Shown: positions 1 through 64,000 of the stretch, piece after piece
How positions within the stretch are numbered: the stretch's first letter is position 1
Layout of the letters: the number at the start of each line of letters is the position of its first letter
Origin: an uncultured Thermoplasmata archaeon
Lineage (GTDB): Archaea > Thermoplasmatota > Thermoplasmata > Lutacidiplasmatales > UBA184
Direction: 5' to 3'
Length of the DNA: 64,000 nucleotides
Assembly: GCA_963771555.1 (NCBI GenBank)
Contig: CAVYTM010000001.1
Location: 633,064 to 697,063, forward strand
The notes under the pieces: model-generated
The model's input: the letters and a program-made list of their open reading frames with translations, nothing else
What the model was told of the DNA's origin: nothing
Databases searched by the model: none
Made by a program: the position numbers and the translations under genes

Positions 1-276
1 CGCACCGGATGCGTCGACCCTATGGTACGGAGTGCTCGTGGCCCCCAACGGGACGAATCTGCTCACTTACACGGTTGTCCACGCCTGGGCATCGGTGTCG
101 AACGGACCCTCCAATATCGGGATCGAGAACGACTCGTCGTTCGTCATAGTCTCGTACAAGTCGTTCTCCGGGGCGGGCCTGGGCTTCGTTCTGTTCGGCT
201 ACGCCAACGGTTCGCTGATCCGCGCGACCATCCCCCTCTGACGGGAGGATGGGGGAATCCCGCGAAGAGGTTCCGT

Positions 277-564
277 TCAGGGCTGGACCGAGATCTTGCC
301 GGAGCGCCCCATCGAGACCTGGAGCTTCCCACGGAAGTCCTTGACCCATCCGTCGGTGATCCGAACCTTTTGGCCGACCGTGTAGCGCTTGGTGTCCTCT
401 CCCCAAAGGGTGAGGGTGATCGTTCCGGTTTCGTCCTGGAGGGTCGCATCGGCCACCTGAGAGGCGCCCCGCGAGGTCGTTACGTCGCGGACCGCCGAGA
501 TGGCGGTGATGGTCGCATCGATCGTCGCATTCTGGTTTGCTTGGAGCGAGGCAATGCCGGGCAT
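277..564 (-). CDS. hypothetical small OB-fold-like nucleic-acid-binding protein
   Basis: 95-aa ORF with balanced composition. The segment TLWGEDTKRYTVGQKVRITDGWVKDFRGKLQVS resembles OB-fold (RPA/SSB-like) beta-strand patterns. Overlapping plus-strand ORFs are Arg/Gly-rich and look like frame artefacts. Confidence 0.4.
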   Translation of the reverse strand: MPGIASLQANQNATIDATITAISAVRDVTTSRGASQVADATLQDETGTITLTLWGEDTKRYTVGQKVRITDGWVKDFRGKLQVSMGRSGKISVQP

Positions 565-749
565 GACGTCAAAACCTCACACCGGCGGGCTTAAACCGTC
601 TCCCCTCGGCCGAAACCTCCGCTGAACGCCCCTGGAGGCCCCGGTCTGCGCTCCATGGAGGCTCGATGTCACCTCTCTTCGACGCCTCCGGAGTCCGGGG
701 CCCAATTCGCCCATTCCCGGACCGGAAGGGTTAATTCCGCGCGTTACGC

Positions 750-3700
750 ATGAACGCGCACTTCAGCGGAGGCGACATGCGTACGAGGGAGCGGCCGCAC
801 CATTCGAAGCCCCGGTCCGGCCTCCCGCTCGGCCGACTGGTCCTTGTCGTCGCTATCACCTTCGCGATGATCGTCCTGCCCGCCGGCGGACTGGCCTCCC
901 TCGGATCGTCCCCTTCGCCGCCCGGCCACGCCGCCGCCACCCCTGGGGCGACGCCCTCTTCCCGGATGACGCAACCGTGGGCGAATCCTCCGGTCCATAT
1001 TCACCGGCTTGGAGGGGTCGTTCCGGAATCGGTCAATCCGACCGCGCTCTACTCCACCGAACCCGCGCCGATGGGAATCGCCGATTTCGGCATCGGGCAA
1101 AGTGGCGGTCCGTATACCTACTCCACGTCGGAGTTCCTCGGGAATTTCACCTGGCAGAAGCTCACGCTTTCCGGCTCGGAAGGGACCTCGTTCTCCGACC
1201 AGCTGAACGTGGTGCTCCGGTTCGTGCAGGGGGGGACCACCTTCGCCTACTGGATCCAGGATGTCGCGTTCATGGACAGCGCCACTGGCGACCTTTCCTT
1301 CGAGAACAACATTTGGAACTTCAGCAACACGAACGGGTGTCTTTCGCCCTCGGACGTCAGCGGTAACGGGACGGTATACCCTTACTCGGGTTGTCAAGGG
1401 TACTACGCCGTAGGCTCCACCACTCAGCCCGGGGCTTTCGAAGTGATGCCATCGCCGGGGAACTTTCAGCTCTTGGTCCGCTCCTACCTATCGACCGGTG
1501 ACGTTCCGGAGGTCGCTTTCGAGTATCGCGACGGAGTCACCAGCTGGTACGTTACCTACGACAATGTCGTGTGGCCCTGGGCCGCCCATCCGTCCGCGGA
1601 CGACAACTTCCTCGTGGACGGCACGCAGTACAACCCGATCGGTCTGTTCTACGATGCGGAACTCGGGATTGGCGGGCCGGGAGGCGGTTCGGCCACGGTG
1701 GCCGAGGACGAGACCCACGCGAGCTCTCAACTGTTGTATTGGAACGGCCACAACTTCCAGGCCCCCTTGGCGGCCTGGAACTTTGGCAGCAATACCGCCG
1801 AAGCCGTCAGCAACATCCAATCGATCTGGAGTGCCTCTACGGGGGGGGTTCCGCTGACCATTCAGCTGAACGGGACGACCCGAAACGCGAGCCCCGACCG
1901 AGCGTACGACCAGAGCCGGGTGGGATTCCTGAACGTGTCGGCTCCCGCCGTTTCGGCCGGGACGGTGGCCCTAGGGAGTGTCGACTGGAACTTCGTCGGG
2001 GACGAAGCCAATCTGACCCTCGATCCCGGAACGTACCCGGTCTGGGTGAATTCCTCCGGGAGCTCGGTCAGCCTCGGTGAGTGCACCATCGTCGCCGGGA
2101 GCACGCTCAATGCGGACACCACCACGGGATGCGGTCCCAGCACGACCGTTCCCAAGGCAACGCCGGGCAAGGCGGACGTGGGTCAGTCCGTCACCTTCCG
2201 ATCCACGGTCGAGAACGCGGGGTCCGGCGGAGACACGTTCACCTGGAACGTCGCACCCGGAGGGCTCGGCTGTGCGAGCTCGACGACGACCACTCTCACG
2301 TGCACTCCGGTCGATCCGGGCACGTACCGGATCAACCTTACCATCGAGGATTCTCTCGGGAACACCTCCACGAGCGCTACCCTCTCCTTCGCCGTCTCGT
2401 CGGACCCGAGCGCCGCGACTCCTTCGTCGAGTCGACCGACCGTTGAAACCGGAGGGTCGGTCACCTTCTCCGAATCGGTCACCGGGGGCGATTCCCCGTA
2501 CGCGTACGCTTGGAGCGGCCTCCCCACCCCCTGTACGGGAACCTCCGGTCCTTCCCCCGCCTGCACGCCCAGCGTTCCCACGACCTACACGGTCTCGGTC
2601 ACCGTCACCGACGCGAACGACTATCGCTCCGTGAGCGGGGGCCTGAGTTACACGGTGCGGGCCGGTCCCTCCCCTTCCGTTCCCGCCTCGTCGCCTTCCG
2701 GGGGGGTCGACGTCGGCGAGCTGGTGAACTTCTCGACGATCGTGACCGGAGGTTCGGGCGCGTACAGCTATCGATGGCACGGGTTGCCCACCGGTTGCGT
2801 TTCAGCCAATCAATCGAAAGTGAGTTGCCGGCCCTCCCTGTCGGGGCCGTTCAACATCTCCGTCACCGTGACCGACACCGGGCTCGGCAACACGACGAGC
2901 GGGTCGCTATCGTACTCGGTAGATGCCGACCCGGCGGTCACTCTCGTTGCTCCGACCCGCACCGTCGACGCCGGGCTGTCCGCAGTGTTCCGCGCGGTGG
3001 CCAGCGGAGGTTCGGGGGAGTACCAGTATCTCTGGTCCGGTCTGCCTCTCGGTTGTTCGAGCTCGGGGTCCGCCACGGACTCGTGCGTGCCTTCGGCAGG
3101 GGGCAATTTCTCGGTCACCGTCACGGTCACGGACTCGAACGGTGGGAGTGCGACGAGCGACGTGCTTGAGTACCGCGTGTACAGCGAGCCGACGGTGACG
3201 GCTCCGAACGCCTCGGAGTCCTCCGCGGACCTGGGACAGTCGGTCAATCTCACGACCGCGGCGAGCGGAGGGTCGGGCGGATACACCTACGTTTGGTTCG
3301 GCCTGCCCCTCGGCTGCGCCAGTGCAAACACGAGCTCGGTCTCTTGCCTCGCGACGTCCCCCGGCAACTACTCCGTCCAGGTCAATGTCACGGACACCAA
3401 CGGGGTTACCGTCACGAGCCACGTCCGGTCGTTTCGCGTCTGGGTGGATCCGTCGGTGAGTTCGTTCGTCGCCGCGCCGGGCGGCTTGCTCGAGGGGTCG
3501 GGCGTCACCCTTTCGGTCGCGATCTCCGGCGGTTCCGGTCCGTTCACCTTCAGCTACTCGGGACTTCCTTCGGGATGCGCCCCTGTGAACCGCTCGACGC
3601 TTTCGTGCACGCCCACCGAGACGGGGACCTTCACGGTGAACGTGACGGTCACGGATGCGAACGGTTGGAGAACGACGGCCACCACGGTGGTTACCGTCAA

Positions 3701-3830
3701 CCCCGAGCTGTTCGGATTGCCTCCGAGCGAGGCCTATCTCATTGTGGGAGTCTTGGTGGTTGCCATGGCCGCCGGGCTCCTCGCGATCTTCGTGCCGCGA
3801 CGCCGGAAGACTAAGGGTCGACCGGAATAA
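750..3830 (+). CDS. cell-surface glycoprotein: N-terminal signal/anchor, thermopsin-like (peptidase A5-like) domain, seven tandem PKD-like ~90-aa repeats, C-terminal TM anchor
   Basis: N-terminal hydrophobic segment LVLVVAITFAMIVLPAGG. N-domain motifs (GIADFGIGQSGGPYTYSTSEF, AYWIQDVAFMDSATGDLSFENNIWNFSNTNGC) are reminiscent of the thermopsin family. Seven repeats carry the pattern GGSG-Y-Y-W-GLP-GC-V/T-VTD-G between nt ~2170-3700. Many NxS/T sequons. C-terminal TM LIVGVLVVAMAAGLLAIF followed by RRRKTKGR. Confidence 0.6.
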   Translation: MNAHFSGGDMRTRERPHHSKPRSGLPLGRLVLVVAITFAMIVLPAGGLASLGSSPSPPGHAAATPGATPSSRMTQPWANPPVHIHRLGGVVPESVNPTALYSTEPAPMGIADFGIGQSGGPYTYSTSEFLGNFTWQKLTLSGSEGTSFSDQLNVVLRFVQGGTTFAYWIQDVAFMDSATGDLSFENNIWNFSNTNGCLSPSDVSGNGTVYPYSGCQGYYAVGSTTQPGAFEVMPSPGNFQLLVRSYLSTGDVPEVAFEYRDGVTSWYVTYDNVVWPWAAHPSADDNFLVDGTQYNPIGLFYDAELGIGGPGGGSATVAEDETHASSQLLYWNGHNFQAPLAAWNFGSNTAEAVSNIQSIWSASTGGVPLTIQLNGTTRNASPDRAYDQSRVGFLNVSAPAVSAGTVALGSVDWNFVGDEANLTLDPGTYPVWVNSSGSSVSLGECTIVAGSTLNADTTTGCGPSTTVPKATPGKADVGQSVTFRSTVENAGSGGDTFTWNVAPGGLGCASSTTTTLTCTPVDPGTYRINLTIEDSLGNTSTSATLSFAVSSDPSAATPSSSRPTVETGGSVTFSESVTGGDSPYAYAWSGLPTPCTGTSGPSPACTPSVPTTYTVSVTVTDANDYRSVSGGLSYTVRAGPSPSVPASSPSGGVDVGELVNFSTIVTGGSGAYSYRWHGLPTGCVSANQSKVSCRPSLSGPFNISVTVTDTGLGNTTSGSLSYSVDADPAVTLVAPTRTVDAGLSAVFRAVASGGSGEYQYLWSGLPLGCSSSGSATDSCVPSAGGNFSVTVTVTDSNGGSATSDVLEYRVYSEPTVTAPNASESSADLGQSVNLTTAASGGSGGYTYVWFGLPLGCASANTSSVSCLATSPGNYSVQVNVTDTNGVTVTSHVRSFRVWVDPSVSSFVAAPGGLLEGSGVTLSVAISGGSGPFTFSYSGLPSGCAPVNRSTLSCTPTETGTFTVNVTVTDANGWRTTATTVVTVNPELFGLPPSEAYLIVGVLVVAMAAGLLAIFVPRRRKTKGRPE

Positions 3831-3890
3831 GGTCGAATTTCTCCGAGAATCCCGTCAGGAACCGAGGGTCTCGGGGACCCCTTGAAGTAG

Positions 3891-3909
3891 CGATTCGGGG
3901 ACCGAATCG
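3891..3909 (+). terminator. perfect 8-bp stem / 3-nt loop hairpin (CGATTCGG-GGA-CCGAATCG) 61 nt downstream of the surface-protein stop
   Basis: Inverted repeat read directly from the sequence. No oligo-T tract follows, so a terminator role is speculative. Confidence 0.2.
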
Positions 3910-4205
3910 GAGTCCGGAGGGTGCGACTTCGCAGTCGTTAAACCCGTGCGTTCGATGCCACGATCATGGCGAGCGCGGTCGGGGACGATCTGCTGCTCTT
4001 TGTCGCCGGGGAGCCGGACTCGGGCGCCAACTCGATCCGCTTGGGGGGCGTGGGCCTGCTTCTCCGATGGACGGCGATGATCGTGCCGGGCTCGGGGCGT
4101 CTCGGGCCGGGAGGCGTTCCCACGCCGGGCTCGAGCTTCCAGCAGCCTCCCTTGACCGACGCTCGCCCGTGGCACCTCCCGAGCCAACAGTTGATCTGCG
4201 TCAAC

Positions 4206-4409
4206 ATGGTGCTCGAGGCCGCCGAGCACGCGGGCCGAGCCGTGACGATCGTCGACGTGGACCGTTCCGGGGATCAACAAGACCTGGTCCAACGGTGGTT
4301 CGGACCTCAGGATGTGATCCCCCTGCTCGTTCGCCCGGACGGAACCCGTATCATGGGCGTGGAGAACTTCTCCCCGGGCAAGGTTCGTCGTTTTGTCGAT
4401 CGGCGATAA
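4206..4409 (+). CDS. hypothetical small thioredoxin/glutaredoxin-fold-like protein (no CxxC)
   Basis: C-terminal 67 aa of ORF 3966-4409 (MVLEAAEHAGRAVTIVDVDRSGDQQDLVQRWFGPQDVIPLLVRPDGTRIMGVENF) has a Trx-like beta-alpha-beta pattern with a cis-Pro-like VIPLL. The upstream part of the ORF is Gly/Pro-rich and probably not coding. Confidence 0.25.
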   Translation: MVLEAAEHAGRAVTIVDVDRSGDQQDLVQRWFGPQDVIPLLVRPDGTRIMGVENFSPGKVRRFVDRR

Positions 4410-4477
4410 TCCTCTCGTCCGCAGGAGTCCCTGGGGGGCGGGGAACCTTCTCCCCGACGGAGGCGCGTTGCGTTCCG

Positions 4478-5314
4478 TTACGAGATGCGGGTGGCCCGGA
4501 GTCCGCGCGGGAGGGGCGGGTAGCGCATCCGAAGGGCTTCGAGGGCACTCACGATCCGTTCCGAGACGACCATGTCCCGAAACCATTTCCGGTCGGAGGG
4601 GACGACGTACCAAGGCGCCCACGGGGTGCTCGTTTTCGATAGCGCTTCCTCGTAGGCCCGGGTGTACGCGCTCCACAGCAATCGTTCGCGGACATCCGAT
4701 TCGCGGAACTTCCAGTGCTTCGTGGAGTCGTCGAGCCGTTCCTGGAGCCGACGCTTCTGTTCGCCCCGGCCGATGTGCAGGAAGAACTTCAGAAGGGTCG
4801 TTCCCTCTTGAGTGAGCGTCCGTTCGAACTCGCAGATCTCGTGAAACCGGCGCTCCCAAACCTGTTTGGGGACGAGCCGGTGAACCCGAGGGACGAGGAC
4901 ATCTTCGTAATGACTACGATTGAAGAGGACCATCTCGCCCCGCGCCGGGAGCTGTTCGTGGACCCGCCATAGGAAGTCGTGGTCGAGCTCAGGGACCGTC
5001 GGTGCCTTGAACGATACGACACGAACGCCTTGCGGGTTGACGCCCTCGAAGACGCGCCGGATCGTCCCATCCTTTCCGGCCGAATCCATTCCTTGCAGGA
5101 CGATGAGCACCGAGTGATGGTGGCCGGCGTACAAGAGTTCCTGGAGCTGGGTCAATCGAGAGGTCAGCTTCTCGAGCTTCTTGCGGCTCGCTTCCTTACC
5201 TCCGTCAAAACCGGAGGCGTCGTCCGTCTCCCACCGGCTCAGTCGAAGTCGCGATCCGGGACGCACCATGAACCGGCTCCCCGGCGCCACGGTGTCTCGC
5301 TCTTTCTCGCCCAC
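4478..5314 (-). CDS. ppk2: polyphosphate kinase 2 family (polyphosphate:nucleotide phosphotransferase)
   Basis: Walker-A-like LIVLQGMDSAGKDGTIRRV, then FNRSHYEDVLVPRVH and the KFFLHIGRGEQKRRLQER lid region typical of PPK2. Confidence 0.85.
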   Translation of the reverse strand: MGEKERDTVAPGSRFMVRPGSRLRLSRWETDDASGFDGGKEASRKKLEKLTSRLTQLQELLYAGHHHSVLIVLQGMDSAGKDGTIRRVFEGVNPQGVRVVSFKAPTVPELDHDFLWRVHEQLPARGEMVLFNRSHYEDVLVPRVHRLVPKQVWERRFHEICEFERTLTQEGTTLLKFFLHIGRGEQKRRLQERLDDSTKHWKFRESDVRERLLWSAYTRAYEEALSKTSTPWAPWYVVPSDRKWFRDMVVSERIVSALEALRMRYPPLPRGLRATRIS

Positions 5315-5905
5315 GGCTCGGCGCGGGAAGGCCGGGGACCCGATAGCGCCGTCGCTACCGATCTCGAGAGTTGCCGAGGACCACTGTGCCGCAAGGGACT
5401 GCGCTGAGGCTCACGGGAGGCGAAGCGAGGGTCACGAGGATGCGCGCGGTTGGAGGAGCGTTTTCACACTCAACAGACATCCGGCAGTCCCCGACGCATC
5501 CCCCTTTTCTCCCCCCGCGCGTATCCGGCCGCGATGGCCGATAGTGATCAGTGCGAACTGCACGAGGTCGCGGTCTTCAACGGGCCTCAGGAGGCCGACG
5601 ACCTGTTGCGCCTGGCCCGGAGCCCGATTGGGGATGAATGTCAGATATGCTCCGTCTGCCGATCGGCTCGGGAATTCATCGAGCGTCGTTTGGCCGAGCA
5701 GGCCGGACAGGTCTTCCCGCCGGGGCAGAACGGCGACGCGGCCTGGAAGAAGCTCCAGAATGCGATCGCGACCGCCAAACTCTCCGTCCACAAAGGGACC
5801 TAAAGGACCTGGCGGAACCAGCCGCCATCAAGCCGACTCCGCGGACACCGTCCGCCCTGACCAGTTCCATGGTCCCAGGAATCGGCGCGCGCCGTCCAAA
5901 CGTAT

Positions 5906-7492
5906 TTGACCGCGCGGTCGCTCCGTGACGGTGTGACGTTCCGCGCTGACCGCATCCCCGGGCGGGGCGTGACAGGGGTCGCCCTGGCGGTCGTGCTGCT
6001 CTTCGTCCTGAGCTCGATGGCGTTGGGGACCGCCGGTCGGCCGACCGCTTCGTTGGGCCGGTCCGCGGTGGGCGTCCAAGCCGTGACGAACGCTACCGAT
6101 ACCTTGATCGCGACGATCGACGTGGCCGGTGGCCCCACGAGCCTCTCTGCCATTTTCGATCCGACGAACGGCTATGTCTACTTCGGTTCGAACGGGACCA
6201 ATCTCACCGCCATCAACGGGGCAACGAACTCGGTTTCCGAGCAGATCTTTCTGGGACCGTACGCCAGTCCGGCGACCCCCAACTATGTCGGCGGCACGGT
6301 CAACGACCTCTATGTCCCCGTGATCTCGACCGACCCGCCGCCGGACAACGTCACGGTGATCTCCGGATCCACCAACCTGGTGGTGAAGTACCTGTCCACA
6401 GGGCATCTCTCCTACCCGACGACGGGGGTTTTCGACCCGTCGAACGGCTACCTCTACGTGCCCGCCACGGGGGCCACTCTCGAATCCCATGTCACGGTGA
6501 TCAACACGGCGACCAACACCGTCGTGACAACGATCCCCGTGGGCGCCTTCCCCAATACCCCCGCGTACGACCCTGCGGACGGCGACATCTACGTGCCGAA
6601 CACGTACTCATCGAACAATCTCAGCATTATCGACGCTTCGACCAACAAGGTCGTAGGTTCCATCCCGATCACTTTCCCGGAGAGCAGCACCATCACGCAG
6701 GAAGACCTCCTGACCGAATCTCCGGTCTACGACCCGATCACTCAGGCGGTTTACCAACCCGACACAGGGAACGCGACCCTGACCGAGATCAGGGGCACGA
6801 CGTTCGTCCGGAACTACACCGTGGGCGCCGGCCCGCAAACCCCCGCGGTCGACCCGTTGAACGGGAACCTGTTCGTGCCGATCGCGTTCGTCAGCACCGG
6901 GCTTTTCGGCTCCGCGAACGACTCCGTATCGATCGTGAACGTGACGTCGAACGTCGTGACCAACGTCACGGTGGGCGAAAGCCCCGAAACCCCCGTGTAC
7001 GACCCCGTGAACAATGAGATGTACGTTTCGTGCCAGGTTCCCTCCAGCAGCTACGGGGTCGTCACTGCCCTCAACGCGACCACGGGACAAGTGATCGCCA
7101 CGATCAATGTGGGCGAGACCCCTCTACCTCCGGCGTTCGATAGCGAGAACGACGAGCTGTACGTCCCCAACTTCATCAGCAACAATGTCAGCGTGATCGC
7201 CGCGGGTGTCTATACCGGATCCGGCTCGGGAGGCGGGCCCGGAGGTTCGGGCGGAAGTGCCACTCCGGCCTTCTTGGGTCTACCGGGTGACGATGGTTAC
7301 TTCCTTTTGGGAGGGGTCGCCGCCGCGGTGGTAGTGGTCGCGGCCTCGGTCCTTTACGTACGAGGTCACCGACCTTCGAAGGACTCGGGCGGGGTAACGC
7401 CGTGGGCCTCACCGCCGCCGACCGGAGCTTGGACCCCTCCGCCCCCTCCACCTCCGCCACCTCCTCCGCTCCCGCCGCCCCCTCCTCCGTGA
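5906..7492 (+). CDS. secreted YVTN-family beta-propeller repeat surface protein with C-terminal TM anchor and poly-Pro cytoplasmic tail
   Basis: N-terminal signal/TM. Repeated ~40-aa units with Y-V/F-x-N-x-x-S/T-N-x-V-S-V-I-D motifs (YVYFGSNGTNLTAINGATN, YVPNTYSSNNLSIIDASTN, LYVPNFISNNVSVIAAG). Many N-glycosylation sequons. C-terminal TM GGVAAAVVVVAASVLYV followed by P-rich tail PPPPPPPPPPPLPPPPPP. Confidence 0.65.
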   Translation: MTARSLRDGVTFRADRIPGRGVTGVALAVVLLFVLSSMALGTAGRPTASLGRSAVGVQAVTNATDTLIATIDVAGGPTSLSAIFDPTNGYVYFGSNGTNLTAINGATNSVSEQIFLGPYASPATPNYVGGTVNDLYVPVISTDPPPDNVTVISGSTNLVVKYLSTGHLSYPTTGVFDPSNGYLYVPATGATLESHVTVINTATNTVVTTIPVGAFPNTPAYDPADGDIYVPNTYSSNNLSIIDASTNKVVGSIPITFPESSTITQEDLLTESPVYDPITQAVYQPDTGNATLTEIRGTTFVRNYTVGAGPQTPAVDPLNGNLFVPIAFVSTGLFGSANDSVSIVNVTSNVVTNVTVGESPETPVYDPVNNEMYVSCQVPSSSYGVVTALNATTGQVIATINVGETPLPPAFDSENDELYVPNFISNNVSVIAAGVYTGSGSGGGPGGSGGSATPAFLGLPGDDGYFLLGGVAAAVVVVAASVLYVRGHRPSKDSGGVTPWASPPPTGAWTPPPPPPPPPPPLPPPPPP

Positions 7493-7565
7493 ACCCGGGG
7501 CCAACGAGTTCGCCGAGGAACGGCCCCTAAGAGTGGGGGGGAGTCCGCCCGGGGTATCCTGCTGC

Positions 7566-8686
7566 TCACCCGGCGCTTTGCGGAAGCGACGCCGGGGCGG
7601 CCCCTCGAGGTGGCGCCCTCCACCGTTCCGGCGGCGCGTACGCGGTTCGGAGCCTCAGGAAGAACCAGACCGCGGCGATCACAAGCGGGACGTTGTAGGG
7701 GAGCCCGATGGTGAGGAGGAGCCCGAACGCCGATTGCCAGATGACGAACCCGAAGGCGAGAGTGACCAGAACGTACTCGTTGCGGCTCTGCCCTATCCCT
7801 CGGCGGAGGATCTCGAGGAGGACCACCAAGAAGGCGATCTCGACCGACACCACTGCGACGGCGGGCACTCGGAGATACGCTCCTCCGTACTCGAGGAGGA
7901 AGAGGACCGGGAACACCGCGAACCCCATGGTCCCCGCCGAGAAGGCGGTCAACGTTGGCCCCGGGCGGTACGGCCGTCCGAGTTTCGCCGGGATACGGTA
8001 GGCCAGGGTCACGAGTACGGCGATAGTGATGAGACTCCCGAAGAGGAGCGGGATCCCCATCCAGAACCCGAACGACCCGTACACGATCACGGTCTCGAGC
8101 GAAGTCGAACCGGCGAGGGAGAGAAGCGCTACGACGACCCGCGCCGGCCCACCAAGGAACGTCGCCGGGTGCTGGGAAGGGCGAGTCCGAGCAGCACGAT
8201 CGGCAGCCCGATCGAATAGATCATGTGGAAGGCGAGCACGCCGGTCGCCCAGACCCAATTCACCCCGGCGAAGCGGCCGAACGTTCCGAGGACCCCGTCC
8301 GCACCGTGATTCGAATTGAAGAGCGTGTTGTCGCCGAGACCTTCCTCGGTGATCCCGTAGGCCAGTCCCAGGAGGGCGACCGAGCCCCACCCTTTGTGCC
8401 AGCGCAGGACCGCTTCTCGAATGAGGAGGGCGCCCGCGGTGTACTGGCCGACGTTGATGGCCAACTGTAGGAAGAACCACGCTGGATTCACCGCGAGATT
8501 GAGGATTGGGCTCGATGTGGAGAGATACTCCGGGAGCCCGGGCGTGAGCAGCGCGAGACAGAGGATCGGGTGGGCCCGGAAGAAGGCCATCGCTCGCGCC
8601 CCGACCGAGAGCTGGGGCGGAAGGAAAGGATCACCGCCCGACACTGGTGAGGGGCTGGAAACCGAGACCACGGTCTTCGAGGTCAT
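7566..8686 (-). CDS. polytopic membrane protein of unknown function; apparent -1 frameshift near 8138-8140 joins ORFs 8129-8686 and 7566-8480
   Basis: Both ORFs are strongly hydrophobic with multiple TM helices and overlap by 350 nt in different frames. The N-terminal 117 aa of the downstream ORF is Arg-rich junk. Adding one G to the run CGC-GGG-TCG fuses ...SLVGRRG with VVVALLSLAGSTSLETV... into one protein of ~370 aa. Confidence 0.5.
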
Positions 8687-8792
8687 GGCGTGGTTCGCTA
8701 CATCAAGTAGAGGTTCCGACCGAGAGCCTGCGCCGTGCCATCCCCCGTGCCGCGGAGAGGGTCCCCCTCACGACTCGACCCCTGTCCGCGGG

Positions 8793-8800
8793 TATATACA
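8793..8800 (+). promoter_or_regulatory. TATA-like box (TATATACA) 26-33 nt upstream of the 8826 start codon; implies a leaderless transcript
   Basis: The only AT-rich octamer in a GC-rich intergenic stretch, at the canonical archaeal box-A distance from the ATG. Confidence 0.4.
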
Positions 8801-8825
8801 GCCGTAATCCCGTAGCGTTGTCGAC

Positions 8826-9539
8826 ATGTCCCTGGGACCCTCGGCGGCCCATGGCTTGATCCCCGAGCTGATTCAACGCCCCACGAGCGTTCTCCTCCAC
8901 GGCTCGAGCCGGCCGCTCCTGAACTGGGTGATGTACGCGCTGCTCGACCGATCGCAGCCGAACTTTTGGTGGACGGACGTACGATTGAAGGAGGAGCGTC
9001 TCGACCCCCTCGACCCGCTCGCGCGCCACGTGCTGCCCGAAGACCGGCTCAGCATCATCGAACCAGCAACGTTGCAGCGAAGTCCCGAGCCCGGTGACGC
9101 GTTCTCGACCATGATCCATTCGGACGAGCCCGCCGAGTCGCTGCAACGCGCGATGGAATTCCTTCAGCTCCCCGCCCACACCCAGGAACGGATCTCCCGG
9201 GCCCCGCTCGGGAAACGCCCCGCCCAGTTCGCCCTGTCGAACTGTCATCGACTGGCGGCCATTTTCCCGGCCAACTCCATTCAACCCACCCTCCGGGCCA
9301 TCCTGACCTCGGGAGTCACTCTCGTGATGACGTGGGCGGATGCGCTGCCGGCGGCCGCTCAATTGTTCGATTTGGTCGTCGGGGTCGAGGGCTCCAGCCC
9401 CGCGGTTTGGAAGGATGCCGTGCTGAAGTGCGAACTCGGAAGGTCGGAAGGGTTGGTCCGGGCGGGAAGTCGACTGCGCTTGGGCGACCTCCGCTCCGTC
9501 GCCGACGTCCTCGAACCGATGGGGTTGTCCCGTATCTAG
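8826..9539 (+). CDS. conserved hypothetical protein, paralog family member 1 (unknown function)
   Basis: 237 aa. Clear paralog of ORF 26041-26775 (SVLLHGSSRPLLNWVMYALLDRSQPNFWWTDVRLKEERLDPLDPL versus SVFISGSSRSLLKWFAFASLAPYTSRVYWTDVRLPGEILDPLDPM, with similarity continuing C-terminally). Upstream TATA-like box. Stop codon shares a CTAG tetramer with the convergent GT2 gene. Confidence 0.6.
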   Translation: MSLGPSAAHGLIPELIQRPTSVLLHGSSRPLLNWVMYALLDRSQPNFWWTDVRLKEERLDPLDPLARHVLPEDRLSIIEPATLQRSPEPGDAFSTMIHSDEPAESLQRAMEFLQLPAHTQERISRAPLGKRPAQFALSNCHRLAAIFPANSIQPTLRAILTSGVTLVMTWADALPAAAQLFDLVVGVEGSSPAVWKDAVLKCELGRSEGLVRAGSRLRLGDLRSVADVLEPMGLSRI

Positions 9540-10699
9540 GCTCGGCTCGCTCCCGGAGAGCTTCGGTCCGCGGGGAATTCGATTTCGGCCGGTCGGTCCT
9601 TCGGGATGAAGTCGCCGGAATTCGGGCGGGTGACGAGAGCGTACCACGGAGCGAGGACGTCGACGAGCGCGCCGACCAGACCGTTCGCAAGGAACCGGGG
9701 GATCGAGATGGCGCGCTCGAGGTAGTGAGCGTGGAGTCGATATCCTTCGACGTACGCGAGGATCATGGAGACCCAGATGAATCCCGTGAACACGCTCGTG
9801 ACGACCAAGAGAGGTCCGTAGCGGAGCTCAATGCTCGCGACGAGGATGGCGACCGAGGGGAGCGCGGAGAACCACGATAGCCCCGAGTACGCGACGGTGA
9901 GCCGTCGGCGCCGGGGCAGCTCGTGACAGTGAAGGACCGCGAACATCACCCCGTGCATCCAGCGACGCCGCTGACGAAGTTGGTCGCGCAGCGAGAACGC
10001 GCCCTTCTCGTAGGCGAAGCCCCTGAGGAGCCCGAACACCGAGCCGTAGCGCGCGCGAACGCGGATCTCGAACATGAGATCCTCGGAGGGAGCGTATCCT
10101 CGGGAGTCCCAGCCGACCGAATCCTCGATATCGGCGCGGACCAGGAAATGAGAGCCGTGGAACCCGGCGGTCGGGTTCCCGGGCATCGTCATCGAATCGA
10201 GCACCCTCAGGTCGTCGTACGACCGAGTGAGTTCCTGAACATGGCTCGGTGAGCCCCGCCAGTCGATCGGGTAGAGGATGATGCCGGCGCCGACCAGCGT
10301 CCGTCCGTCGAGCACGAAATCGGAGATCCCTCGGAGCGTGTCCTGGCCGACGCAGGTTTCCTCGTCTTGGTGATAAACCCAGACCTCCGGCACCGAGAGC
10401 CCAAGACAAGCGCGCTCGTCGCTGGCATACTGAAGTGCCCGCGCCTTGCCGGTCGTTCCGAGCGAGGTCCGATAGAGGGCCGGCACGATCAGGAGCCGGG
10501 CGCCGGCCCGTTCGAGACGATCGTAGACTTCGGGGGCACTCCAATATCCCTCCGGTTCCACGACCAACCACAGCAGGTACCGAAAGCCGAGCCTCGGCGT
10601 GTTCCGCATCCAGTACAGCACGGACCGGGCGGTCGCGTCCAGGGCACGGGCGTTCTTTCCGATCGCCGTCACCTGGAAGAGGACGGTGGGCTGCCTCAC
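9536..10699 (-). CDS. family 2 glycosyltransferase (GT2) with C-terminal transmembrane region
   Basis: GT-A-like core (VLFQVTAIGKNARALDATARSV ... WVYHQDEETCVGQD ... DLMFE ... QRRRW) followed by hydrophobic helices. Preferred start is a GTG at 10699 preceded by GGAGGAG. This start overlaps the TGA of the upstream gene (GTGA). Confidence 0.7.
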   Translation of the reverse strand: MRQPTVLFQVTAIGKNARALDATARSVLYWMRNTPRLGFRYLLWLVVEPEGYWSAPEVYDRLERAGARLLIVPALYRTSLGTTGKARALQYASDERACLGLSVPEVWVYHQDEETCVGQDTLRGISDFVLDGRTLVGAGIILYPIDWRGSPSHVQELTRSYDDLRVLDSMTMPGNPTAGFHGSHFLVRADIEDSVGWDSRGYAPSEDLMFEIRVRARYGSVFGLLRGFAYEKGAFSLRDQLRQRRRWMHGVMFAVLHCHELPRRRRLTVAYSGLSWFSALPSVAILVASIELRYGPLLVVTSVFTGFIWVSMILAYVEGYRLHAHYLERAISIPRFLANGLVGALVDVLAPWYALVTRPNSGDFIPKDRPAEIEFPADRSSPGASRA

Positions 10700-11664
10700 G
10701 TCTCCTCCGAGAGCTCGAGCCGGTTCTCTCGGAGAACCCGCTGCGTCCCGCGGAAGGCCGCAACGAAGAACGGAACCGGGACCATCCAGACGAGGGGCAA
10801 GGCGGCGAGCCAGATCGGGGGAACGGGCTCGTGGGCCTGGAGCGTGAGCCACAGGAGACTGGAACTGATGGCGACCGCGGCCGCGACCGTGCCCCAGCCT
10901 AGAGCGAGACGACGATCATGGAGCTTCGAAACCGTACGGTTGTATCGCTCCACGGTGAAGTCTTCGAACGAACCCGTGAGGGGAGGGATCGATGCGTCGG
11001 GCGGGATCACTGCTTTGGAAGCGAGGGGGGCGGGCGGAGGCACGACCGAATGTTCCCCCGACAACGGATGGGGTGTGGGGACCCGCCACGATACGCCTTC
11101 ACCCGCGCCTTCATCCCAAGGGTTCGACTGGATGAAGCCGAGCTCGGTCGAAGCCCGGTCGATCTCGCGGTCCACCAACGCGAGGGCGTGCCGAAGTCCC
11201 GCCAGCTCTTCCCCGACCCCTTGCGATTGGGCCACGAGTTCGCTCATGGCGGTCCGCGCTACGGTGATTCGTTCCTCGAGGTACGGGCTCGGCTCGCCCC
11301 ATTGTGCGGAATGGGTGCCTTCCGGGGCTTCGTTCGGAGCCTCGGGCGGCTCCTCCGTCCGGGGCAGAGGATTGGCCGCTCGGCGCGGTGCCAGTTCGTC
11401 GCGAAGTCGGTCGAGTTCCCGTAGTACATACTCGTCTTCACCGTCCGCGCGCGAGTAGCGCGATAGGGTCGGCGGGGTCGGAGACCCCGAGTCCTGTTCG
11501 TCTTCGGACCCGCCCGGATCTAGGGTGAAATCGGACGTCCGATGACGACCCTCTTCCTCCTCGCGAGTTTCCGGGGGACGACCGGTCTCGTCACCGGACG
11601 TAGCCTCGGCCCGGCGGGAACGATCGGGTCGATTGGGAGGCGACTCGCCGGGCTGTGACAACAT
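10696..11664 (-). CDS. hypothetical membrane protein: acidic disordered N-terminus, coiled-coil, two C-terminal TM helices; translationally coupled to GT2
   Basis: 322-aa ORF. N-terminal 110 aa is E/D/P-rich. Central helical region. C-terminal TMs LALGWGTVAAAVAISSSLLWLTL and IWLAALPLVWMVPVPFFVAAF. Stop overlaps the GT2 start. Confidence 0.55.
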   Translation of the reverse strand: MLSQPGESPPNRPDRSRRAEATSGDETGRPPETREEEEGRHRTSDFTLDPGGSEDEQDSGSPTPPTLSRYSRADGEDEYVLRELDRLRDELAPRRAANPLPRTEEPPEAPNEAPEGTHSAQWGEPSPYLEERITVARTAMSELVAQSQGVGEELAGLRHALALVDREIDRASTELGFIQSNPWDEGAGEGVSWRVPTPHPLSGEHSVVPPPAPLASKAVIPPDASIPPLTGSFEDFTVERYNRTVSKLHDRRLALGWGTVAAAVAISSSLLWLTLQAHEPVPPIWLAALPLVWMVPVPFFVAAFRGTQRVLRENRLELSEET

Positions 11665-11769
11665 GAATCGCTCGCAGTTTTCCCTTTAATGCTATTCCTT
11701 GGACGGGCAAGCCTCGTCACACCCTCCGGAGTTGGGCAGCCGACTCTCCCACCGACCGCCGCGGAGGTA

Positions 11770-13802
11770 ATGAATCCGGCCCGTTTCGAGGGCGCGTTGC
11801 CCGACGCCGAAAGCCCCCCTCCGCGAGTCGCGTCGCTCGGACGGCTCCCGTTTTCTCTATCGGCGGACGAACTGCGCCAGCGCGGCGCCGAGATCCTAGT
11901 GGAGGAGCGCCGTCAACTCGCGGACCTCGCGTCGCGGTCCGGCAGCGCCAGCATCGCGAGCTTCCTCGAGCCTCTCAACCGGATCCTCGTGGCCGCAGCG
12001 GACGTAGGAGCCCACGGGGGTCTCCTCTTCCAAGCCCATCCGAGCCCCGAGATACGGGAGGCCGGGCGGGAGCTCTCCGAGGATTCGGACCGTTTCTTCA
12101 ACGAGTTTCGGCTGAACGAGGCGGTCTATCGCCACCTACGTTCGATCGACCTCTCGGACCAGGACCCAACGACCCGCTGGGGGCTCGAGAGGTTGCTGAA
12201 GGAGATGCGACGTGCGGGCGTGGAGCAACCCGTCCCCCGGCGGAAGGAGATCGTCGGCCTCGCGAACGAACTCGACCAGGTCGAGAACGAGTTCAGCGCG
12301 AACATCTCCTCGGCCGTGCGATCGGTGGTGACAGAAGGCACGGAGCCACTCCGTGGTCTTCCCGTGGATTTCATCGCGGCGCACGCGCCGAGCGCGGACG
12401 GGAAGATACGGATCACGACGAAGTACCCCGACGTCTTCCCGGTCCTGAGCTACGCCGACGACTCCGACCTGCGTCGCCGCCTCTACTACGAATTCATGAA
12501 CGTCGCGGCGCCCGAGAATCTCCGTGTGCTCCACGACCTGCTCGTAGGGCGCCGGAAGTTCGTCCGCCTGCTCGGATACTCCGACTTCGCCCAGTATGCC
12601 GTCGAGAACAAGATGAGCGAGCGCCCCGAGGTCGTCGAGACCTTCCTCGACCGGGTAAGAAACCTTGTCCGGGAGCCCTCCCGCCAAGAGATGGCACGAT
12701 TACTCGCGAGGAAGCGGAAGGACCATCCGGAGGCGACGCGGCTCGAGGATTGGGACGGCCCGCTCGTAGCCGCCGGCTACTATGGCACCAAGATCCGCGA
12801 GGAGGAGTACGGGTCGACGCGCGACGGCTTCGAGCGTACCTGCCGTACACCGCGGTGCGCGACGGGCTCTTCGACCTGTGCCGAGAGCTGTTCGGTCTCG
12901 AGTTTCGGCGTGACCGCACTCCCGAGCTATGGCACCCGACCGTCGAAGCGTACGATGTTGGGCGGAAGGGCGACCCCATGGGCCGGTCCTACTTCGACTT
13001 CGTGCCCCGACCCGGAAAATTCGCTCACGCGGCCCACTTCACCGTGCGCACCGGCGTGATGGGGGGTGGCCTCCCCCAGGGGGCGCTGATCTGCAACTTC
13101 CTCGACGATAAGACCCCCGTCGAGGAAGCGCGCATGGAGTACCGGGACGTCGTGACCTTCTTCCACGAGTTCGGCCACCTGCTCCACCACCTCCTCTCCG
13201 GCCACGGTCGTTGGATCTACAGCGGAATGGGGTCCGTGGAGCGCGATTTCATCGAAGCGCCGTCCCAGCTGTTCGAGGAGTGGGCGCGGGACCCGACGAC
13301 CCTCGAGCGGTTCGCAAGGAATCCCGACACCGGCGAGTCCATCCCGACGGCCCTGGTGGCCCGCTTGAAGGAATCGGAAGCCATGGGACGCGCGTCGTTT
13401 GTCCTCCGTCAATCCGGGCTCGCGAGCGTTTCGTTGGAAGCCCACCTTCGCGACCCGAACGAATTCGTTGCCTCCGAGCTCTACCGAGAGATCTTCTCGA
13501 AGCAGGTGGGCGTTCCGGTCGATCCGGAGTATCACCCCATGGCGAGCTTCGGCCACCTGACCGGCTACTCCGCGTTCTACTACACGTACCTCTGGTCGGC
13601 CGTGATCGCACGGGATCTCCTGACCCCGTTCGAGGCGAAGGGGTCGCTCACCGACCGGGCCCTCGCCGAGCGTTATGCCAACGAGGTGCTCGCGCCGGGC
13701 GGGAGCCGGCCGGCGGCCGAGCTCGTGAGTAACTTCTTGGGCCGGGAATACAACTTCGACGCTTTCAGCCGTTGGGCCCTCGCGGGCACGAAGCCCGCCT
13801 GA
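11770..13802 (+). CDS. M3-family metallopeptidase (thimet oligopeptidase / oligopeptidase A-like); reading frame interrupted at ~12811-12813
   Basis: HEXXH zinc motif FFHEFGHLLHHLLSG and a conserved M3 C-terminal region lie in ORF 12750-13802. The N-terminal two thirds lie in ORF 11689-13059 in another frame. Adding one G after GAG-TAC-GGG (12811-13) yields the M3-typical ...IREEEYGVDARRLRAYLPYTAVRDGLF.... Start proposed at ATG 11770, preceded by GGAGG. Joined length is ~678 aa. Confidence 0.75.
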
Positions 13803-13847
13803 GCTCGGCCCGAGGAGATTCGGAGCCGCGACCCCCGAGGCTCGGGG

Positions 13848-14075
13848 TTACTTCGAGGAAGTCGCCTGCTTGAGCTCGTGGCGCGCGAGATAGCTGCGGC
13901 CCAGGACGAATCCGATCCCGGCACCGATCACGCCGCCGACGATGATCCCGATGATGAGGTACTCGAGCGCCGGCAGCAGGTCGCTCATGTCGAGGTAGGC
14001 GATCTGCTGAAGGAAGATCACGATGACGATACCGAGCACGACCCCGCAGGAGGCGCCGTGGGACGTGGCGCTCAC
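13848..14075 (-). CDS. small two-TM membrane protein
   Basis: 75 aa with two hydrophobic helices (GVVLGIVIVIFL and LIIGIIVGGVIGAGIGFVLG). GTG start overlaps the TGA of the upstream gene (GTGA at 14072-14075). Confidence 0.45.
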   Translation of the reverse strand: MSATSHGASCGVVLGIVIVIFLQQIAYLDMSDLLPALEYLIIGIIVGGVIGAGIGFVLGRSYLARHELKQATSSK

Positions 14076-14809
14076 GAGCTGCCTCCTGGCGGCGGGGTCT
14101 CCGCCGCAGCCGGCTCGGCCGTGGGTGGAGACTCGGTCGGCGGGGTCGATGGCGGTGAAGTCGACGGCGGCGGGGTCGAAGGTGGCGAGCCCGCGAGCTT
14201 GCGGCCCAGCGCGGCGTAGCGACCGGACCGGACGAGCGCGTAGATCTCGTAGATCGCGATGATCAGGAGCACGATCGGAATGGCCGCCACGAAGCCGAAC
14301 AGCGCGTTCGCTCGAACGTAGAAGTTCTCGCTGAACAGCGTCGTTTGGTTCGGGGAGAGGAAGCTCGCGGTGATCTTGTACACGCCTTCGAGGACGTACG
14401 CGATCGAGAGAGGAGTCCAGGTCAGCGGAATGCTCCCGTTCGCGCTCGCGATGGGGTTGTTGACGGTCTGGGTCCGGGTCGTGACGGCGAAGCCGAAATA
14501 GAACATCTGCAGCTGGGCGCTACCCACGGTGACTTTGGCCGAGGAACCCGTGGCCCAGTTGAACAAGACGCTGGCCGAGGTCGTGAAATCGATGCCCAAC
14601 GCGGAGGACGAGGTCGAAGCGGTCTGGACGTCGACGTTGTTCCAGGTTACGGACCATGCGGCCGCGGCAAAGGGTTCGGCCCCGGAGGGCTGGGAGGCGG
14701 GGCTCGCCCTCGCCGGAACCGGCACGCTCACGAGGAGGGCAACGACCGCCATCGCGAGGAACGCGCCCACGAGCCCCGCACGCCCGGCCGCCCGGCGAAG
14801 GAAACGCAT
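14072..14809 (-). CDS. secreted/membrane protein with signal peptide, one TM helix and Pro/Ser/Thr-rich tail
   Basis: Signal peptide GLVGAFLAMAVVALLVSVPVPARA. Beta-rich extracellular region with NxS/T sequons. TM helix FGFVAAIPIVLLIIAIYEIYALV. C-terminal repeats PPSTPPPSTSPPSTPPTESPPT. TATA-like box at the expected upstream distance. Confidence 0.55.
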   Translation of the reverse strand: MRFLRRAAGRAGLVGAFLAMAVVALLVSVPVPARASPASQPSGAEPFAAAAWSVTWNNVDVQTASTSSSALGIDFTTSASVLFNWATGSSAKVTVGSAQLQMFYFGFAVTTRTQTVNNPIASANGSIPLTWTPLSIAYVLEGVYKITASFLSPNQTTLFSENFYVRANALFGFVAAIPIVLLIIAIYEIYALVRSGRYAALGRKLAGSPPSTPPPSTSPPSTPPTESPPTAEPAAAETPPPGGSS

Positions 14810-14830
14810 GTCCTCCGCACGGAGCTCGGG

Positions 14831-14838
14831 TTTATCAA
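14831..14838 (-). promoter_or_regulatory. TATA-like box (TTGATAAA on the minus strand) 22-29 nt upstream of the 14809 start codon
   Basis: AT-rich octamer in a GC-rich intergenic region. GGAGG lies just before the ATG. Confidence 0.3.
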
Positions 14839-14884
14839 CCCATGCTTACGAGGTGTCCGAAGTCCGCTGAACTTCCGCTGGGTC

Positions 14885-17800
14885 CTAGGTCGGGGCAGGC
14901 GCGCCCCCGAAGGTGGCCCGGAATCGTTCGAGGTCCTCGGTCTTCATCAACGACGGGGCGAGGTAGACCCAGATCCGAGCGTCGTTCTCGCGCGCCAATC
15001 GGTCGAATTGCACGAGGCCGTTGAGGACGACATCGGCACCGTGGAGGCGGACCAGATACTCCACCCCTTCGAGGAAGAACGCCGTCACCTGTTCCTCGAG
15101 CAACTTCTTAGTGAGGAAGCTCCACGCACCCTCGAGATCCGAGGGACGAAGTGCCGGCCCCCGTCCGATGTTCGTCAACCAGAACACCTCGACCGGCCGC
15201 GACCCGACCCGGGCCCGGATCCGCTCAGGAGACTCGCGAACGACGCACACGCCGTGGTGGCCCGCGGACGCCGCTTCGAGAAATCCGCTGAGCGACGAGA
15301 CGAGCGAATCGCCGACCATGAGTTCGATCCCCGAGGGGGGAGCCGCGGGTTCCGGTTCGATCGGTTCGGAAAGAATGGTCGGAGGGACGGTGGTCCCCGC
15401 GTCGGTCGACGGCGTCGCGGCTTCCAAGGGCGCCGCCGGAGCGACTTCGCTCGCACCAAGTTCGGTTTCAAGGGGCGGCAACGGTCGGACCATCTCCGGC
15501 GGAGGAACCACCGGGGGACTAACTTCGGATTCCGGAGGGACCGGTGGGGCCGCCTCGATCGGCGAGAGGACCGAGGGAGAATCTCCTTCGAGGGGTTTGT
15601 CGGTCGAGGATTCTTCGGGCGATGGCAGCTCCTCGGGGATAGGCGGGATGGTTTCTCGGACCGGCTCGGGAGGTTCCTCCGGGGGTGGCGTCTCGCCGGG
15701 CGTCGACGGAGTCTCCAGGACGTTCGGAACCGAGGGTGTTTCAGGCGGGCTGAGGTCAGGGGGCGAGTCCCTCTCGGTCGGCTCGTTCATGACCGGTTCC
15801 GGAGAAGCCAGTTCGGGCGGGGGAGTCTCCAGTGTCGCGCGCACGGAGTCGACCGACTCGGGGGGAACCGGCTCGGGGACGACCAGCTCAGTCGGTAACG
15901 GTCCGGGCACAGCCGACTCCACCGGAGCCCGTTCGGGGGTCGCGGGTTCCGGGACGAGGGGTTCGGAATCGGCAGCGACCTGGTCCGAAGGAATGCTAGG
16001 TCCCTCCGTCCCCTCAACCTCCTGAGTGCCTTCGGGGGGCAGTGGGGGGATGGGAGCGGTCTCCTCCTCCGAGGGAGTCTCGAGTTCGGGCATCGGATTC
16101 TCGGGAGGTTCGGCCGGCTCGCTGGCCGGCGAGAGTTCCATTTCTGCGATCGAAGACGCCGGTGGGATGATGTCCGTTGGTCCCGGAGTTTCTTCCATCA
16201 ACGGAGCGGGGGCCGTCGATTCGGCCACCTCGGTCGGGGCCATTGGAACGGGAGCCTCGAGGTCCACCTCCGGGGATGGCATGACCGGTTCTGGAGGTGC
16301 ACTCGCGTCGGGGATCTCCCCCTCCGGAGCTGCGGCAAGGTCAGCTTCCTCGTGGACCTCCGGGCCCGCCACATCCACTGCCGGGGGGGCTGTCTCGATC
16401 GCGAGGTCATCTGCCTTCGGCGATGGGAGAGCGGTGGCACCGATCGGTTGCGCAATCTCGTTTCGAACGGGGGGAGGGACCGGTTCCGAGGAAGGGGGCG
16501 TTTCGGCCATCGCGGGAACGGGACTCTCGATTCGGAGGCCTTCTAGCGCCCCGAAGTCTCGACTCGCTTCCGTCGCGGGCTCGGCCACAGGGCGAGCCCG
16601 GAACTCCGGGGCGGCGGCCCGGATCGCCCTGACCGGCGGTGGGCGGGTCCGTCGGGTCGAAGCCGGCGGGATGATCCCGCCGAGCTTCGAGAACACGGCC
16701 TCGGCGACCGGCCCGCCGAAGCCCGGGAGTTCGGACACCGTCTCGAACGATGCATGGCGCAGGTCGTCGACGCTGTGGATGCCCTGCTCCCACGCACCCG
16801 CGACCTTCGACGGGCCGAGGAGGGGAACGCCGAGAATGTCATCCAGCTCCTGGCCCAGGGCTCGAACCGCCTCCTCGTGGGCCACGAATTTCTCGTCCGA
16901 GTAGTCGAATTCCTCGGGAATCGCTGCGGTCGACGTCGAGACCCGCTCCATCCGGACGCGCGCCCGTGGCCGCTTCTCGTGTCGGGGCGGGAGCGGAAGG
17001 TCGGGAATATGGATCCACCATCGGTCCCCCGTTCGTGTGCGTCCGGTCATCGAGTCCGGTGGGATCGCTCCCTCCGATTTCTCGACGACCCGGAGCTCCC
17101 GAAGTCCCAGGTAGCGGGCGATCGGCTCCGCGGCGGCCCGAAGCTCCGGAGCGAGGGGGTCGTGGGCGGTGACGAGAGCGACGCGCGTCGGCGTACCCGA
17201 AGTCGCGCCCGCCGAGCGGAGCCTCCGCTCGATGCGACGCACGAGCCAGAACGCGTCCCCGGAGAGCGGTGGAGCTCGCGCCCGTGCGAAATCCGCGCCG
17301 GCCGGAAGTTCGAGGTACAGCTCCCCGAGTGAGCACGGCACGGGAACGACCCGATCGGGCAGCGTGTCGGAGAGAGCCACCATGTTCGGGAAGATCCGAC
17401 GCGGCAGCCCATTGATCACGACCGTGAGCTCCTCGTGCCCCGCCGCCGTCTCCCACCGGCGCGGCGCCATCCGCGACAGCAGGTGGACGATCTGCGAAGC
17501 CTGGGAAGGGTAGGCCTTCTGGATCTCCGCCTCGATCGGGCGGATCGTGCGCTGGCGGCCGGTCCAAGGCTCGCGCGGCGACGCGACCTCGAATCGTTGG
17601 ACCCCGGCGAGGCGGGCGAGGGTCTCTTTCTCCGCCCGGAGCTTGTCGCCCACGTCGTCGGCCGAAACGACCAGAACGAGCGACGGTAGGACGGTTGTCC
17701 GAGGCACCGCGAGCGACCGCCGGAATCGATCGACACTGTGCAGCACCTTCCACCAACGGTCCCAGGCGGCGACCAATTCGTCGTTGAGCAGGGCCCGATC

Positions 17801-19930
17801 GAGACCGGCCATCGGTTGCTCGAAGACGCTGGTCCTTTCGGCAGCGAGGGCACGGTGCATCGCTTCCGAAGTGAACGGGAGGATGGGTGCGAGGACCTCC
17901 GAGAGGCCCCGTAGGAGATGGGCGAGCGTCCGGAGGGCCGCCCGCTTGGTGGTCGGGGTCCCCGCCAACGCGAGACGCGGGGCGACGAGCGCCCGGTACT
18001 CCACGAGGTCGTTATCGAGGAATCGGAACGCACGGCGGTGCACGAGCGCCGGCGCCCAGTGGTCGTAGTGAGCGAGCGCGAGGGTCCGGGTGCGTTCCCA
18101 TCGCGCGAGGATCGCGCGATCCTCTACCTCGAGGTCCCCGAGGAACCCTCCGATCGGCCGCGCGAACGCCGCCAGTATCGAGGGGTCGCACATCCCGAGC
18201 ACCTCCTGGGAGAGCACCCACCAGCGCCGGATCCGGTCGGATTCCTGACGACACCGCTCCGCGAAACTTCCCCGAGGGCAATCCGAGAGTCCGGTGCGGA
18301 TGAACGCCGCGCGAACGGCATCCGCGCCGAAGCTGACCACGAGCTCGGGAGCGTCGTTCGCCGCGACCGTCGGGATGACGGTCAGGTTCACCTCGCCGAC
18401 GAAGCCCTGCACTCCCGAGAGTGCGGCCAGGTGATTGACGAGCGAGGGGACGCGTCGGCGTTGCCCTACGTACAGATGGACCGAGTCCCCGTCGGGAAAG
18501 GGGTCAAAACGGGCCCAAGCCGAGAAGGCTCCGCCGCTCGAGGGAAGGAGTCGCCGCTGGATGATCGTCCGTTGACCGCCGCACGGGCAGGCCACGGGGC
18601 CGTCCGGCGCTGCGAGTCGATCGCATCGTGCGCATTCGAGCAGAGCCACTGCGGTGGGGTCCTCGCTGGTGAGCGCTTCGCTGACGGGCCACGGAGCGAC
18701 CTCCGCGAGGTCCGGGAGCGTCTCCTCGGGCAGAAGGCGAGAGAAGAGTTCTCGACGTTCGGGAGGAAGATGGGAAGGTTCGAGGCACCAGGCGCGACCG
18801 GGGGCCCACAGGAGCGACGTACCGCATATCGCGCACCGGGGAACTCCCCGCTTCACGCGCAATCGCGCGAGCAAGGCACCCGCTTCCGAAAGGTCGCGCA
18901 GGACGAATTCGTTGGCGCTCTCGAGGTCGAGGCCCGCGTACTTGTGGAGGAGCGTGAAGTCGAGCGTTCCCTTCGGGGTGACGAGGGGCCAACCGGTGAC
19001 ACCGGTCCGGGCCGCGATCCGGCCATCGGTAGGCCCGTGGCCGGGCACGAGGGGAACGATGCCGGTGCCGGTGTCGGTCACATCGGACGCCCCGAGGATG
19101 GTGCCGCCCGGGGCGGCCAGGTCTCCGCCGATCGGAAACTCATGGCGTAGGGGATAGGAATAGGCCGTTCCCTGGAACGCGCGCCCGGGATGCTCCTCGA
19201 CGATCTCGAGCGAAGCTTCCGGGATCCAGGTACGGAGACGGTCCAGGGACGATTTCGAGGTGAGGACCAACTCTCGGTCGTCCCGCCGTCGATAGCCCGC
19301 GATCACGTACGTGAGGTCCGGGTTCACGAGGAGCGCGCTCGTGCCGAGGAGCTTCCACGGGACATCGACCCAAACGAGGACGTTGACGGTCAGGTCCTTG
19401 AGCCGCACCGGAAAGCGTACGAGGAACGTGTCGCCCTCTCGTTCCTCGTAGATGATGCGTTCGGGACTTCGCGGCGACCCGCACGAGGGGCACATGCGGA
19501 AAGCACCGTCGCGGGTGACCAGAATCCCCTTCGCCGCGAGTCGGCCGACGATCGCCTGGACACCGGCGTGTCGGTCCTCCGAATCCCACGGAGTTGCGCC
19601 GTCTCCTCCGGTCCAGACGCCCAGCGCGGTCAGAAGCGCGGGTACGGCCGAGGTCGCCGTCGGTCCCGCTCCCGTGCCCTGGCGCAGGGTCGCCACCGCG
19701 CGCCGGCCGACGAGCTCGAGGTATCGGGCGTCGACGTCGGCGACCACCGCTCGGTGAGCTACCAGGGAAGGGAAGTCGCCCTGGGTCCACGCTCCGACAT
19801 ACTGCCGGACCGCGGGTCCGCTCGGGGGGCCGAGCACCCCACCCGCCGGGGGCAGCCGCCGTCCCCTCCAGAGGGTGAGGACGTCCCCTTCGACCGAATG
19901 TGCGTTGTAATCGGGAGGGACCGTGTCCAT
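14885..19930 (-). CDS. giant 1681-aa protein: degenerate isoleucyl-tRNA-synthetase-like core (~aa 1-960), HhH motif, ~430-aa Pro/Glu-rich acidic linker, C-terminal ~150-aa domain of unknown function
   Basis: Class-Ia aaRS-like segments: an N-terminal region aligning to the HIGH region but reading GDFPSLVAHRAVVADVDARY (HIGH lost); editing-domain-like LVPGHGPTDGRIAARTG; Zn-knuckle-like RCAICGTSLLWAPGRAWC and CARCD...CPCGG; a KMSKS-equivalent position reading LTVIPTVAANDAPELVVSFGADAVRAAF (KMSKS lost, the FGADAxR motif retained); anticodon-binding-like LDNDLVEYRALVAPRL...LSEVLAPILPFTSEAMHRAL. Then HhH (LLGPSKVAGAWEQGIHSVDDLRHASFETVSELPGFGGPVAEAV). PE-rich low-complexity region over nt ~16510-15220. 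C-terminal globular region FFLEGVEYLVRLHGADVVLNGLVQFDRLARENDARIWVYLAPSL. Confidence 0.7.
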   Translation of the reverse strand: MDTVPPDYNAHSVEGDVLTLWRGRRLPPAGGVLGPPSGPAVRQYVGAWTQGDFPSLVAHRAVVADVDARYLELVGRRAVATLRQGTGAGPTATSAVPALLTALGVWTGGDGATPWDSEDRHAGVQAIVGRLAAKGILVTRDGAFRMCPSCGSPRSPERIIYEEREGDTFLVRFPVRLKDLTVNVLVWVDVPWKLLGTSALLVNPDLTYVIAGYRRRDDRELVLTSKSSLDRLRTWIPEASLEIVEEHPGRAFQGTAYSYPLRHEFPIGGDLAAPGGTILGASDVTDTGTGIVPLVPGHGPTDGRIAARTGVTGWPLVTPKGTLDFTLLHKYAGLDLESANEFVLRDLSEAGALLARLRVKRGVPRCAICGTSLLWAPGRAWCLEPSHLPPERRELFSRLLPEETLPDLAEVAPWPVSEALTSEDPTAVALLECARCDRLAAPDGPVACPCGGQRTIIQRRLLPSSGGAFSAWARFDPFPDGDSVHLYVGQRRRVPSLVNHLAALSGVQGFVGEVNLTVIPTVAANDAPELVVSFGADAVRAAFIRTGLSDCPRGSFAERCRQESDRIRRWWVLSQEVLGMCDPSILAAFARPIGGFLGDLEVEDRAILARWERTRTLALAHYDHWAPALVHRRAFRFLDNDLVEYRALVAPRLALAGTPTTKRAALRTLAHLLRGLSEVLAPILPFTSEAMHRALAAERTSVFEQPMAGLDRALLNDELVAAWDRWWKVLHSVDRFRRSLAVPRTTVLPSLVLVVSADDVGDKLRAEKETLARLAGVQRFEVASPREPWTGRQRTIRPIEAEIQKAYPSQASQIVHLLSRMAPRRWETAAGHEELTVVINGLPRRIFPNMVALSDTLPDRVVPVPCSLGELYLELPAGADFARARAPPLSGDAFWLVRRIERRLRSAGATSGTPTRVALVTAHDPLAPELRAAAEPIARYLGLRELRVVEKSEGAIPPDSMTGRTRTGDRWWIHIPDLPLPPRHEKRPRARVRMERVSTSTAAIPEEFDYSDEKFVAHEEAVRALGQELDDILGVPLLGPSKVAGAWEQGIHSVDDLRHASFETVSELPGFGGPVAEAVFSKLGGIIPPASTRRTRPPPVRAIRAAAPEFRARPVAEPATEASRDFGALEGLRIESPVPAMAETPPSSEPVPPPVRNEIAQPIGATALPSPKADDLAIETAPPAVDVAGPEVHEEADLAAAPEGEIPDASAPPEPVMPSPEVDLEAPVPMAPTEVAESTAPAPLMEETPGPTDIIPPASSIAEMELSPASEPAEPPENPMPELETPSEEETAPIPPLPPEGTQEVEGTEGPSIPSDQVAADSEPLVPEPATPERAPVESAVPGPLPTELVVPEPVPPESVDSVRATLETPPPELASPEPVMNEPTERDSPPDLSPPETPSVPNVLETPSTPGETPPPEEPPEPVRETIPPIPEELPSPEESSTDKPLEGDSPSVLSPIEAAPPVPPESEVSPPVVPPPEMVRPLPPLETELGASEVAPAAPLEAATPSTDAGTTVPPTILSEPIEPEPAAPPSGIELMVGDSLVSSLSGFLEAASAGHHGVCVVRESPERIRARVGSRPVEVFWLTNIGRGPALRPSDLEGAWSFLTKKLLEEQVTAFFLEGVEYLVRLHGADVVLNGLVQFDRLARENDARIWVYLAPSLMKTEDLERFRATFGGAPAPT

Positions 19931-19956
19931 ATCGATAGATCGTTCCCTATCGATAG
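19930..19956 (-). promoter_or_regulatory. two direct copies of the palindrome-containing 9-mer TATCGATAG (19930-19938 and 19948-19956) in the divergent promoter region; the upstream copy sits where a TATA box would lie for the giant gene
   Basis: Read directly from the sequence. This is the lowest-GC segment between the giant gene start (ATG at 19930-19928) and aIF-5A. Each copy contains ATCGAT. Confidence 0.3.
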
Positions 19957-20070
19957 GATACCGGTTCGCGGGATTAAACCCTCGTCGGGGAAACCGGTGG
20001 CCGAGAAGCCCCCCGACCGGGGGAACTCTTATCCTCCCGCAAATCTGCCCGCCACCCGAGGAACGACCCG

Positions 20071-20457
20071 ATGGCCTGGAGCACGCAGGAAGTCCGTGAG
20101 CTCAAAGAGGGCCGTTACATGCTCATCGACGAGGAGCCCTGTCGAATTCTGAGCATCCAGACCTCCAAGCCAGGGAAACACGGCGAGGCGAAAGCGCGGA
20201 TCGACGCAGTCGGACTCTTCGATGGCTCCAAGCGCAGTGTCGTCTACCCCGTGAAGCACAAGGTCCAAGTGCCGTTGATCGGGAAGCGGCAGGCCCAGGT
20301 CCTCTCCATGACCGACGCCGAGGTCCAATTGATGGACCTCGAGTCCTACGAGACATTCAGCCTCCCGCTCGACGCCGAGACCAAGACGCAGGTCGCTCCG
20401 GGCGCCGAGGTCCAGTACCTCGACGCGATGGGAAAACGGCGGATTACCCGCACCTAG
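20071..20457 (+). CDS. eif5a: translation initiation factor 5A (aIF-5A)
   Basis: Hypusination-loop motif [13 protein letters not shown]; OB/SH3-like KOW N-domain; 128 aa. Confidence 0.9.
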
Positions 20458-20504
20458 ACCCATCCTCCGGGAGTCGCCGAGGAGAACGGCGCCCACCTCG
20501 CTTC

Positions 20505-20512
20505 ATTAATAA
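20505..20512 (+). promoter_or_regulatory. AT-rich box (ATTAATAA) followed by AGGAGG, between aIF-5A and the downstream giant helical-repeat gene
   Basis: The only AT-rich element in the 150-nt intergenic region. Could be box A for the downstream gene (TTG start at 20609). Confidence 0.3.
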
Positions 20513-20608
20513 GGAGGACCGGGCATGAAACCGGTGTCCGAAGCGTGCGAAAGCCGCGGTCGGGTCGGCTCAGTTTAGGGGGGTGGTCGCACGACAGGTC
20601 CGGGCGGA

Positions 20609-23600
20609 TTGGGGTCCGTATCGTCGTCCCGCCTCACCCGCATCCTCCAAGAAAAGGCCGAAGCGCTGAAGAAACAGCGGCAAACGGCCGAAGCGACGCT
20701 GAAGGATATCGACGATCAGATCGCGATGCTGGACCAGCTCGGCATCGCTCCGCCGGAAGCGCACGAACGCCAAGTGGCCCTGCGCGAGCTCGCCCGCCGC
20801 GCCGACTGGAACGGCGTGGAGAGTCAGTCCAAGGCCATGACCGATTACCTCTCGAAGACCGTTCCCACGACCATCCAGGAACGTCGAACCCGGACGGCCG
20901 AATCGGTGCGCCGGTTCTCCGGCCTCGGGCTCGTGGTCCCGGCGGAGGTCAACACGGAGCTCGCCGCGCTCGCCCATCCTCCTGAGGGCGAAGCGTGGTC
21001 GGCGACCGTGGCGCGGCTCGCTCACGTGGAAGAGGCGCTCCACACGTCGGAGATGGCCCACGTCAATGAGGTCCGGGAGCGAGCCCTCGCGGTCGCCACC
21101 TGGGCGGGCCTGACCGGGGCCCGTCGGAGCGAGTTCGAAAAGCGTCTCGACGACGCGCTGCTCCCCGTCAAGGAGGACCGTCTCGCCGAAGCGTTCGAGG
21201 GGGTGGACCGACTGCTCCGGACCGGCCTCCCCGAATCCGCCGGCCGCCGCCAGAAGGTCCAGGACGAGGGCACGCGGCTCGTCGCGGCGGCCAAGGAGTT
21301 CGGCGCCCCGACCTCGCATCTGGAAGCGGCGCTCACGGCGGGGGCCGACGCGGCTCCGGACCGGTGGCCCGACGTCGTCCCCACGGCCGAAGTCGCGATC
21401 CGGGAGGTGGGCGAAGCGCTCCGCGAGCGCTGCGTCCAGATCCTCGAGGCGCTGCGCACCTCCCTCGATTCGACCCGGGAGTACGGGTGGACCCCTCCTC
21501 CGCTCGCCTCGCCGTCGACGACGCCTTGTCCCGCATTCGAACTTCACCCGCACTCGAGATCGGTCCGATCTTCCTCGAGGCCCGTCGGGCCGCCGAGGAG
21601 CCGATCGTCACCGTCGTCGCCGGACTTCTCGACGAGGCCCGGCCCCGGATCGCGGACGCCCGTCGATTGGGCCGCGACCCCAGCGAAGTGTTCGCCGCGA
21701 TGAACCGGGCGCGCGAGGCGCTTCGCCTCAAGATCTACTCGGAGGCCTTCGCCGCGAGCCAAGAGGCCCTCGACAAGGTCAGCCGGCTCACGGACGAGCT
21801 CGACACCGCGCGCGACGAGCTCCAATCGCTCGAGGAGATGGCCGCTCGATTCCGAAAGACCGGCTTCTCGGTCGAACCGTTCGACCCCTCGCTCATCCGC
21901 ATCCGAGCTTCGCTCGACCGGGCCGAAGTGACGCAGGCCCGAGAACTGCTGAAGGACACGGTCGTCCACCTCGGGCGCGAAGCCCTCCAGTTCTTCGCCC
22001 AGCGCTGGGCGGGCCTCGACAAGGCCCGAGATTACGCGAGGGAACGCCAATTCCTCTCCCCCGACGCCGACCGGGACATGAACGAAGCACGCGAGCTTCT
22101 CGACAAGGGCGAGCTCGCGGAGAGCGCCGAGCGGATCTCCCGCGCCGAGACGGAGCTCCGCCGGGCGGCGACACCGTATGTGGCGCGCCGCGTGGAAGAG
22201 ATGGAGCAGGGACTTTCCGATATTCCGGACGAGGCGTTGGTCGCCCCGGTCCGCCGACTCCTCGCGGACGCGGACGTGACCCTACGGGTCAAGCAGGACC
22301 TGATGGGCTCGATCGAAAGCCTGCGCCGGGCCGAACGTGAGTTCGGCGCAGTCGTCGCGGCGCACGCCTCCGCGCTGGTCGAGATCCTCGAGGCCGAGCG
22401 CGAGGTGCTCGAGACGATGGGCGGGCCGAGCGACGAGATCCAGCGGCAGATCGACGAGGTCCAGCAGATCTTCAACATGGGGGACTTCGTCAAGGCGTCG
22501 CGGGCCTCGCAGGAGATCCGCACCCGCGCCCAGCAGCAGCAGCTCCTGAGGAGCGAGGAGTCGGTCTCGCACGCCAAGCTCTCGCTCGTCGAGCTCGAGA
22601 CGATGGGGTTCGACCTCACGAAGTTCCGTGGGCAGCTCGACGAAGCGCAGAGCGCGGCACGCGCGGCCCGATTCGCGGACGCCTACCGACTCGCGACGCG
22701 ACTCGAAGAGTCCGCGCTGCGGGCCCGAGCCGCCGGACAAGCGATCCTCGAGGGGATCGCGCGCACGCAGGAAACCCTTGGACGCCTTCGCGAAGGCGGG
22801 GTCGACCCGAATCCGTTCTACGAGCCCCTGCGCAACGTTCGCCTCGCGTTCCAGAGCCTGGACTTCGACCGGGCCCACGCGACGCTCGAAGAGGTCGAGC
22901 ACAAGCTCGGGGACGAGGCCGCGCGAGGCGAAACGACCCGGCTCCTCGGGGACGTGGAACACCTGATCGAGGACGGCCGCCGGCTCTCCTCCCCGATGGA
23001 ACCGTTCCAGGCCCGCCTGGAGCAGCTTCGCACCGAAGCCGCGACCGCTCCTCCCGAGGCGACCCGGACCGGCGCCCGGCTCCTCCACGAGGAGCTCAAC
23101 GCGATCATCCGGCCGATCCTGGACGAGAACCTTCGGGCCCTCGAACGCGACTTGGACATTGCGCGCTCCGCCGGGGTCGACCTCGACAAGATCCTCTTAC
23201 CGCTCGGTGAAGCGCGCCGAAGGATCGCCCTTCCGGTGCCGATCGGCGCGGCGGCGCTGCTCGATGCTGCGCGCGCGGAATTCGTGTCGACGAGGGGCTT
23301 CGTCGAACACGCCGAACGGGTGGCCAAGCGGGCCCGCGAAGCCCTGGCCGAAGCGGACCTTCTCCACGTCCACACTCCCTCGCTGCGAGAACAGATGGAA
23401 CGGATCGACAAGCTGCTCGCGGAGCGCCAGTACGCCCGCGTGGTCGAGCTCGGTGGTCCCCTCGAGCGGGAGCTGATCCAAGCGACCTACCAACACGTAT
23501 CGAAGACCTTGGCGGGGTTCCAGGCGACCGTGACCCGGCTGCGCAAGGAAGGCATCGACACTTCGCTCGCCGAGAATCTCCTCCATCGGGCCCGCATGGC

Positions 23601-25086
23601 GCTCGACGAAGGACGCCCCGTCGAGGCCCTTCAGCTCGCGGGACAGAGCGAAGGCGAGCTCGAACGAGCGGACCTCCAGCGGCGCATCGCGGAAGGCTCG
23701 CTCGCGGCCGCCGAGGCATCCATCGGACGGGCCACCGTGGACGGCATATTGTCTCCCGTCGCCACCGAAGAGCTCGCCGCTGCGAAGCTGGCGTTCCAGG
23801 GCCACGAGTACCCCCCGGTCCTCGAGCACTCCCTCCTCGCCTCCGACGCGCTTGGTATCGCGCGCGAGGGTCACCGCCGAGCTCGGGACGCCCTTGCGGC
23901 GGCGGAACGACAGATTCGCGAGGCGTCCGACGTGGGCGCCGACACCGAGCCCGCGAGCCTGCGAGCCGGCGAAGCTCGCCAGCAGATCGACGCAGGGCTC
24001 TATCCCGACGCGACCCGAGTTGCTCGGGAAGCCACCGAGGAGGCTCGCTGGGCGATCGAGAGGCTCTTCGCGGGCCCGATCGGTGAGCTGCGCCGGAAAC
24101 TCGATTCGGCCCGGCACGAGGGTCTCGGTGCCGAGGTCGACCCGATCGAGGCGATCCTCGGTGAGGCCGAGACCGCCCTCCGCGCCCGGGATTGGGGCCG
24201 CGTCAAGGAGGCCATCGCTCGGGGCGAGGCCGCTTGTGTCCGGATCATCGACGAGATCGTCGACGGCCGGTGGCGCGAAGTCGAGGCGGAGTATGTGCGC
24301 ACTTCCGACGGCCCGCCGGCCGAGGTCGACCGGAGGTCGGAGGTCCGAGTCCAGCTGACGGCGCTCCGCGACCACCACGACTACGGTGCCGCGCTCGTCC
24401 TCGTACGCTCCGAACTCGAGCTCGCCCGCCAACGCCGCCGCGAGGACATCGAGCGACAGATGGCCGAGTTCAAAGATCGCCTCTGGGTCGGTGAGCGACT
24501 CGCCCTCGACACGACCCCGGTCATGCAAACCTTCAGCGAAGCCCGGGTGGCCCTCGATGCCGGCCGTCCGGACGAGGCCGAGGCACTACTGGCCCGGGCG
24601 ACGAGCGCCCTCGAGCCGACGGTCCGCGAGCCGTACACCCGTCGGTGGCGCGAGCTTCAGACGGAGATCAATTTTGCCCAGGAGGGCCTGCACGTCAAGG
24701 TCGGGCCGATCCGGGAACGACTGCAGCAGGTCGAGGAGCTCGACCGTTCGGGCCAACTGCTCGACGCGGCCCGCCTCTTGCTCAAGACCGAGGAGGAGCT
24801 CAACCTGCGAAAGTCGCTCCATCGGGAGCTGATGAATCTCCACTACCTCATCGACGCCGCGCTCACGAAGGCCCACGAACTTCGGGTCGATACGTCCGAG
24901 GCACGGGCGCTGCTCGCGGAGTCCCTGAGGCTGCGAGAGACCGACTATTCCGCCGCGCTCGAGAAGGCGCGCGAGGCCCTACGCAAGTTGCAGAGCGCGG
25001 GTGTCGGAATGGTCGAGGGTGTCGTACCGCCGTCGCCGGCGGCGAACCCGTTCTGGCCTTTCCGACGGCCTCCGTCCGAGCCGTAA
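20609..25086 (+). CDS. very large (~1490 aa if joined) alpha-helical repeat protein of unknown function; frame interrupted at ~21485-21487
   Basis: ORFs 20609-21703 and 21364-25086 overlap by 340 nt in different frames. Adding one G after GAG-TAC-GGG (21485-87) gives the continuous ...LDSTREYGVDPSSARLAVDDALSRI.... The body has at least 13 ~80-aa helical modules anchored by A-L-x-x-G-[DR]-[YFW]-x-x-A (e.g. LRARDWGRVKEAIARGEAA, LDAGRPDEAEALLARATSA, LRETDYSAALEKAREAL). TTG start. Confidence 0.6.
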
Positions 25087-25090
25087 TCGC

Positions 25091-25549
25091 CTACGCGGAC
25101 GACAAGTAGCTGGTGCCGACGGGCGTCGGCGGAAGCCCCGCCGGCCCCCGCGGGGGTCCGAGAGGAAGGCGGTCGTACTCCACCGTGTGCTTGATACCTC
25201 TCCGACGGAGAAGGGTCGATACCTGCTCCGTGATCTGCACGACCTCCTGGCATCGGGCGGGCTTCGCAAAGTAGAACTCGGCGCGTCGTTCGTCCGCGAT
25301 CGGGAAGATGAGGCGAAGGCCAAACGCATCCTGGCGGTTGTATCCCACCGGCTTTCGGTTGCCCTTGAGGTCCCTCAGGTTCTCGTCGAGGAGAACCTCC
25401 GGGAGGAGAGGGTCCGACTCCTTGACGAACGGACGGTTCATTTCGACGACCCGTTTGTGGATCTCGGGGTAGACGCGGACGAGGTCGCGGTACGACCGTT
25501 TCGGGTCCAAGAGGATGTGCCCGCTGCGCGCCTTGACCGGGGGAGTCAC
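25091..25549 (-). CDS. hypothetical protein (152 aa)
   Basis: Protein-like composition (DLVRVYPEIHKRVVEMNRPFVKESDPLLPEVLLDENLRDLKGNRKPVGYNRQDAFGLRLIFPIADERRAEFYFAKPARCQEVVQITEQ). The antisense ORF 25001-25576 and the overlapping Arg-rich ORF 24945-25679 were judged less likely. Function not recognised. Confidence 0.35.
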   Translation of the reverse strand: MTPPVKARSGHILLDPKRSYRDLVRVYPEIHKRVVEMNRPFVKESDPLLPEVLLDENLRDLKGNRKPVGYNRQDAFGLRLIFPIADERRAEFYFAKPARCQEVVQITEQVSTLLRRRGIKHTVEYDRLPLGPPRGPAGLPPTPVGTSYLSSA

Positions 25550-25790
25550 GACCAGGAATCGAACCCGGGGTCTTAGGGGCTTCGGGGTCCTCCCGCGACG
25601 CCCCGAACCACGGAAGTGGGGTCGATTTGGCGGTCCCCCTTCGGTACGTGACGTTCTCGGACCTGCGGATGAAATCCACCGCTCGGATGGCGTTTGGTCA
25701 CTACTTTGGGGATGGGAGAGACGTGGGATCGCTAGTGGTTGGTCCCGGCGTCGAAAGGCTCAAAGAGGCTGCCCGCTACCGACTCCGGGC

Positions 25791-25892
25791 GCTCCCGTAG
25801 TCTAGTGGTCAAGGATAGAGGCCTCTCGAGCCTCTGACGCGGGTTCAAAACCGGCCGGCAACGACCGGCTGGGGAAACTCCCGCCGGGAGCA
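25791..25892 (+). tRNA. tRNA-Glu (anticodon CUC) with a ~29-nt non-canonical intron in the T-loop/T-stem junction
   Basis: Acceptor GCTCCCG/CGGGAGC plus discriminator A (archaeal tRNA-Glu-like GCTCC...GGAGCA). D-arm GTCT-AGTGGTCAA-GGAT. Anticodon arm GAGGC-CTCTCGA-GCCTC (U33, CUC, R37). T-stem GCGGG, loop TTCAAAA. The 3' T-stem CCCGC is contiguous with the 3' acceptor only after skipping ~25851-25879 (intron contains the hairpin GCCGG-CAACGA-CCGGC). No intron-less fold satisfies the acceptor pairing. Confidence 0.65.
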
Positions 25893-26040
25893 CCTCGCCC
25901 GCCCTTCCGCGCTGACCGAGAACCCGCCCGAGGGCGGTCACTCTCGAAGACACGGGGTTCCCGGCGCCCCAATCCGTGCAATCGCCCCGACCTTCCCCAA
26001 GGGTGAGGTCCTTATCTGTGGGTCGCCGTTCGAACTATCC

Positions 26041-26775
26041 GTGGTAAACGATCCTCCCGCCGAGGAGCTCTTTCCGGGAGGCTTCGGCAAACCCTCCTCG
26101 GTCTTCATCTCGGGGAGCAGCCGCTCGTTGCTGAAGTGGTTCGCGTTCGCCTCGCTCGCACCGTACACCTCTCGGGTCTACTGGACCGACGTTCGCCTGC
26201 CGGGAGAGATTCTCGACCCTCTCGACCCGATGTCCATCCATGCCATTCCGGAAGAATCGGTGTACGTTCTCCTGCCCCGGGACCTTTCGCCGGACGACCA
26301 AGGAGCCCATCAGGCCGAAGTGGCCGCGGCCACCATGCTCCGGTCCGATGCCAGCGCGAACTCGATTGAGGGTCTCGTGGAGTTCCTCCGCATGCCGAGC
26401 CACGCCCAGAAGCTGATCTCGGCCACGGGCCGTCCGGGCGCACCCTCGATTCTTGTTACGGCCAATGCCCAGCGCCTCGCCTCGGCGTATCCGCAAGATC
26501 GCATTGCTCCGCTGATGCGCACTATGTTAGAATCCGGAACTTGCCAGGTCGCCCTTTGGGCCGAAGCCCCCACGACATTCACATCGATCTTCGATATCAT
26601 TCTCCACGTGGAAGGAAACGGTTCGGCGGACTGGCGCAACGCGACCGTGCGATGCGAGAAGGGAATCTCCGCCGGACCGCTCGCGTCCGGACGGACCACC
26701 CGCCTCTCCGAGATAGGGTCGATCTCCGCGATACTCGAGAAGTCGGTCCCGACCCCCCCGAGGGGCCCGGGGTAA
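26041..26775 (+). CDS. conserved hypothetical protein, paralog family member 2 (unknown function)
   Basis: 244 aa; paralog of 8826-9539 (shared motifs GSSRxLLxW, YWTDVRLxxExLDPLDP, and EFLxxPxHxQ further along). GTG start. Confidence 0.6.
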   Translation: MVNDPPAEELFPGGFGKPSSVFISGSSRSLLKWFAFASLAPYTSRVYWTDVRLPGEILDPLDPMSIHAIPEESVYVLLPRDLSPDDQGAHQAEVAAATMLRSDASANSIEGLVEFLRMPSHAQKLISATGRPGAPSILVTANAQRLASAYPQDRIAPLMRTMLESGTCQVALWAEAPTTFTSIFDIILHVEGNGSADWRNATVRCEKGISAGPLASGRTTRLSEIGSISAILEKSVPTPPRGPG

Positions 26776-27029
26776 CTTCCTCCGTCGCAACCCCGTACCA
26801 GCGTCGGTCCGACCCACGTCCCGCGCGATCTCACTCGCATCCCGATCTCGTACGGCTTCCACGGATAGGCCGCCATCGTCCGACCTTCGGGAGCGGGATT
26901 ACGTTCGCTGAGGTTCGTGGAAACGAGTCCGCGGCTCACTCGCGGACCGATGACATTCTCGAGAAGCGAATCGAGATTCCGGGCCGCCGCCTAAAATACT
27001 CCCGTCCGTACGCAATCCGCACGCAAGCT

Positions 27030-27603
27030 TTGTACTGCCCCCACTGCGGTGCCCCGACCAGCGCCGACGCGCAATTCTGCCCGTTCTGCGGTACCACCAT
27101 CCCGAGTGCCGCCCCCCCGCTCGCGTCGGCGGGTGGTGGAGGGCTGCCACCTCCCCTCTTCTCCGGCCCCGCGGCGGTCAACCCCCAACCAGCTCCGCTT
27201 CCTCGTCGCCGCCGTCGGCGTTTGGTCATCGCGGTCATCGTGGTCGTGGTGGTCCTGATCGTCGCCGTGGTCGCCGTCGATTTCTTCGAGATGCCACCGG
27301 TACAGGTCGCCTACGTCTTTGTTCTGGGCGCCCGACAATGTCTGCGGCTTGAACACGAACGCGATCGAGTTCCCCGGATACAACGGTTCGACCGGGGCCA
27401 GCCAGACGCTCGACTTCCTGATGCCGAACTACAATGACACGACCTGCACCGTCGTTTCGGCGACGACGAATTCGTCCGGATTCTCGCTTTCCGAAATTCA
27501 GGTGCCGCTCTCCATACCCGCTGGCGGCACCGTGTCGATGAACATCACGATCACTTCTCCCTCGTCGGATTTCTCGGGGAACATGAACCTCGTTCTCGGT
27601 TAG
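27030..27603 (+). CDS. membrane protein: N-terminal C4 zinc ribbon (CPHCG...CPFCG), Pro-rich spacer, one TM helix, glycosylated extracellular domain; apparent +1 frame break near 27318-27320
   Basis: In the 26541-27437 frame: YCPHCGAPTSADAQFCPFCGT, RRRRRR, then TM LVIAVIVVVVVLIVAVVAV. The extracellular Ig-like domain with NxS/T sequons (NGSTG, NDTT, NSSG, NITI) continues in ORF 27319-27603. Removing one T from the TTT run at 27318-20 yields ...VQVAYVLFWAPDNVCGL.... TTG start proposed at 27030. Confidence 0.45.
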
Positions 27604-27665
27604 TTTCGGGCGAATCGAGTCCGCCAACGTTCTCCAACGCGACCCCGAGGGCCGGTTCCCCGCTC

Positions 27666-27881
27666 TTACCCGGAGGGGATCCGGGGTCGGATGCCTTCCG
27701 GGGTTTCGACGGTCCATTGATTCCTCGAGCAATGCTCGAGAATTCGATTGAGGCCCGCCAGCGAGATGCGGTGGCCCCGAGTCTCCAATTCGGCCAGGAT
27801 CTTTCGTCGACGCATCGGTCCCGGAGTAGAACGAAGAAGGGAGAGCACTGCCTCGACGGACCCCGGAGGAATTCCCGCCAT
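27666..27881 (-). CDS. hypothetical small HTH/winged-helix-like protein
   Basis: 71 aa. RRRKILAELETRGHRISLAGLNRILEHCS resembles a helix-turn-helix. Low-complexity flanks, so weak support. Confidence 0.25.
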   Translation of the reverse strand: MAGIPPGSVEAVLSLLRSTPGPMRRRKILAELETRGHRISLAGLNRILEHCSRNQWTVETPEGIRPRIPSG

Positions 27882-27977
27882 GCCGCGCTCAGGCCGCGCA
27901 GAGAATAGCCTCTCCGAGGCAGAAGGTGCGGACGACCGGCTGATTCCCGCGCACCGCGATCGTCACTAATCCGACGA

Positions 27978-29006
27978 TCACCCTTGCGAGGATCGGCCCA
28001 GCGCTCTCCAACGGTCGATCCCGTCGCACACCAGACCGATGGCGAGGCCGAACACGAGGATCGCCATCAACGGGAAGACGTACATCCACCAGTACGAGAG
28101 CTGCCCGGGGAATCCTGCCCCGAAACAGGTGCCGACACCGAGCAGATACCCCCACTCGGGGAACACCACGGACGGAAGTGGCGAGAGGGCCGGGAGGCCG
28201 GGGACCGCATACCCGCTCTGGAGGGCCGGCGACGGGCCGGCGCAGTTGCAGTACCACGGGAACGCCGCGAGAACGAAGAAGATGGGAGCCACGTCCAACG
28301 GCAGTTGCGCGAGCATCGGGCCGAGCGAGTTCGGTAGGATGTGCCGAAGGAGGATGTGCCCCCGGGTCGCCCCCGACGCACGCGAGGCTTCAACGTACGG
28401 CTCGTGGGAAACCGCACGAGCGCGCTCGCGGACGGTGCGGGACATCGTGGGCCAGAGGACGAAACCGAAGACCCCGACGAAGGCCGGGAGACCGAGGTTC
28501 GGCGGGAGGACGATCGCGAGGCCCGCGAACGCGATGATGACGAGGATGAAGGAGGGAATCGCCCCGAGCGAGTCCCCCATGAACGTCACGACCCCGTCGA
28601 GAACCCCGCCCTCACGGGCTCCGGCGATCGCACCGAGGAAGAATCCGAGGAACACATCGATCGCGAGGATGCTCCCGACGATGGCCAGGTCCCAGGGAGT
28701 GGCCTGCCAGATCGCCCGGAACAGGTCGGTACCGAAACCTGGCAGGATGCCGAACGGGTGGGCCCAGGACGGTGCGATCGGAGCGTACGCGGGGATCCAG
28801 TCACGGTTGGTGGAGAGATGGTTGAGCGAACCCTGGAACTCCACGAGCGCCGATAGTCCCGCAATGACGTAGGCGAGCAGCAAGCCGACCCCGACCAGGA
28901 GACCGAGGCCGGGGGCCGGCGCCCCCATCGTTCCCGCAACGTGGGTTGGCGGAGGACCATCTGCGTCGCCGGAGCCGGATCGTCGGTCATCGAGCCAGCG
29001 CCCCAC
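27978..29006 (-). CDS. ABC transporter permease, DppC/OppC-like (peptide/nickel family)
   Basis: Six TM helices and the binding-protein-dependent transport EAA-like loop (SRTVRERARAVSHEPYVEASRASGATRGHILLRHILPNSLGPMLAQ). Confidence 0.75.
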   Translation of the reverse strand: MGRWLDDRRSGSGDADGPPPTHVAGTMGAPAPGLGLLVGVGLLLAYVIAGLSALVEFQGSLNHLSTNRDWIPAYAPIAPSWAHPFGILPGFGTDLFRAIWQATPWDLAIVGSILAIDVFLGFFLGAIAGAREGGVLDGVVTFMGDSLGAIPSFILVIIAFAGLAIVLPPNLGLPAFVGVFGFVLWPTMSRTVRERARAVSHEPYVEASRASGATRGHILLRHILPNSLGPMLAQLPLDVAPIFFVLAAFPWYCNCAGPSPALQSGYAVPGLPALSPLPSVVFPEWGYLLGVGTCFGAGFPGQLSYWWMYVFPLMAILVFGLAIGLVCDGIDRWRALGRSSQG

Positions 29007-30210
29007 GCGGGTCGAGCCGGACCGCGATGATGTCGACGAGGAAGGTCCACGTGAGGACCACGATGGCGAGCAGGAACGCGAGCGCGTCGAGGGGGGTGAG
29101 GCCCTCGACCGCGTTCAGGGCGGACCCGCCCGGGGATAACAGCGCGAACACGAGATTTCCGAAACCGGCGTAATCCGCGAAAGCCGCCTCGACGGCGAAC
29201 TGAACGCCGAGGTATTCGGGGATCGTGAGCGCGAAGACCAAGAGGAACGAGGGGGTCACCTGCTTCGCAGCATGGCGCCAGAGGAGGGTTCGTTCGGAGA
29301 TCCCGCGGGAGCGGCCTCCGACGATGTACGGCTCCTCGCTGGCCGAGCGGACGATCGACCGAGCGTGACGGAAGAAGATGGCCACGTACGCGATCGCGAC
29401 GACCGCCGCCTGGAGAAGGGTCTTCGTGAGCGAGATGAAGGCCACGTCCCACGCGTGATGGACGAGTGCATCGATCAGTGGGAATCCCGTCGGCCGGGTC
29501 ACGGAATCATAGATGACCCAGGAAGGGTAGCCTCCCCGGTCGAGGAACCATGACGTCGACGGGATCAGACCCTGGTTCGGAAGGTCGTTGAGCCATCCGA
29601 GGTAACTGAAGAAGACGGCATTCACGACCAGCGTTCCGACCACGAAAACCGGGAGCAAAGCACCCGTGAGGGTGATGAAACGAGCCGGAACGTCCAGCCC
29701 GGGACGTCGGCTCCAACCCACGAGAAGGCTCACGGGGTAGGCCAGCGCCGCGGCGATCGGGAGGGAAAACAGCGCGAGTTGAATCGACGTCGGGATGTAG
29801 TATGCGTAGACCTGGAGCCATGGGATGTGAAAGCTCAGGAAGTCCGCTTGTCCCCAGTTTCCTGTAAAGTCGTTGACCAGTACCTGATAGAACCCTTGGA
29901 AGAAACCGCCGAACCCCACCGTGGTGCCCTGGGCCACCGTGAGCGGGATGGTGATGGCCGCATAGAGGACCAAGAGCACGAAGACGAGCTGGGCCGGGAT
30001 CAGAGCCAGACGTCGCAGAACATACCGGTGGAACCCCGAGAGGCGTCGACGCCCCAGTTCGCCGGGCACGGACGGGTGGGGACTCCCCGGAAGACGCCGA
30101 GGGAATCCCGCGCCAGGAAGGGAAGCTTCTCGACGAGCTGCATCGGTAGGGATCCAACCCGGGGGGAGCGTCATGCCCGAAGCGTGTCTCTCTCCTTCGC
30201 TCGATGGCAT
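28987..30210 (-). CDS. ABC transporter permease, DppB/OppB-like
   Basis: Polytopic. Conserved permease region EEPYIVGGRSRGISERTLLWRHAAKQVTPSFLLVFALTIPEYLGVQFAVEAAF. Overlaps the downstream permease by 20 nt (operon). Confidence 0.75.
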   Translation of the reverse strand: MPSSEGERHASGMTLPPGWIPTDAARREASLPGAGFPRRLPGSPHPSVPGELGRRRLSGFHRYVLRRLALIPAQLVFVLLVLYAAITIPLTVAQGTTVGFGGFFQGFYQVLVNDFTGNWGQADFLSFHIPWLQVYAYYIPTSIQLALFSLPIAAALAYPVSLLVGWSRRPGLDVPARFITLTGALLPVFVVGTLVVNAVFFSYLGWLNDLPNQGLIPSTSWFLDRGGYPSWVIYDSVTRPTGFPLIDALVHHAWDVAFISLTKTLLQAAVVAIAYVAIFFRHARSIVRSASEEPYIVGGRSRGISERTLLWRHAAKQVTPSFLLVFALTIPEYLGVQFAVEAAFADYAGFGNLVFALLSPGGSALNAVEGLTPLDALAFLLAIVVLTWTFLVDIIAVRLDPRGALAR

Positions 30211-30499
30211 CGGTTCTTCCGAACGGTCCGATTCTCGCCGATGGGGAGATCGAGGCGGATGGACGAGTCACCCTTCCTCGGTCGCGGTACTTCGGGTCGA
30301 TACCCGGGTTCCCTGCCCTCGCGCGGGATGTCCGCCACTTGTCTTATAGTCGGTGGCGAGCGACGCTGGGCGGCGGGCACGAGGCCCGACGCACGCCTCG
30401 GACCTTCCCCGCGGGGAACCGGCGACTGACCGTCCCGCGGTGCGTGCGGAACTCCTCGGGGGGGCACGGTATTGTGCCTGCCGAGCTTGGGCTGTTCTG

Positions 30500-31366
30500 G
30501 TGGCGGCCGAAGTCGTCGTTATCGTGTCCGACGCCGACCCCGTGGCTCGAGGCGTTGCGGCCGAGTGGGGAACCCTGCCCTCCTCGGGAGACCACCTCGA
30601 GGGCGCGCCGTTACGTTACCTCACGGAGAAGGTGCTCGTGGTTCGTCGGCCGGGGCCGCATATCCATGACGAGGGCGTAGACCTCCTCCTGCCCTTGGCG
30701 GTTCGCCAAGCCCGACCTACCCTCGTCTTTCCGTCCATCCACCGGAGCGAGCGGAACGTTCCGTGCCTGACGGTGCACCCGCTCGGCAACCCGGGACCTC
30801 GCGCCGAGGTCGGTGGACGCCCTCGGACGCTGGTCCCGGCGGACCCGCGACGGATGGCCAGTGCGTTGCGCCTCCTCGACGAGGGCGCAACTCCCTTAGG
30901 ATGGAGCGCGACCTACGAGGCGACCCACCACGGACCAGAAGTCGGCCTTCCCGCGTTCTTCATCGAGATCGGATACGGCGAGCTCACCGAGCCACCACCG
31001 ACGGCCATTCGTGTCCTGGCCGACGTCATCGCCCGGATCGCCGTCGATCCCACGGATCGGGTCGCCCTCGGGATCGGGGGCGGCCACTACGTTCCGCACT
31101 TCACCGAGATCGCCCTGCGCCGATCCTGGGCCTTCGGACATCTCCTCTCGCGTCACGCCCTCGAAGAGCTCGACCGTGCGACGGCCCAGGAGGCATATTC
31201 GAAGACCGGAAAGGCCGAGGGGGTGGTGTACGCTCGCGCCGAGGACGCTCGCCACCCGGTGCTCGAGGGAGTCGGCCCTCGCCTGCGCGAACAGGATGCC
31301 CCGAATCGGCCTCGGGGCGCCGACCGAATTCCTACGGGCGGCGTTCGTTCGGCTTCTGGAACATGA
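30500..31366 (+). CDS. dtdA: D-aminoacyl-tRNA deacylase, archaeal type (DtdA)
   Basis: Strong motif matches to DtdA: YEATHHGP, FFIEIGYGE, ALGIGGGHYVP, AFGHLLSRHA. The first ~49 codons of ORF 30353-31366 are Arg-rich; start proposed at GTG 30500 (VAAEVVVIVSDAD). Confidence 0.8.
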   Translation: MAAEVVVIVSDADPVARGVAAEWGTLPSSGDHLEGAPLRYLTEKVLVVRRPGPHIHDEGVDLLLPLAVRQARPTLVFPSIHRSERNVPCLTVHPLGNPGPRAEVGGRPRTLVPADPRRMASALRLLDEGATPLGWSATYEATHHGPEVGLPAFFIEIGYGELTEPPPTAIRVLADVIARIAVDPTDRVALGIGGGHYVPHFTEIALRRSWAFGHLLSRHALEELDRATAQEAYSKTGKAEGVVYARAEDARHPVLEGVGPRLREQDAPNRPRGADRIPTGGVRSASGT

Positions 31367-31589
31367 TAGCGCCCGACCGGTAGACCGCCTTACCGAGGCG
31401 CAAGGATTGGGTGGAGGCCACGCTCGGCGACCTCTCGGCCAGCATCAGGCTCTCGACGATCTGCCGGAAGAGCGCGCTCTGGTTGATCTCGGGATGGCGG
31501 TTGAGGAACTCGCTCTCTTCCGGAGTGATCGTGATGTTCTTTCGGGTCATTCCCTGAGGCATTGATTCCATCTTCGGTCGCGGCGCCAT
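31332..31589 (-). CDS. ribbon-helix-helix (CopG/Arc-like) DNA-binding protein
   Basis: RKNITITPEESEFLNRHPEINQSALFRQIVESLM fits the RHH beta-alpha-alpha pattern. The true start is probably an internal Met (31571 or 31550). Confidence 0.45.
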   Translation of the reverse strand: MAPRPKMESMPQGMTRKNITITPEESEFLNRHPEINQSALFRQIVESLMLAERSPSVASTQSLRLGKAVYRSGAIMFQKPNERRP

Positions 31590-31734
31590 GATGGCCGAAA
31601 CCGATTACACGTATAAGTGCGTATTGGTGGTGGGGTGGGGGCCCTCCCGCCCTCGCCCCGGAGCGGCGCTGAGTCGCTGACGTTCTACGGAGAAAAAGGG
31701 CCGGTCCGGTCCCGAACTTGCCGATGGGTGGGCG

Positions 31735-33006
31735 CTACGGGCTCCCTACCGGACCGGCGAGGACCGTGACGGCGCGGCGTCGGTCCATCGCCCGATCCGC
31801 GGCCGCCCTCAGCTCTCGAGTCGTCACCGACCGAAGCATGGTGGGCCAGCGCGAAAGGTAGTCTCCGGGAAGGCGCTGGTAGGCCACCTCGACCGCCAGC
31901 TCGTGCGCGTCGGACGTCGACTCGAGGGCGAGAGGCAACTCTCCGATCGTGCTCTCGCGGATCTCTCGCAGCTCTGCGGAAGAGACCTCCTGGGTTTCGA
32001 TGCGCTCGAGCTCCCTCGTCAACATCGGGACGACCTTCCTCCATCGCTCCGCCCCGGTTCCCGCCCCGACCATCCAGTGTCCTCCGAAGCGCATAGCGTC
32101 GAGCTCGCTCGAAGCGTGATAGACGAGTCCTCCCTGTTCGCGGACCCGTTGGAAGAGCCGGCTCAACTGCGCCCGCCCACCGAGGATCTCGTTCGCGAGG
32201 AACGCGGCAGGGTACTCCGGGTCCGAGCGCGCGATCGAATCTCCGCCGAGACGGATCTCGACTTGCGAACGCCCACGCAGCTCCACATGGATGGTCCGGG
32301 GAGGTCGCGGCCGGACTTGCGGCAAGCGAAGCGGTGGGGGGTGTTCTTCCGCGAATCCCGAGAAGAGCGTGCGCGCCGCAGCCTCGACGGCGGCGAGTCG
32401 CGCCGGTGCCGTGACGACGAGCAAGCCGTCGCCGCTGGTGTAATGGCGTCGATGGAATTGGCGCAACTTGGCCCGGGTGAGCCGCGCCACCGAGCGGGTA
32501 TCTCCGAGGCCGCTCAATCGATACGGGTGCCCTTCCGGGTAGGTGGCTCGAAAGAGCTCCCGGTCTGCGCGGCTACCCGGTTGGGAGAGCTCGCGTAGTT
32601 GGAGCTCGGAGAGCTGTCGGCGCACTCGGACGAGGTCGTCCGCCTCGAATCGAGGTCGCAGGACCACGTCGGCGAGCACGCCGAGGAGCTTCTGCCAGTC
32701 CTCCGCCGGCCCCCAGAGGGTGACCTCGGCCGATTCGGGGGCGCATTCCGTGGAGAGCGTGGCGCCGGCGCCGTCGAGGAGCCGTGCCAGGGCAACGCGA
32801 TCAAACCGTCCCGCTCCGCTCGAGAGGAGTTTATTGACCACCCTTGCCGTGCCGCTCTCTCCCCTGGGGTCGAATCCCCAGCCCGCGGGGCCGACATAGG
32901 ACGCCGAGAAGCTGGCCGCTCCAGCCGGGGCAGGTTGTCGAACGACGGTCAATCCGTCGATCTCCTTCCCATACTCGACCCGCAATGGGTCGCGGTTCTC
33001 ACTCAT
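31735..33006 (-). CDS. M16-family (pitrilysin/insulinase-like) peptidase, non-catalytic beta-type subunit
   Basis: M16 fold-like length (423 aa) with no HxxEH motif. Stop/start overlap with the upstream catalytic M16 gene. Confidence 0.7.
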   Translation of the reverse strand: MSENRDPLRVEYGKEIDGLTVVRQPAPAGAASFSASYVGPAGWGFDPRGESGTARVVNKLLSSGAGRFDRVALARLLDGAGATLSTECAPESAEVTLWGPAEDWQKLLGVLADVVLRPRFEADDLVRVRRQLSELQLRELSQPGSRADRELFRATYPEGHPYRLSGLGDTRSVARLTRAKLRQFHRRHYTSGDGLLVVTAPARLAAVEAAARTLFSGFAEEHPPPLRLPQVRPRPPRTIHVELRGRSQVEIRLGGDSIARSDPEYPAAFLANEILGGRAQLSRLFQRVREQGGLVYHASSELDAMRFGGHWMVGAGTGAERWRKVVPMLTRELERIETQEVSSAELREIRESTIGELPLALESTSDAHELAVEVAYQRLPGDYLSRWPTMLRSVTTRELRAAADRAMDRRRAVTVLAGPVGSP

Positions 33007-34318
33007 TGTTCACCCCTCCCGTTGGTACGTATCTCACGACGATCCGTGCTTCCTTCCGGAACAAGGCGCGGGCCCGATCCCGGATCACCTTTGCGGAAAC
33101 GCGAAGGAGATCTCGGTAGAACTCGTCCTCCAGGCTCAACGAGCGCAGCGTCGCGAAGTAACCGATTCGGAATCCGGTGCTCGTAGCTCCTTCGTAGGCC
33201 AGGGCGGCCCCGCGGCGGACGCGCGTCCTCACGTCCGACATCTCCTTGACCGACGGCCCGTCTCGGGCGAGACGGTCGACCACCGCTTCGAGGGCGGTCT
33301 CGACTTGGTCGAGGGAGACACCCTTCGCGGCCTGGGCCTGTACCGTGAATAGGCTGGGATAGACGTGGGGAGTCCAGCCGCTGGTCGCACGGACGGCGAG
33401 CCCCGTGTCCACCAGGGCCCTATAGAGCCGGGCGGTCGGATGCTCCCGGCGGCCCCGCCAGCCCATGCCGGCCGAGAAGACGCGACTCTCCCCGCCGAGG
33501 ATCGTATCCAGAACGAGGGTGGCGGGGGTCGCCGGGTCCGCAAGTCCCGGAGAGCGCCAACCGACCTGAATGTACGGAGTGGTGCCCGGCCCCGAAAGTG
33601 TCGAGCGTCGCTCGCCGACCTGCGGCGGTTCGACGTCCCCGACCACCACGCTCTCTCCCCAGGCGGGAAGCTTCGAGAATCGCCGGCGGACCTCGGCCTC
33701 GGTTCGGCGTACGTCGAATCCTCCCGCGACCACCAGGACGGCGTTCTTCGGGCCGTAGAATCGTCGGTAGTACTGGCGCAACTGCTCCGCGGTCATCTCT
33801 TCGATGTCGCGGCGACGCCCGAGAGCGTCCCACCGGTAGGGATGGACTCGGAACGCCAACTGGAGAAGCTCCTCCTCGACTCGGAATTCCGGCCAGTTCT
33901 CGTTCCCTTCGCGCTCGGAATGAATGACCGTCCGTTCCCGCGCCACCTCCTCGTCGGTGATCGCCGCTCGCGTCATCCGGTCGGCCTCGATGTCCAGTGG
34001 CACCGAGAGGTGGTCGCGCGGAACCGTCGTGAAGTAGGCCGTGAAGTCCGTGTCCGTGAAGGCGTTCAGTTCTCCCCCGACCCGGAGAACCGCGCGGTCG
34101 ATCTCGCCCTTCGCATAGCGCGGAGAGCCCTCGAACAGCATATGCTCGACCCAGTGGGATGCCCCGGTAATTCCCGGCACCTCGTTCTTGGAGCCGACCC
34201 GGTACCACACCCAAACGCTCGCGGTCGGACTCGACGCGTCCGGAGCGAGAAGCACTCGCAGGCCGTTCGCGAGCGTCAGCGAGCGGATCCTCGGGCGCCG
34301 GACACTCGAGCGTGGCAT
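32999..34318 (-). CDS. M16-family zinc peptidase, catalytic subunit (HxxEH)
   Basis: Inverted zinc motif HWVEHMLFEGS; 439 aa. TATA-like CTTATAAC box at 34341-34348, 23-30 nt upstream of the start. Confidence 0.8.
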   Translation of the reverse strand: MPRSSVRRPRIRSLTLANGLRVLLAPDASSPTASVWVWYRVGSKNEVPGITGASHWVEHMLFEGSPRYAKGEIDRAVLRVGGELNAFTDTDFTAYFTTVPRDHLSVPLDIEADRMTRAAITDEEVARERTVIHSEREGNENWPEFRVEEELLQLAFRVHPYRWDALGRRRDIEEMTAEQLRQYYRRFYGPKNAVLVVAGGFDVRRTEAEVRRRFSKLPAWGESVVVGDVEPPQVGERRSTLSGPGTTPYIQVGWRSPGLADPATPATLVLDTILGGESRVFSAGMGWRGRREHPTARLYRALVDTGLAVRATSGWTPHVYPSLFTVQAQAAKGVSLDQVETALEAVVDRLARDGPSVKEMSDVRTRVRRGAALAYEGATSTGFRIGYFATLRSLSLEDEFYRDLLRVSAKVIRDRARALFRKEARIVVRYVPTGGVNNE

Positions 34319-34434
34319 TGACCGTGCGCCAGCGTTGGCGGCTTATAACGCGCGTCCGAGGGTCACTCCAACCTCGGGGAGCCGCCTCCCCCTCCGGCAC
34401 AACCGTTAAGCGAACGGGCCGACCATCGGGCCCC

Positions 34435-35283
34435 GTGCATCCGGCGCTCCGTTTGGTGCGCGCGGGCAACCTCGGCGTTTCGTTCGTCGGAACGATCGTG
34501 GGCGGGCTCGTCGCACAGGGTGCGGGCGTCTCCGTCCCGGTCGCGCTCTGGTGGGCGCTCCTCCTCGCGGGACTCTCGACCGCCTTCGTCACCGCCGGCG
34601 GAAACGTCCTCAACGACCTTCTCGACCTCGAGGGGGACCGGACCAACCACCCGGACCGACCTCTCGTCACCGGTGAAGTGTCGGTCCGGGCGGCCCGCGG
34701 GCTTGCGACGACCCTCTTCGCCCTCGGAATCTTGGTGGCGGTGCCGGTCGCGATCGAGCAGCCCCTCGTGGGGGTCATTCTCGCGGTCGCAGTTGCCCTC
34801 CTGCTCGGCTACGAATTCCGTTTCAAGAAGGCGGGGTTCGTAGGGAACCTCGTGGTCGCCTTCCTCACCGGAGTCGTCTTCCTCTATGGGGGGGCGGCGG
34901 CGGGCGACGCGCTGCTTCTCCTTCCCTTCGCCGCCATGGCGTTCCTCGCGACCTTGAGTCGCGAGGTGGTCAAGGACATGGAGGACCTCGCCGGGGATGT
35001 CGGAAGGACCACCCTCCCCAAGCTATACGGTCTTGCGACGGCGGCGGCCACGGCGCGAGGAGCGGTGGCGGGCGGCATCGTGCTCAGTCTCGTTCCGTTG
35101 GCATGGTTCGTTGTTGGGACTTCGGGGGTCGGGATTATCTACGTTGTTCTGGTCGGGGCGGCTGACGCGATCTTCGTGGTGTCGATCTGGCACCTCCCCG
35201 ACCGGCTGCACTACGAACAAACGTTGAGCAAGGTAGCGATGACGGTGGCTTTGTTCGCATTCCTGGCGGTGGCGTTCCGGTGA
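34435..35283 (+). CDS. digeranylgeranylglyceryl phosphate synthase (UbiA prenyltransferase family)
   Basis: Polytopic. UbiA Asp-rich motif NVLNDLLDLEGDRTNHPDRPLVTG and a second D-rich region EVVKDMEDLAGD. The first 41 codons of ORF 34312-35283 are Arg-rich; start proposed at GTG 34435. Confidence 0.8.
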   Translation: MHPALRLVRAGNLGVSFVGTIVGGLVAQGAGVSVPVALWWALLLAGLSTAFVTAGGNVLNDLLDLEGDRTNHPDRPLVTGEVSVRAARGLATTLFALGILVAVPVAIEQPLVGVILAVAVALLLGYEFRFKKAGFVGNLVVAFLTGVVFLYGGAAAGDALLLLPFAAMAFLATLSREVVKDMEDLAGDVGRTTLPKLYGLATAAATARGAVAGGIVLSLVPLAWFVVGTSGVGIIYVVLVGAADAIFVVSIWHLPDRLHYEQTLSKVAMTVALFAFLAVAFR

Positions 35284-36047
35284 CGCCCCCTCCCACGACC
35301 GCCCGTGTCGAAGCCTACCTCCGAGAACAACTGGCCGGCGGCCCCCTCCACTTTACGCTCATCGACCCGGACAAGTCGCGCGGACCCCGGGCTGCCGCCT
35401 TGGCCCGCGGCGCTGTGGCCCTTGGCAGTCATGCGATCTTGCTCGGTGGTTCGACCGGCATCTCGCGCGAAGTGATGAGCGAGGCGGCCCGCGCGATCAA
35501 GGAGTCGGTGAAGATCCCGGCGATCATCTTCCCCGAAGGTCCCGGTTCCCTGACGCCGGACGCGGACGCGGTCCTCTTCATGAGCCTCCTCAATTCGCGC
35601 AACCTCGACCTGGTCATTCGAACGCACGCCCGCTCGTCGTCGCTCGTCCGGCATATGCAACTCGAGGCCATCCCCATGGGTTACCTGGTCGTGGCGCCCG
35701 GGATGCGAGTCGGCGAGGTAGGCGCGGTCGATCCCGTGCCGCGCGATGACCTTTCGGGAGCGGCCGGCTACGCACTCGCGGCGGAGCTCCTCGGGATGAG
35801 GTTCGTTTACCTCGAAGCCGGCTCCGGCGCCCCCGCCCCCGTGCCGAGCGAGATGGTACGAGCCGTCCGCGATGTCCTCGGGATCCCGCTGATCGTGGGG
35901 GGAGGGATCCGGTCGGGAGCGGAGGCTCGGTCCCTGCTCCAAGCGGGGGCCAACATCCTGGTCACCGGGACCATCACGGAAGAGGAGGGCCTGGGCGACG
36001 CGTTCCGAGGGATCCTCGAGGAGGTGCGTCACGCCCGTGGCCGCTGA
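35280..36047 (+). CDS. geranylgeranylglyceryl phosphate synthase (PcrB/GGGPS family)
   Basis: ILLGGSTGI, IPAIIFPEG, LFMSLLNSRN, YLEAGSGAPAPVP, IPLIVGGGIRS are typical PcrB/GGGPS TIM-barrel motifs. GTG start overlaps the DGGGPS stop. Confidence 0.85.
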   Translation: MTPPPTTARVEAYLREQLAGGPLHFTLIDPDKSRGPRAAALARGAVALGSHAILLGGSTGISREVMSEAARAIKESVKIPAIIFPEGPGSLTPDADAVLFMSLLNSRNLDLVIRTHARSSSLVRHMQLEAIPMGYLVVAPGMRVGEVGAVDPVPRDDLSGAAGYALAAELLGMRFVYLEAGSGAPAPVPSEMVRAVRDVLGIPLIVGGGIRSGAEARSLLQAGANILVTGTITEEEGLGDAFRGILEEVRHARGR

Positions 36048-37851
36048 ACCGACCGCCGAGACGGGCGCCGGCTACCGTCAGGTCCGCCGGGGCCACGTGC
36101 TCTTTCGCGCCCCCTCCCCACCGGTGACGTACGCGTTGATCCTCCTCGCCAGTGCGGCGCTGGCCGCCCTTCTCTGGCTCCCGGACGTCCCTCGCTTTCT
36201 CGAGGGGTTTCTCCTCGCCGGCGTCCTCCCCGCGTTCATCGCGTCGGCGCTCACGACGCCGCTCTGCGGGGCCTTGGGAGGGAAGATCGAGTTCCATCGA
36301 AGCGTCTTCCTCGCCCTCACGGTCGTCCTCGTCCTCGTCCCATTGGCCGCCCTATGGCGCCTCGCCATCGTCATCGACCCTTCGGTCGTTCCGGGTCTCA
36401 CCTACCTCGGGGTGTTCCTGGCCGGTCCCGCCCTCTGGTTCCGGCACGCGAGCCTTTACGGGGTCTCCCGACCGAGCCACGCTCTGATGCTCGTGCCCTC
36501 GCTCCTGCAACCCCTGCTCTATCTGGCCGGTTTCTTCCTGATCGTGCCGCCCACCCCGACCCTCGTCGGAGAAGCGGCCGCGTTCCTCGTGCTCGCGTTC
36601 GTTCTCGCGGTCGTCCTCGTTCGAGCTTCCGACCGACCCATTCGACGCGAGTTCGGGAACTCGGGGGTCTCCCTCATCCGCCCTCTTCTCGACCACGTCG
36701 GTCGACGCGACCCAGAGGCGACCCGGGCGCTCGAGGCCTTCTTCCTGAAAGGTGCGATTCCCGGGGACGTCACCGCCCGACTCCTTGCGTTCTCGCGCGG
36801 CGGGTCCGTGAAGGCCACCATCGCCATGCCGACCGTACACCCCGGCCCGTTCGCCGCCCTCGGGTCGAGCGACCTCCCTCACAAGCTCTCCGAGAAGCTG
36901 GCACCGTCGGCCGGAACGGTCTTCGTGCCGCATACCCCGTGCGACCACGACCTCGACCTCCCCTCGGACGAGGAGGTCGACCGGGTGGCGGCGGCGACCC
37001 GCGAGCTGCTCGCGTCCCTTCCCCCGCCGGGGCCGGCCCGAGGGAGCCCGCTCGTTTCCCCCTACCCCGGAAGCCTGGCCCGCGCCCAACTCCTCGGGGA
37101 TGTGGTCCTCGTGATCGTGACCCAGGCTCCGAAGCCGACCGACGACATTGCGTTCAGCGTCGCGGACCGGATCGTTCGGGAGATCGCCCAGGAGGGGGGA
37201 CCTCGCGTCGCCCTACTCGATGCCCACAACTCCTACATCGAGGGGCAGGGGGACATCCTCTACGGAACCCCCATCGCGGAGCAGCTGGTGACCGACACCA
37301 AGGCGGCCGTGCGGGCCGCCGTGGCGGCGGCGCGCGACGGCGGGATCGAGGTGGGGGTCGCCGTCCGCAAGGGGTACTCGATCGGGGGCGACGGGATCGG
37401 GCCCGAGGGCATGCGAGCGCTGGTCGTCCGGGCCGGCGGCAAGACGACCGGTTACGTCCTGATCGACGGCAACAATCTCATCATCGGCAGCCGGGACCCG
37501 ATCGTCCGGTCGCTCCTCGAAAAGGTCGATGCGGCCGAGGTCCTGACCGCCGACAACCACGTCGTCCACGAGGTCGATGGTGGGATCAATCCTCTGGGGG
37601 AACGGTACCCGCTCCCGGCGATGACCCGCGACGCGCGGGCGATCCTGGACGAGGCCTATCGGGACCTCGAGCCGGTCACGGTCGGCTTCGCGGAGAAGAA
37701 GGTCTCCGGCGTCAAGATCCTGGGACCCGGCTACACCGCACGCCTTTTGACCTCCCTCGGAGACACCCTGTCGATGTTCATGTTCATGTTCGCCTCGACG
37801 CTCCTCCTCCTCGTGACGAGCTCCCTCGTCATCCTGCTCGCTCTGCGCTGA
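36037..37851 (+). CDS. large polytopic membrane protein with C-terminal soluble domain and terminal TM (DUF2070-like, tentative); unknown function, embedded in the lipid-gene operon
   Basis: 604 aa. ~8 N-terminal TM helices, a ~330-aa soluble region (HTPCDHDLDLPSDEE ... GGDGIGPEGMRALVVRAGG) and a final TM helix. 11-nt overlap with the GGGPS stop and 7-nt gap to the next gene. Confidence 0.5.
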   Translation: MAAEPTAETGAGYRQVRRGHVLFRAPSPPVTYALILLASAALAALLWLPDVPRFLEGFLLAGVLPAFIASALTTPLCGALGGKIEFHRSVFLALTVVLVLVPLAALWRLAIVIDPSVVPGLTYLGVFLAGPALWFRHASLYGVSRPSHALMLVPSLLQPLLYLAGFFLIVPPTPTLVGEAAAFLVLAFVLAVVLVRASDRPIRREFGNSGVSLIRPLLDHVGRRDPEATRALEAFFLKGAIPGDVTARLLAFSRGGSVKATIAMPTVHPGPFAALGSSDLPHKLSEKLAPSAGTVFVPHTPCDHDLDLPSDEEVDRVAAATRELLASLPPPGPARGSPLVSPYPGSLARAQLLGDVVLVIVTQAPKPTDDIAFSVADRIVREIAQEGGPRVALLDAHNSYIEGQGDILYGTPIAEQLVTDTKAAVRAAVAAARDGGIEVGVAVRKGYSIGGDGIGPEGMRALVVRAGGKTTGYVLIDGNNLIIGSRDPIVRSLLEKVDAAEVLTADNHVVHEVDGGINPLGERYPLPAMTRDARAILDEAYRDLEPVTVGFAEKKVSGVKILGPGYTARLLTSLGDTLSMFMFMFASTLLLLVTSSLVILLALR

Positions 37852-37858
37852 GGGTCGC

Positions 37859-39490
37859 GTGTCGCCGGAGTCCGCCGGGTCGAGTCCGCCCGCCGCCAGC
37901 GTGGCCATCGGCGGCGAGGAAAACCTACGTCTGCTGACCCAGCTCGTCTCGGCCGCTCCCACCAATCTCGAGGACATCGGTCACGGTCGCTGGGAAAAGC
38001 CGAACTACCTGCGCACCGCCGACGCGATCGTCCGCGCCGCGCGCGCCGCGGGGCTTTCGACCCGGATCTACGACCCTACGGTGGTGGGCGACGTGAAGGG
38101 AGACTGGCACGGCGCTCCCCGACCGAACGTCATCGCCGAGCTCAACGTCGGGGCCGCCGAGACCGTCCTCATCCTCGCTCACTACGACGTCGTTCCGGTG
38201 CCCGCGGAGCAGCTCGCGCGCTGGAAGAGCCCCCCGCACACGCTGACCCACCGGGCGGACGGCCGACTTTACGGCCGCGGGTCGAACGACGACCTGGGTA
38301 GCGGGGTCGTCGCGTCGATCGCAGCGCTCCGCAAGCTCTCCGAGAACACCGACCTGCGACGGAACGTCCGGTTGATCGCGTGCTGTGATGAAGAGACGGG
38401 GGGCGAAGGAGGCGTCGAGGCGATCAAGGCCCACGACGCGCTACTTTCCCCCGAGGACCCGGAGCGGATCCTGCGCGGCCACATCGCTCTCATCCCCGAC
38501 GGCAGCCCCGAAGCGACCGCGGGGTCGAGCGGGGTCGCGTTCCTCGAGGGTTCGTTCTCGGGCCCAACGGCCCTCACCGAGACGCTCGCCTACGCCCAGG
38601 CGCTCGTCGACCTGCACGAGGTCGCTCGCCGGTGGCGTTCCATCTACGTTTCGCCCGACTGGCCCGAGCGACATGCCCCCGAGCCGGTGATCACCGGCCG
38701 GGCGAGCGTTACGCGCTTCGATGTGACGGAGGTTGGACCTCCGGAACACGGCGTGCGGCTCGTCGGCGCCCACGCGGAGACCGATGCCGCCAACCAATCG
38801 GCGGCCGCGGTCACTCTCCTCTTCCAGGGAGAGCTCGCGCCGCTCCGCAACCTCCCCGACCGTCTCGCACCGCTCGTGGTCGCTCCGTTCCGACTCGAGC
38901 CCGCCGGTGCCACCGCGCTTACGGTTGCGCCCGGAACCCTCGCGTTGCAATTGATCGGCGAGGCCACCCACGGGGGGTACCCGCATCGGGGTCACAATCC
39001 GGTTCCTCCGACGATTCGGATGCTTCGAGCAGCGGTGGAACGGGACCTCCTCGATGGGAAGGCCCTCGGCCGCGCCTCGTTCACGGTCGACCTTCGTCTT
39101 ATCCCGGAGATGGAGCTCGCCGACGGCGTCGAGGCCGCACTGCGATACGTGCGCGCGTACGCTGAAAACCACTCACCGACCGCCCGGATCGTGGCGCCCC
39201 CCGAGCGATGCCGTGCCGGCTACTGCCTTCCGGTCGACCATCCGGCACTGCTGCGTCTCGAGCGGATCCTCCGAGAGACCATGGGCGCGAGCGGTGTGCG
39301 GGGCGAGTATGGAGGCACCGACGCGAGCGCACTCCGCGACCTGATGACCCCCTCCGGCGAGCCGCTACCGGCCCTCGTGTTCGGAAGCATGGACCCGGAG
39401 GCCCACATTCACGACGCCGAGGAGAGCGCGGACCCGAAGAAGATCGCCGAGGTCGCCACCACCATCGCCCGGTTCGTGCGGGAACCGTAG
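37859..39490 (+). CDS. M20-family metallohydrolase (ArgE/DapE/CPG2-like peptidase/deacylase)
   Basis: VILAHYDVVPV, GRGSNDDLGSGVVASIAAL, CDEETGGEGG, PDGSPEA match M20 metal-binding and catalytic regions. Confidence 0.7.
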   Translation: MSPESAGSSPPAASVAIGGEENLRLLTQLVSAAPTNLEDIGHGRWEKPNYLRTADAIVRAARAAGLSTRIYDPTVVGDVKGDWHGAPRPNVIAELNVGAAETVLILAHYDVVPVPAEQLARWKSPPHTLTHRADGRLYGRGSNDDLGSGVVASIAALRKLSENTDLRRNVRLIACCDEETGGEGGVEAIKAHDALLSPEDPERILRGHIALIPDGSPEATAGSSGVAFLEGSFSGPTALTETLAYAQALVDLHEVARRWRSIYVSPDWPERHAPEPVITGRASVTRFDVTEVGPPEHGVRLVGAHAETDAANQSAAAVTLLFQGELAPLRNLPDRLAPLVVAPFRLEPAGATALTVAPGTLALQLIGEATHGGYPHRGHNPVPPTIRMLRAAVERDLLDGKALGRASFTVDLRLIPEMELADGVEAALRYVRAYAENHSPTARIVAPPERCRAGYCLPVDHPALLRLERILRETMGASGVRGEYGGTDASALRDLMTPSGEPLPALVFGSMDPEAHIHDAEESADPKKIAEVATTIARFVREP

Positions 39491-39505
39491 CCCGAGGAGA
39501 CGCCC

Positions 39506-40084
39506 GTGGTGGACGCTTGGCTTTCCTCCCTGATGGGGGTTCTCTGGGTCCTCACTCCCTGCTACATCGCGAGCGCCCTCGCCACCCTCCCTCGAGGACG
39601 GGGTCCCGCGATGGACTTCGGCCGGATCTGGAGGGCCGACGGACGTCGCGCCTTGGGTCCCTCGAAGACCTGGTCGGGATTCCTCTTCGGGGGATTCGTG
39701 GCCATGCCGTTCGGATTGCTCGAGGCCGGACTCATCCTGGCGGCGCCCCCGAATCTGCAGCTCGTCCCCCAGTTCGCGTCGACGCTCCTCGGGGCGATAC
39801 CGGTTGTGGCCTTGCTCACTTTCGGCGCGATGTCGGGGGACGCGCTCGGGTCGTTCATCAAGCGCCGCCTGGGGCGCGAGAGCGGCTCTCGGACGATACT
39901 CCTCGACCAGCTCCCCTTCGTTCTCCTGCCCATCGGGCTCGGGTTCGCGCTCTATCCGAGCTTGTTCCTCGGCACGTTTCTCAATCTCTGGGCGCTCTTC
40001 TGGCTGCTCTTCTTCACGCTCGGGCTGCACACGCTTTTCAACTGGATTGGGTACAAGGCCGGTCTGAAGAAGGTGCCCTGGTGA
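39506..40084 (+). CDS. carS: CDP-archaeol synthase (CarS, CdsA-like DUF46 family)
   Basis: 192-aa five-TM protein. GRRALGPSKTWSGFLFGG and C-terminal GYKAGLKK resemble the CarS/CdsA-type cytidylyltransferase signature. Operon context with GGGPS and DGGGPS. Confidence 0.65.
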   Translation: MVDAWLSSLMGVLWVLTPCYIASALATLPRGRGPAMDFGRIWRADGRRALGPSKTWSGFLFGGFVAMPFGLLEAGLILAAPPNLQLVPQFASTLLGAIPVVALLTFGAMSGDALGSFIKRRLGRESGSRTILLDQLPFVLLPIGLGFALYPSLFLGTFLNLWALFWLLFFTLGLHTLFNWIGYKAGLKKVPW

Positions 40085-40635
40085 ACCCTTCGGTCGGGGA
40101 CCCCGAACCGTCCCACACGGAGATCGTACGCGTCCTTCTGGACGCCGGAGCCGTCCGCTTCGGCGACTTCACCCTCGCCTCGGGAGAGAAGAGCGACGTC
40201 TACATCGACGTGAAGCGCGCGTGGACGGACCCGAAGCGGCTCGACCTCCTGGCCCGAGCGCTCGCGCATCGGGTCGGCTCGACCGACCGGCTTGCGGGCA
40301 TGGAGCTCGGAGCCGTCCCGCTCGTCGTCGCGACCGCGCTCCGGACGGGTCACTCGTACGTCGTGCTTCGAAAGGCAACCAAGGAGCACGGGACCCGTCA
40401 GGCGTTCGAGGGCGACATCTCGCCCGGACTCCACGTCCTCCTGATCGAGGACGTGACCACGACCGGCGGTAGCACGCTCCGGTCGGTCGAGATCGTGCGA
40501 GGGGCCGGGGGCGTCGTCGACCGCGTCCTCGTCGTGGTCGACCGGGAAAGCGGCGCCGCCGCGCATCTCGCGGCGGTGGGGATCCGGATCGAACCGCTCG
40601 TCACGCTTTCCGAGCTCCGCGGGGCTCGTCCGTGA
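40081..40635 (+). CDS. pyrE: orotate phosphoribosyltransferase
   Basis: PRPP-binding motif VLLIEDVTTTGGS; type I PRTase fold length. GTG start overlaps the carS stop (GTGA). Confidence 0.85.
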   Translation: MNPSVGDPEPSHTEIVRVLLDAGAVRFGDFTLASGEKSDVYIDVKRAWTDPKRLDLLARALAHRVGSTDRLAGMELGAVPLVVATALRTGHSYVVLRKATKEHGTRQAFEGDISPGLHVLLIEDVTTTGGSTLRSVEIVRGAGGVVDRVLVVVDRESGAAAHLAAVGIRIEPLVTLSELRGARP

Positions 40636-41696
40636 GCGGGGCGCTCCAGGCAGACGGAACGGTTCGGTTCGACGAACCGTCCGAAGCCGGCCAGGTCTAC
40701 GGAAAGGGGTTCTTCGGAACGCTCACGTCGAGCGGCGGACTCTCGCTCGACCGTTACGAGGCGGTCTACCTCTCCGAGATGGGTCGGGTCGACCTTCGGG
40801 GAACGGCCGGTCGAGCCGTCGCCTGGCCGACGGTGTTCCGCCGCGCGGTACGGGCCGACCCCGGCTTCGCGGTTCGATACCTCGTCTACCGGGACCTCCG
40901 GCAGCGAGGATACGTCGTGCGCGCGAGTCCCCCACCGGTCGCGTTCACCGTCCTTCCGCGGGGAGGGGTTCTGCACAAGACCCCATCCCGGTACTGGGTG
41001 GAGGCGATCAGCGAACGGGTCCCCTTCGACCTCGCCCGGCTCTTCGACCTCGCCGAACGGGCCCAGAGCGCGAAGAAGCTGCTTCTGCTCGGCCTCGTGG
41101 ACGAGGAGTCCGACCTCACGTACTACCGGGTCCGCCGGCCCACACCGACCGGCGCGCTCCCCTCGAGGAAGCTCGCGCAACCGGCCGAGGGGTGGCTTTC
41201 CGAGGACCGGGTGACGGTGCACGGCTCCGGGTTGGCCACCGAGCTCGGCAAGGAGCTCGCGTACGGGAGCCGGATCGGCGACCGTCTCGAGCTCAGCCTC
41301 CTCGAGGCCGCGTACCTTTGTTCCGAGGGCCAGCTCACCCTGCGGGATTCGAAGAGCGGTCGCGCGGTCTCGCTCGAACGATTGGAGCGACGCGCGCGCC
41401 GGATGGTTCCGCTCTTCTTCGAGCGGCTGGCCGCGTACCGGGAGTTGCGAGGGCGTTCCCTGGTCGTCAAGACGGGGTTCAAGTACGGCGCCCATTTTCG
41501 GGCGTACCCGCGCAGCCCCGAACACTCGCACGCGCGCTATCTCGTCCAGGCCGCCCCGTCCACGCACGTCGCGTCGTGGCCGGAAGTGGCCGGCGGCGTC
41601 CGGGTGGCCCAGGGGGTCCGCAAAGAGTTCCTGGTCGCCGGAGTGCGCCCGGACGCCCAGGTCAAGTTCCTCTCGCTCGAGAGAGTTCGACCGTAG
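40632..41696 (+). CDS. endA: tRNA-splicing endonuclease, two-domain (duplicated) form
   Basis: Catalytic domain VVKTGFKYGAHFRAYPRSPEHSHARYLV, plus a degenerate N-terminal repeat (YLVYRDLRQRGYVV). 354 aa. GTG start overlaps the pyrE stop. Confidence 0.85.
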   Translation: MSGALQADGTVRFDEPSEAGQVYGKGFFGTLTSSGGLSLDRYEAVYLSEMGRVDLRGTAGRAVAWPTVFRRAVRADPGFAVRYLVYRDLRQRGYVVRASPPPVAFTVLPRGGVLHKTPSRYWVEAISERVPFDLARLFDLAERAQSAKKLLLLGLVDEESDLTYYRVRRPTPTGALPSRKLAQPAEGWLSEDRVTVHGSGLATELGKELAYGSRIGDRLELSLLEAAYLCSEGQLTLRDSKSGRAVSLERLERRARRMVPLFFERLAAYRELRGRSLVVKTGFKYGAHFRAYPRSPEHSHARYLVQAAPSTHVASWPEVAGGVRVAQGVRKEFLVAGVRPDAQVKFLSLERVRP

Positions 41697-42501
41697 TCAG
41701 ACCCGGTCCGTTCGTGGCCCGTGCGCGGGCGGATCCGATGGCGCGGACCCAGCTCCGGAGGTGGTCGGCCGACGGCCTTCGCTCGAGCAGCTCTTCGAGC
41801 GCGGTCCCCACGACCACGCCATCGGCCCCCGTCGCGAGAGCCCGTGAGGCCGACGCACGGTCACGTACCCCGAAGCCGACCAAGACCGGGAGACGGGGGG
41901 CCGCGCGGTGGGCGGTCCGAACGATCGGACGAAGGTCGACCGACGGGTCGCGCACCGCTGTGCCGGTTGTTCCGTAGCGCGAGACGAGATAGAGAAAGCC
42001 CCGACTCGCCCGAGCGACGGCGGCGGTGCGTTCGGGGGGACTCCCCGGAGCGGAAAGGAGAACGAGCGCGAGTCCGGCCGCACGGGCCTCCGTTCGCCAG
42101 GGGCGGGACTCCTCGAGCGAGAGGTCCGGCACGATGAGCCCGGTGGCTCCCGCGCGAGCGAGCTGCCGCATTCCGGCCTTGAGCCCCTCCTGCCAGACCG
42201 GATTCGCGTAGGTCATGACGGCGGTCGGGAGCACCGAGCTCGCGACCCGGCACGCACGAATCAGGTCGCTCCATCCGGTGCCCCGGGCGAGAGCGCGACC
42301 GGCGGCCGCCTCGAGGACGGGGCCGTCCGCGATCGGGTCCGAGAACGGGAATCCGAGCTCGAGCGCGCAGGCTCCGCCGTCGCGCAACGCCCCGACGGTG
42401 CGACGAAGGCTCGAGGACCGGGCCCGGTCGACCATCAGGTACGGAACCACGAGCGGTCGTCCCGAAGTTCTCGCGGTGCGCAGCGCGTCAGCGAGCGGCA
42501 T
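41662..42501 (-). CDS. trpA: tryptophan synthase alpha subunit
   Basis: [20 protein letters not shown] signature; 279 aa. Confidence 0.85.
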
Positions 42502-43645
42502 GCAACACCACGTCGAGGTCCTTATCGCCCCGTCCCGACAACGTCACGACGATCTTCTGGCCCCTCGGACGTCGTCGAGCCTCGCGCACGGCCGCGTAGA
42601 TCGCGTGAGAGGGTTCGAGGGCGGGGAGGATCCCTTCGTCCTGCGCGAGCCAGTGGAACGCTCGAAGCGCTCCGTCGTCGGAAACGCTGATGTAGCGCAC
42701 CCGACCTGAATCCCGCAGATAGGAGTGCTCGGGCCCCACGCCCGCGTAGTCGAGTCCCGCGGAGACGCTCTCGGTCGTGGCGACCTGCCCCTCGCGGTCC
42801 TGGAGGAGGTAGGAGAAAGAGCCATGGAGGATCCCGGGTCGGCCCCGCGTCAACGAGGCGGCGCCCTTCGACCCCGGCCGACCGCCCGCTTCGACGCCGA
42901 GCAGCTCGACCGGAGTGCGGAGGAGAGGACGGAACGTCCCGATCGCGTTCGACCCTCCTCCGACGCAGGCGACGGCGAGGTCGGGTAGGCGGCCGAACAC
43001 CCGACGCGATTGCGTCCGGATCTCGCGACCGATCACGCTCTGGAAGTCCGCGACGATCGAAGGGAACGGATGCGGTCCGACCGCGGAGCCGAGGAGGTAG
43101 TGCGTCGTGCGGACGTTCGCGATCCAGTCACGGAGCGCGGCGTTGATGGCGTCCTTGAGGGTCCGACTGCCGGACCGGACGGCGACCACGTTCGCGCCGA
43201 GCAGGCGCATCCGGTCGACGTTCGGACGCTGGCGTTCCATGTCGACCGCCCCCATATAGACGGTCGTGTCGAGACCCAAGGCCGCGCCGACCATCGCCGT
43301 TGCGACGCCGTGCTGACCCGCTCCGGTCTCGGCGATCAGGCGGGGCTTTCCCATCCGGACCGCGAGCAGGCCTTGGCCGAGCGTATTGTTGAACTTGTGT
43401 GCGCCGCCGTGAACGAGGTCCTCCCGCTTGAGCCAGATCTCGGCGCCTCCGGCGCGGCGGCTCAGATGCCGTGCGAAGTAGAGCGGAGTGGGACGCCCGG
43501 CGAGGGTCTCCGACAGCCGAGCGAGCTCCGCCCGGAACGCAGGGTCGCGCCGGGCGGACCGCCACGTGCTCTCGAGCTCTTCGAGGGCGGGGACCAATGT
43601 TTCGGGGACGTAAGCCCCGCCGTACGCGCCGAACCGTCTAGGCAT
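42488..43645 (-). CDS. trpB: tryptophan synthase beta subunit
   Basis: [13 protein letters not shown] and [13 protein letters not shown]-enzyme motifs. Confidence 0.9.
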
Positions 43646-44285
43646 GCCCCGATTCGAACGCCTCCACGGCCCGGAGGAAAGCCTGCATCCTTACCGGGTC
43701 CTTGACACCGGGAGCGCTCTCGATGCCCGAAGAGACGTCCACACCCCACGGCTGGACGGAACCGAGGGCATCGGCGACGTTCTCGGGGGAAAGACCGCCC
43801 GCGAGCACGAATTTGCGACCCGGGTGAGAATCCACGATGCGCGCGCAGACCTCCCAATCGGGACGCGTTCCGCTGCCGCCCGGGAGCGGTTGGCCCGCCG
43901 CATCGAGGTGGATCCGTGGGTAATCCTCCGCCGGAGGGATCTTCGGGTCCTCGGCCCCCGCGCCGGTCGCGGAAATCGGGACCGAGGGGACCAGATGGTG
44001 GACTTCGAGGAACTCGAGGCCGGGCGGCACCTTACCGTACACTTGGATCCGGTCGACGCCGACCTCGTCGAACAGCTGGTGGACCAGTTCGGCCGTCGGG
44101 TCGACCACCACGGCCCAGGCTTCCGCCTCGGTCGGCACGTGCCCCACGAGGTCGAGCGCCGTCTCGAGCGAGATGTTCCGGGGAGAGGCGGGCACCCCGA
44201 TGACGAAGCCCGCGGCGCCGCCGGACGGCACCTCCTTCACGGTAGCGGGGTCCCGCAACCCACAGAACTTCACGAACGTCCTCAC
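43638..44285 (-). CDS. trpF: phosphoribosylanthranilate isomerase
   Basis: [11 protein letters not shown]-terminus and a TIM-barrel of 215 aa in trp operon context. Confidence 0.8.
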
Positions 44286-45094
44286 GGTGATCCTCCCCGA
44301 GCGGGACGCCGGAGGGTTGAGAGGAACCCTCCGGGGTCGGGAGCACGCGCGACCGCGCTACCCACGAGGATCCCGTCGACGTCCTCCTCCCAGAACCCGC
44401 GGGCGTCGTCGGCGTCCGCGACGCCGCTCAACCCGAGCAGGGGTCGGAGGGCCAACGAGCGAGCTTCGCGGAGGGTCTCCATGGCCGTCGGGCGGTCGAT
44501 CGTGAGGGTGTCGAGATTACGCGTATTGATGCCGTACACGTCCGCCGCCACGTTCGCGGCACGACTTAATTCTGACCGTGAGTGGAATTCGAGCAGAACC
44601 TCGAGTCCTTCGCGGTGCGCGGCGTTCGCGAGGGACGCGAGAGATTCAGCGACACCTCGCTCTCCTTCCAGGCGGGCGATGAGGAGAACCGCGCTCGCGC
44701 CCGTGCGTGCAGCGACCCCGATCTGACGGCGGTCGATGACGAAATCCTTGAACAGGACCGGTCGGGGGGTCGACCGAACCAGCTCGGCCACATCGGTCGG
44801 CGAACCGTCGAAACGCGGCATCGTGGCGAGACAGGAGTAGGCCGACGGCTGGGCCCGGTTGGTGGACTCGAGGAACTGGGAGATCGACCGGGACGGGAGG
44901 ATGGGTTCGGGGTGGCCGGGCGAGACCCGTTTGTATTCCACCACGAGGGCCCCGCGATCGCGGTCGCGTTCCACCGCCGCACGAAACGAGGGCCGAGCTC
45001 CTGGCGTTCGCTCGGGCAGGCCCTCACCGTAGGACGGGGCGGCGATCGATCGGTGGGTCTCCCGAACGATCTCTTCGAGGAATCCCATGCTCAC
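44282..45094 (-). CDS. trpC: indole-3-glycerol-phosphate synthase
   Basis: VVEYKRVSPGHPEPIL, LLIARL, GINTRNLDT motifs. Confidence 0.85.
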   Translation of the reverse strand: MSMGFLEEIVRETHRSIAAPSYGEGLPERTPGARPSFRAAVERDRDRGALVVEYKRVSPGHPEPILPSRSISQFLESTNRAQPSAYSCLATMPRFDGSPTDVAELVRSTPRPVLFKDFVIDRRQIGVAARTGASAVLLIARLEGERGVAESLASLANAAHREGLEVLLEFHSRSELSRAANVAADVYGINTRNLDTLTIDRPTAMETLREARSLALRPLLGLSGVADADDARGFWEEDVDGILVGSAVARAPDPGGFLSTLRRPARGGSP

Positions 45095-46125
45095 CTCGGC
45101 TCCGGGGAGCGGTACGGCGTCGCGAGCTCGGTCATCCGAGTGAGGAGCTGCTCCGCCCGCCCCGAATCGAGTGCCTGCCGGGCCGTTTCGACCCCCTGGG
45201 AAAGGGTGCGGACCGTTCCCGCTACCTCCAGAGCCGCCCCTGCCGTGAGGAGGACCGAACCGCGTCGCGCCCCACCCCCGCCGGCCAAGATGCGGCGGGT
45301 CTCTTCCGCGGCCTCGCGGGGGGGAAGAGCGCCCCAGCTCCCACGTCGGTCCTCCGATGGGAGAAGCTCACCGGCTCTCACCCTTGCCCGGAGGAGCCGG
45401 CGTCCGTTCCAGAGTATCGCGTCCGTATCGCGTTTCGGCGAGAACTCGTCACAGCCCTCGACCGATGTCACCGCCATCGCCCGGCGGCGTCCGAGCTTCG
45501 CCATCGCTTCGGCGGCGCGCACCGCCGTGGGCAGGTCCGCCACACCAACCAACTGGAACGGGATGTTCGCAGGGTTCGAGAGGGGGCCGAGTTGATTGAA
45601 CAAGGTCGGAATGCCCACGGCTCGACGCGCCTCGGCAACGGCCCTCGTTGCCGGGTGGAAGAGCGGGGCGTGGAGGAACGCGAGGCGAAGTTTCCGATAC
45701 GACGCGCGCGCGAACGGGATGCTGTCGACCACCGGCAAACCGAGCGCTTCGAGGAGGTCGCTCGACCCGCAGACTCCGCGGGCGCTCCGGTTTCCGTGCT
45801 TCACGACGGGCACACCCGATGCCGCCACCACGAACGCGCTCACCGTCGAGACGTTGAACGAAGGGGTTCGGGCTCCTCCCGACCCGCAGAGGTCGATCGG
45901 TCGGTCGCGGGGCGGCAACGGGAAGCGCACCGCACGCCGTTGCATCTCGAGAGCGAATTGCGCGAGCTCCCTACCGGTGATCGTTCGGGCCGCGAGGGCG
46001 ACCAGGAGGGCTACCCGCTCGGCGTCGCTCGTCCGGGCCGACAGCAGAGTATCGAAGATCTCGTGCGCATCGTGAGGCGAGAGCGAGGGGGGCCGTAGCA
46101 CGCGGCCCAGCTGCCGCGCGATCAT
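45091..46125 (-). CDS. trpD: anthranilate phosphoribosyltransferase
   Basis: DLCGSGGARTPSFNVSTVSAFVVAASGVPVVKHGNRSARG. Confidence 0.85.
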   Translation of the reverse strand: MIARQLGRVLRPPSLSPHDAHEIFDTLLSARTSDAERVALLVALAARTITGRELAQFALEMQRRAVRFPLPPRDRPIDLCGSGGARTPSFNVSTVSAFVVAASGVPVVKHGNRSARGVCGSSDLLEALGLPVVDSIPFARASYRKLRLAFLHAPLFHPATRAVAEARRAVGIPTLFNQLGPLSNPANIPFQLVGVADLPTAVRAAEAMAKLGRRRAMAVTSVEGCDEFSPKRDTDAILWNGRRLLRARVRAGELLPSEDRRGSWGALPPREAAEETRRILAGGGGARRGSVLLTAGAALEVAGTVRTLSQGVETARQALDSGRAEQLLTRMTELATPYRSPEPR

Positions 46126-46703
46126 CGACGCGCCTCCCGGAGGAAATTACGAAGCAGGGCGGGGCCGCTGCGGGTCAGGTACGACTCGGGATGGAACTGG
46201 ACCGAACTGACCGGACGGGCGCGGTGGCGCAGGGCCATCACGATGCCGTCCTCGCCGCGGGCCGATACTTCGAGTGACGCCGGGACGGAAGCGGGCCGGA
46301 CCATCAGCGAGTGATAGCGCGCCACCATGGTCGGCGACGGCACCCCCCGGAACAGCCCGCGTCCGTCGTGCGTGATGCGGGTCACGTCGCCGTGGACCGG
46401 CTCGGGAGCATGAACGACCGTCCCTCCGTAATGCTCCGCGATGAGCTGGTGGCCGAGACAGACGCCGAGGAACGGTCGCTCTTCGTCCCAACGGCGCAGC
46501 AACGTACGGGAAAGCCCCGTCAGTCGTCGGTCCCCCGGGTGCCCCGGGCCGGGCGAGAGGACCACCGCATCGGGGTCGACGCGAAGCGCCTCGCGAAGCG
46601 GGACCGTCGAGCGAAGGCAACGGACGGTGGCGCCCTCGCTCGAGAGTCCCTGCTCGATGTTGTGAACAAAGGAGTCCTCGTGGTCGATAAGAAGGACCTT
46701 CAT
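46122..46703 (-). CDS. trpG: anthranilate synthase component II (glutamine amidotransferase)
   Basis: MKVLLIDHEDSFVHN, CLGHQ catalytic Cys, FHPES. ATG at 46703 overlaps the trpE stop (ATGA); the first 71 codons of ORF 46122-46916 are Arg-rich. Confidence 0.85.
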   Translation of the reverse strand: MKVLLIDHEDSFVHNIEQGLSSEGATVRCLRSTVPLREALRVDPDAVVLSPGPGHPGDRRLTGLSRTLLRRWDEERPFLGVCLGHQLIAEHYGGTVVHAPEPVHGDVTRITHDGRGLFRGVPSPTMVARYHSLMVRPASVPASLEVSARGEDGIVMALRHRARPVSSVQFHPESYLTRSGPALLRNFLREARR

Positions 46704-47887
46704 CGAGCCCCCCCGACCAGCGTCGCTTCCACCTGGCCCAGCTTTGAGAGGGTCTCTTCGAACTCGCGGGCCGGTCGCGACCGATGCACGATCCCAGCGC
46801 CCGCGGCCGTGTAGAGTCGGGACCCGGAGGCGAATCCGGAACGAATGGCGAGCGCGAAATCGGCCTCGCGATGGGGCCGCAGAAGGGCTACCGTCCCCGC
46901 GTACGGCCCTCTCCACGTCCCTTCTTCCCGGCGCAACAGCTCGGTCGCTCGGATCTTGGGGGCTCCGCTTACGGTTCCCGCGGGGAAGGCCGCCGCCAAC
47001 GCATTCCAGGGACCGACCCCGGGTTTGAGGTGTCCTGCGACCCGGCTCACGAGATGTTCCAGCCGTGCGTACTGTTGACGACGCTCTTCCCAGACCAGCC
47101 GCACGGACCCGGGCCGCGAGACCGAGCCGAGGTCGTTGCGGGCGAGGTCGACCAGCATGCGATGTTCGGCGAGTTCCTTGGGGTCGTCCGCCAGCGGCAG
47201 CCGTCCCTTACGCATCGGCCCCGCGGGGAGGGTCCCGGCGATGGGGTTCACGAACGCGCGGTCGCCGCGGACCTCGACCACCGACTCGGGCGTGGCTCCG
47301 ACGATCTCCCGATCCCCGAACTTGAGGTAGTAGAAGAAGGCGAACCGCTCCGTAGCCCGCAGCCGGCCCGCACGGTGCAAGAGGTCGTCCGGACGCGGCC
47401 ACTCCCGGCGGTGGGCCAGGACGACCTGGAACGCTTCGCCGTCTCGGATCGCCGCCACCAGGTTCCGGACGCCTCGAGAGAACGGGCCGGAAGGCAGAGT
47501 GTCGCGAACGGGCCGGGCGGGCCGAGTTCCCCGAAGAGCCTGGCGCGGAGGAAGCACTGGCCGAGAGACCCGCGGATTCCGAACGAAGGCGAGCTCACCG
47601 AGCGGAAACGGAGAGGCGGGAGGAAATCGAGCGAGGGCCGGCTCGAAAAGTCCGACCGAGTCGAACCCGACGTATCCGATGACCGCCGACCTCGGGGTGG
47701 ACAGAAACCGCTCCGTCCTCCGGGAGAGGTCCGGAAGGTTGCTCCTTTTCGACAGGGTCACGATATCGTCGACCCGGTCGAACGACACCGCTAGGCCCGT
47801 TCGCCCGGGGCCGGCCGCCGCGCGCTCGAAGTACCCGGTGACCTCACGGTTGGGGGCACTCGCCGCAAACTCCTCCCAGGGCGTCAC
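46700..47887 (-). CDS. trpE: anthranilate synthase component I (chorismate-binding)
   Basis: Chorismate-binding C-terminal region MLVDLARNDLGSVSRPGSV, GTVSGAPKIRA, GPYAGTVALL. Confidence 0.85.
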   Translation of the reverse strand: MTPWEEFAASAPNREVTGYFERAAAGPGRTGLAVSFDRVDDIVTLSKRSNLPDLSRRTERFLSTPRSAVIGYVGFDSVGLFEPALARFPPASPFPLGELAFVRNPRVSRPVLPPRQALRGTRPARPVRDTLPSGPFSRGVRNLVAAIRDGEAFQVVLAHRREWPRPDDLLHRAGRLRATERFAFFYYLKFGDREIVGATPESVVEVRGDRAFVNPIAGTLPAGPMRKGRLPLADDPKELAEHRMLVDLARNDLGSVSRPGSVRLVWEERRQQYARLEHLVSRVAGHLKPGVGPWNALAAAFPAGTVSGAPKIRATELLRREEGTWRGPYAGTVALLRPHREADFALAIRSGFASGSRLYTAAGAGIVHRSRPAREFEETLSKLGQVEATLVGGAR

Positions 47888-49206
47888 CGGCCCTCGGCAT
47901 CGTGCACGAGCGCCCGATGGAGTTCCCGAAGGACCTCCGGTCCCCGACCTTCGGGGACGGCGAGCGAGAGGGCACGGGGAGTGGCGCTGAATCCTTCGGC
48001 ACCGGCGAGCGTCGCGGATGGGATGCGGGAGACGTCGTCGAGGACGCCGTCCCCGATCACGGTGACGAGCGCCACGCGGTACGGTCCATCGACCATCGCC
48101 GCGGCCTCTCGGGTCACGGGAGCCAGCGCACGGATGGCGGTGAGCACCTGATTCGGCTCGAGCACGAGGCAGAGCAGCGCGGACGAAGTGTAGAGCTGAA
48201 CCAGGTTGACGCCGGCCGCCGAAAGTCGCTGGGATACCTCGGCCACGATCCCCGGCCGTTGTCGGCCGCCCGGGACCCTCAAGCGAAGGAGTCGGAGATG
48301 TCGCAGCATCGTGAGCGCGCGGTTGTGTCGACCGACGCGCGCGGGCGCGATCGTGGTGACCACGCTCGGGTCGTCGAGCGAGCGCACCTTGAGTACCATC
48401 CCTTCGGCGCGGGCCGGTTCGATCGTGAGCGGATGCAACACCCTCGCACCGAACTGGGCGAGCTCCTCGGCCTCCTCGTAGGAAAGCTCGGGGATCGGCC
48501 GGGCGTTCGGCACCTCGCGCGGGTCGGCCGAGAGGACCGCGACATGACGCTTCACCAGTTCCACACGGGAGGCCCCGAGGAGCGCCCCGATCGCCGAGGC
48601 CGCGTAGTCCGAACCTCCCCGACCCAGCGTCGCCACGCGCCCTTCGAGGCTGCGGCCGAAATATCCGGTCACGACGGGGATTTCTCCTCGGGCGAGGAGC
48701 CGTCCGAGCCCACGGCGCACGGCGACGCGAGAGCGGTCGAACAGGATGCAGGAAGCGCCGTACGTGTTGTCCGTGATGAGGCCGAGATGGTCGGCCTCGA
48801 CCGCGACCGCGGGCACGCCGGCATCGCGGAGTCGGGAGACCAGCCAGTGGACCGCGAGCCGCTCCCCCTGGCTAAGGACACGGTCCGAGAGCGCCGGTTC
48901 GGGGTCGGGAGTCGCTTCCACGAGGAGGAAGAGGCGGGCGAGTCGGTCGAGCTGACGGCGGCCGGCCACCGGGAGCCCTGGATGCGCGCGCCGGACCTCC
49001 TCGAGGATCTCCCGATGTCGGTCCTTCGACCTCGGGTGGGCGAGGGCCTCCGAGAGGAGGTCGGTGACGCCCTCACGTGCGGAGGCGACGACGACCAGGC
49101 GAACCCCCTCCGCACGAAGAGCGCGGACGTCGGAAAGGACTCCGGCGGGGTCGGCGAGGGATGCTCCGCCGAATTTCAGGACGACCGGGGGCATCCGTCG
49201 GGTCAC
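47884..49206 (-). CDS. aspartate kinase (aspartokinase) with C-terminal ACT domains
   Basis: VVLKFGGASLAD; TLGRGGSDYAASAIGALLGA...DPREVPNARPIPELSYEEAEELAQFGARVLHP amino-acid-kinase signature. Confidence 0.85.
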   Translation of the reverse strand: MTRRMPPVVLKFGGASLADPAGVLSDVRALRAEGVRLVVVASAREGVTDLLSEALAHPRSKDRHREILEEVRRAHPGLPVAGRRQLDRLARLFLLVEATPDPEPALSDRVLSQGERLAVHWLVSRLRDAGVPAVAVEADHLGLITDNTYGASCILFDRSRVAVRRGLGRLLARGEIPVVTGYFGRSLEGRVATLGRGGSDYAASAIGALLGASRVELVKRHVAVLSADPREVPNARPIPELSYEEAEELAQFGARVLHPLTIEPARAEGMVLKVRSLDDPSVVTTIAPARVGRHNRALTMLRHLRLLRLRVPGGRQRPGIVAEVSQRLSAAGVNLVQLYTSSALLCLVLEPNQVLTAIRALAPVTREAAAMVDGPYRVALVTVIGDGVLDDVSRIPSATLAGAEGFSATPRALSLAVPEGRGPEVLRELHRALVHDAEGR

Positions 49207-50285
49207 CGAGATACCTCCCGAGCCGGACGTAGGAAACCTTTCGCGAAGGCGAGCTCAGCGTTGAGGACGGAAGCGCCCGCGCCCCCTCGCACCGCGTTGT
49301 GCGTGAGGACGAAGAATCGGAGAAACGGAGGCTCCCAACGGATCCTTCCCACGACCGCGGCCATCCCGCGAGCACGCACGGGGTGCCCCGCCCACCGGTC
49401 CCGCAACGGCTGCGGACGGTCGGCCTGGGGTCGAAGCTCGATCGGCGGAGTCGGTGCGGTGGGCAGGTTCAGGTCGCGCAAGGGGTCGAACGACCTCCAC
49501 GCGCTTTCGATCTCCGCAAGGCGGGGTCGTCGTGTCGATTCCACCGTGACCGCTTCGAGGTGTCCTTCGCGGGTAGCGACCCGGACGCAGTGGGCGAGTA
49601 CCGGTACGGGCGAGGGCACGACGGTGCGAGCCTTCCAGTGGCCCAAGATCCGCGCCGACTCGCGTTGGATCTTCTCCTCCTCTTCCCGGATGAACGGCAC
49701 GACATTGTCCGCGATAGAGAGAGAGGGCACCCCCGGATAGCCCGCCCCGGAAAGAGCCTGATACGTGGCGACATGAACCGCCCGAGGTCCGACCAAATGC
49801 TGGATCGGCGCGAGCGCGAGCACAAGTCCGGTGGTCGAGCAGTTGGGGTTGGTGACGAGGATCCCCGAGCGCGAGGGTCGCTTCGACAGCAGGTCGAGGT
49901 GGTCCGCGTTCACTTCGGGAACCAAGAGGGGAACACGGGGGTCCATCCGGTGGTCCGCCGCGTTAGAGAAGACCGACACTCCGCGTCGGACGAGCTCGGA
50001 CTCGAGCGGGCCGGCAGTTCCCGAGGGCAGCGCCGAAAACGCTACCTGGATCCCGTCCCGCGCGAGCATCGCCGCGGACCGGGCGACGAGCCGTTGCTCC
50101 TCGAGCGAGCCGGGAGGTGCTTCCGCGAGTTGCCAGACGTCGCCCAGCGTTCGACCTTCGGAGCGTTCGGTCGCCACGAGGAGCGGCGAGTCGAACGTGG
50201 GATGCTCGGCGAGCAGCCGCGCAAAGTGCTGTCCGATGTACCCGCTCGCACCCAGGATGGCGCAGGGGATCCGCGGCCCGGTCAC
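49203..50285 (-). CDS. asd: aspartate-semialdehyde dehydrogenase
   Basis: AILGASGYIGQ NAD-binding motif, LSGAGYPG, active-site region. GTG start at 50285 overlaps the aroC TGA (GTGA). Confidence 0.85.
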   Translation of the reverse strand: MTGPRIPCAILGASGYIGQHFARLLAEHPTFDSPLLVATERSEGRTLGDVWQLAEAPPGSLEEQRLVARSAAMLARDGIQVAFSALPSGTAGPLESELVRRGVSVFSNAADHRMDPRVPLLVPEVNADHLDLLSKRPSRSGILVTNPNCSTTGLVLALAPIQHLVGPRAVHVATYQALSGAGYPGVPSLSIADNVVPFIREEEEKIQRESARILGHWKARTVVPSPVPVLAHCVRVATREGHLEAVTVESTRRPRLAEIESAWRSFDPLRDLNLPTAPTPPIELRPQADRPQPLRDRWAGHPVRARGMAAVVGRIRWEPPFLRFFVLTHNAVRGGAGASVLNAELAFAKGFLRPAREVSR

Positions 50286-51367
50286 GGTAGAAAGCCTCCG
50301 CGGAGCCCGAGGTCCGCGAGCGCGATCCCGGCGACCGATTCGAGAACCACCACCGCGCGAGGAACGATGCACGGGTCGTGTCGGCCCGTCACGCCCAGCG
50401 TAGCCGAGGTGCCGTCACCGAGGTTCACCGTACGCTGGCTCCGCGCGATCGACGACGTGGGCTTCACGGCCACCCGGAAGACGAGCGGCATACCCGAGGA
50501 CAGGCCCCCGAGGATCCCTCCCGCATGGTTGGTCTCGGTCCGGACCTTTCCGTTCACCCAGACGAACGGGTCGTTGTGCTCGCTGCCCCGCATCGCCGCC
50601 GCGCGAAAACCGGCGCCGAACTCGATGGCCTTCACCGCGGGTACCGCGAAAGCGATGTGAGCGACCGAACTCTCGATGGAATCAAAAAAGGGTTCTCCGA
50701 GACCGACGGGAATCCCGTCCGCGCGGACCTCCACGACCCCACCGAGGCTGTCGCCGTCCCGCCGGGCGTCCGCGATCGCTTCCTCCATTCGGCGCGCGGC
50801 GTCCGTGTCGGGGCACCCCACCTCGTTCGTTCTCGAGCGCGAGCGCAGATCCTCGAAGTCGTGATCCTCGGACAGGTTCGCATCGATCCCTCCGATCGAG
50901 CGCGTGTACGCGACGACTTCGATCCCGTGGGCCGAGAGAAGCGATTTCGCGATCGACCCGGCGATGACGAGGCCGACGGTCATCCGGCCGGAGAAGATGC
51001 CGCCCCCCGACAGGTCCGCGTCCGGCCCGTAGCGCACCCGCGCCGGATAGTCAGCGTGTCCGGGCCGAGGCGTGTCCTTCATCCGGTCGTACGGAGCCCG
51101 TCGGATGTCCTCGTTCGCGACGTGCGCGCGGAGGACGGAACCGTCGGACCTTCCGTTCGCGAGCCCAGCGTCGATCTGGAGTCGGTCCTCCTCTTGCCGC
51201 CGAGTGGCCAACCGACGACCGACCGGGCGCCGCCGGTCGAGGTCTTCCTGAATCCGGACCGAGTCGACGAGGGTGCCCGCAGGGATTCCCTCGACCTCGA
51301 CGCCGACTTCCGGTCCGTGGCTCGTGCCGAAGAGGGTCACTCGGAACCTCTCGCCGAATCGCATCAT
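50282..51367 (-). CDS. aroC: chorismate synthase
   Basis: FGTSHGPEVG, GRSSARET-like and GGISGG motifs; 361 aa. Confidence 0.85.
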   Translation of the reverse strand: MMRFGERFRVTLFGTSHGPEVGVEVEGIPAGTLVDSVRIQEDLDRRRPVGRRLATRRQEEDRLQIDAGLANGRSDGSVLRAHVANEDIRRAPYDRMKDTPRPGHADYPARVRYGPDADLSGGGIFSGRMTVGLVIAGSIAKSLLSAHGIEVVAYTRSIGGIDANLSEDHDFEDLRSRSRTNEVGCPDTDAARRMEEAIADARRDGDSLGGVVEVRADGIPVGLGEPFFDSIESSVAHIAFAVPAVKAIEFGAGFRAAAMRGSEHNDPFVWVNGKVRTETNHAGGILGGLSSGMPLVFRVAVKPTSSIARSQRTVNLGDGTSATLGVTGRHDPCIVPRAVVVLESVAGIALADLGLRGGFLP

Positions 51368-52638
51368 TTTCCCGACGCTCCTTCCGAAAGACTTCCGAGG
51401 GCGCTCCAGAACGCCGGAAATGACTTCCGAACGCTCTCGCGATCGCCGATGGATGAATTCTTTCGAGCCGCGAGCGCCCCCACGGCCGCGCTCATCACGA
51501 GCCGGTGATCCGAAAGATGGTCCATGTGAAGCGCACGGGGCCGGGGCGTGCCGTGAATGAGGAGGCCCGCCGATGTGATCTCCGCCGTGGCCCCCAGACG
51601 GCGCACGAGGCCGGCGGTGGCGGCGCGACGGTCGGATTCCTTGAGCACGACGTGCTCAGCTCCGCCGAGTCGGCTTGCTCCCGGGATGGTGGCCGCGAGG
51701 ACCCCCGCCAGAGGGTACAGGTCCGGAGCATCCGTTAGGTCAACCCGGAATGGCTTCGGAGCCCCCCCGCTGACGGTTGCGCCGTCGTGGTGCCGGGAAA
51801 CGGTCGCTCCGGCGGCACGCAGGAGGTCGAGCACCGCGAGGTCTGCTTGCGGCCATATTCCCGAGATTCCGGTCACGCGCACCTTTCCCCCGCTGACCGC
51901 GGCCGCGGTCCAGAGGTACGCGGCGGATGAGGCGTCCCCTGGAACCGTGAAGCTCGACCCCTGGGGACGCTGCCGGCCGGGGATGTGGAACCGCCGGCCC
52001 CGCCGCCCGATGTTGATCCCGTGATGTTCCAACAGCCGGAGCGTGGCGTCGAGGTACGGTCGGGAAACGATCGTTCCGGTGAGCTCGAGGACGGAGTCCT
52101 CCTTGAGAGTGGGGAGCGCCAGGAGCAGCGCGGAAGCGAACTGGGATGTCTTCGAAGCGTCCAACGAGACCCGTCCGCCTCGTATGGGACCGCGGATGGT
52201 GACGGGCAGTCCGTGACCGCGCAGGTGCCGCACGTCCGCGCCCAAGATTCGCAACGCGCCGAGAAGCTCCTCGATCGGGCGCTGGGGCAATCGACCCGCA
52301 CCGTCGATCTGGACCGATCGGTCCGTGAGACCGGCGAGCGCGCACACGAAACGCAAGGTCGTTCCGGATTCACCGCACTGCACGCGGATGGCGTTCCGTG
52401 CCGGCCGGCGTAATGGAGCCGCGAGTTGCCAGAGGTTCTTCCGCCGACGGACCGCCGTTCCCAGACGTCCGAGGGCCGACGCGGTGGCGCGCGTGTCGTT
52501 CGAATCGAGAGGTTCCCGGACCCGGAACGTCCGACCGGACAGGTGGCCGACGACGAGGGCTCGATGCGTGTAGCTCTTCGAGGGCGGGGCACGGATCGTC
52601 CCGACGAGGGGTCCCGGTCGAACTACGATCGCGGTCAC
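51364..52638 (-). CDS. aroA: 3-phosphoshikimate 1-carboxyvinyltransferase (EPSP synthase)
   Basis: PPSKSYTHRALVVGHLS, LDSNDTRATASAL, RPIEEL, DHRLVMSAAV. Confidence 0.85.
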   Translation of the reverse strand: MTAIVVRPGPLVGTIRAPPSKSYTHRALVVGHLSGRTFRVREPLDSNDTRATASALGRLGTAVRRRKNLWQLAAPLRRPARNAIRVQCGESGTTLRFVCALAGLTDRSVQIDGAGRLPQRPIEELLGALRILGADVRHLRGHGLPVTIRGPIRGGRVSLDASKTSQFASALLLALPTLKEDSVLELTGTIVSRPYLDATLRLLEHHGINIGRRGRRFHIPGRQRPQGSSFTVPGDASSAAYLWTAAAVSGGKVRVTGISGIWPQADLAVLDLLRAAGATVSRHHDGATVSGGAPKPFRVDLTDAPDLYPLAGVLAATIPGASRLGGAEHVVLKESDRRAATAGLVRRLGATAEITSAGLLIHGTPRPRALHMDHLSDHRLVMSAAVGALAARKNSSIGDRESVRKSFPAFWSALGSLSEGASGK

Positions 52639-53510
52639 GTTTCGTGGGCCTCCATCGAGGACATGCGGGTGAAGGGAACAACGACCTTTCGGGCGTCGTC
52701 GGACGGTAGGACGCGAATCAGGTCGGCGAGCCGGTCCGAAGGTGCGATCGCTGCCAGCGTCGGGCCGAGCCCGCTCACGCCGCTCGCGAGAGCCCCGTGG
52801 CTGCGAAGTCGGTCCCGTATTCCTTCGTACGAGTACCCCATGGCCCGCTCGACGAGCTGCGTGTTGAGCCGCATCGCGGTGAGCCAGTCGCCTTCGGTCG
52901 CGGCGCGCGATACAAGCTCGCCCGCCGCGCGTTCTTCCGAAAAGGCCGACCGCAGGTTCGGGGAAGGAGGATGCGCGTGCGCCGGAACGTAGAGCACGAC
53001 TCCCCAGGTGGGCTCGACCTCCGCCCGGCGGCGAACCTCGCCTCGTGCATTGTCCGTGAGTACGAATCCTGGTTCTAGGCCCGCGAGAGCGTCGTCCAAC
53101 GCTCCCGTCGCACTGACTCCGGCCCGCTTTCCCGCCTCGGCGGAGAGGAGACCGATCTCGAGCGCCGTCGGATCACGCCCGGCCGCCCTCGCGCAGGCGA
53201 GCAAGATCGCCGTGCTCACCGCGCTCGAGCTCTTGAGACCCCGAGCGACCGGGATCTCGGAGCTTAGCGAGAGTTGCACCGAGATGCCGGACTCCGGGAG
53301 GTACTTCTTCAGTCCCGATCGTAAGGATTCCTCCACCACCGAGGTCCGTGCCTCGGGAGGTATGTCCAGGATGGGTGGTCCGTTCGAAGCTGCCCGATTC
53401 ACGGTCACCTGTGCTGCCGCCCGGAGCTCGATTCCGACCGCGCATCCCATCCCGGTGGGCAATGCGTTGACGATCGTTATCGCCCCCGTCGTCCGCGCGC
53501 TCCCGTTCAC
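52635..53510 (-). CDS. shikimate kinase, archaeal GHMP-kinase type
   Basis: GHMP motif IVNALPTGMGCAVG and GHMP C-terminal domain. GTG start at 53510 overlaps the upstream TGA (GTGA). Confidence 0.8.
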   Translation of the reverse strand: MNGSARTTGAITIVNALPTGMGCAVGIELRAAAQVTVNRAASNGPPILDIPPEARTSVVEESLRSGLKKYLPESGISVQLSLSSEIPVARGLKSSSAVSTAILLACARAAGRDPTALEIGLLSAEAGKRAGVSATGALDDALAGLEPGFVLTDNARGEVRRRAEVEPTWGVVLYVPAHAHPPSPNLRSAFSEERAAGELVSRAATEGDWLTAMRLNTQLVERAMGYSYEGIRDRLRSHGALASGVSGLGPTLAAIAPSDRLADLIRVLPSDDARKVVVPFTRMSSMEAHET

Positions 53511-55009
53511 AGCGCCGCTCCTAGTTCGGCAGAAATCTGCTCGGGGGTGGGTTCGTTCCCCCACCAGATCCCGTAGCTCGCCGCTGCTTGATAGAGGAGG
53601 AGCCGTGCGCCGTCCTCGTAGGTCGCCCCGACCCCCTTCGCCGTGTCGCGGACAACGGGGCTCTCGGCGTCATAGACCCAGTCCACCACGTGGACGCCGG
53701 CGCGGATCCATTTCCGGATTTCCGGGACCGGACCGAATCCGAACGCGTCTCGGCCGAGCGTCGTGGCTTGGATGACGAGCGGGGGACCGTGTTCTTCCAT
53801 GCTGACGACCGATTCCGCGCCGAATTCCCGTGCGAGAAGCTCCGCGGTTTCCGGGCGCCGAGCCCAGATCTTGGCGGGCACCCCGAGGGAACGAGCCGCG
53901 GCAAGGGTGGCCCGGGCGGCACCTCCGGCTCCGATGACTCCGAGCGAGGTCCCGTCCCATCTTCCCGAGTCCCGAAGCTCCTCGAGGCGTCGCAGGATCG
54001 CGACGAGGTCCGTGTTCTCTGCTTCTACCCCGTCCGGAACGAGAGAAAGCGTGTTGGCGACGCCGCACGCGGTGGCGCCCGGTCCGACCCGGTCGGCGAG
54101 TTCCAGAGCGACCTCCTTGAACGGGTGCGTCACGTTGAATCCCCGTAAGCCCTCGTCGAAGAGCGGAGGGATCGACTCGACGAACTCTCGGTCGGATTCG
54201 AACTCGAGGGCCACATAGAGTCCCACCTCGTGGCGCTCGCGCATCCAATGGGCGTGGATCGCCGGGCTTCGCGAGTAGGAGACCGGGCGCCCAACCAGAG
54301 CGAAGATGGGCGGCCTCCCTTCGGCGTCCAGGAAGTCACGGAGCCGATCGGCGGGGATCTGGCTGGGCTCGAGCGCGGGAGGCGGGCTCGCCGGGCTCCC
54401 TTCCGGAAGCGAGGCATATACGATCGGGAAGCCGAACCTTCGGGACCACGCTCGAAGCAGGGGACCCGAGGACCCGGTGGTGAGCGCGACGAGCGGTGAC
54501 TCTCCCGCGGGGGGCAACGCGGGCAGGAACTCTCGAAGGAGCTGTCCGACGGACGCCGAGGCCACGACCTTCCGGATCGAACCTGGGGGGACCTTCGTTC
54601 GCACGAGGCGGCTCCATTCTTCCACCGTGACCGGACTACGGCAATGGCTCGAGACGATCAGCCCCAGCTGTCCGGGTCGGGCGAGGGACTCGGCGAGCCG
54701 CAGGTCGCGCGCGAGCTCGATATCCACCCATCGAAACGGATGGCGCGAGAACTCGAAGAGGAGTCGGGCACGGCTCTCCGGGTCATCGGGTCCCTCTCCT
54801 CCTTCGGCACGGGAGCGCAGCGTGGCGACAAGCGGGACCCTCGAGGGGAATAATTCCGGGACCCGAACGACCTCGGTCTCGGGAAACCGGTCGAACCGGA
54901 TCTCGAAGAGGTCTACCTCCGTCCCGGCCGCTCCTTCCATCTGGGCCCGAGCTTCCGCGACGCCGCGAGCCGGAAGAGTGACGATGATCGAGGGAGGACC
55001 GGAATTCAT
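53507..55009 (-). CDS. bifunctional 3-dehydroquinate dehydratase (type I) / shikimate dehydrogenase fusion
   Basis: N-terminal DHQase-I-like IIVTLPARGVAEARAQMEGAAGTEVDLFEIRFDRF. C-terminal AroE SPAIHAHWMRERHEVGLYVA...GFNVTHPFK and Rossmann GVIGAGGAARA; 500 aa. Confidence 0.75.
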   Translation of the reverse strand: MNSGPPSIIVTLPARGVAEARAQMEGAAGTEVDLFEIRFDRFPETEVVRVPELFPSRVPLVATLRSRAEGGEGPDDPESRARLLFEFSRHPFRWVDIELARDLRLAESLARPGQLGLIVSSHCRSPVTVEEWSRLVRTKVPPGSIRKVVASASVGQLLREFLPALPPAGESPLVALTTGSSGPLLRAWSRRFGFPIVYASLPEGSPASPPPALEPSQIPADRLRDFLDAEGRPPIFALVGRPVSYSRSPAIHAHWMRERHEVGLYVALEFESDREFVESIPPLFDEGLRGFNVTHPFKEVALELADRVGPGATACGVANTLSLVPDGVEAENTDLVAILRRLEELRDSGRWDGTSLGVIGAGGAARATLAAARSLGVPAKIWARRPETAELLAREFGAESVVSMEEHGPPLVIQATTLGRDAFGFGPVPEIRKWIRAGVHVVDWVYDAESPVVRDTAKGVGATYEDGARLLLYQAAASYGIWWGNEPTPEQISAELGAAL

Positions 55010-56037
55010 CGCTCGATGATCGTCTCCTCGACGGACTGTCCCAGGTGGCGAGCCGGCGACATCGTCACCCCGTGGACCCGGGTCCCCGCGGCCAGTTGCG
55101 TGGTCGGCACCCGCGCCGACTCGGTGGAGAGCCGGACGGTCTCGGCTTCCTGCAGGAAGACGGTACGGTTCGATCCCTCGACCAGCGCGGAGACGACCAC
55201 GAGCGGGCGTCGCTCGATCTTGATCCGTCCTACCCTAACCGCTCGGCTCGGGCCCCCCGGGCGGCTCATGAGGACCGCATCCCCCGGCTCCAGTTCCGAA
55301 AGGTACCGGGTCGATCCATCGCTCATCAGAACATAGGAATGCGCGGAGCCCGCGTTCACCCGGAACGCGCGGGGACGGCTGAACTGGGAACCCACCGCTT
55401 CGCTCGCGACATGGAAGAGGAAGCCCGCCGCGCTGCCGACCAGAAGCCCCTCGGCGGGGTCGAGCAGCGACGTGGTGTCGACGAGAACCCGGTCGCCGAG
55501 CCCCATTGGCCGAACGGCGGAGACGGGTACAAGCGTCCAGTCGAGGCGCACTGGGAGCGGACCGTCCAGAAGGGCTTCGAGCTCATCCACTTCCTGCGGT
55601 GAGCGGACCTCGACGATAACCCGGTGAGCTCCGTGCTCGAGGGCACCGAGAGCTCCGGGAACCTCGCGAGGACCACGGGCGATTACCCAGAGATCGAAAC
55701 GACGACCCGCCGCGGCGATGGCGTTCTCGAGCGGGATGACGCGATCGCCGGTCCACTCGATGGCTAGGATCCCTCCGAGCGGAGTGGAGCGAACGGCGGA
55801 ATCGAGGGCCACCGAGTCGCCGACCGACACCACGGGGATGACGTAGGGCTCCTTCCCCCGAACGGTGAGGCGACCCTTCCCTCGTACGAGGACTTCCTCT
55901 CCCGAGACCGCTTCGATCGGGTCGCCCTCGTCGAGGGCGTACCGGGTGAATCCTCTCCGGCGAGCGCGCTCGAGGATCGCCGCCCGCTCCCCGCGAGAGG
56001 CGGCGGTGGGGGCGACCGTTACCCGCTCGCGCGTCAC
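55006..56037 (-). CDS. 3-dehydroquinate synthase II (archaeal type)
   Basis: ~343-aa archaeal DHQS-II-like protein following the ADH synthase gene. Start proposed at GTG 56037, preceded by TAGGAGAT. The upstream ~120 codons of ORF 55006-56406 are Arg-rich and overlap the upstream gene. Confidence 0.7.
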   Translation of the reverse strand: MTRERVTVAPTAASRGERAAILERARRRGFTRYALDEGDPIEAVSGEEVLVRGKGRLTVRGKEPYVIPVVSVGDSVALDSAVRSTPLGGILAIEWTGDRVIPLENAIAAAGRRFDLWVIARGPREVPGALGALEHGAHRVIVEVRSPQEVDELEALLDGPLPVRLDWTLVPVSAVRPMGLGDRVLVDTTSLLDPAEGLLVGSAAGFLFHVASEAVGSQFSRPRAFRVNAGSAHSYVLMSDGSTRYLSELEPGDAVLMSRPGGPSRAVRVGRIKIERRPLVVVSALVEGSNRTVFLQEAETVRLSTESARVPTTQLAAGTRVHGVTMSPARHLGQSVEETIIER

Positions 56038-56048
56038 GGACCGATCTC

Positions 56049-56801
56049 CTACTCCGGACCGTGCAGGAGGGCCGAGATGCGGAGGGCGAGGGGGCCTACG
56101 GGCTTCCGCTGGAACAGGTTGCGACCGATGCAGATCCCGCCACCTCCCGCGTCGATGCTCGCCTTCACGATCCCTAGGAATTCCTTTTCGTTGTCCAAAC
56201 GGACCCCGCCGCCGATGAGGACAGGAACCGGGGTCGTGCGGCAGAGCTTCGCGAACTCGCGGGCCGACCCGGGATAGCTCGTCTTCACGATGTCCGCGCC
56301 CGTGTCCGCGGCGGCCCGCGCGGCATGTCGCAGTTCGTCGGGGGTTCCGCCGGTGGTCTTCTTGACGTAGGCCATGCAGAGGAGCGGCAGGCCGAGTCGA
56401 CGGCACTGGTCCGCCGCGATGCCGAGGTCGCGGAGCATGTCGGGTTCCTCGGGAATGCCGAAGTTCACCTGCACGCTGAGGAGGTCGGCCCCGAGGCTGA
56501 CCGCTTCCTCCGCCGTGCCGACGAGGACCTTCTGATTCGAGGTCGTCCCGAGGCTCGTGGAGGCCGACACATGGACCCCCAGTAGTGTCGTCGGGGCGAG
56601 TACGGGGGCGAGGGTGCGCACCGCACCTTTCGTGACGATCAATAGGTCCGCACCCGCGTCCTGGAGCTCCTCCGCGAGCGGGGCGAGCTCCTCGAGACCA
56701 TCGATCGGTCCCATCGACACGGGATGGTCGAGGGGCACGGAGAAGAGCTTGCGCTGGGGGTTCGGGAACAGTCGCCGCATCCGTATCGTTCTGCCTTCCA
56801 T
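56049..56801 (-). CDS. 2-amino-3,7-dideoxy-D-threo-hept-6-ulosonate (ADH) synthase, class I aldolase family
   Basis: DhnA-type class I aldolase motifs (SVPLDHPVSMGP, catalytic region IVKTSYPG). Start at internal Met MEGRTIRMRRLF by homology to archaeal ADH synthases. AT-rich patch 56813-56832 lies just upstream. Confidence 0.7.
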   Translation of the reverse strand: MEGRTIRMRRLFPNPQRKLFSVPLDHPVSMGPIDGLEELAPLAEELQDAGADLLIVTKGAVRTLAPVLAPTTLLGVHVSASTSLGTTSNQKVLVGTAEEAVSLGADLLSVQVNFGIPEEPDMLRDLGIAADQCRRLGLPLLCMAYVKKTTGGTPDELRHAARAAADTGADIVKTSYPGSAREFAKLCRTTPVPVLIGGGVRLDNEKEFLGIVKASIDAGGGGICIGRNLFQRKPVGPLALRISALLHGPE

Positions 56802-56812
56802 GGGTCCTACCT

Positions 56813-56832
56813 TCGGTTTGCTTTGCTTTGAG
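56813..56832 (-). promoter_or_regulatory. AT-rich element (minus strand CAAAGCAAAGCAAAC) 12-31 nt upstream of the proposed ADH synthase start; candidate promoter of the aro-trp mega-operon
   Basis: Lowest-GC stretch in the region; contains the direct repeat AAAGC x2. Confidence 0.3.
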
Positions 56833-56999
56833 TGAGGAGCCGAGAAATCGCGATCCGAGAACGTGCGGGGCACGTTGGGACGGCGCCCTCCCGGCGCCTC
56901 CCGGTCACCAGAGCCAGGTCACGGCGACCCGAACCACGTGCGGCCCCGGAAGGGCTTCGAGGGATCGGGCTGCCATCGACCTTGACCACCGGTCCAGTT

Positions 57000-57740
57000 C
57001 TATTTAGCGTTCGACGGAGCCGACCCGCCGTTCGCCGCGGCGAGCACACCGTCGACCAGCAGGGCGTGAATGGAGAACCCCCGCAGCATCTGTTCCCACA
57101 TCAGCTTGCGGACCTCGGGGGACGATGCGAACCCCGCGACGATCTGGCCGATCCATTCGCTGTGTTCGACGTCGGCCGTCACATGCAGTGAGTAGTACTC
57201 GAGGTGCGACTCGTCCACCTGGTAGTGCTTACGGAAGGCCGGAAGGAGCCGAGCGCACAGCTCCACATTCGGCGGTTCCGACGATCCGGCGGCGGAGACG
57301 TAGAAGGTGTTCACTCGATTCGTGTAAAGGAAGTCGTCGATGGCCACCATCGTGCTCGGAAGCAGAGGCGCATCCAGAACGTCCTTTCGGGACACGCCCA
57401 TGCCCTCGCAGAACCGAAGCCAGAGCTCCGGGTGGCCGGGGGCTTTGCCCTTGGGGTCGCCCGCCTCTTCGACCAGCTGGTCGAGGATCATCCGTCGGTA
57501 CGGGTCGTTGGAAGCTTCGTACGAGCAGTTCGCGAACCTCTCCGCCATCGCGATCGGAACGGAGGCGAGCCACGGGTAGAACTGTTTGACCCACGCCTGG
57601 ACCAACGCTCGCGGCACCTCCCCTCGTTCGAGGCGGGCGAAGAACGGGTGCGTCTTGAACGGGTGGTTGGCCATCTTGTGCTTCGTGAGCTCGTCTCGGA
57701 ACTTCGCGCCCTCGAAACGGACCCAAGGAGCTTCGGTCAT
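57000..57740 (-). CDS. TenA/PqqC/CADD-superfamily (heme-oxygenase-like fold) protein
   Basis: 246 aa, all-helical. PqqC/TenA-like conserved E/H/Y positions (HPFFARLERGE, YSLHVTADVEHSE). Family assignment tentative. Confidence 0.5.
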   Translation of the reverse strand: MTEAPWVRFEGAKFRDELTKHKMANHPFKTHPFFARLERGEVPRALVQAWVKQFYPWLASVPIAMAERFANCSYEASNDPYRRMILDQLVEEAGDPKGKAPGHPELWLRFCEGMGVSRKDVLDAPLLPSTMVAIDDFLYTNRVNTFYVSAAGSSEPPNVELCARLLPAFRKHYQVDESHLEYYSLHVTADVEHSEWIGQIVAGFASSPEVRKLMWEQMLRGFSIHALLVDGVLAAANGGSAPSNAK

Positions 57741-57827
57741 CGCCGGTCGCAGACGGGGGGCCGTATTTGGTCGCCGAGGTTCCGTTCTGAACCTCCCGAG
57801 TTATCGCGCCAGGGTCCGCTCGGGCAA

Positions 57828-59142
57828 TGTGTCTCCCTCACCGGGTCGCGCTCCGCTGGTTCCGCCGTTCGGTCCTCTCGAGGGGATCCGGGTCCTCGAA
57901 TCCGCGAGGTTCGTGGCGGGTCCGTGGGCGGCCACCTATCTCGGCGAGTTCGGGGCGCGAGTGATCCACGTCGAAGGCCCGCCGTTCGAACCACCGTACG
58001 CGGACCCCACTCGGACGACACGCCCGCTCCTCGAAGGGAGCGTTCCCGGGGACGCCATCTCGGAATCCTGGGTCCAATACTCCCGCAACAAGCTCTCGGT
58101 CGGGCTCGACGTACGCCGTCCGGAGGGTCGTGCGGTGTTCCTGAAGCTCATCGAACAATCGGACCTCTGGATCGAATCCTCCCGGCCCGGAACCTACGAC
58201 CGGTTCGGTCTCTCGGACGAAGAGGTCTGGCGGACCAACCCCCGGGTCACGATCGTCCACGTCTCGGGCTACGGTCGCACCGGCCAGTCCGACCGTCTGG
58301 GGGCTCCGTCCTACGACCTCACGGCCCAGGCCTTTAGCGGATACCTCTCGCTGCAAGGGAACCCAGACCCGGACCCCCCGATGCGGTCGGGAACCGCCCT
58401 CAACGACACGGTTACCGGACTCGCGGCGGCCACGGCCGGTCTCATGGGCTACATCCATGCACAGAAGACCGGACACGGCCAATCGGTCGACGTCGCGCAG
58501 TACGAGATGTTCTTCATCCTTCTCGAGAATCTTGCGCTCGACTATTTTGTTCGGGGAGTGACGCGCGGTCGTTACGGGTCGGGCCACGCCCGGCTCCATC
58601 CCTACGACGTCCACCGGGCCAAGGACGGATGGGTCGTCGTCGCGGCTCCCACTCCCGAAGCCTGGGCACAACTCAAGACGGTGATCGGGTTCGACGACGC
58701 CGCCTACGATGACCGGGACTATCGGCTGGAGCATCGTGAGAAGGTCGACCGCGCGATCGCGGATTTCTGCCAGACCCGGACCCGCGAAGAGCTCGAGAAG
58801 GTCGGTCGCGCACACGACGTCGCGATCACCCGGGTTTTTGACATCGCCGACGCCGCACGGGACCCTCACTTCCGAGACCGCGGGATGTTCGTCGAATGGG
58901 ACGATCCGGTCGCGGGCCGTATGAAGGGCGCCGGGGTCGCTCCCAAGTTCTCGACCACCCCGGGGGGAGTCTGGCGCGGGGCTCCTTGGTTGGGCCAGGA
59001 CAACACCCGCGTCTTCGAGGAGCTCCTCGGCCTCCCGAGGAGTGAGGTCGAGTCCCTGCGCACCGCGGGCGTCATTGGGGAGCGACCGCCTGCCGGCCCC
59101 CCGAACTCGAAACCCCCTTTCTTCGTGAAGGAGGGACTGTAA
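57828..59142 (+). CDS. family III CoA-transferase (CaiB/BaiF-like)
   Basis: GIRVLESARFVAGPWAATYLGEFGARVIHVE and conserved Asp region. Start proposed at GTG 57828 because the annotated ORF start would overlap the divergent TenA-like gene. Confidence 0.75.
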
Positions 59143-60294
59143 TTGTCGATCCTTCCGCCGTCCCCGGACGACCCGTTGGTCCGCGAGGTCACCGAGTTCG
59201 TCGCTCGGCACAACCTGGCCGTTCGCTATCGGGAGCTCGACCGCGACCCTTCGTTCCCGCGGGCCGAGTACCGTGCCATGGGCCAAGCCGGTCTGCTGGG
59301 CCTACGAACTCCAAGCACCTCCGGCGGGAGAGGGCTTCCGCTTCCCCGAGTGGGACTCGCGTTGTTCCACCTGGCCCACCGGTCCGGCACCGCGTTCGCG
59401 AAACTGAGCCTGCAGCCCGAGTTCTCTTCGGTCCTCGCGGACCACGGTTCCCCCGCTCTCGTCGACGAGTGGTTCCGGCCGATGGTTCGAGGCGACCGTG
59501 TGATCGGGAACCAGATCACGGAACCCACCGCGGGTTCCGATGCCCAGGCGATGACGCTCTCCGCAACGCGCGACGGTGGAGACTACGTTCTCTCCGGGGA
59601 GAAGAGTGAGGTGGCCCTCTGCCTTGACGCCGACGCGGCCATCGTCTACGGGCGAGTCCCGGGAGCCGACCCGCGGGCCGGGATCACGGCGTTCCTGGTA
59701 CCCCAGGACCTTCCGGGCATTGCCCGACGAAGGACGTCCGGGGACCTCGGCGAGCGCTGGCAACGGCGCGGCTCGGTCACCTACGACCATGTCCGCCTGC
59801 CCGAACGATTCCTCATCGGTGAGGAGGGGAGGGGGTTCGAGTACCTTCGAGCCGAACTCACCCAGGAACGAGCTCTCCTTGCCGCCATCTATCTCGGAGC
59901 CGCGTTCGCGTCGTGGGAGGCGACGGTCCAGTACGTCGAGGAGCGGAGTGCCTTCGGTAAGCCGCTTTCCCGCCAAGAAGGCATTGCGTTCCCGTTGGCC
60001 CAGGATGGGGGCCGGCTTTCGGCGGACTGGCTCTACACGATCGACACGCTCACGCAACTCGATCACGGAGGCGAGGCCGCCCCGGAAGCCGCTCTCGCGA
60101 AATGGATGGCCGTGGAGGACGGGCTTCGAGCGATCGACCACGCGATCCAATTCCACGGGGGTCGTGGCTACTCCCAGGACCTCCCCCACGAGCAGCGTTG
60201 GCGCGACGTTCGTAGCGGAGGCCTGGCGCACGGGTCGTCGGAAGTGATGCTGATGGTCGCGGCGCACCAGTGGCGCCGCCGGCCGCGCGAATGA
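59143..60294 (+). CDS. acyl-CoA dehydrogenase
   Basis: ITEPTAGSDAQAMTLSATRDGGDYVLSGEKSEVAL and C-terminal QFHGGRGYSQDLPHEQRWRDVR; TTG start. Confidence 0.8.
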   Translation: MSILPPSPDDPLVREVTEFVARHNLAVRYRELDRDPSFPRAEYRAMGQAGLLGLRTPSTSGGRGLPLPRVGLALFHLAHRSGTAFAKLSLQPEFSSVLADHGSPALVDEWFRPMVRGDRVIGNQITEPTAGSDAQAMTLSATRDGGDYVLSGEKSEVALCLDADAAIVYGRVPGADPRAGITAFLVPQDLPGIARRRTSGDLGERWQRRGSVTYDHVRLPERFLIGEEGRGFEYLRAELTQERALLAAIYLGAAFASWEATVQYVEERSAFGKPLSRQEGIAFPLAQDGGRLSADWLYTIDTLTQLDHGGEAAPEAALAKWMAVEDGLRAIDHAIQFHGGRGYSQDLPHEQRWRDVRSGGLAHGSSEVMLMVAAHQWRRRPRE

Positions 60295-60299
60295 CTCGG

Positions 60300-61631
60300 T
60301 CAGCCGGCTTTCGAGGAGGCCGAAGCGCGGTCCCGCGCACGGCTCGGCTTCTTCGGGGTCGCTTTCTCCGGCACGAACTGCTCCGACTCCGTCGACCCCT
60401 CCATGGCGAGCGTCGAGGTCAGCCCGCCCGATAGGATCTGAGCCACCTCGTCAAAGTAACCGGCCCCGACGAACGATTGGTGCTTCACCGCGGCGTAGCC
60501 TTCCTCCTCCGCGCGGAACTCCTCCTCTTGGAGCTCCGTGTACGCCGCCATGCCGGTTTGGGCGTACCCCTTCGCGAGTCGGAACATCGATAGGTTGAGC
60601 GCGTGGAACCCGGCCAGGGTCACGAACTGGAACTTGTAGCCCATTTCCCCGATGGTCGACTGGAACTCGGCGATCACGTCCGGTCCGAGCTTCTTGCGCC
60701 AATTGAACGACGGGGAGCAGTTGTACGCGAGGAGCTCCCCCGGGTACTCGCGGTGGACCTCGCGCGCGAATCGCGCGGCTTCCTCGAGGTCCGGCCCGGC
60801 GGTCTCGAACCACATGAGGTCCGAGTACGGTGCGTAGGCGAGCCCTCGCGCGATCGCCATATCGAGTCCCCCGGTGATCTCGAAGAACCCTTCCGGAGTC
60901 CGTTTTCCCGTCAGGAACGGCGCGTCCCGGGGGTCTACGTCGCTCGTGAGGAGCTTCGCGGAGAGGGCGTCCGTCCGGGCAATGACCACCGTGGGCACGG
61001 CAGCGATGTCGGCGGCGAGCCGGGCGGCCCAGAGCTTTTGATTGAACTCCCGCGCAGGAACGAGGACCTTCCCGCCCATATGCCCGCATTTCTTGACGGA
61101 GGCCAGCTGGTCCTCGAGGTGGAGGCCGGACGTTCCGGCATCGATCAGCGACTTCGTCAGCTCAAAGACGTTCAGATTCCCGCCGAACCCCGCCTCGCCA
61201 TCGGCGACGATCGGAGCGTACCAGTAGACCTCGTCCTTGCCGAGGGCGTGTTGCTTTTCGTCCTCCCGGCGAAGGGCGTTGTTGATCCGTCGGACCAGGT
61301 TGGGCATCGAGTCGGCGGGGTAGAGGCTCTGGTCGGGGTACGTTTGGTCCGCATCGTTCGCGTCGGCCGCGACTTGCCAACCGCTCGCGTAGATCGCCGG
61401 AAGGCCCGCGGCGACCATCTGCACCGCCTGCGTGCCGGTCATGGCCCCGAGCGTGGGGAGGTACGACTCGGAGTGAAGCAGCCGCCAGAGACGCTGGGAT
61501 CCCACGGAGGCGAGCGTGTGAGCGATGGGAATGGAACCTCTCAAGCGTTCGACGTCGGCGGCCCGATACGGTCGAACGATCCCCTTCCAGCGCGGGTTCT
61601 CCTTCCATTCGGATTCCACGACTCCCGTCAT
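60300..61631 (-). CDS. aceA: isocitrate lyase
   Basis: Signature KKCGHMGGK; 443 aa; strong ICL-like N- and C-terminal regions. Confidence 0.9.
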
Positions 61632-63358
61632 GCCCCCTCGCCCCCTTGCGGGTCACCCAGTTCAGGGTACGCGCGCTCGGTGATAAACCCGACGAGAACG
61701 GGGGATGCAACGACCTCCTCGAGGATGGCGGCCGCGCGTTCGAGAGCTCGCGACGACGCCGGTCGTTCGGGGTCCGAGAGGAACTTCGCCCGTTCTTCAC
61801 GGAACGCCTCGCGGACCATCGGTAGGTCGACCGGCTGACCGTCGTCCCGGACCGCGTGGTGATGCACCCACTGCCAAAGCTGGCTCCGAGCGATCTCGGC
61901 GGTCGCGGCATCCTCCATCAGGTGGTCGATCGGGACACAGCCGTTCCCTCGAAGCCAGGATTCGAGGTAGCGGAGGGAGGCGCGCGCGTTTCGCCGGACG
62001 CCCCCCTGCGTGATGGGACCGGTGGGCGCCTCGAGAAGCTCCTGCGGACCGATGCGAACACCGGTCAGCGGTCGAGCGATCTGGTTCGGAGCCGCCATGC
62101 CCCGGTCGAAGACCTCCATCGCGACACGCACGAGGCCCGGATGGGCGACCCAGGTTCCGTCGTGTCCCGCCGTTACCTCCCGCTCCTTGTCCGCAACGAC
62201 CTGGGCGATTGCCTTTGCGTTCGCCTCCGGGTCGTCCTTGATCGGGATCTGGGCGGCCATGCCGCCCATAGCGTGCGCACCGCGTCGGTGACAGGTCTCG
62301 ATCAAGAGGTGCGAATACGCCGTCAGGAACGGCGTGCCCATCGTCAGACGGGATCGATCGGGGAACCGGGCATCGGCGACGTTCTCGAACTGCTTGATGA
62401 AGCTGAAGAGATAGTCCCAACGCCCACAGTTGAGCCCGACCGAGTGCTCTCGAAGTTCCCACAGGATCTCGTCCATCTGGAACGCCGCGGGCAGCGTCTC
62501 GATCAGCACGGTGGCCCGGATCGTGCCCCGGGGAAGTGCGAGCGAGTCCTCGGTGCTTCGGAAGACGTCGTTCCAGAGACGGGCCTCGAGGTAATGCTCC
62601 AACTTGGGAAGATACAGGTACGGCCCCGTACCGCGACGGCGAAGCTCGTGCGCGTTGTGGAAGAGGAAGAGGCCGAAGTCGAACAGGCTTGCCGAGATCG
62701 GTTGTCCGTCGACCTCGAGGTGTCGCTCGGTTAGGTGCCATCCTCGAGGCCGAACCATCAACGTCGCCGTCGTCTCGTTCAATCGGTATTCCTTCCCCTC
62801 GGGGGAGCGGTACCGGATGCGACGGCGGACGGCGTCCGACACGTTCACCTGCCCCATCACGGTGCCGGTCCATGTCGGCGAGTGGGCGTCCTCGAAATCG
62901 GCCATGAACACTCGGGCCCCGGAGTTGAGGGCGTTGATGATCATCTTCCGGTCGACAGGGCCGGTGATCTCAACGCGCCGATCGAGAAGGTCGTGGGGAG
63001 GCGCCGGAACGCTCCAGCGATCGTTTCGTAGCAGCTCCGTCTCCCGAGGAAAATCCGGACGAGCTCCTGCCGATAGAATCTGCCGGAACCCCCCCCGTGC
63101 GTCCAGGAGGTTTCGGCGCCGTCCCTCGAATTTTCGGTGGATCGAAACGAGGAAATCGATGGCGGATCGATCGAGGACCTCCTCGCCGCGGTCGGGGAGG
63201 TGACCGTGGACTCGAACCGACGATCCTGCGGACTCACCCCGGCGCGTCCCCGGCGATGGCTCGTGCTCGATACGGTCCGTCAATGGACGCGCTCCTTGGG
63301 GTGATGTCGAGCGAATCGCTCCTTCGCCAAATAGATTGGTGAGAGCGCGTTCGTCCAA
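61628..63358 (-). CDS. aceB: malate synthase A
   Basis: [67 protein letters not shown]. The true start is probably ~40 codons inside the annotated ORF. 4-nt overlap with aceA. Confidence 0.9.
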
Positions 63359-63524
63359 GGATTTCTCGGGACGAGGCAGAAGGCCCCAACCCTCAAGCTC
63401 CCGAGTGACTTCGACCCATGTCGGGGAAGCGTCGAATGCCGCGGTCGAACGACGAGCTCTCGGGATTTACCTTGTCTCCGGCGGGTCCGGCGAACCCGAG
63501 AGGTCCCGTTCCGAGGTGGGACCG

Positions 63525-63917
63525 ATGACGCCTACGGTGGTGGTGGCGGTCGACTGGTCACCGGTATCCAAACGAGCCGCCGGGCTCGGCGCGGAGATCG
63601 CCCGCGCGATGAAGGCACGGATCGTCCTGGTCCATGTCCGGACGGAGTCGGAGTCCGACCCCGCTTCCGCGCAAGAGCTCGAGGCGGTGGTCGGTTCGTG
63701 GGCATCCCAAGTACGAAATTCCGGCCCGACCGACGTCACGACCATTCTGCTGGACGGACCGCCCGTGGATTCTCTGTTGAACTATGTCGAGACCCACCCC
63801 ACCGACCTCATGGTCTTCGGGCGGCGCGGTCATTCGCTCGGGGCCCGAATGCTCCTCGGCGGCATCACCTCCTCCGTCCTGCAGCGCGCCCGCTGCCCCG
63901 TGCTGGTCGTCCCTTAG
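63525..63917 (+). CDS. universal stress protein (UspA family)
   Basis: VVVAVDWSP...RIVLVHV and C-terminal GHSLGARMLLGGITSSVLQRARCPVLVV. Start at internal Met 63525. Confidence 0.75.
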   Translation: MTPTVVVAVDWSPVSKRAAGLGAEIARAMKARIVLVHVRTESESDPASAQELEAVVGSWASQVRNSGPTDVTTILLDGPPVDSLLNYVETHPTDLMVFGRRGHSLGARMLLGGITSSVLQRARCPVLVVP

Positions 63918-64000
63918 TTTCCGATGGCGCGGATGCGTCCAAAGGAGACCAGGGCGGGACCGAGGGTACGCCACGCCTCTCGCGGCACAAACGCGATGTC

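Follow-up and report, generated by a model that had tools for sequence, protein, structure and literature searches.

Paralogous KaiC-like pseudo-ATPases related to GvpD-like proteins form a family of stand-alone proteins in Thermoplasmata

Introduction

GvpD, the gas-vesicle regulator of haloarchaea, is a regulatory protein of the KaiC superfamily that acts by protein-protein contact with the activator GvpE. Both its Walker motifs and its arginine-rich regions are required for the breakdown of GvpE, and mutation of a Walker motif abolishes the function (PMC4390858). More generally, KaiC-like ATPases, together with derivatives that have become inactivated, have been proposed to be major hubs of signalling in archaea. 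The inactivated KaiC-like (iKaiC) domains, which include DUF835 and MEDS, are recognised as one class of signalling modules in archaea (PMC5847659).

Here we describe two paralogous genes, A and B, from a stretch of 64,000 nucleotides of DNA of an uncultured Thermoplasmata archaeon (hereafter, the window). Their products resemble these systems in the predicted fold and have dispensed with the ATPase motifs. To our knowledge, few KaiC-like ATPases or their inactivated derivatives have been studied.

Paralogs, Their Conservation and Promoters

Gene A (positions 8826-9539, plus strand) starts with ATG and encodes a protein of 237 aa; gene B (26041-26775, plus strand) starts with GTG and encodes 244 aa. 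The initial annotation considered them paralogs sharing the motifs GSSRxLLxW, YWTDVRLxxExLDPLDP, and EFLxLPxHxQ, and this is borne out by BLASTP, which aligns the proteins with 37% identity and 58% positives over 227 residues with 4 gaps (E=6e-52), all three motifs being present in the alignment; phmmer also finds both. As the similarity is full-length, it does not come from a low-complexity patch. Among all six-frame ORFs of the window, phmmer detected no copies other than A and B, and hence the description of the family as two-member holds within the window. It fails beyond it, as an exhaustive profile search yielded 265 cluster representatives at 50% identity across Thermoplasmata, these being stand-alone proteins of ~220-300 residues. 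Thermoplasmata of soil and peat are the source of all members with a name, and no domain fusions were found in the family. Some members have low-complexity N-terminal extensions, which probably result from mis-called start codons. The family is annotated solely as "hypothetical protein."

Each of the two proteins is identical to a called protein of the Thermoplasmata MAG GCA_049585555.1. The orthologs of A in Thermoplasmata have 40-92% identity to it, while B has 98 homologs with 47-100% identity, including the 100% identical MAG protein. A-type and B-type orthologs occur together in at least six species genomes. A and B are real, ancient paralogs representing two old orthologous groups. The dN/dS ratio is 0.19-0.24 for A, calculated against orthologs with unsaturated dS, and 0.14-0.22 for B; both genes are intact and evolve under purifying selection. 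The window is GC-rich and contains many spurious long ORFs. Compared to the NCBI contig, it has several frameshifting 1-bp indels, none of them within A or B; A carries one substitution, at a third codon position, and its translation is exactly that of the NCBI-contig protein.

Gene A is preceded by a TATATA box (8793-8798, plus strand) centred 30.5 nt upstream of the ATG, as the initial annotation had noted in proposing a TATA box at -30 and a leaderless transcript for one of the genes. Nine A-type loci all have exactly this hexamer, in an upstream region that is GC-rich and otherwise poorly conserved. Given the usual archaeal spacing between the TATA box and the transcription start, this position implies a leaderless or near-leaderless mRNA for A. 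Upstream of B, at ~28 nt from the GTG start, lies a BRE/TATA-like element, GGTCCTTATC (26007-26016, plus strand), and 12 B-type loci share an element of the GGTTCTTATC / GGTTTAT type at this position; it probably functions as a promoter. TATA-type elements ~28-31 nt upstream of both start codons suggest that both mRNAs are leaderless.

Predicted Fold and Relation to GvpD-Like ATPases

Direct database searches with A and B were empty: at cutoffs as permissive as E<=10 or E<=1, neither protein matched a model of Pfam, NCBIfam, PADLOC, or PHROGs or a sequence of PDB. In particular, nothing was found for anti-phage defence (PADLOC) or viral proteins (PHROGs) at E<=1, and neither protein matched the Pfam families GvpD_P-loop (PF07088) and KaiC (PF06745) at E<=10. 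The 126 family members that comprised the profile used in our searches gave no matches at E<=1 to these two families, nor to DUF835 (PF05763) or MEDS (PF14417). Direct searches thus assign neither protein to a well-known family, and the initial statement that A and B match no family recognised by the annotator stands at this level. At the level of the superfamily it does not, as structure prediction and profile-profile comparison both lead to KaiC/RecA.

The AF2 models of A (pLDDT 94.4, pTM 0.91) and B (pLDDT 87.5, pTM 0.85) were compared to known structures using Foldseek. The best matches were the KaiC CI domain for A (E=2e-7, probability 1.0) and KaiC and RecA for B (E=2e-6, probability 1.0). 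The matches in PDB, which include KaiC CI/CII and RecA, are near full length, with 216-244 aligned columns; the identity is 9-16%, the TM-scores are 0.35-0.47, and the rmsd is 6-10 Å. For KaiC the corresponding values are 0.40-0.47 and 7-10 Å, and hence the fold of A and B has diverged. Still, both proteins are predicted to have a RecA/KaiC-type alpha/beta fold, which places them in the superfamily at the fold level.

Profile searches point to more specific relatives. Among 2778 ORFs of L016, the family profile matches the GvpD-like ATPase P0288 (E=2.5e-5), which Pfam identifies as GvpD_P-loop (E=2.8e-11), and in hmmsearch it also matches two further GvpD-like proteins with 31 and 19 bits. When the family was aligned using hhalign to 111 N-terminal domains of GvpD-like proteins, the probability was 94.4% (E=8.4e-8, 169 columns), with the P-loop strand, strand 2, the FL[RW]LPxxxQ helix, and the Walker B strand in register, and with the C-terminal third of the family left unaligned. 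As a control, the GvpD-like C-terminal domain gave a probability of 0.2%. The reverse search was weak, as the GvpD-like HMM matched one family member at E=0.0015. These sequence comparisons show that the family shares ancestry with the N-terminal P-loop domain of GvpD-like (KaiC/GvpD/RAD55) ATPases of Thermoplasmata, which have two domains. One of the active GvpD-like relatives adjoins a cluster of two-component system genes.

Loss of the ATPase Motifs

In the alignment, the Walker A sequence GPPGSGKT corresponds to G-x-x-R-x-L-L-[NK], the lysine being replaced by leucine and the threonine by asparagine or lysine. The Walker B sequence VVIDSWD corresponds to v-l-v-v-[S/A]-N-x-x-R, with serine in A and alanine in B in place of the aspartate. 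These substitutions occur in essentially all members: GxxxxGK[ST] is absent from the P-loop position in all 146 representatives and in all 137 closer homologs, and this pattern has only three matches, all of them around residue 210 and not at the P-loop site. What the P-loop/Walker B region conserves instead is G24 (98%), R27 (85%), N138 (90%), and R141 (84%), including a family-specific N-x-x-R directly after the strand aligned to Walker B. In the AF2 model of B, the P-loop segment forms the start of helix 1 (H28-38). The machinery of nucleotide hydrolysis therefore appears to be gone from A and B, as both lack the Walker A and Walker B motifs that characterise the active KaiC/GvpD/RAD55 ATPases.

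RecA-like proteins bind nucleotides after strands 1, 2, and 3. The polar residues that are best conserved in the family are placed after the same strands and, judging from these positions at strand ends, probably cluster at the former nucleotide site. Taken together, the fold, the homology, the loss of the motifs, and the dN/dS of 0.14-0.24 define A and B as inactivated KaiC-like (iKaiC) pseudo-ATPases, a new family kept under selection.

Possible Functions

The most likely role of A and B is in binding or regulation, without catalysis. As the breakdown of GvpE caused by GvpD depends on the Walker motifs of the latter, a relative devoid of these motifs cannot work in the same way. We lean slightly towards a scenario in which A and B, which arose by an ancient duplication within a family of stand-alone, single-domain pseudo-ATPases, serve as nucleotide-independent adaptor or regulatory subunits of a KaiC/GvpD-type signalling network. 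They would then neither bind nor hydrolyse ATP, and would bind partner proteins using the conserved scaffold and the remodelled surface of the nucleotide site, with G25, R28, W48-T49-D50, N142, and R145 (B numbering). The FLRLPxxxQ helix, common with the GvpD-like ATPases, could also be used in this binding. For example, A and B might assemble together with active GvpD-like ATPases, act as their caps, or compete with them for targets. Each paralog would then have partners of its own, the A type being tied to a conserved gene cluster (an aaRS-like/DUF835 giant protein, membrane proteins, and a GT2 glycosyltransferase) and the B type having no fixed neighbours.

The same pocket may, however, bind a nucleotide in a non-canonical way or a small ligand. 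In this case A and B could be one-domain sensors, similar to MEDS-type iKaiC proteins, with G25-x-x-R28, W48-T49-D50, N142-x-x-R145, and W173 (B numbering) recognising a metabolite or a phosphate-bearing compound. The probable location of the conserved polar residues fits such a role, and MEDS and DUF835 provide precedents of iKaiC domains functioning as sensory or input modules (PMC5847659). We nevertheless consider it unlikely, as none of the 126 members matched MEDS or DUF835 at permissive thresholds, the hhalign comparison with the neighbouring DUF835 domain was negative (2.8% probability), and the family has no output domain, fusion, or conserved signalling neighbour. It is rather improbable that the invariant G-x-x-R, W-T-D, and N-x-x-R have turned the old pocket into a new site for ligand binding or catalysis, yielding a Thermoplasmata-specific sensor or enzyme; in undescribed signalling related to the envelope or to tRNA, A could then participate together with the membrane/GT2 cluster and the giant aaRS-like/DUF835 protein.

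Gene Neighborhoods

The window carries chromosomal housekeeping genes. The 3' end of A overlaps by 4 nt a convergent gene of a GT2 glycosyltransferase (9536-10699, minus strand; Pfam Glyco_trans_2_3, E=5e-21), an arrangement repeated in L009 and L010 and seen in six of the nine A-type loci. Further downstream is a conserved operon (14072-19930, minus strand). It includes the gene for a 1681-aa giant aaRS-like/HhH/DUF835 protein (14885-19930, minus strand; Pfam and NCBIfam) and the gene for a 245-aa membrane-anchored protein (14072-14809, minus strand). In each of the nine A-type loci, the window included, the latter gene is found at a distance of 1-5 kb downstream of A, and eight of these loci also have the former gene downstream; a divergent gene encoding a 373-aa membrane protein is located upstream of A in eight of the nine. 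We looked for sequence similarity of the giant and the 245-aa proteins to A or B and found none; the family profile did not match the giant protein in hmmsearch.

Gene B has a different environment, consisting, as had been noted initially, of tRNA-Glu(CTC) (25790-25866, plus strand; ARAGORN), 175 nt upstream, and a Zn-ribbon protein gene directly downstream. Comparison of B-type loci revealed no conserved neighbours.

The conserved context of the A type could mean that A works in the cytoplasm as an accessory subunit for an envelope or glycosylation cluster comprising the 373-aa membrane protein, the GT2 glycosyltransferase, the 245-aa membrane-anchored protein, and the giant protein, with B recruited to an unrelated role. 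The recurrence of these genes and the 4-nt overlap with the GT2 gene in six loci speak for such an association. On the other hand, all these neighbours are on the opposite strand, either convergent or divergent, so that they are not in an operon with A and co-transcription is excluded. Moreover, the synteny is confined to one clade, that of A orthologs with at least 55% identity, and is absent in L011 and in more distant members, and so it may reflect shared ancestry; neither B nor the distant members have the A-type context in the loci examined. Overall, we regard an accessory role of A in this cluster as quite unlikely.

Several features of the gene context also speak against the adaptor role that we prefer. 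B-type genes have no conserved neighbours, the A-type synteny is convergent and not operonic, there are no domain fusions to guide functional prediction, and a GvpD-like gene adjoins a family member in only one of about 30 loci. In the loci examined, neither A and B nor their orthologs had gvp genes nearby.

A further alternative is an enzyme of a non-canonical type, in which R28, D50, N142, and R145 replace the Walker motifs in nucleotide hydrolysis or some other catalysis. The former active site does carry strongly conserved charged and polar residues, and the purifying selection is strong. This is, however, very improbable given that the Walker A lysine and threonine and the Walker B aspartate are all replaced, the P-loop segment is modelled within the start of helix 1, and GvpD itself loses its function upon mutation of its Walker motif (PMC4390858). 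Finally, the GC-rich sequence with its spurious ORFs and frameshifting indels might raise the suspicion of a chance or low-complexity similarity, or of non-coding or decaying pseudogene ORFs, but this is refuted by the full-length match at E=6e-52, the 265 homologous clusters, the dN/dS values, the confident AF2 models, and the lack of indels in both genes, the sole substitution in A being at a third codon position.

Comparison With Known Systems

The family is conserved and is represented by two paralogs per genome, yet it is invisible to Pfam and NCBIfam. Its placement among the relatives of GvpD-like ATPases, as an offshoot that has lost the P-loop, provides a name for annotation and offers experimentalists a concrete hypothesis, that of a pseudo-ATPase adaptor of KaiC/GvpD-type regulators. 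The importance of this is modest, and established views remain unchanged; still, it adds a third iKaiC lineage to DUF835 and MEDS.

The closest relatives detectable by sequence are the GvpD-like ATPases (PF07088 + PF06745; e.g., P0288, P0318, and P0333). They share with A and B the order of the core strands, the [DE]FL[RW]LPxxxQ helix preceding the Walker B strand, and the occurrence in Thermoplasmata. Unlike A and B, which consist of a single domain of ~240 aa with both Walker motifs replaced, these ATPases are ~505 aa long, have two domains, and retain an intact GPPGxGKT and an hhhhDSWD Walker B motif. Haloarchaeal GvpD, the founding member of the Pfam family matched by these nearest active relatives, likewise differs from A and B in possessing Walker motifs.

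The similarity to KaiC CI and RecA (4TLC, 4TL8, 2GBL, 7S66, 1MO3) lies in the RecA-like alpha/beta core and was detected by structure, with no sequence-level match to PDB chains. The P-loop, the catalytic glutamates, and the second domain are all missing from A and B. Like A and B, DUF835 and MEDS are KaiC-superfamily domains without ATPase motifs, and a DUF835 domain is present in the giant protein conserved beside A. Fusions to REC or PAS domains, which are common for DUF835 and MEDS, do not occur in the A/B family, whose proteins always stand alone.

The gene pair and its family

Paralogs A (8826-9539, ATG start, 237 aa) and B (26041-26775, GTG start, 244 aa) are both encoded on the plus strand. 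The initial annotation had taken them for paralogs on the strength of shared motifs, and pairwise alignment of the translations bears this out: the two proteins are similar over their full length, and all the quoted motifs fall inside the BLASTP alignment (37% identity and 58% positives over 227 residues with four gaps, E = 6e-52). A phmmer search found no third copy among the six-frame ORFs of the window. Neighbouring proteins of 245, 238 and 244 aa without Pfam matches were considered as a third paralog, and are not members of the family.

Both proteins exactly match the products of genes on contig JBAVAD010000049.1 of the MAG GCA_049585555.1. Compared with this contig, the window, which comes from a GC-rich Thermoplasmata archaeon, has 1-bp indels at 8141, 12814, 21488, 27323, 28916, and 30496 (four in G or C runs, two single-T insertions) and substitutions at 9407, 10439, 27222, and 28249, probably assembly errors or strain differences. 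The indels frameshift neighbouring genes and leave A and B unaffected; the five genes split in the window and intact in the NCBI contig encode a 373-aa membrane protein, an M3 peptidase, a 1492-aa helical protein, a Zn-ribbon protein, and an ABC permease.

The TATA box initially noted for A is TATATA (8793-8798), its midpoint 30.5 nt upstream of the ATG. This hexamer does not vary among nine A-type loci (those of the A orthologous group), while the rest of the upstream region is poorly conserved. A GGTTCTTATC-like element recurs ∼28 nt ahead of the start codon in twelve B-type loci. Given these elements and the usual archaeal spacing between the TATA box and the transcription start, the transcripts of both genes would have little or no leader.

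As had been suspected, the two proteins match no curated family: neither has a Pfam, NCBIfam, PADLOC or PHROGs match at permissive thresholds, and Pfam gave no convincing model match for any of 126 diverse family members. Sequence searches of the PDB, using either single proteins or the 36- and 126-sequence profiles, returned only noise, including weak matches to FtsH, DhaR, alkaline phosphatase, and an IS200 transposase, which covered short stretches at E of at least 0.03. We identified 39 homologs of A (40-92% identity) and 98 of B (47-100% identity); wherever an organism is given, it is "Thermoplasmata archaeon," and all of the products are annotated as "hypothetical protein."

With the 36-sequence profile, an exhaustive HMM search across 1.84 billion cluster representatives yielded 265 proteins at E ≤ 1e-3, 188 of them at E ≤ 1e-10, nearly all 220-300 aa long. 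Longer members (up to 368 aa) carry P/R/G-rich N-terminal extensions; we considered domain fusion and rejected it, as these are probably mis-called, over-extended starts. Scanning one genome per GTDB species with a pattern from a 14-sequence alignment, which catches only members with the ExLDPLDP motif, we found 22 loci, every one in Thermoplasmata MAGs. A distant family member with an organism name, P0228, likewise comes from Thermoplasmata. Judging from the named matches and this motif-limited scan, the family appears to be restricted to Thermoplasmata. Six of the scanned genomes have both A-type and B-type genes; therefore, the duplication is older than those species, which have retained both copies.

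Fold and homology to GvpD-like ATPases

The structures of A, from a deeper alignment, and B were modelled with pLDDT of 94.4 and 87.5 and pTM of 0.91 and 0.85, respectively. The best Foldseek matches of both models in the PDB, the library used for structure comparison, are KaiC (CI and CII domains) and then RecA, with probability 1.0 and E = 2e-7 to 2e-6 over about 216-244 columns. With TM-scores of just 0.40-0.47, the fold is RecA-like at its core but diverged.

The same relationship emerges from sequence profiles. When the 126-sequence family profile was compared with all ORFs of the fetched loci, the one match outside the family was P0288 (512 aa, locus L016; E = 2.5e-5), which in Pfam matches GvpD_P-loop (E = 2.8e-11, over threshold) and KaiC. 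It is one of a large Thermoplasmata family of ∼505-aa "KaiC/GvpD/RAD55 family RecA-like ATPases," in which a P-loop N-domain is followed by a degenerate C-domain (hereafter, GvpD-like ATPases). In hhalign, the A/B family matches a profile built from 111 of their N-terminal domains with 94.4% probability (E = 8.4e-8, 169 columns), whereas the control, a comparison with their C-terminal domains, yields 0.2%. Two more GvpD-like proteins are matched directly by the family profile (31 and 19 bits), and reciprocally, the GvpD-like HMM weakly matches one family member. The alignment stays in register from strand 1 via the Walker B strand to strand 5, and both groups have a hallmark helix, [DE]FL[RW]LPxxxQ. 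This kinship, as read from profiles, independently supports the structure-based placement.

Loss of the ATPase motifs

The Walker A motif of the GvpD-like ATPases, GPPGSGKT, corresponds to G-x-x-R-x-L-L-[NK] in the A/B family, with a nearly invariant Leu at the Lys position and Asn or Lys at the Thr position. Walker B, VVIDSWD, corresponds to v-l-v-v-[S/A]-N-x-x-R, the Asp being replaced by Ser in A and Ala in B. None of 146 family representatives has GxxxxGK[ST] at the P-loop site, and in the model of B the former P-loop segment is the beginning of helix 1 (H28-38). With the Walker motifs gone, the family is a uniformly inactivated single-domain derivative of a KaiC/GvpD-type ATPase domain.

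Other positions are strongly conserved in the same representatives: G24 (98%), R27 (85%), W47 (98%), P115 (97%), N138 (90%), R141 (84%), W194 (89%), and E202 (90%). From their secondary-structure positions, we infer that these residues may cluster at the old nucleotide site. Such a surface could belong to a small-molecule sensor like MEDS, one of the known kinds, together with DUF835, of KaiC-superfamily domains without ATPase motifs (iKaiC); we regard this as unlikely, the family being by sequence neither DUF835 nor MEDS.

Genomic context

The tRNA-Glu(CTC) gene reported near B lies upstream of it at 25790-25866, and the Zn-ribbon protein gene adjoins B immediately downstream. Between the aIF5A gene and B, positions 20609-25086 (plus strand) encode the ∼1492-aa protein, all-helical, repetitive and rich in Glu, Arg, Ala, and Leu, with no family match and just sub-threshold hits to YfdX and DUF724. 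A 152-aa ORF between this gene and the tRNA (25091-25549, minus strand), a gene call in the NCBI contig, also has no family match. Neither B-type genes nor distant family members have conserved neighbours.

The A-type genes have a conserved arrangement across nine loci, including the window. A divergent gene for the ∼373-aa membrane protein lies upstream (eight of nine loci), and a convergent GT2 glycosyltransferase gene shares 4 nt with the 3′ end of A (six of nine). Downstream, on the minus strand, are a ∼75-aa ORF (about 13849-14076) and the gene for the 245-aa protein (14072-14809), both present in all nine loci and without family matches; the latter product is membrane-anchored and has a signal or TM segment at the N terminus, a TM segment at the C terminus, and a tail rich in Pro, Thr, and Ser. 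Conserved along with them, in eight of nine loci, is a convergent gene 1-5 kb downstream of A (14885-19930, minus strand) for a giant protein of 1681 aa (1600-1700 aa among loci). It consists of a degenerate class-Ia aaRS-like N-terminal half, a helix-hairpin-helix, a long Pro-rich linker, and a C-terminal DUF835 domain (an iKaiC), which is nearly invariant between orthologs. Its IleRS/ValRS editing and anticodon-binding regions score far under the NCBIfam cut-offs, and Pfam gives Anticodon_1. A relation of the A/B family to this DUF835 domain was tested, and none was found.

The remodelled pocket could be a new site for ligand binding or catalysis linked to this aaRS-like/DUF835 cluster, which we consider distinctly unlikely. 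We give still less credence to A alone being an accessory of the adjoining envelope, GT2, and giant-protein genes: none of the conserved neighbours shares the strand of A, and a more distant A-like member has lost the linkage. The linkage may reflect shared ancestry and not function.

Locus L016, which supplied the GvpD homology lead, has a GvpD-like ATPase gene (7494-9029, minus strand) ∼800 bp from a B ortholog; as this was the only such case among about 30 loci, we treated it as coincidence. GvpD-like ATPase genes were also found in loci L036 (6001-7518) and L037 (6001-7527). Two GvpD-like proteins considered as possible products of the window's own genome proved to come from other assemblies. 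In L037, the active relative P0333 adjoins a two-component cluster (REC, REC-Hpt, REC, PAS-HisKA-HATPase), which fits a signalling role of the active branch.

Elsewhere in the window, positions 750-3830 (plus strand) encode a thermopsin-family protease of 1026 aa that includes PKD and Ig-like domains, and similar genes occur near family members in loci L003 and L008. A housekeeping block (42488-56406 and 60300-63358, minus strand) carries genes of aromatic amino acid and tryptophan biosynthesis (archaeal DHQ synthase II, DHQase-shikimate dehydrogenase, EPSP synthase, chorismate synthase, an anthranilate synthase-like enzyme, anthranilate phosphoribosyltransferase, and a PALP enzyme), as well as aspartate kinase, aspartate-semialdehyde dehydrogenase, and the isocitrate lyase and malate synthase pair of the glyoxylate shunt.

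Possible function

In comparisons with unsaturated dS, A and B each show dN/dS of 0.14-0.24 against their orthologs and hence are under purifying selection. A non-canonical enzyme, which the conserved site might suggest and which would have to work with the Walker motifs lost, is very improbable. That the two genes are an artefact is refuted.

We lean, by a little, towards A and B being inactivated KaiC/GvpD-type domains that act as binding modules. In the structural and evolutionary part of this statement we have high confidence. A and B would use no nucleotide, and would bind partners via the shared FLRLPxxxQ helix and the conserved, remodelled surface of the former nucleotide site. Within a KaiC/GvpD-type network, they could serve as adaptor or regulatory subunits or as decoys for the targets; the adaptor role is proposed tentatively.

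In haloarchaeal GvpD, the Walker motifs are needed to trigger GvpE breakdown (PMC4390858), and therefore a relative without these motifs cannot act that way. In archaeal signal transduction, iKaiC domains such as DUF835 and MEDS form a recognised class (PMC5847659). The A/B family, which has no Pfam or NCBIfam entry and for which we found no description, is another case of this known type, the inactivated KaiC-like domain.

What the first reader, a model, noticed from the sequence alone, without database searches (positions are those of the whole stretch)
14885..19930. Giant pseudo-aminoacyl-tRNA-synthetase fusion: IleRS-like core with lost HIGH/KMSKS, HhH motif, ~430-aa PE-rich acidic linker and an uncharacterised C-terminal domain
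A single 5046-nt ORF encodes a full-length class-Ia synthetase homolog. Recognisable parts are a Rossmann half, a CP1 editing-like HGPTDG segment, Zn-knuckle cysteine clusters, an FGADAxR motif and the IleRS/ValRS/LeuRS-type anticodon-binding helix bundle. The two catalytic signatures are not recognisable: the HIGH position reads FPSLVAH, and the KMSKS position reads TVAANDAPE. Downstream come a helix-hairpin-helix nucleic-acid-binding motif, a ~430-aa low-complexity Pro/Glu-rich stretch (nt ~16510-15220) and a ~150-aa globular C-terminal region (FFLEGVEYLVRLHGADVVLNGLVQFDRLARENDARIWVYLAPSL). I recall no described archaeal protein with this architecture. It resembles a tRNA-binding scaffold or pseudoenzyme rather than an active synthetase. 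It is transcribed divergently from aIF-5A and sits near a second giant repeat protein, hinting at a translation-associated module.
Basis: partly seen in the sequence, partly recalled or inferred. Interest (0 to 1): 0.85.

Follow-up and report, generated by a model that had tools for sequence, protein, structure and literature searches.

The report
Dead IleRS paralog fused to iKaiC
This 1681-residue archaeal protein is a full-length copy of isoleucyl-tRNA synthetase that has lost every catalytic motif but keeps its tRNA-facing parts. It is tied by a long acidic, proline-rich tether to a KaiC-like signalling domain, so it most likely binds tRNA and reports or scaffolds rather than charging tRNA.

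Summary
The ORF (14885-19930, minus strand, 1681 aa) is real and under purifying selection. It is conserved in at least 105 species-level Thermoplasmata MAGs, mostly from soil and peat.

Residues 1-1000 are a complete type-2/archaeal IleRS fold (AF2 pLDDT 87; Foldseek to 8c9d E 1.5e-49; hhalign to archaeal IleRS E 1e-49). The active-site signatures are gone:
- HIGH reads PSLV.
- GxDxHGLPIE and the KMSKS hairpin are deleted.
- WCISRQ, DVWFDSG and DQxRGWF are replaced.

Both Zn-cysteine clusters, a remodelled CP1 domain (the best-conserved domain), the anticodon-binding domain and a basic C-terminal domain are kept.

After the core come an (HhH)2 domain, a disordered linker of about 440 aa (25% Pro, net charge -69) and a C-terminal domain. 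That domain is not uncharacterised: it is DUF835, an "inactivated KaiC" fold.

The architecture is not unique. Annotated IleRS of Methanomassiliicoccales, including cultured M. luminyensis, carry the same HhH-linker-DUF835 tail on an intact core. Thermoplasmatota show a graded series from intact to dead, and this family is the most degenerate.

My best reading is a non-catalytic tRNA-binding sensor or adaptor feeding a KaiC-type hub; this is inferred, not shown. I could not locate a canonical ileS in the same genome.

The parts
14885..19930 (-). Whole gene: 1681-aa pseudo-IleRS / HhH / linker / DUF835 protein
   Evidence: ORF list and translation. More than 120 protein clusters at 90% identity have the same architecture. 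105 species-level genomes hold a relative. dN/dS over the whole gene is 0.16-0.24.
19973..19978 (-). TATA-like box (TTTAAT), 43-48 nt upstream of the ATG and preceded by GAGGG
   Evidence: A GGTTTAT(T/A/C)-type element lies upstream of the ATG, at roughly -45 to -75, in nearly all of 24 orthologous loci inspected. Promoter function is inferred from the archaeal BRE/TATA consensus, not tested.
19556..19930 (-). N-terminal half of the Rossmann fold, catalytically stripped (aa 1-125)
   Evidence: The AF2 model shows strand 40-48 followed by helix 54-73. hhalign and MAFFT both align this region to canonical IleRS. dN/dS is 0.04 against L001. It contains no lysine.
19760..19771 (-). HIGH-equivalent position, reads PSLV (aa 54-57)
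   Evidence: Canonical archaeal IleRS have H[IVL]G[TH] here. All family members lack both the His and the Gly.
19679..19699 (-). Site of the 11-residue deletion that removes GxDxHGLPIE (aa 78-84, AVATLRQ)
   Evidence: MAFFT alignment with 20 canonical and 20 DUF835-fused IleRS; hhalign shows a gap here.
18776..19555 (-). CP1 (editing-type) insertion domain with Zn knuckle 1 (aa 126-385; C147, C150, C366, C369)
   Evidence: It aligns to the IleRS CP1 domain. It is the best-conserved domain in the family, at 68.5% mean identity. The four cysteines are invariant. dN/dS is 0.08.
19340..19372 (-). Remodelled Thr-rich editing peptide: WVDVPWKLLGT in place of WTTTPWTLPAN (aa 187-197)
   Evidence: W187, D189 and W192 are invariant in the 66-sequence alignment A1. 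In E. coli numbering, T241-243 become V-D-V, T246 becomes K and N250 becomes T. The derived PWK(L/I)L form is shared with several other degenerate DUF835-fused relatives.
19025..19069 (-). GTGIVPLVPGHGPTD (aa 288-302): second editing-site motif. The His is lost (P293); the universal Asp is kept (D302).
   Evidence: E. coli H333 aligns to P293 and D342 to D302. G290, V292, P296, G297, H298 and D302 are invariant.
18296..18775 (-). C-terminal half of the Rossmann fold with Zn cluster 2 (aa 386-545; C433, C436, C448, C450) and an invariant RRR (491-493)
   Evidence: List of invariant residues. hhalign shows WCISRQ replaced by WPVSE, and DVWFDS and DQTRGWF lost. This segment contains no lysine.
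18344..18391 (-). Site where the KMSKS hairpin should be (aa 514-529, VNLTVIPTVAANDAPE). A 16-residue deletion is followed by FGADAVR.
   Evidence: MAFFT alignment. The AF2 topology is strand 514-519, a short loop, then helix 527-534. hhalign gives a different register, but it contains no lysine either.
17585..18295 (-). Anticodon-binding helical bundle (aa 546-782)
   Evidence: Pfam Anticodon_1 E 2.9e-11, above its cut-off. It aligns to IleRS2 residues 601-849. pI is 9.3.
16931..17584 (-). IleRS type-2/archaeal C-terminal domain equivalent (aa 783-1000). Very basic, with the helix SGDAFWLVRRIERRLR.
   Evidence: Foldseek alignment spans full-length IleRS2, whose best-matching entries include one described as having a fully resolved C-terminal tRNA-binding domain. 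hhalign aligns the region to the DUF5915 part, with AEGxARDxIRRIQEMRK matching SPDAFWLVRRVxxRLR. pI is 11.
16661..16903 (-). (HhH)2 domain (aa 1010-1090)
   Evidence: HHH_5 E 4e-5, below its cut-off. The AF2 model gives five helices with pLDDT above 90. The family profile hits the eL32 N-terminal region of haloarchaeal ribosome structures (e.g. 1s72/1jj2) and Pol X.
15344..16660 (-). Disordered Pro/Glu-rich acidic linker (aa 1091-1529)
   Evidence: pLDDT is below 50. It has 110 Pro, net charge -69 and five PPP runs. Length across the family is 256-521 aa at only 28.5% identity. dN/dS is 0.29-0.55.
14906..15343 (-). DUF835 / inactivated KaiC-like (iKaiC) domain (aa 1530-1675)
   Evidence: PF05763 scores 34.1 bits against a cut-off of 33.1. 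AF2 pLDDT is 94-98. Foldseek hits FlaH 4yds and KaiC. It is 29% identical (E 1e-15) to the C-terminal DUF835 of M. luminyensis IleRS. There is no GKT P-loop (sequence).
20071..20457 (+). aIF5A, transcribed divergently (conserved neighbour; functional link not shown)
   Evidence: Pfam IF5A-like_N plus eIF-5a. It is adjacent and divergent in 75 of 80 loci.
21364..25086 (+). 1240-aa all-helical protein downstream of aIF5A (conserved neighbour; function unknown)
   Evidence: Present in 65 of 80 loci at 43-98% identity. It has no Pfam, NCBIfam or PDB match.

Best explanation
**What it is (shown).** The gene encodes a non-catalytic paralogue of archaeal isoleucyl-tRNA synthetase.
- The whole IleRS scaffold is preserved and under purifying selection: Rossmann core, two Zn knuckles, CP1, anticodon-binding bundle and a basic C-terminal domain.
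- Every element that binds ATP or isoleucine, or stabilises adenylate formation, is deleted or replaced. It cannot charge tRNA.
- It descends from IleRS-HhH-DUF835 fusion proteins, which in Methanomassiliicoccales and other Thermoplasmata are annotated as the isoleucine--tRNA ligase.

**How it probably works (inferred).**
- The dead core still docks tRNA, most likely tRNA-Ile. The anticodon-binding and C-terminal domains would hold the body of the tRNA.
- The remodelled but highly conserved CP1 pocket would hold the 3' end. It keeps the Asp that anchors the alpha-amino group of an aminoacyl moiety.
- The protein would thereby read tRNA availability or charging state.
- That information, or the bound tRNA itself, is coupled through an (HhH)2 nucleic-acid anchor and a ~440-aa acidic proline-rich entropic tether to a C-terminal inactivated-KaiC domain.
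- The iKaiC domain cannot hydrolyse ATP. It is predicted to plug into KaiC-type ATPase assemblies, which have been proposed as archaeal signalling hubs.
- The logic resembles eukaryotic GCN2, where a dead HisRS-like domain senses uncharged tRNA and controls a signalling domain.

My confidence in the identity (a dead IleRS paralogue fused to iKaiC) is about 0.9. My confidence in the sensor/adaptor mechanism is about 0.35-0.4.
For: **Fold and homology.** AF2 pLDDT 87 and pTM 0.82. Foldseek to IleRS2 8c9d over the full length, E 1.5e-49. hhalign to archaeal IleRS, probability 100%, E 1e-49, residues 3-925.

**Catalytic loss.**
- HIGH reads PSLV; the GxDxHGLPIE and KMSKS loops are deleted.
- WCISRQ, DVWFDS and DQTRGWF are replaced.
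- There is no lysine in either Rossmann half.
- TIGR00392 scores 110.7 bits against a cut-off of 621.

**Retained tRNA-facing parts.**
- Anticodon_1 scores above its cut-off.
- The anticodon-binding and C-terminal domains are basic, with pI 9.3 and 11.
- The conserved basic C-terminal helix aligns to the IleRS ARDxIRRIQEMRK motif.
- The Zn ligands are invariant.
- CP1 is the most conserved domain, with D302 (E. coli D342) invariant.

**Selection.** dN/dS is 0.04-0.23 in folded domains and 0.29-0.55 in the linker.

**Conservation.** At least 105 species-level genomes, all Thermoplasmata, at 38-96% identity. The architecture is conserved in more than 120 clusters.

**C-terminal domain.** It is DUF835 with a KaiC/FlaH-like fold and no P-loop. 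DUF835 is listed as an 'iKaiC' output domain of archaeal response regulators (PMC5847659).

**Ancestry.**
- Intact IleRS with the same tail score 931-980 bits on TIGR00392. They include M. luminyensis IleRS.
- There is a graded series down to 315-355 bits, and then to this family.
- The family nests within that radiation and shares the derived PWK(L/I)L peptide with several other degenerate members.
Against: - No binding, structural or expression data exist. tRNA binding is inferred from retained domains only, and I did not test anticodon-contact residues.
- The function of DUF835/iKaiC is itself only a prediction.
- No KaiC-like ATPase lies in the 64-kb window.
- CP1 being the best-conserved domain, with a new invariant Asp189, fits an enzymatic (hydrolase or transferase) role at least as well as passive sensing.
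- The vestigial active-site cleft has its own invariant arginines (R60, R491-493). This hints at an unknown anionic ligand.
- I could not show a canonical IleRS in the same genome. Paralogy is inferred from the essentiality of IleRS and from the NJ tree, which is exposed to long-branch attraction.
Confidence: 0.4

Rival explanations
1. The protein is still an enzyme, working through its CP1 domain. It would be either a stand-alone trans-editing deacylase or an aminoacyl-tRNA-dependent transferase. It would use the dead IleRS body only to dock tRNA, and the HhH/DUF835 tail to localise or regulate it.
For: - CP1 is the most conserved domain (68.5% identity) with dN/dS 0.08.
- The GTG...HG..D motif with the universal Asp is invariant.
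- The Thr-rich peptide is replaced by a different but equally invariant W-x-D-x-P-W-K-L-L-G-T. That points to a retuned pocket rather than decay.
- There is a precedent for an IleRS homologue using Ile-tRNA as a substrate for non-translational chemistry: SbzA, described in the review PMC9437257.
Against: - Residues important for IleRS editing are all changed: the Thr-rich TTT, T246, N250 and H333 in E. coli numbering (established knowledge; mapping).
- No biosynthetic genes or other partner enzymes lie nearby.
- A housekeeping IleRS normally carries its own editing site, so the need for a trans-editor is unclear.
Confidence: 0.22
2. It is a purely structural scaffold or tether with no signalling role. 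One version is a hub that concentrates tRNA-Ile, the true IleRS or other translation components. DUF835 would oligomerise as RecA/KaiC-type rings do, and the long linkers would act as flexible arms. Another version is a regulatory subunit of the canonical IleRS.
For: - DUF835 has a KaiC/FlaH fold, and such domains commonly form rings (established knowledge for KaiC and FlaH).
- The linker is long, disordered, highly acidic and variable in length, 256-521 aa.
- HhH domains bind nucleic acid non-specifically.
- Synteny with aIF5A is conserved.
Against: - Nothing shows oligomerisation.
- The intact relatives carry the same tail with short linkers, so the tail's role predates the long tether.
- Synteny with aIF5A is confined to this lineage and may simply reflect conserved gene order.
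Confidence: 0.2
3. It is simply the organism's working IleRS with a C-terminal extension and unusual motifs.
For: - Full-length IleRS fold.
- Closely related architectures are annotated as IleRS.
- No other IleRS was found in the window.
Against: - HIGH, GxDxHG, WCISRQ, DVWFDS, DQxRGWF and KMSKS are all missing. Two of them are missing through deletions.
- There is no lysine in the Rossmann halves.
- The ileS model scores 110.7 bits against 621, while intact fused relatives score 931-980.
Confidence: 0.02
4. It is a decaying pseudogene or an assembly/annotation artefact that joins separate genes.
For: High-GC genomes produce long spurious ORFs. Several lie antisense to this gene.
Against: - The ORF is uninterrupted at similar length in more than 100 independent assemblies.
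- dN/dS is far below 1 in every folded domain.
- Hundreds of positions are invariant or nearly so.
- A promoter-like element is conserved upstream.
Confidence: 0.01

Closest known systems
IleRS-HhH-DUF835 isoleucine--tRNA ligases of Methanomassiliicoccales and other Thermoplasmata (e.g. Methanomassiliicoccus luminyensis IleRS, 1301 aa, P0464; P0313, P0202, P0225)
   Same: - Same domain order: IleRS core, DUF5915-type C-terminal domain, HhH, Pro-rich linker, DUF835.
- Same phylum.
- The DUF835 domains align at 29% identity, E 1e-15.
   Different: - Those proteins keep H-x-G-T/H, GFDMHGLPIE and xMSKS.
- They score 931-980 bits on the ileS equivalog model.
- Their linkers are short, about 100-200 aa with 5-15% Pro.
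- The window protein has none of the motifs, scores 110.7 bits and has a ~440-aa linker with 25% Pro.
Degenerate DUF835-fused IleRS-like proteins of other, low-GC Thermoplasmatota ('type B': P0212, P0213, P0215, P0228, P0229, P0231, P0233, P0258)
   Same: - HIGH and KMSKS are lost while the architecture is kept.
- Several members share the derived PWK(L/I)L peptide in CP1.
- They are sister to this family in the NJ tree.
- Where a database name exists (P0215) it is 'class I tRNA ligase family protein'.
   Different: - They are less degenerate: 315-355 bits on ileS, and tRNA-synt_1 is still detected.
- They keep remnants of the GxD block.
- They lack the Pro-rich linker.
Type-2 IleRS (Priestia megaterium IleRS2, PDB 8c9d/8c8v)
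   Same: It is the best structural and sequence match among solved structures. The match covers the whole 1000-residue core, including the C-terminal tRNA-binding domain.
   Different: - Only 17% identity.
- IleRS2 is an active, editing-competent enzyme with no HhH/DUF835 tail.
GCN2 HisRS-like domain (eukaryotic uncharged-tRNA sensor); an analogy from my own knowledge, not homology
   Same: A catalytically dead synthetase-like module is fused in one polypeptide to a signalling module. tRNA binding is proposed as the input.
   Different: - Different synthetase class (class II HisRS versus class Ia IleRS).
- Different output (protein kinase versus inactivated KaiC).
- Different domain of life.
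- tRNA sensing by the window protein is untested.
REC-DUF835 archaeal response regulators (Galperin et al. 2018, PMC5847659)
   Same: The same DUF835/iKaiC domain sits at the C-terminus of a sensory or receiver module. They are found in Methanomicrobia and Thermoplasmata.
   Different: The input module there is a phospho-receiver domain. Here it is a dead IleRS.
Other aaRS paralogues with altered function (Sulfolobaceae LeuRS-I; SbzA, an IleRS homologue), per review PMC9437257
   Same: They are duplicated class-Ia synthetases retained for non-canonical roles.
   Different: - Per the review, LeuRS-I still produces leucyl-adenylates and SbzA transfers Ile from Ile-tRNA-Ile.
- That review's entries for these two mention no KaiC-like or HhH extension, and its IleRS row lists only IleRS2 and SbzA.

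Membership tests
Isoleucine--tRNA ligase (functional IleRS; NCBIfam TIGR00392 equivalog) | Whole-protein score at or above the curated cut-off (621.4 bits) | tested here: not met
   110.7 bits. Intact DUF835-fused relatives score 931-980 bits.
Isoleucine--tRNA ligase (functional IleRS; NCBIfam TIGR00392 equivalog) | HIGH signature (H-x-G-H, or H-x-G-T in archaeal IleRS) at the start of the first Rossmann helix | tested here: not met
   It aligns to P54-S55-L56-V57. No His or Gly occurs here in any family member shown.
Isoleucine--tRNA ligase (functional IleRS; NCBIfam TIGR00392 equivalog) | KMSKS loop | tested here: not met
   16-residue deletion. There is no lysine anywhere in aa 386-545.
Isoleucine--tRNA ligase (functional IleRS; NCBIfam TIGR00392 equivalog) | Amino-acid and adenylate-binding motifs (GxDxHGLPIE, WCISRQR, DVWFDSG, EGxDQxRGWF) | tested here: not met
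   GxDxHGLPIE is deleted. The other three are replaced by WPVSE, RRLLPS and GxRRR.
Class Ia synthetase fold (IleRS/ValRS/LeuRS superfamily, homology only) | Rossmann core + CP1 insertion + helical anticodon-binding domain, with significant sequence or structure similarity | tested here: met
   Foldseek E 1.5e-49 to 8c9d. hhalign probability 100%. Anticodon_1 scores above its cut-off.
Class Ia synthetase fold (IleRS/ValRS/LeuRS superfamily, homology only) | CP1 editing site: Thr-rich peptide, conserved His and universal Asp | tested here: inconclusive
   The Asp is kept and invariant (D302). The Thr-rich peptide and the His are replaced by other invariant residues. Activity cannot be judged from sequence.
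Class Ia synthetase fold (IleRS/ValRS/LeuRS superfamily, homology only) | Two structural Zn-binding Cys clusters of IleRS | tested here: met
   C147/C150/C366/C369 and C433/C436/C448/C450 are invariant in 66 sequences. They align to the canonical CxxC pairs. Metal binding itself was not tested.
DUF835 (PF05763) / inactivated KaiC-like domain | Pfam score at or above the gathering cut-off (33.1 bits) | tested here: met
   34.1 bits, E 2.7e-8, so only just above. Most full-length family members carry PF05763 in the precomputed annotation.
DUF835 (PF05763) / inactivated KaiC-like domain | RecA/KaiC-like alpha/beta fold | tested here: met
   AF2 pLDDT is 94-98. Foldseek hits FlaH 4yds at E 2e-4 and many KaiC chains at E about 1e-3.
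DUF835 (PF05763) / inactivated KaiC-like domain | Absence of a Walker A P-loop (this is what makes it 'inactivated') | tested here: met
   There is no GxxGxGK[ST]. The equivalent stretch reads VGDSLVSSLS (sequence).
DUF835 (PF05763) / inactivated KaiC-like domain | Interaction with KaiC-family ATPases / signalling role | not testable with these tools
   This is a literature prediction only (PMC5847659 citing Makarova et al. 2017). The 2017 paper was not available.
Helix-hairpin-helix (HHH_5, PF14520) | Pfam score at or above the cut-off (27 bits) | tested here: not met
   24.4 bits in the window protein. Some orthologues pass. The AF2 model gives a confident five-helix (HhH)2-like domain. The profile matches HhH regions of eL32 and Pol X. 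It is therefore probably a divergent member.
GCN2-type tRNA sensor (functional analogy only) | Dead synthetase-like domain binds uncharged tRNA and controls the fused output domain | not testable with these tools
   No binding or activity data exist. This is an analogy from established knowledge of GCN2.

The most novel reading that the evidence does not exclude
Thermoplasmatota archaea wire isoleucyl-tRNA metabolism directly into KaiC-type signalling. In some lineages the housekeeping IleRS itself carries an iKaiC output domain. In this soil and peat lineage a duplicated copy has become a dedicated, catalytically dead tRNA (or aminoacyl-tRNA) sensor. That would be an archaeal counterpart of the GCN2 principle, using a class-Ia synthetase ghost and an inactivated KaiC instead of a HisRS ghost and a kinase.
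Probability: 0.25. Interest if true: 0.85.

Novelty: new variant of a known kind. Interest (0 to 1): 0.62.

Why it matters
How archaea sense amino-acid or tRNA-charging status is poorly understood; to my knowledge they lack the RelA/ppGpp stringent response and GCN2.

A conserved protein family couples a synthetase body, live or dead, to a predicted KaiC-type signalling domain. That gives a concrete, testable candidate for such a pathway. One entry point is a cultured organism: M. luminyensis IleRS carries the same tail.

It is also a clean natural series of an essential enzyme turning into a pseudoenzyme. TIGR00392 scores fall from 980 to 702 to about 330 to 110 bits. Such a series is useful for studying how aaRS scaffolds are repurposed.

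There is an annotation consequence too. Partly degenerate members can still pass the ileS cut-off and be named as IleRS. P0210 scores 702 bits although its HIGH and KMSKS motifs are degenerate.

Tried and rejected
1. **Canonical ileS in the same genome: not found, inconclusive.**
   - None lies in the window or within ±10 kb of the 80 orthologous loci (tblastn).
   - Six contig look-ups of candidate canonical or intact IleRS gave record prefixes JAXDQU, JAJPHT, JAWAQE, DASYRW, JAXAXI and CP070726. None is shared with a locus carrying this family.

2. **Pfam tRNA-synt_1** does not detect the core at E<=1. Homology had to be shown with NCBIfam, PDB profiles, hhalign and structure.

3. **hhalign register for KMSKS.** hhalign places KMSKS opposite 'ALSGV' or 'EVNLT'. 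I rejected both registers because they fall in a predicted helix or strand and contain no lysine. The MAFFT deletion model fits the predicted topology.

4. **Neighbours.** The 245-aa membrane protein (14072-14809), orf20545, the 1240-aa helical protein and orf25091 gave no Pfam, NCBIfam or PDB matches. They do not help with function.

5. **No KaiC-like ATPase, aaRS or tRNA-Ile gene** lies in the window.

6. **Literature.** I found no paper describing IleRS-DUF835 or IleRS-KaiC fusions. Makarova et al. 2017 on KaiC-like hubs is not held, so prior mention there cannot be excluded.

7. **Inverted repeat.** The 8-bp inverted repeat just upstream of the ATG is not conserved beyond the closest relative. 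I dropped it as a regulatory element.

Full report
**1.

The minus-strand ORF 14885-19930 begins with ATG and encodes 1681 residues. The region is 67-70% G+C, and long spurious ORFs are frequent on the other strands. Length alone is therefore not evidence for a gene.

Comparison supplies the evidence:
- A search with residues 1-1000 returned more than 120 protein clusters (90% identity level) of 1400-1745 residues, at 50-96% identity. Every cluster that carries an organism name is from a Thermoplasmata MAG. Nearly all carry Anticodon_1 plus DUF835.
- A scan of one genome per species found relatives in 105 genomes. All 80 listed are Thermoplasmata MAGs, many from soil, peat and permafrost studies, at 38-96% identity.
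- Nei-Gojobori dN/dS against four orthologues is 0.04-0.28 for every folded domain, including the two halves of the vestigial Rossmann fold. It is 0.29-0.55 for the linker.
- A GGTTTAT(T/A)-type TATA-like element preceded by GAGG lies upstream of the ATG in nearly all of 24 orthologous loci examined. It is 43-48 nt upstream in the window and somewhat further in the most divergent loci. This supports the annotated start and an independent promoter.

This is a real, single, selected gene.

**2. The core is a complete IleRS fold**

- NCBIfam's ileS equivalog scores 110.7 bits, far below its 621.4 cut-off. The valS models score less.
- Pfam finds Anticodon_1 but not tRNA-synt_1.
- Against PDB sequences the best match is Priestia megaterium type-2 IleRS, 8c9d (E 4e-21; 2e-34 with a 66-sequence family profile). 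Only the CP1/Zn region and the post-KMSKS/anticodon-binding region align.
- hhalign of the family against 13 canonical archaeal IleRS gives probability 100%, E 1.1e-49, over residues 3-925.
- An AlphaFold2 model of residues 1-1000 is confident (pLDDT 87.3, pTM 0.82).
- Foldseek aligns that model to full-length IleRS2. One of the top entries (8c8v) is described as having a fully resolved C-terminal tRNA-binding domain (E 1.5e-49). Other IleRS follow, then ValRS and LeuRS.

Residues 783-1000 therefore correspond to the type-2/archaeal IleRS C-terminal domain (Pfam DUF5915 in relatives).

**3. The synthetic site is gone**

I aligned the family with E. coli IleRS, 20 canonical-length archaeal-type IleRS and 20 longer relatives. 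I cross-checked with hhalign.

| Canonical archaeal IleRS | Window protein |
|---|---|
| H[IVL]G[TH] | P54-S55-L56-V57 |
| G[FWY]DxHGLPIE | 11-residue deletion |
| KMSKS hairpin | 16-residue deletion |
| DWCISRQR | WPVSE |
| DVWFDS | lost |
| EGxDQTRGWF | region centred on an invariant R491-R492-R493 |

In the AF2 model, strand 514-519 runs through a seven-residue loop into helix 527-534, which leads to FGADAVR.

hhalign offers other registers for the KMSKS region, but none contains a lysine. Independently of any alignment, residues 1-125 and 386-545 contain no lysine at all.

The loss is more radical than substitution.

**4. What is kept**

- **Zn clusters.** Both four-cysteine clusters of IleRS are invariant in 66 sequences: C147/C150/C366/C369 and C433/C436/C448/C450.
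- **CP1.** It is the best-conserved domain of the whole protein, at 68.5% mean identity against 53-58% for the other core domains.
- **CP1 pocket.** It is remodelled rather than decayed.
  - WTTTPWTLPAN has become W-x-D-x-P-W-K/R-L-L-G-T, with W187, D189 and W192 invariant in the 66-sequence alignment.
  - GTGxVHxAPGHGxxD has become GTG-I-V-P-L-V-P-G-H-G-x-T-D.
  - In E. coli numbering, T241-243, T246, N250 and H333 are replaced. D342, the universal anchor for the alpha-amino group, is kept as invariant D302.
- **Basic RNA-facing domains.** The anticodon-binding bundle has pI 9.3 and the C-terminal domain pI 11.
- **C-terminal helix.** The conserved helix SxDAFWLVRRxxRRLR aligns with the IleRS motif AEGxARDxIRRIQEMRK.

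This pattern fits a protein that still engages tRNA but cannot make an aminoacyl-adenylate.

**5. The tail**

An AF2 model of residues 1001-1681 shows three parts:
- A confident five-helix (HhH)2-like domain at 1010-1090.
  - Pfam HHH_5 scores 24.4 bits, just under its cut-off.
  - The family profile also matches the HhH-containing N-terminal region of eL32 from haloarchaeal ribosome structures, and Pol X.
- A disordered stretch at 1091-1529.
  - It has 110 Pro, net charge -69 and five PPP runs.
  - Across the family it is 256-521 residues long, at 28.5% identity.
- A very confident alpha/beta domain at 1530-1675.

That last domain is Pfam DUF835 (34.1 bits against 33.1). Its closest solved folds are the KaiC-like archaellum protein FlaH and KaiC CI/CII. 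It has no P-loop (sequence).

Galperin et al. 2018 list DUF835 as an 'iKaiC' (inactivated KaiC-like ATPase) output domain of archaeal response regulators in Methanomicrobia and Thermoplasmata. For the proposal that KaiC-like ATPases are archaeal signalling hubs they refer to Makarova et al. 2017 (PMC5847659).

**6. The architecture has intact relatives**

An exhaustive profile search of 1.84 billion representatives found the family itself first. It then found a second tier of 1290-2330-residue proteins.

Pfam resolves these as tRNA-synt_1 (E down to 1e-122) + Anticodon_1 + DUF5915 + HHH_5 + DUF835. Further searches show that many proteins annotated 'isoleucine--tRNA ligase' in Methanomassiliicoccales and other Thermoplasmata are 1300-1500 residues with this tail. 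They include the IleRS of cultured Methanomassiliicoccus luminyensis (1301 aa).

The M. luminyensis C-terminus reads HhH, then a short Ala/Pro linker, then DUF835. Its DUF835 aligns with the window's at 29% identity, E 1e-15.

The relatives form a graded series on TIGR00392:

| Group | TIGR00392 bits | Motif state |
|---|---|---|
| Intact fused forms | 931-980 | HxGT, GFDMHGLPIE and xMSKS kept |
| P0210 | 702 | HIGH and KMSKS degenerate, yet above cut-off |
| 'Type B' forms | 315-355 | All motifs lost |
| Window family | 110.7 | All motifs lost; two by deletion |

In a neighbour-joining tree the family is sister to type B and nests inside the Thermoplasmatota IleRS-DUF835 radiation. Long-branch attraction is a caveat. 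However, the family shares the derived PWK(L/I)L peptide with several type B members.

The fusion therefore predates the loss of catalysis. The window protein is best read as the most degenerate branch of a paralogous IleRS-iKaiC lineage.

The long proline-rich linker is particular to this family. Among the relatives, Pro is 0-15% in all but one, where the inter-domain stretch is only four residues.

**7. Context**

The block is:
- orf25091
- the 1240-aa helical protein
- aIF5A
- (divergent) this gene
- a small membrane protein

It is conserved across nearly all loci with enough flank: aIF5A in 75 of 80, the helical protein in 65 of 80, orf25091 in 53 of 80. The intact relatives I looked at have other neighbours.

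From established knowledge of eIF5A/EF-P, aIF5A relieves ribosome stalling at polyproline. This gene's linker is 25% proline, which is suggestive. Conserved gene order within one lineage is an equally good explanation.

The rest of the window is ordinary housekeeping and holds no KaiC-like ATPase and no aaRS.

**8. Mechanism**

*Shown:*
- a dead synthetic site;
- a preserved and selected IleRS scaffold with basic tRNA-facing domains;
- a conserved, remodelled CP1 pocket;
- an HhH domain, a disordered acidic tether and an inactivated KaiC-like C-terminal domain;
- descent from IleRS-DUF835 fusions with intact motifs.

*Inferred:* the core binds tRNA (probably tRNA-Ile), with CP1 reading the 3' end. 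Occupancy is then passed on, or the complex localised, through the iKaiC domain to KaiC-type partners. This is GCN2-like logic. I give this mechanism about 0.35-0.4.

*Rivals:*
- A CP1-based deacylase or aminoacyl-tRNA-dependent transferase (0.22). This is favoured by CP1 being the most conserved domain and by the SbzA precedent.
- A non-signalling oligomeric scaffold (0.2).
- An active IleRS (0.02) or a pseudogene/artefact (0.01). Both are effectively excluded.

**9. What remains open**

I could not demonstrate a canonical IleRS in the same genome. Its existence is inferred from the essentiality of IleRS.

I found no publication describing IleRS-DUF835 fusions or this pseudo-IleRS family in the searchable library. 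Databases name the family only 'class I tRNA ligase family protein' or 'DUF835 domain-containing protein'.

**10. Verdict**

This is a new variant of a known kind: an aaRS-derived pseudoenzyme, here derived from an IleRS-iKaiC fusion that also exists in intact form. Interest is moderate to high, because it offers a testable link between tRNA metabolism and KaiC-type signalling in archaea.

Noticed in passing
window 21364-25086 (+): A 1240-aa, apparently all-helical, Ala/Arg/Glu-rich protein lies downstream of aIF5A. It is conserved next to this gene in 65 of 80 loci, at 43-98% identity over the best-matching segment. It has no Pfam, NCBIfam or PDB sequence match.
   Followed up: partly
window 25091-25759 (-): A small ORF whose C-terminal ~130 residues are highly conserved (64-93% identity in 53 of 80 loci), at a fixed position beside the helical protein. 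It has no family or PDB match. The true start is probably internal to the listed ORF.
   Followed up: partly
window 25790-25866 (+): tRNA-Glu(CTC), the only tRNA gene in the window. It overlaps the start of the mechanical ORF 25819-26775.
   Followed up: no
window 30350-31366 (+): An archaeal-type D-aminoacyl-tRNA deacylase (PF04414). It recurs on the same side in 17 of the 18 orthologous loci that hold it, about 7-10 kb from the gene. It is another tRNA-quality-control gene in the wider neighbourhood.
   Followed up: partly
window 19931-19954: An 8-bp inverted repeat, ATCGATAG...CTATCGAT, lies immediately upstream of the gene's ATG. It is present only in the window and, imperfectly, in the 96%-identical locus L001. 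It is not conserved further.
   Followed up: yes
proteins P0210, P0214, P0217, P0241: These DUF835-fused IleRS-like proteins have degenerate or partly degenerate HIGH/KMSKS motifs (e.g. P0210: SLGL, SSANE). P0210 still scores 702 bits, above the ileS cut-off, and P0241 is named 'isoleucine--tRNA ligase'. These may be pseudoenzymes mis-annotated as IleRS.
   Followed up: partly
window 14072-14809 (-): Immediately downstream of the gene is a 245-aa protein with an N-terminal hydrophobic segment, a C-terminal hydrophobic segment and a Pro/Ser/Thr-rich tail. It is found in 33 of 80 loci at 29-89% identity and matches no family.
   Followed up: no
window 60300-63466 (-): Isocitrate lyase and malate synthase lie side by side (glyoxylate shunt). 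Upstream are CoA-transferase and acyl-CoA dehydrogenase genes. This is a metabolic trait worth noting for an uncultured Thermoplasmata lineage.
   Followed up: no
window 735-3830 (+): A 1031-aa thermopsin-family peptidase with several PKD domains, presumably secreted.
   Followed up: no
window 14345-15898 (+) and other antisense ORFs: Very long ORFs (up to 517 aa) lie antisense to the gene, especially over the Pro/Glu-rich linker. This is the expected artefact of 67-70% G+C and is not evidence of overlapping genes.
   Followed up: no

What the first reader, a model, noticed from the sequence alone, without database searches (positions are those of the whole stretch)
20609..25086. ~1500-aa alpha-helical repeat protein immediately downstream of aIF-5A
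After a single-base frame correction the two ORFs form one protein. Nearly all of it is ~80-aa helical modules, each anchored by A-L-x-x-G-[DR]-[YFW]-x-x-A (TPR-like signature), with at least 13 copies. There is no enzymatic motif and no TM segment. A giant cytoplasmic scaffold between aIF-5A and the pseudo-IleRS gene is unusual. Its TTG start and possible promoter box (20505-20512) suggest separate transcription from aIF-5A.
Basis: partly seen in the sequence, partly recalled or inferred. Interest (0 to 1): 0.6.

Follow-up and report, generated by a model that had tools for sequence, protein, structure and literature searches.

The report
Giant helical rod protein of Thermoplasmata
The two ORFs are one conserved, about 1,500-residue gene found only in uncultured Thermoplasmata archaea; it encodes 23 tandem 62-64-residue helical units predicted to form a long spectrin-like rod of unknown function, and in this window it is split by a single missing base.

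Summary
Restoring one base at 21485-21487 gives a 1492-aa protein collinear with more than 120 intact homologs of about 1493 aa. The closest genome, L022, has GGA where the window lacks a base. dN/dS against L022 is about 0.035 on both sides, so the break is recent or an assembly error.

The repeat is real, but its period is 62-64 aa, not about 80. There are 23 units plus an N-terminal cap helix. Each unit is a TPR-like hairpin of a 15-aa helix and a 40-aa helix.

AlphaFold (pLDDT 84 and 95.6) and Foldseek indicate short three-helix bundles joined by shared long helices. This resembles spectrin and EzrA in architecture but not in sequence. No Pfam, NCBIfam or PDB family matches.

The family is confined to uncultured Thermoplasmata/Thermoplasmatota. 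Its length stays near 1450-1620 aa down to 18% identity. Distant members end in a RING-like zinc finger. This clade instead has a Pro/Ala-rich linker and an invariant FWPFRRPP tail.

The true start is probably a conserved ACG at 20591, which is ATG or GTG in relatives. It lies 12 nt after a conserved 17-codon uORF. The best reading is a cytoplasmic ruler or tether, with partners unknown.

The parts
20503..20515 (+). Conserved AT-rich box TTCATTAATAAGG. It is a candidate TATA box; its 3' AAGGAGG is also Shine-Dalgarno-like for the uORF.
   Evidence: Column identity is about 0.9 across 69 non-redundant aIF5A-to-giant intergenic regions. It is also conserved in the 4-sequence alignment.
20525..20578 (+). 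Conserved 17-codon upstream ORF (MKPVSEACESRGRVGSV*).
   Evidence: The ATG is present in 59 of 69 relatives and the uORF is exactly 17 codons in 48 of those 59. The first five codons are conserved (M[KN][RP][VLM][PS]) and the rest varies. No conserved RNA structure explains the fixed length.
20577..20588 (+). Shine-Dalgarno-like AGGGGGGTGGTC overlapping the uORF stop codon.
   Evidence: Conserved block TTTAGG(G/A)GG. Its resemblance to the anti-SD complement AGGAGGTGATC rests on general knowledge.
20591..20593 (+). Probable true initiation codon, ACG, 11 codons before the invariant SSRL motif.
   Evidence: The homologous codon is ACG in 33 loci, ATG in at least 9 and GTG in 3. The downstream peptide [TS]-G-P-G-[GSN]-[LIVM]-G is conserved with synonymous third-position changes. 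16 of 53 loci have no ATG, GTG or TTG in the open frame before SSRL. Clades at 27-29% identity start MSG.GG with ATG.
20609..21486 (+). 5' part of the gene, from the first canonical start (TTG 20609) to the frameshift. It encodes residues 1-293: the N-cap helix and units U1-U4.
   Evidence: dN/dS against L022 is 0.036.
20609..20737 (+). N-terminal cap helix carrying the near-invariant SSRLTRILQEKAEALKK.
   Evidence: These columns are at least 90% conserved. The motif recurs as L.KQLEEKAKE in relatives at 18-25% identity.
21485..21487 (+). Site of the one-base deletion that splits the gene (TACGG-GTG).
   Evidence: It is the only frame-breaking indel in the 10.5 kb shared with L022.
21487..25086 (+). 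3' part of the gene, encoding residues 294-1492 and the stop codon: units U5-U23, the linker and the tail.
   Evidence: dN/dS against L022 is 0.034.
20738..25005 (+). Array of 23 tandem units of 57-66 aa, mostly 61-66 aa; the terminal unit U23 is truncated to 42 aa. Each unit is a loop (often G-[VI]-D), a helix of about 15 aa, a turn (G/D-[YFW]) and a helix of about 40 aa.
   Evidence: Unit table, AlphaFold helices, and periodicity.
22408..22605 (+). Unit U10, the most conserved unit (DEIQRQIDEVQQIFNMGDFVKASRASQEIRTRAQQQQLLRSEE...). It is a candidate partner-binding site.
   Evidence: Mean column identity is 0.94 against a family mean of about 0.70.
23224..23301 (+). Conserved irregular segment inside U14 (RRRIALPVPIGAAALLDAARAEFVSTRGFV). 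It is a candidate hinge or binding loop.
   Evidence: The sequence is near-invariant, yet pLDDT falls to 16-50 in the full model at residues 580-605. The P.GA motif is kept across the superfamily.
23647..23679 (+). SEGELERADLQ in U16, which holds three of the four residues invariant across the whole superfamily (E1019, L1023, Q1024).
   Evidence: Invariant columns E726, L730 and Q731 of alignment A6. U16 is also the best repeat-HMM hit, at 46 bits.
25006..25044 (+). Variable Pro/Ala-rich linker, predicted to be disordered.
   Evidence: Mean column identity is 0.44 and pLDDT is below 50.
25045..25083 (+). C-terminal short linear motif NPFWPFRRPPSEP.
   Evidence: W, P, F, R, R and P are invariant or at least 90% conserved. 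It occupies the position of the RING-like zinc finger plus basic tail seen in distant homologs.
20071..20457 (+). aIF5A gene, the conserved upstream neighbour.
   Evidence: Pfam IF5A-like_N and eIF-5a. It is adjacent in clades at 59-91%, 41% and 27-29% identity.
14885..19930 (-). 1681-aa IleRS-like protein: degenerate class-I aaRS core, anticodon-binding domain, HhH, a long Pro/Glu-rich linker and a C-terminal DUF835. It is divergent from aIF5A and part of the conserved block.
25091..25549 (-). 152-aa protein with no family match, convergent with the giant gene and 4 nt from its stop codon. It is very highly conserved.
   Evidence: 72-98% identity in relatives. No Pfam, NCBIfam or PDB match.

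Best explanation
This is a single housekeeping-type gene for a roughly 166-kDa cytoplasmic rod. The protein has an N-terminal conserved helix followed by 23 tandem 62-64-residue units. Each unit is a TPR-like hairpin whose second helix is extended to about 40 residues.

Inferred packing: the C-terminal half of one long helix, the next short helix and the N-terminal half of the next long helix pack as a short three-helix bundle. Consecutive bundles are therefore joined by continuous helices, as in spectrin and EzrA. If roughly straight, this gives a semi-rigid rod some tens of nanometres long, about 70-90 nm by helix arithmetic.

Inferred function: the rod acts as a spacer, ruler or tether. It holds a conserved N-terminal helix and a C-terminal docking module on a flexible linker at a fixed distance. 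Here the docking module is the FWPFRRPP motif; in distant relatives it is a RING-like zinc finger plus a basic tail. Highly conserved internal units (U6, U9, U10, U14, U16) would present binding sites for unknown partners.

What is shown: gene unity, the repeat, helicity, conservation, the length constraint and the synteny. What is inferred: the rod geometry, the tether role and possible membrane or partner docking of the tail.

The window copy is interrupted by a one-base deletion. This is most likely an assembly error or a very recent mutation.
For: Gene unity and selection:
- Intact collinear homologs exist.
- The deletion is unique to the window.
- dN/dS is 0.036 upstream and 0.034 downstream of the break, with dS 0.21.

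Repeat:
- Autocorrelation at lag 62 gives z = 6.5.
- hhalign self-alignment gives P = 6e-11.
- The repeat HMM finds 11 units of at least 5 bits, against 0.005 expected in shuffles, with anchors 62-64 residues apart.

Structure:
- The full-length C-terminal 1199 aa has pLDDT 84, with 19 pairs of a short (15-aa) and a long (40-aa) helix.
- A 213-aa fragment has pLDDT 95.6 and pTM 0.79.
- Foldseek local matches are isolated three-helix bundles: 4fzo/4fzp (probability 0.96-0.97, TM 0.68-0.71) and 4fm3 (probability 0.82).
- The best extended superposition is the spectrin-like EzrA 4uxv, with TMq 0.40.
- The spectrin/EzrA architecture is described in PMC4243239.

Ruler or tether reading:
- Length is held at about 1450-1620 aa in collinear relatives down to 18% identity.
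- Both termini are conserved while the pre-tail linker is variable and disordered.

Cytoplasmic location: no TM segment and no signal-like N-terminus.

Core gene of the lineage: at least 135 GTDB species carry it, within housekeeping neighbourhoods.
Against: - No coordinates could be inspected. The bundle packing is inferred from helix lengths and Foldseek hits, none of which is significant (all E > 0.09).
- The global shape is undetermined: pTM is 0.35 for the 1199-aa model.
- No partner, localisation or expression data exist.
- The tail's role is pure inference.
- The frameshift could be real, which would make the gene inactive in this strain.
Confidence: 0.5

Rival explanations
1. It is a TPR/Sel1/HEAT-type alpha-solenoid. 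Adjacent hairpins would stack side by side into a superhelix that wraps around ligands.
For: The anchor motif is TPR-like. P0152 has one unit passing TPR_2 (35.1 bits) and a summed ANAPC3 hit of 3.5e-11. JGI labels several homologs 'TPR repeat protein'. The top Foldseek hits by E-value include designed helical repeat proteins.
Against: The period is 62-64 aa, not 34-47. The second helix is about 40 residues long. The window protein's own TPR hit is E = 0.034, below threshold. TM-scores to the designed solenoids are only about 0.2, whereas three-helix bundles reach about 0.7 and EzrA 0.40.
Confidence: 0.12
2. It is a self-assembling cytoskeletal filament or lattice protein. It would be an analogue of intermediate filaments, crescentin or a spectrin network, and would dimerise or polymerise laterally or end to end to shape or stiffen the cell.
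For: Heptad periodicity is strong (lag 7, z = 5.7). The rod is long with conserved ends that could mediate head-to-tail contacts. It is universal within a lineage in which some cultured relatives lack a cell wall (general knowledge).
Against: There is no long uninterrupted coiled coil; helices are broken every 15 to 40 residues. Nothing tested oligomerisation. This is compatible with the main explanation rather than exclusive of it.
Confidence: 0.15
3. In this particular genome the gene is a genuine pseudogene, or a split gene producing a 293-aa N-terminal fragment and possibly a separately initiated C-terminal fragment.
For: The public assembly carries the same frameshift: ORF1 as called, 364 aa, is on record on a 716-kb contig. 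The closest relative has GGA at the site, so the loss is not a clean homopolymer slip.
Against: dN/dS is equally low on both sides (0.036 and 0.034) and there is no second lesion. All 79 other loci keep the frame. A 716-kb contig from soil or peat suggests long-read assembly, where single-base indels are the typical residual error (inference).
Confidence: 0.2
4. It is a remnant of an E3-ligase-like or zinc-finger signalling scaffold. The ancestral protein would have recruited substrates along the rod to a C-terminal RING domain, and this clade would keep the scaffold but use another effector.
For: 14 of 30 superfamily members carry a C4HC3 Prok-RING_1 domain, with best E = 3.6e-10. RING-bearing members have a conserved upstream partner with a coiled coil and zinc ribbons (E = 1e-41 between two lineages).
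Against: The window protein has only 2 cysteines and no finger. No E1, E2 or Ub-like genes were seen in any neighbourhood examined. RING-like treble clefs also serve non-ubiquitin roles (general knowledge).
Confidence: 0.1

Closest known systems
Spectrin-repeat rods (spectrin, alpha-actinin, dystrophin, nesprins; Pfam PF00435)
   Same: Both are tandem antiparallel three-helix bundles joined by a continuous helix. The result is a long rod that spaces terminal binding modules. The many-repeat architecture has conserved ends.
   Different: The repeat here is 62-64 aa, not about 106. There is no sequence or Pfam similarity. The turn carries a TPR-like G-x-[YFW]-x-x-A signature. There are no CH, EF or PH terminal domains. 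The lineage is archaeal.
EzrA, the bacterial spectrin-like FtsZ regulator (PDB 4uxv; PMC4243239)
   Same: It is a prokaryotic cytoplasmic chain of linked triple-helical bundles, and it gave the best extended Foldseek superposition (TMq 0.40 over 274 columns).
   Different: EzrA has five repeats of about 100 aa, an N-terminal TM anchor and a C-terminal four-helix bundle. The match is not significant (E = 3.6, rmsd 9.2 Å). There is no sequence similarity.
TPR-clan repeats (TPR_2, ANAPC3)
   Same: The helix-turn-helix core of each unit carries the TPR-like small/aromatic pattern. One unit of a distant homolog passes TPR_2.
   Different: Helix B is extended to about 40 residues, the period is nearly doubled, and no solenoid stacking is predicted. 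The window protein does not pass any TPR model.
Single three-helix-bundle proteins DUF4398 (PDB 4fm3), the 4fzo/4fzp scaffold and YfdX (PF10938)
   Same: One unit plus the preceding half-helix superposes on these bundles (TM 0.63-0.71). There are weak sub-threshold Pfam hits: YfdX at 20.1 bits spanning two units, and DUF4398 at E = 0.016 in P0152.
   Different: Those are stand-alone proteins of 80-150 aa, mostly periplasmic or lipoprotein. The hits are below the curated thresholds.
RING-bearing giant proteins of other Thermoplasmatota (e.g. UCG68287.1, MCL4325367.1; 'hypothetical protein')
   Same: They are true homologs: collinear over about 1150 residues with E = 1e-30 to 1e-57. They share the 62-63-aa repeat, the N-terminal motif and the overall length.
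   Different: They end in a C4HC3 Prok-RING_1 finger plus a basic ...KKxLALKxG tail. Some also have a CARDB insert. They are not next to aIF5A.

Membership tests
TPR repeat proteins (Pfam clan CL0020) | Pfam TPR-family HMM match above the gathering threshold | tested here: not met
   In the window protein TPR_4 scores E = 0.034, 15.2 bits against a cut-off of 27. It is met only for one unit of the distant homolog P0152 (TPR_2, 35.1 bits).
TPR repeat proteins (Pfam clan CL0020) | Tandem 34-residue period with two helices of about 14 residues each | tested here: not met
   The period is 62-64 aa and the helices are about 15 and 40 residues.
TPR repeat proteins (Pfam clan CL0020) | Side-by-side stacking of hairpins into a superhelix | tested here: inconclusive
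No natural TPR protein appears among the top 50 Foldseek hits, and designed solenoids reach only TM of about 0.2.
Spectrin repeat (PF00435) | Sequence match to the spectrin repeat model, with a repeat of about 106 aa | tested here: not met
   There is no Pfam hit and the period is 62-64 aa.
Spectrin repeat (PF00435) | Three-helix bundles connected by a continuous helix between neighbouring repeats | tested here: inconclusive
   The helix pattern (15 + 40 aa) and the local three-helix-bundle matches (TM 0.63-0.71) together with EzrA at TMq 0.40 fit this feature. All E-values exceed 0.09, and no coordinates were inspected.
EzrA (PF06160) | N-terminal TM anchor, five repeats of about 100 aa and a C-terminal four-helix bundle | tested here: not met
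   There is no TM segment, there are 23 units of about 63 aa, and there is no Pfam EzrA hit. The EzrA features are taken from PMC4243239.
Thermoplasmatota giant 62-aa-repeat superfamily (unnamed; defined here) | Collinear homology over more than 1000 residues, with length about 1450-1620 aa | tested here: met
   172 representative clusters have E below 1e-3. Full-length collinear matches extend down to 18% identity. The alignment is A6.
Thermoplasmatota giant 62-aa-repeat superfamily (unnamed; defined here) | C-terminal C4HC3 Prok-RING_1 zinc finger | tested here: not met
   It is present in 14 of 30 sampled members but absent here. The whole protein has 2 cysteines, none near the C-terminus. 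An FWPFRRPP tail takes its place.
YfdX (PF10938) | Pfam match above the gathering score (26.6 bits) | tested here: not met
   Scores are 18.4-20.1 bits, E = 0.0007-0.002.
MIT domain (three-helix, TPR-like; considered from memory) | Sequence or fold match to MIT domains | tested here: not met
   There is no Pfam MIT hit and no MIT structure among the Foldseek hits listed.

The most novel reading that the evidence does not exclude
The protein is an archaeal functional analogue of spectrin or nesprin. It would be a fixed-length rod of about 70-90 nm forming a sub-membrane skeleton or ruler in Thermoplasmata, docked through its C-terminal aromatic-basic motif (a RING/C1-like finger plus polybasic tail in other Thermoplasmatota). 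It would also be produced from a naturally ACG-initiated ORF, whose translation is coupled by termination-reinitiation to a conserved 17-codon uORF. That would be a mode of start-codon use not established in archaea.
Probability: 0.15. Interest if true: 0.8.

Novelty: new variant of a known kind. Interest (0 to 1): 0.5.

Why it matters
Thermoplasmata include wall-less archaea whose cell organisation is poorly understood, and no spectrin-like rod has been described in archaea. This uncharacterised family is one of the largest and most strongly constrained proteins of a whole uncultured soil and peat lineage (dN/dS about 0.035). Its length is conserved across deep divergence, and its ends exchange modules (RING finger against FWPFRRPP). 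Those are the hallmarks of a ruler or tether, so it gives a concrete candidate for archaeal cell-architecture studies.

Separately, the comparative evidence for an ACG start downstream of a conserved uORF offers a testable case of non-canonical initiation in archaea. It also shows that gene callers systematically mis-start or truncate this gene.

For annotation, ORF1 and ORF2 should be merged and flagged as a frameshift, not reported as two proteins.

Tried and rejected
- BLASTP self-comparison found no internal repeats. The repeats are too diverged, and profile methods were needed.
- Whole-model Foldseek against the PDB gave only noise, with matches to dynein and designed proteins.
- Profile searches of PDB sequences with A1 and A6 gave nothing significant.
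- A second word-based homolog search, with P0164 as query, added little.
- The iterated repeat HMM drifted toward low-GC relatives and shrank to the 43-aa core. It was used only with shuffle controls.
- Other giant proteins without Pfam matches near distant homologs (L009 1650 aa, L013 1553 aa) are not paralogs.
- The window's zinc-ribbon ORF at 26541-27437 is not a homolog of the partner of RING-bearing relatives; only generic CxxC similarity was found.
- The MIT-domain idea has no support.
- Readthrough or pyrrolysine decoding of the in-frame TAG between the uORF and the main ORF is rejected. The two frames coincide in the window but differ in most relatives: stop-to-start gaps are 28-33 nt, and L004 is out of frame.
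- A conserved leader RNA structure is rejected. RNAalifold finds none, and the single-sequence fold has z = +0.77.
- Literature searches found no description of this family.

Full report
**1. What is in the sequence**

The window is about 67% G+C. ORF1 (20609-21703) and ORF2 (21364-25086) overlap on the + strand in different frames. Inserting one base after GGG at 21485-21487 joins them into a 1492-aa ORF.

A search of 5.8 billion proteins returned more than 120 intact homologs of 1490-1515 aa. They are 59-91% identical over 100% of the merged query. All are unnamed or labelled 'hypothetical protein' from Thermoplasmata MAGs. Their sequences run straight through the junction...STREYGVDP[ST]....

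**2. The frameshift**

DNA alignments show that only the window lacks the third base of a Gly codon. The closest genome is L022 (SPRUCE 217), at 93.6% nucleotide identity over 10.5 kb. It has TACGGAGTGGAC where the window has TACGG-GTGGAC. This is the only frame-breaking indel in the shared 10.5 kb.

dN/dS against L022 is 0.036 upstream and 0.034 downstream of the break, with dS 0.21 in both parts. Both halves have therefore been kept as coding sequence with equal stringency. All 79 loci recovered from GTDB species genomes keep the frame.

The break is either very recent or an assembly error. ORF1 exactly as miscalled (364 aa) is on record from a 716,509-bp contig. A contig of that length suggests a long-read assembly, but I could not see the reads.

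**3. The repeat**

- BLASTP self-comparison finds nothing.
- Profile methods are clear. hhalign of the family alignment against itself gives register-shifted alignments over more than 1000 columns, with P about 6e-11 and offsets of 62, 125, 188 and 312.
- Profile autocorrelation peaks at lag 62 (z = 6.5) and lag 64 (z = 4.1). Lag 7 gives 5.7 and lag 80 only 3.1.
- A repeat HMM was built by iteration over the superfamily. Its consensus is GVDVSEAEELLEEAKEALEKGDYEEALELAKEAEEELEKAKEQ. It finds 11 units of at least 5 bits in the window protein, against 0.005 expected per shuffled sequence, with anchors 62-64 residues apart or multiples of that.

Combining these anchors with the predicted helices gives an N-terminal cap helix (residues 1-43), 23 units, a 13-aa variable linker and a 13-aa tail.

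**4. Structure**

AlphaFold2 with a 68-sequence alignment gave pLDDT 84 and pTM 0.35 for residues 294-1492. The model has 19 consecutive pairs of a helix of about 15 residues and a helix of about 40 residues. A 213-aa piece gave pLDDT 95.6 and pTM 0.79 with the same pattern.

Foldseek against the PDB found no significant match. The high-probability local hits are stand-alone three-helix bundles:
- 4fzo/4fzp: probability 0.96-0.97, TM 0.68-0.71 over 70-74 columns.
- 4fm3 (DUF4398): probability 0.82.

The best extended superposition is the spectrin-like EzrA 4uxv, with TMq 0.40.

From this I infer the following packing. The C-terminal half of one long helix, the next short helix and the N-terminal half of the next long helix form a bundle. 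Successive bundles then share a continuous helix, as in spectrin and EzrA (PMC4243239), but with a repeat about 40% shorter. Helix arithmetic suggests about 3-4 nm per unit, or roughly 70-90 nm if the rod is straight. This figure is an estimate, because I had no coordinates and the global pTM is low.

One unit is irregular. In U14, residues 873-898 are nearly invariant in sequence but have pLDDT of 16-50. This segment may be a hinge or a binding loop.

**5. What it is not**

- No Pfam family passes threshold: YfdX scores 18-20 bits against a cut-off of 26.6, and TPR_4 has E = 0.034.
- NCBIfam gives no hit.
- PDB sequence searches give nothing significant.
- There is no TM segment (maximum KD19 of 1.23).
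- The protein is 166 kDa with pI 5.3 and has only two cysteines.

**6. Family and distribution**

An exhaustive HMMER scan of 1.84 billion cluster representatives found 172 clusters with E below 1e-3. Many are collinear full-length proteins of 1450-1620 aa at only 18-29% identity. Every member that carries a name comes from uncultured Thermoplasmata or Thermoplasmatota. At least 135 GTDB species genomes carry a close relative, and almost all of those listed are soil, peat or sediment MAGs.

Low-GC distant members show the repeat much more plainly. They also end in a C4HC3 zinc finger matching Prok-RING_1. It occurs in 14 of 30 sampled members, with best E = 3.6e-10, and is often followed by a basic ...KKxLALKxG tail.

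The window's clade has no finger. It has instead a variable Pro/Ala-rich linker and an invariant FWPFRRPP motif.

The N-terminal motif SSRLTRILQEKAEALKK corresponds to L.KQLEEKAKE in the distant members. Across the whole superfamily the invariant residues are R369 in U6 and E1019, L1023 and Q1024 in the SEGELERxxLQ of U16. Within the close family U10 is the most conserved unit, at 0.94 mean column identity.

These features fit a spacer or tether better than a generic scaffold:
- conserved length;
- conserved ends;
- a disordered pre-terminal linker;
- swapping of the terminal module;
- a few very conserved internal units.

This functional reading is an inference.

**7. Genomic context**

The order in the window is:
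- IleRS-like protein with DUF835 (14885-19930, - strand);
- aIF5A (20071-20457, + strand);
- the giant gene (+ strand);
- a 152-aa gene (25091-25549, - strand);
- tRNA-Glu (25790-25866).

The four-gene block recurs in essentially every related locus whose contig is long enough. The aIF5A-giant pair persists at 41% identity (L010). It also persists at 27-29% identity (L011 and L093), where the other neighbours change to EF1A/S10 and SMC-ScpAB. The pair is lost in RING-bearing lineages. In two of those lineages a conserved gene encoding a coiled coil plus zinc ribbons sits immediately upstream instead. The adjacency to aIF5A is thus old, but its meaning is unknown.

**8. Start of the gene**

The aIF5A-to-giant gap is 142-167 nt in 65 of 73 loci. 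It contains these conserved elements:
- the box TT[CG]ATTAATAAGG;
- an ATG opening a uORF that is exactly 17 codons in 48 of 59 cases;
- an SD-like TAGG(G/A)GG that overlaps the uORF stop codon.

Eleven codons before the invariant SSRL motif there is a conserved codon. It is ACG in 33 loci including the window (20591), ATG in at least 9 and GTG in 3. The peptide after it is conserved with synonymous changes. 16 of 53 loci have no ATG, GTG or TTG anywhere in the open frame before SSRL. More distant clades begin MSG.GG with ATG.

The coding region therefore most likely starts at ACG 20591 and not at TTG 20609. The codon at the TTG-equivalent position is CTC, ATC, GTC or ATA in many relatives.

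The uORF stop codon is 12 nt from the ACG. That is within the range where termination-reinitiation still works in Haloferax: 40-60% at 13-14 nt and none at 22-23 nt (PMC10666635).

No conserved RNA structure explains the leader. Readthrough of the TAG is excluded because the frames differ among relatives.

Whether the AT-rich box is a promoter is open. It is conserved, but no oligo-T terminator follows aIF5A, and its 3' half could serve as an SD for the uORF.

**9. Verdict**

This is a real, single, strongly constrained gene of an undescribed lineage-specific family. Architecturally it is a new short-period variant of the connected three-helix-bundle (spectrin-like) rod, built from TPR-like hairpins. 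Its function is unknown. A fixed-length cytoplasmic tether or ruler is the best-supported reading, at a confidence of about 0.5. The window copy carries a one-base deletion that needs read-level checking.

Noticed in passing
window 20591-20593 (with 20525-20578 and 20577-20588): The conserved codon at the homologous start position is ACG in 33 relatives and ATG or GTG in at least 12. 16 of 53 relatives have no canonical start before the invariant N-terminal motif. A conserved 17-codon uORF ends 12 nt upstream, inside an SD-like motif. This suggests non-canonical ACG initiation, possibly by termination-reinitiation. Gene callers mis-start this gene; for example P0109 is called 69 codons short.
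   Followed up: partly
window 14885-19930 (-): A 1681-aa IleRS-like protein. The ileS model hits only the CP1/editing region and the anticodon-binding domain, at 110 bits against a cut-off of 621. The HIGH-motif region looks degenerate. These domains are followed by HhH, a Pro/Glu-rich linker of about 450 aa and a C-terminal DUF835. It is conserved divergently from aIF5A in essentially all relatives and is probably a pseudo-synthetase with a new role.
   Followed up: partly
window 25091-25549 (-): A 152-aa protein with no Pfam, NCBIfam or PDB match. It is 72-98% identical across relatives, which makes it more conserved than the giant gene. It is convergent with the giant gene, and their stop codons are only 4 nt apart.
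   Followed up: partly
L012:6603-7958 and L013:6916-7983 (+): In two distant RING-bearing lineages, the gene immediately upstream of the giant homolog encodes a homologous protein (E = 1e-41) with a long coiled coil and 2-3 repeated CPKCG...CYACG zinc ribbons. It may be an operon partner. No homolog was found in the window.
   Followed up: partly
L011:12679-17398 and L093:12379-17622 (-): In the clade at 27-29% identity, the giant gene's 3' end abuts or overlaps the 3' end of a convergent SMC-ScpA-ScpB operon.
   Followed up: no
L009:13400-14300 approx. (P0155 residues ~1380-1470), also P0161: Some RING-bearing homologs carry a CARDB-like beta-sandwich inserted between the helical array and the zinc finger (4 of 30 members, best E = 2.3e-6).
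   Followed up: no
L026 and L077: Two different contigs of one MAG (JOPF047) each carry a full-length copy at 67-68% identity to the window. This is either a paralog pair or a mixed bin.
   Followed up: no
window 26541-27437 (+): The mechanical ORF contains a zinc ribbon (residues 165-187) followed by an Arg-rich stretch and a hydrophobic TM-like segment. The long N-terminal part looks non-coding, so the true start is probably much later.
   Followed up: no
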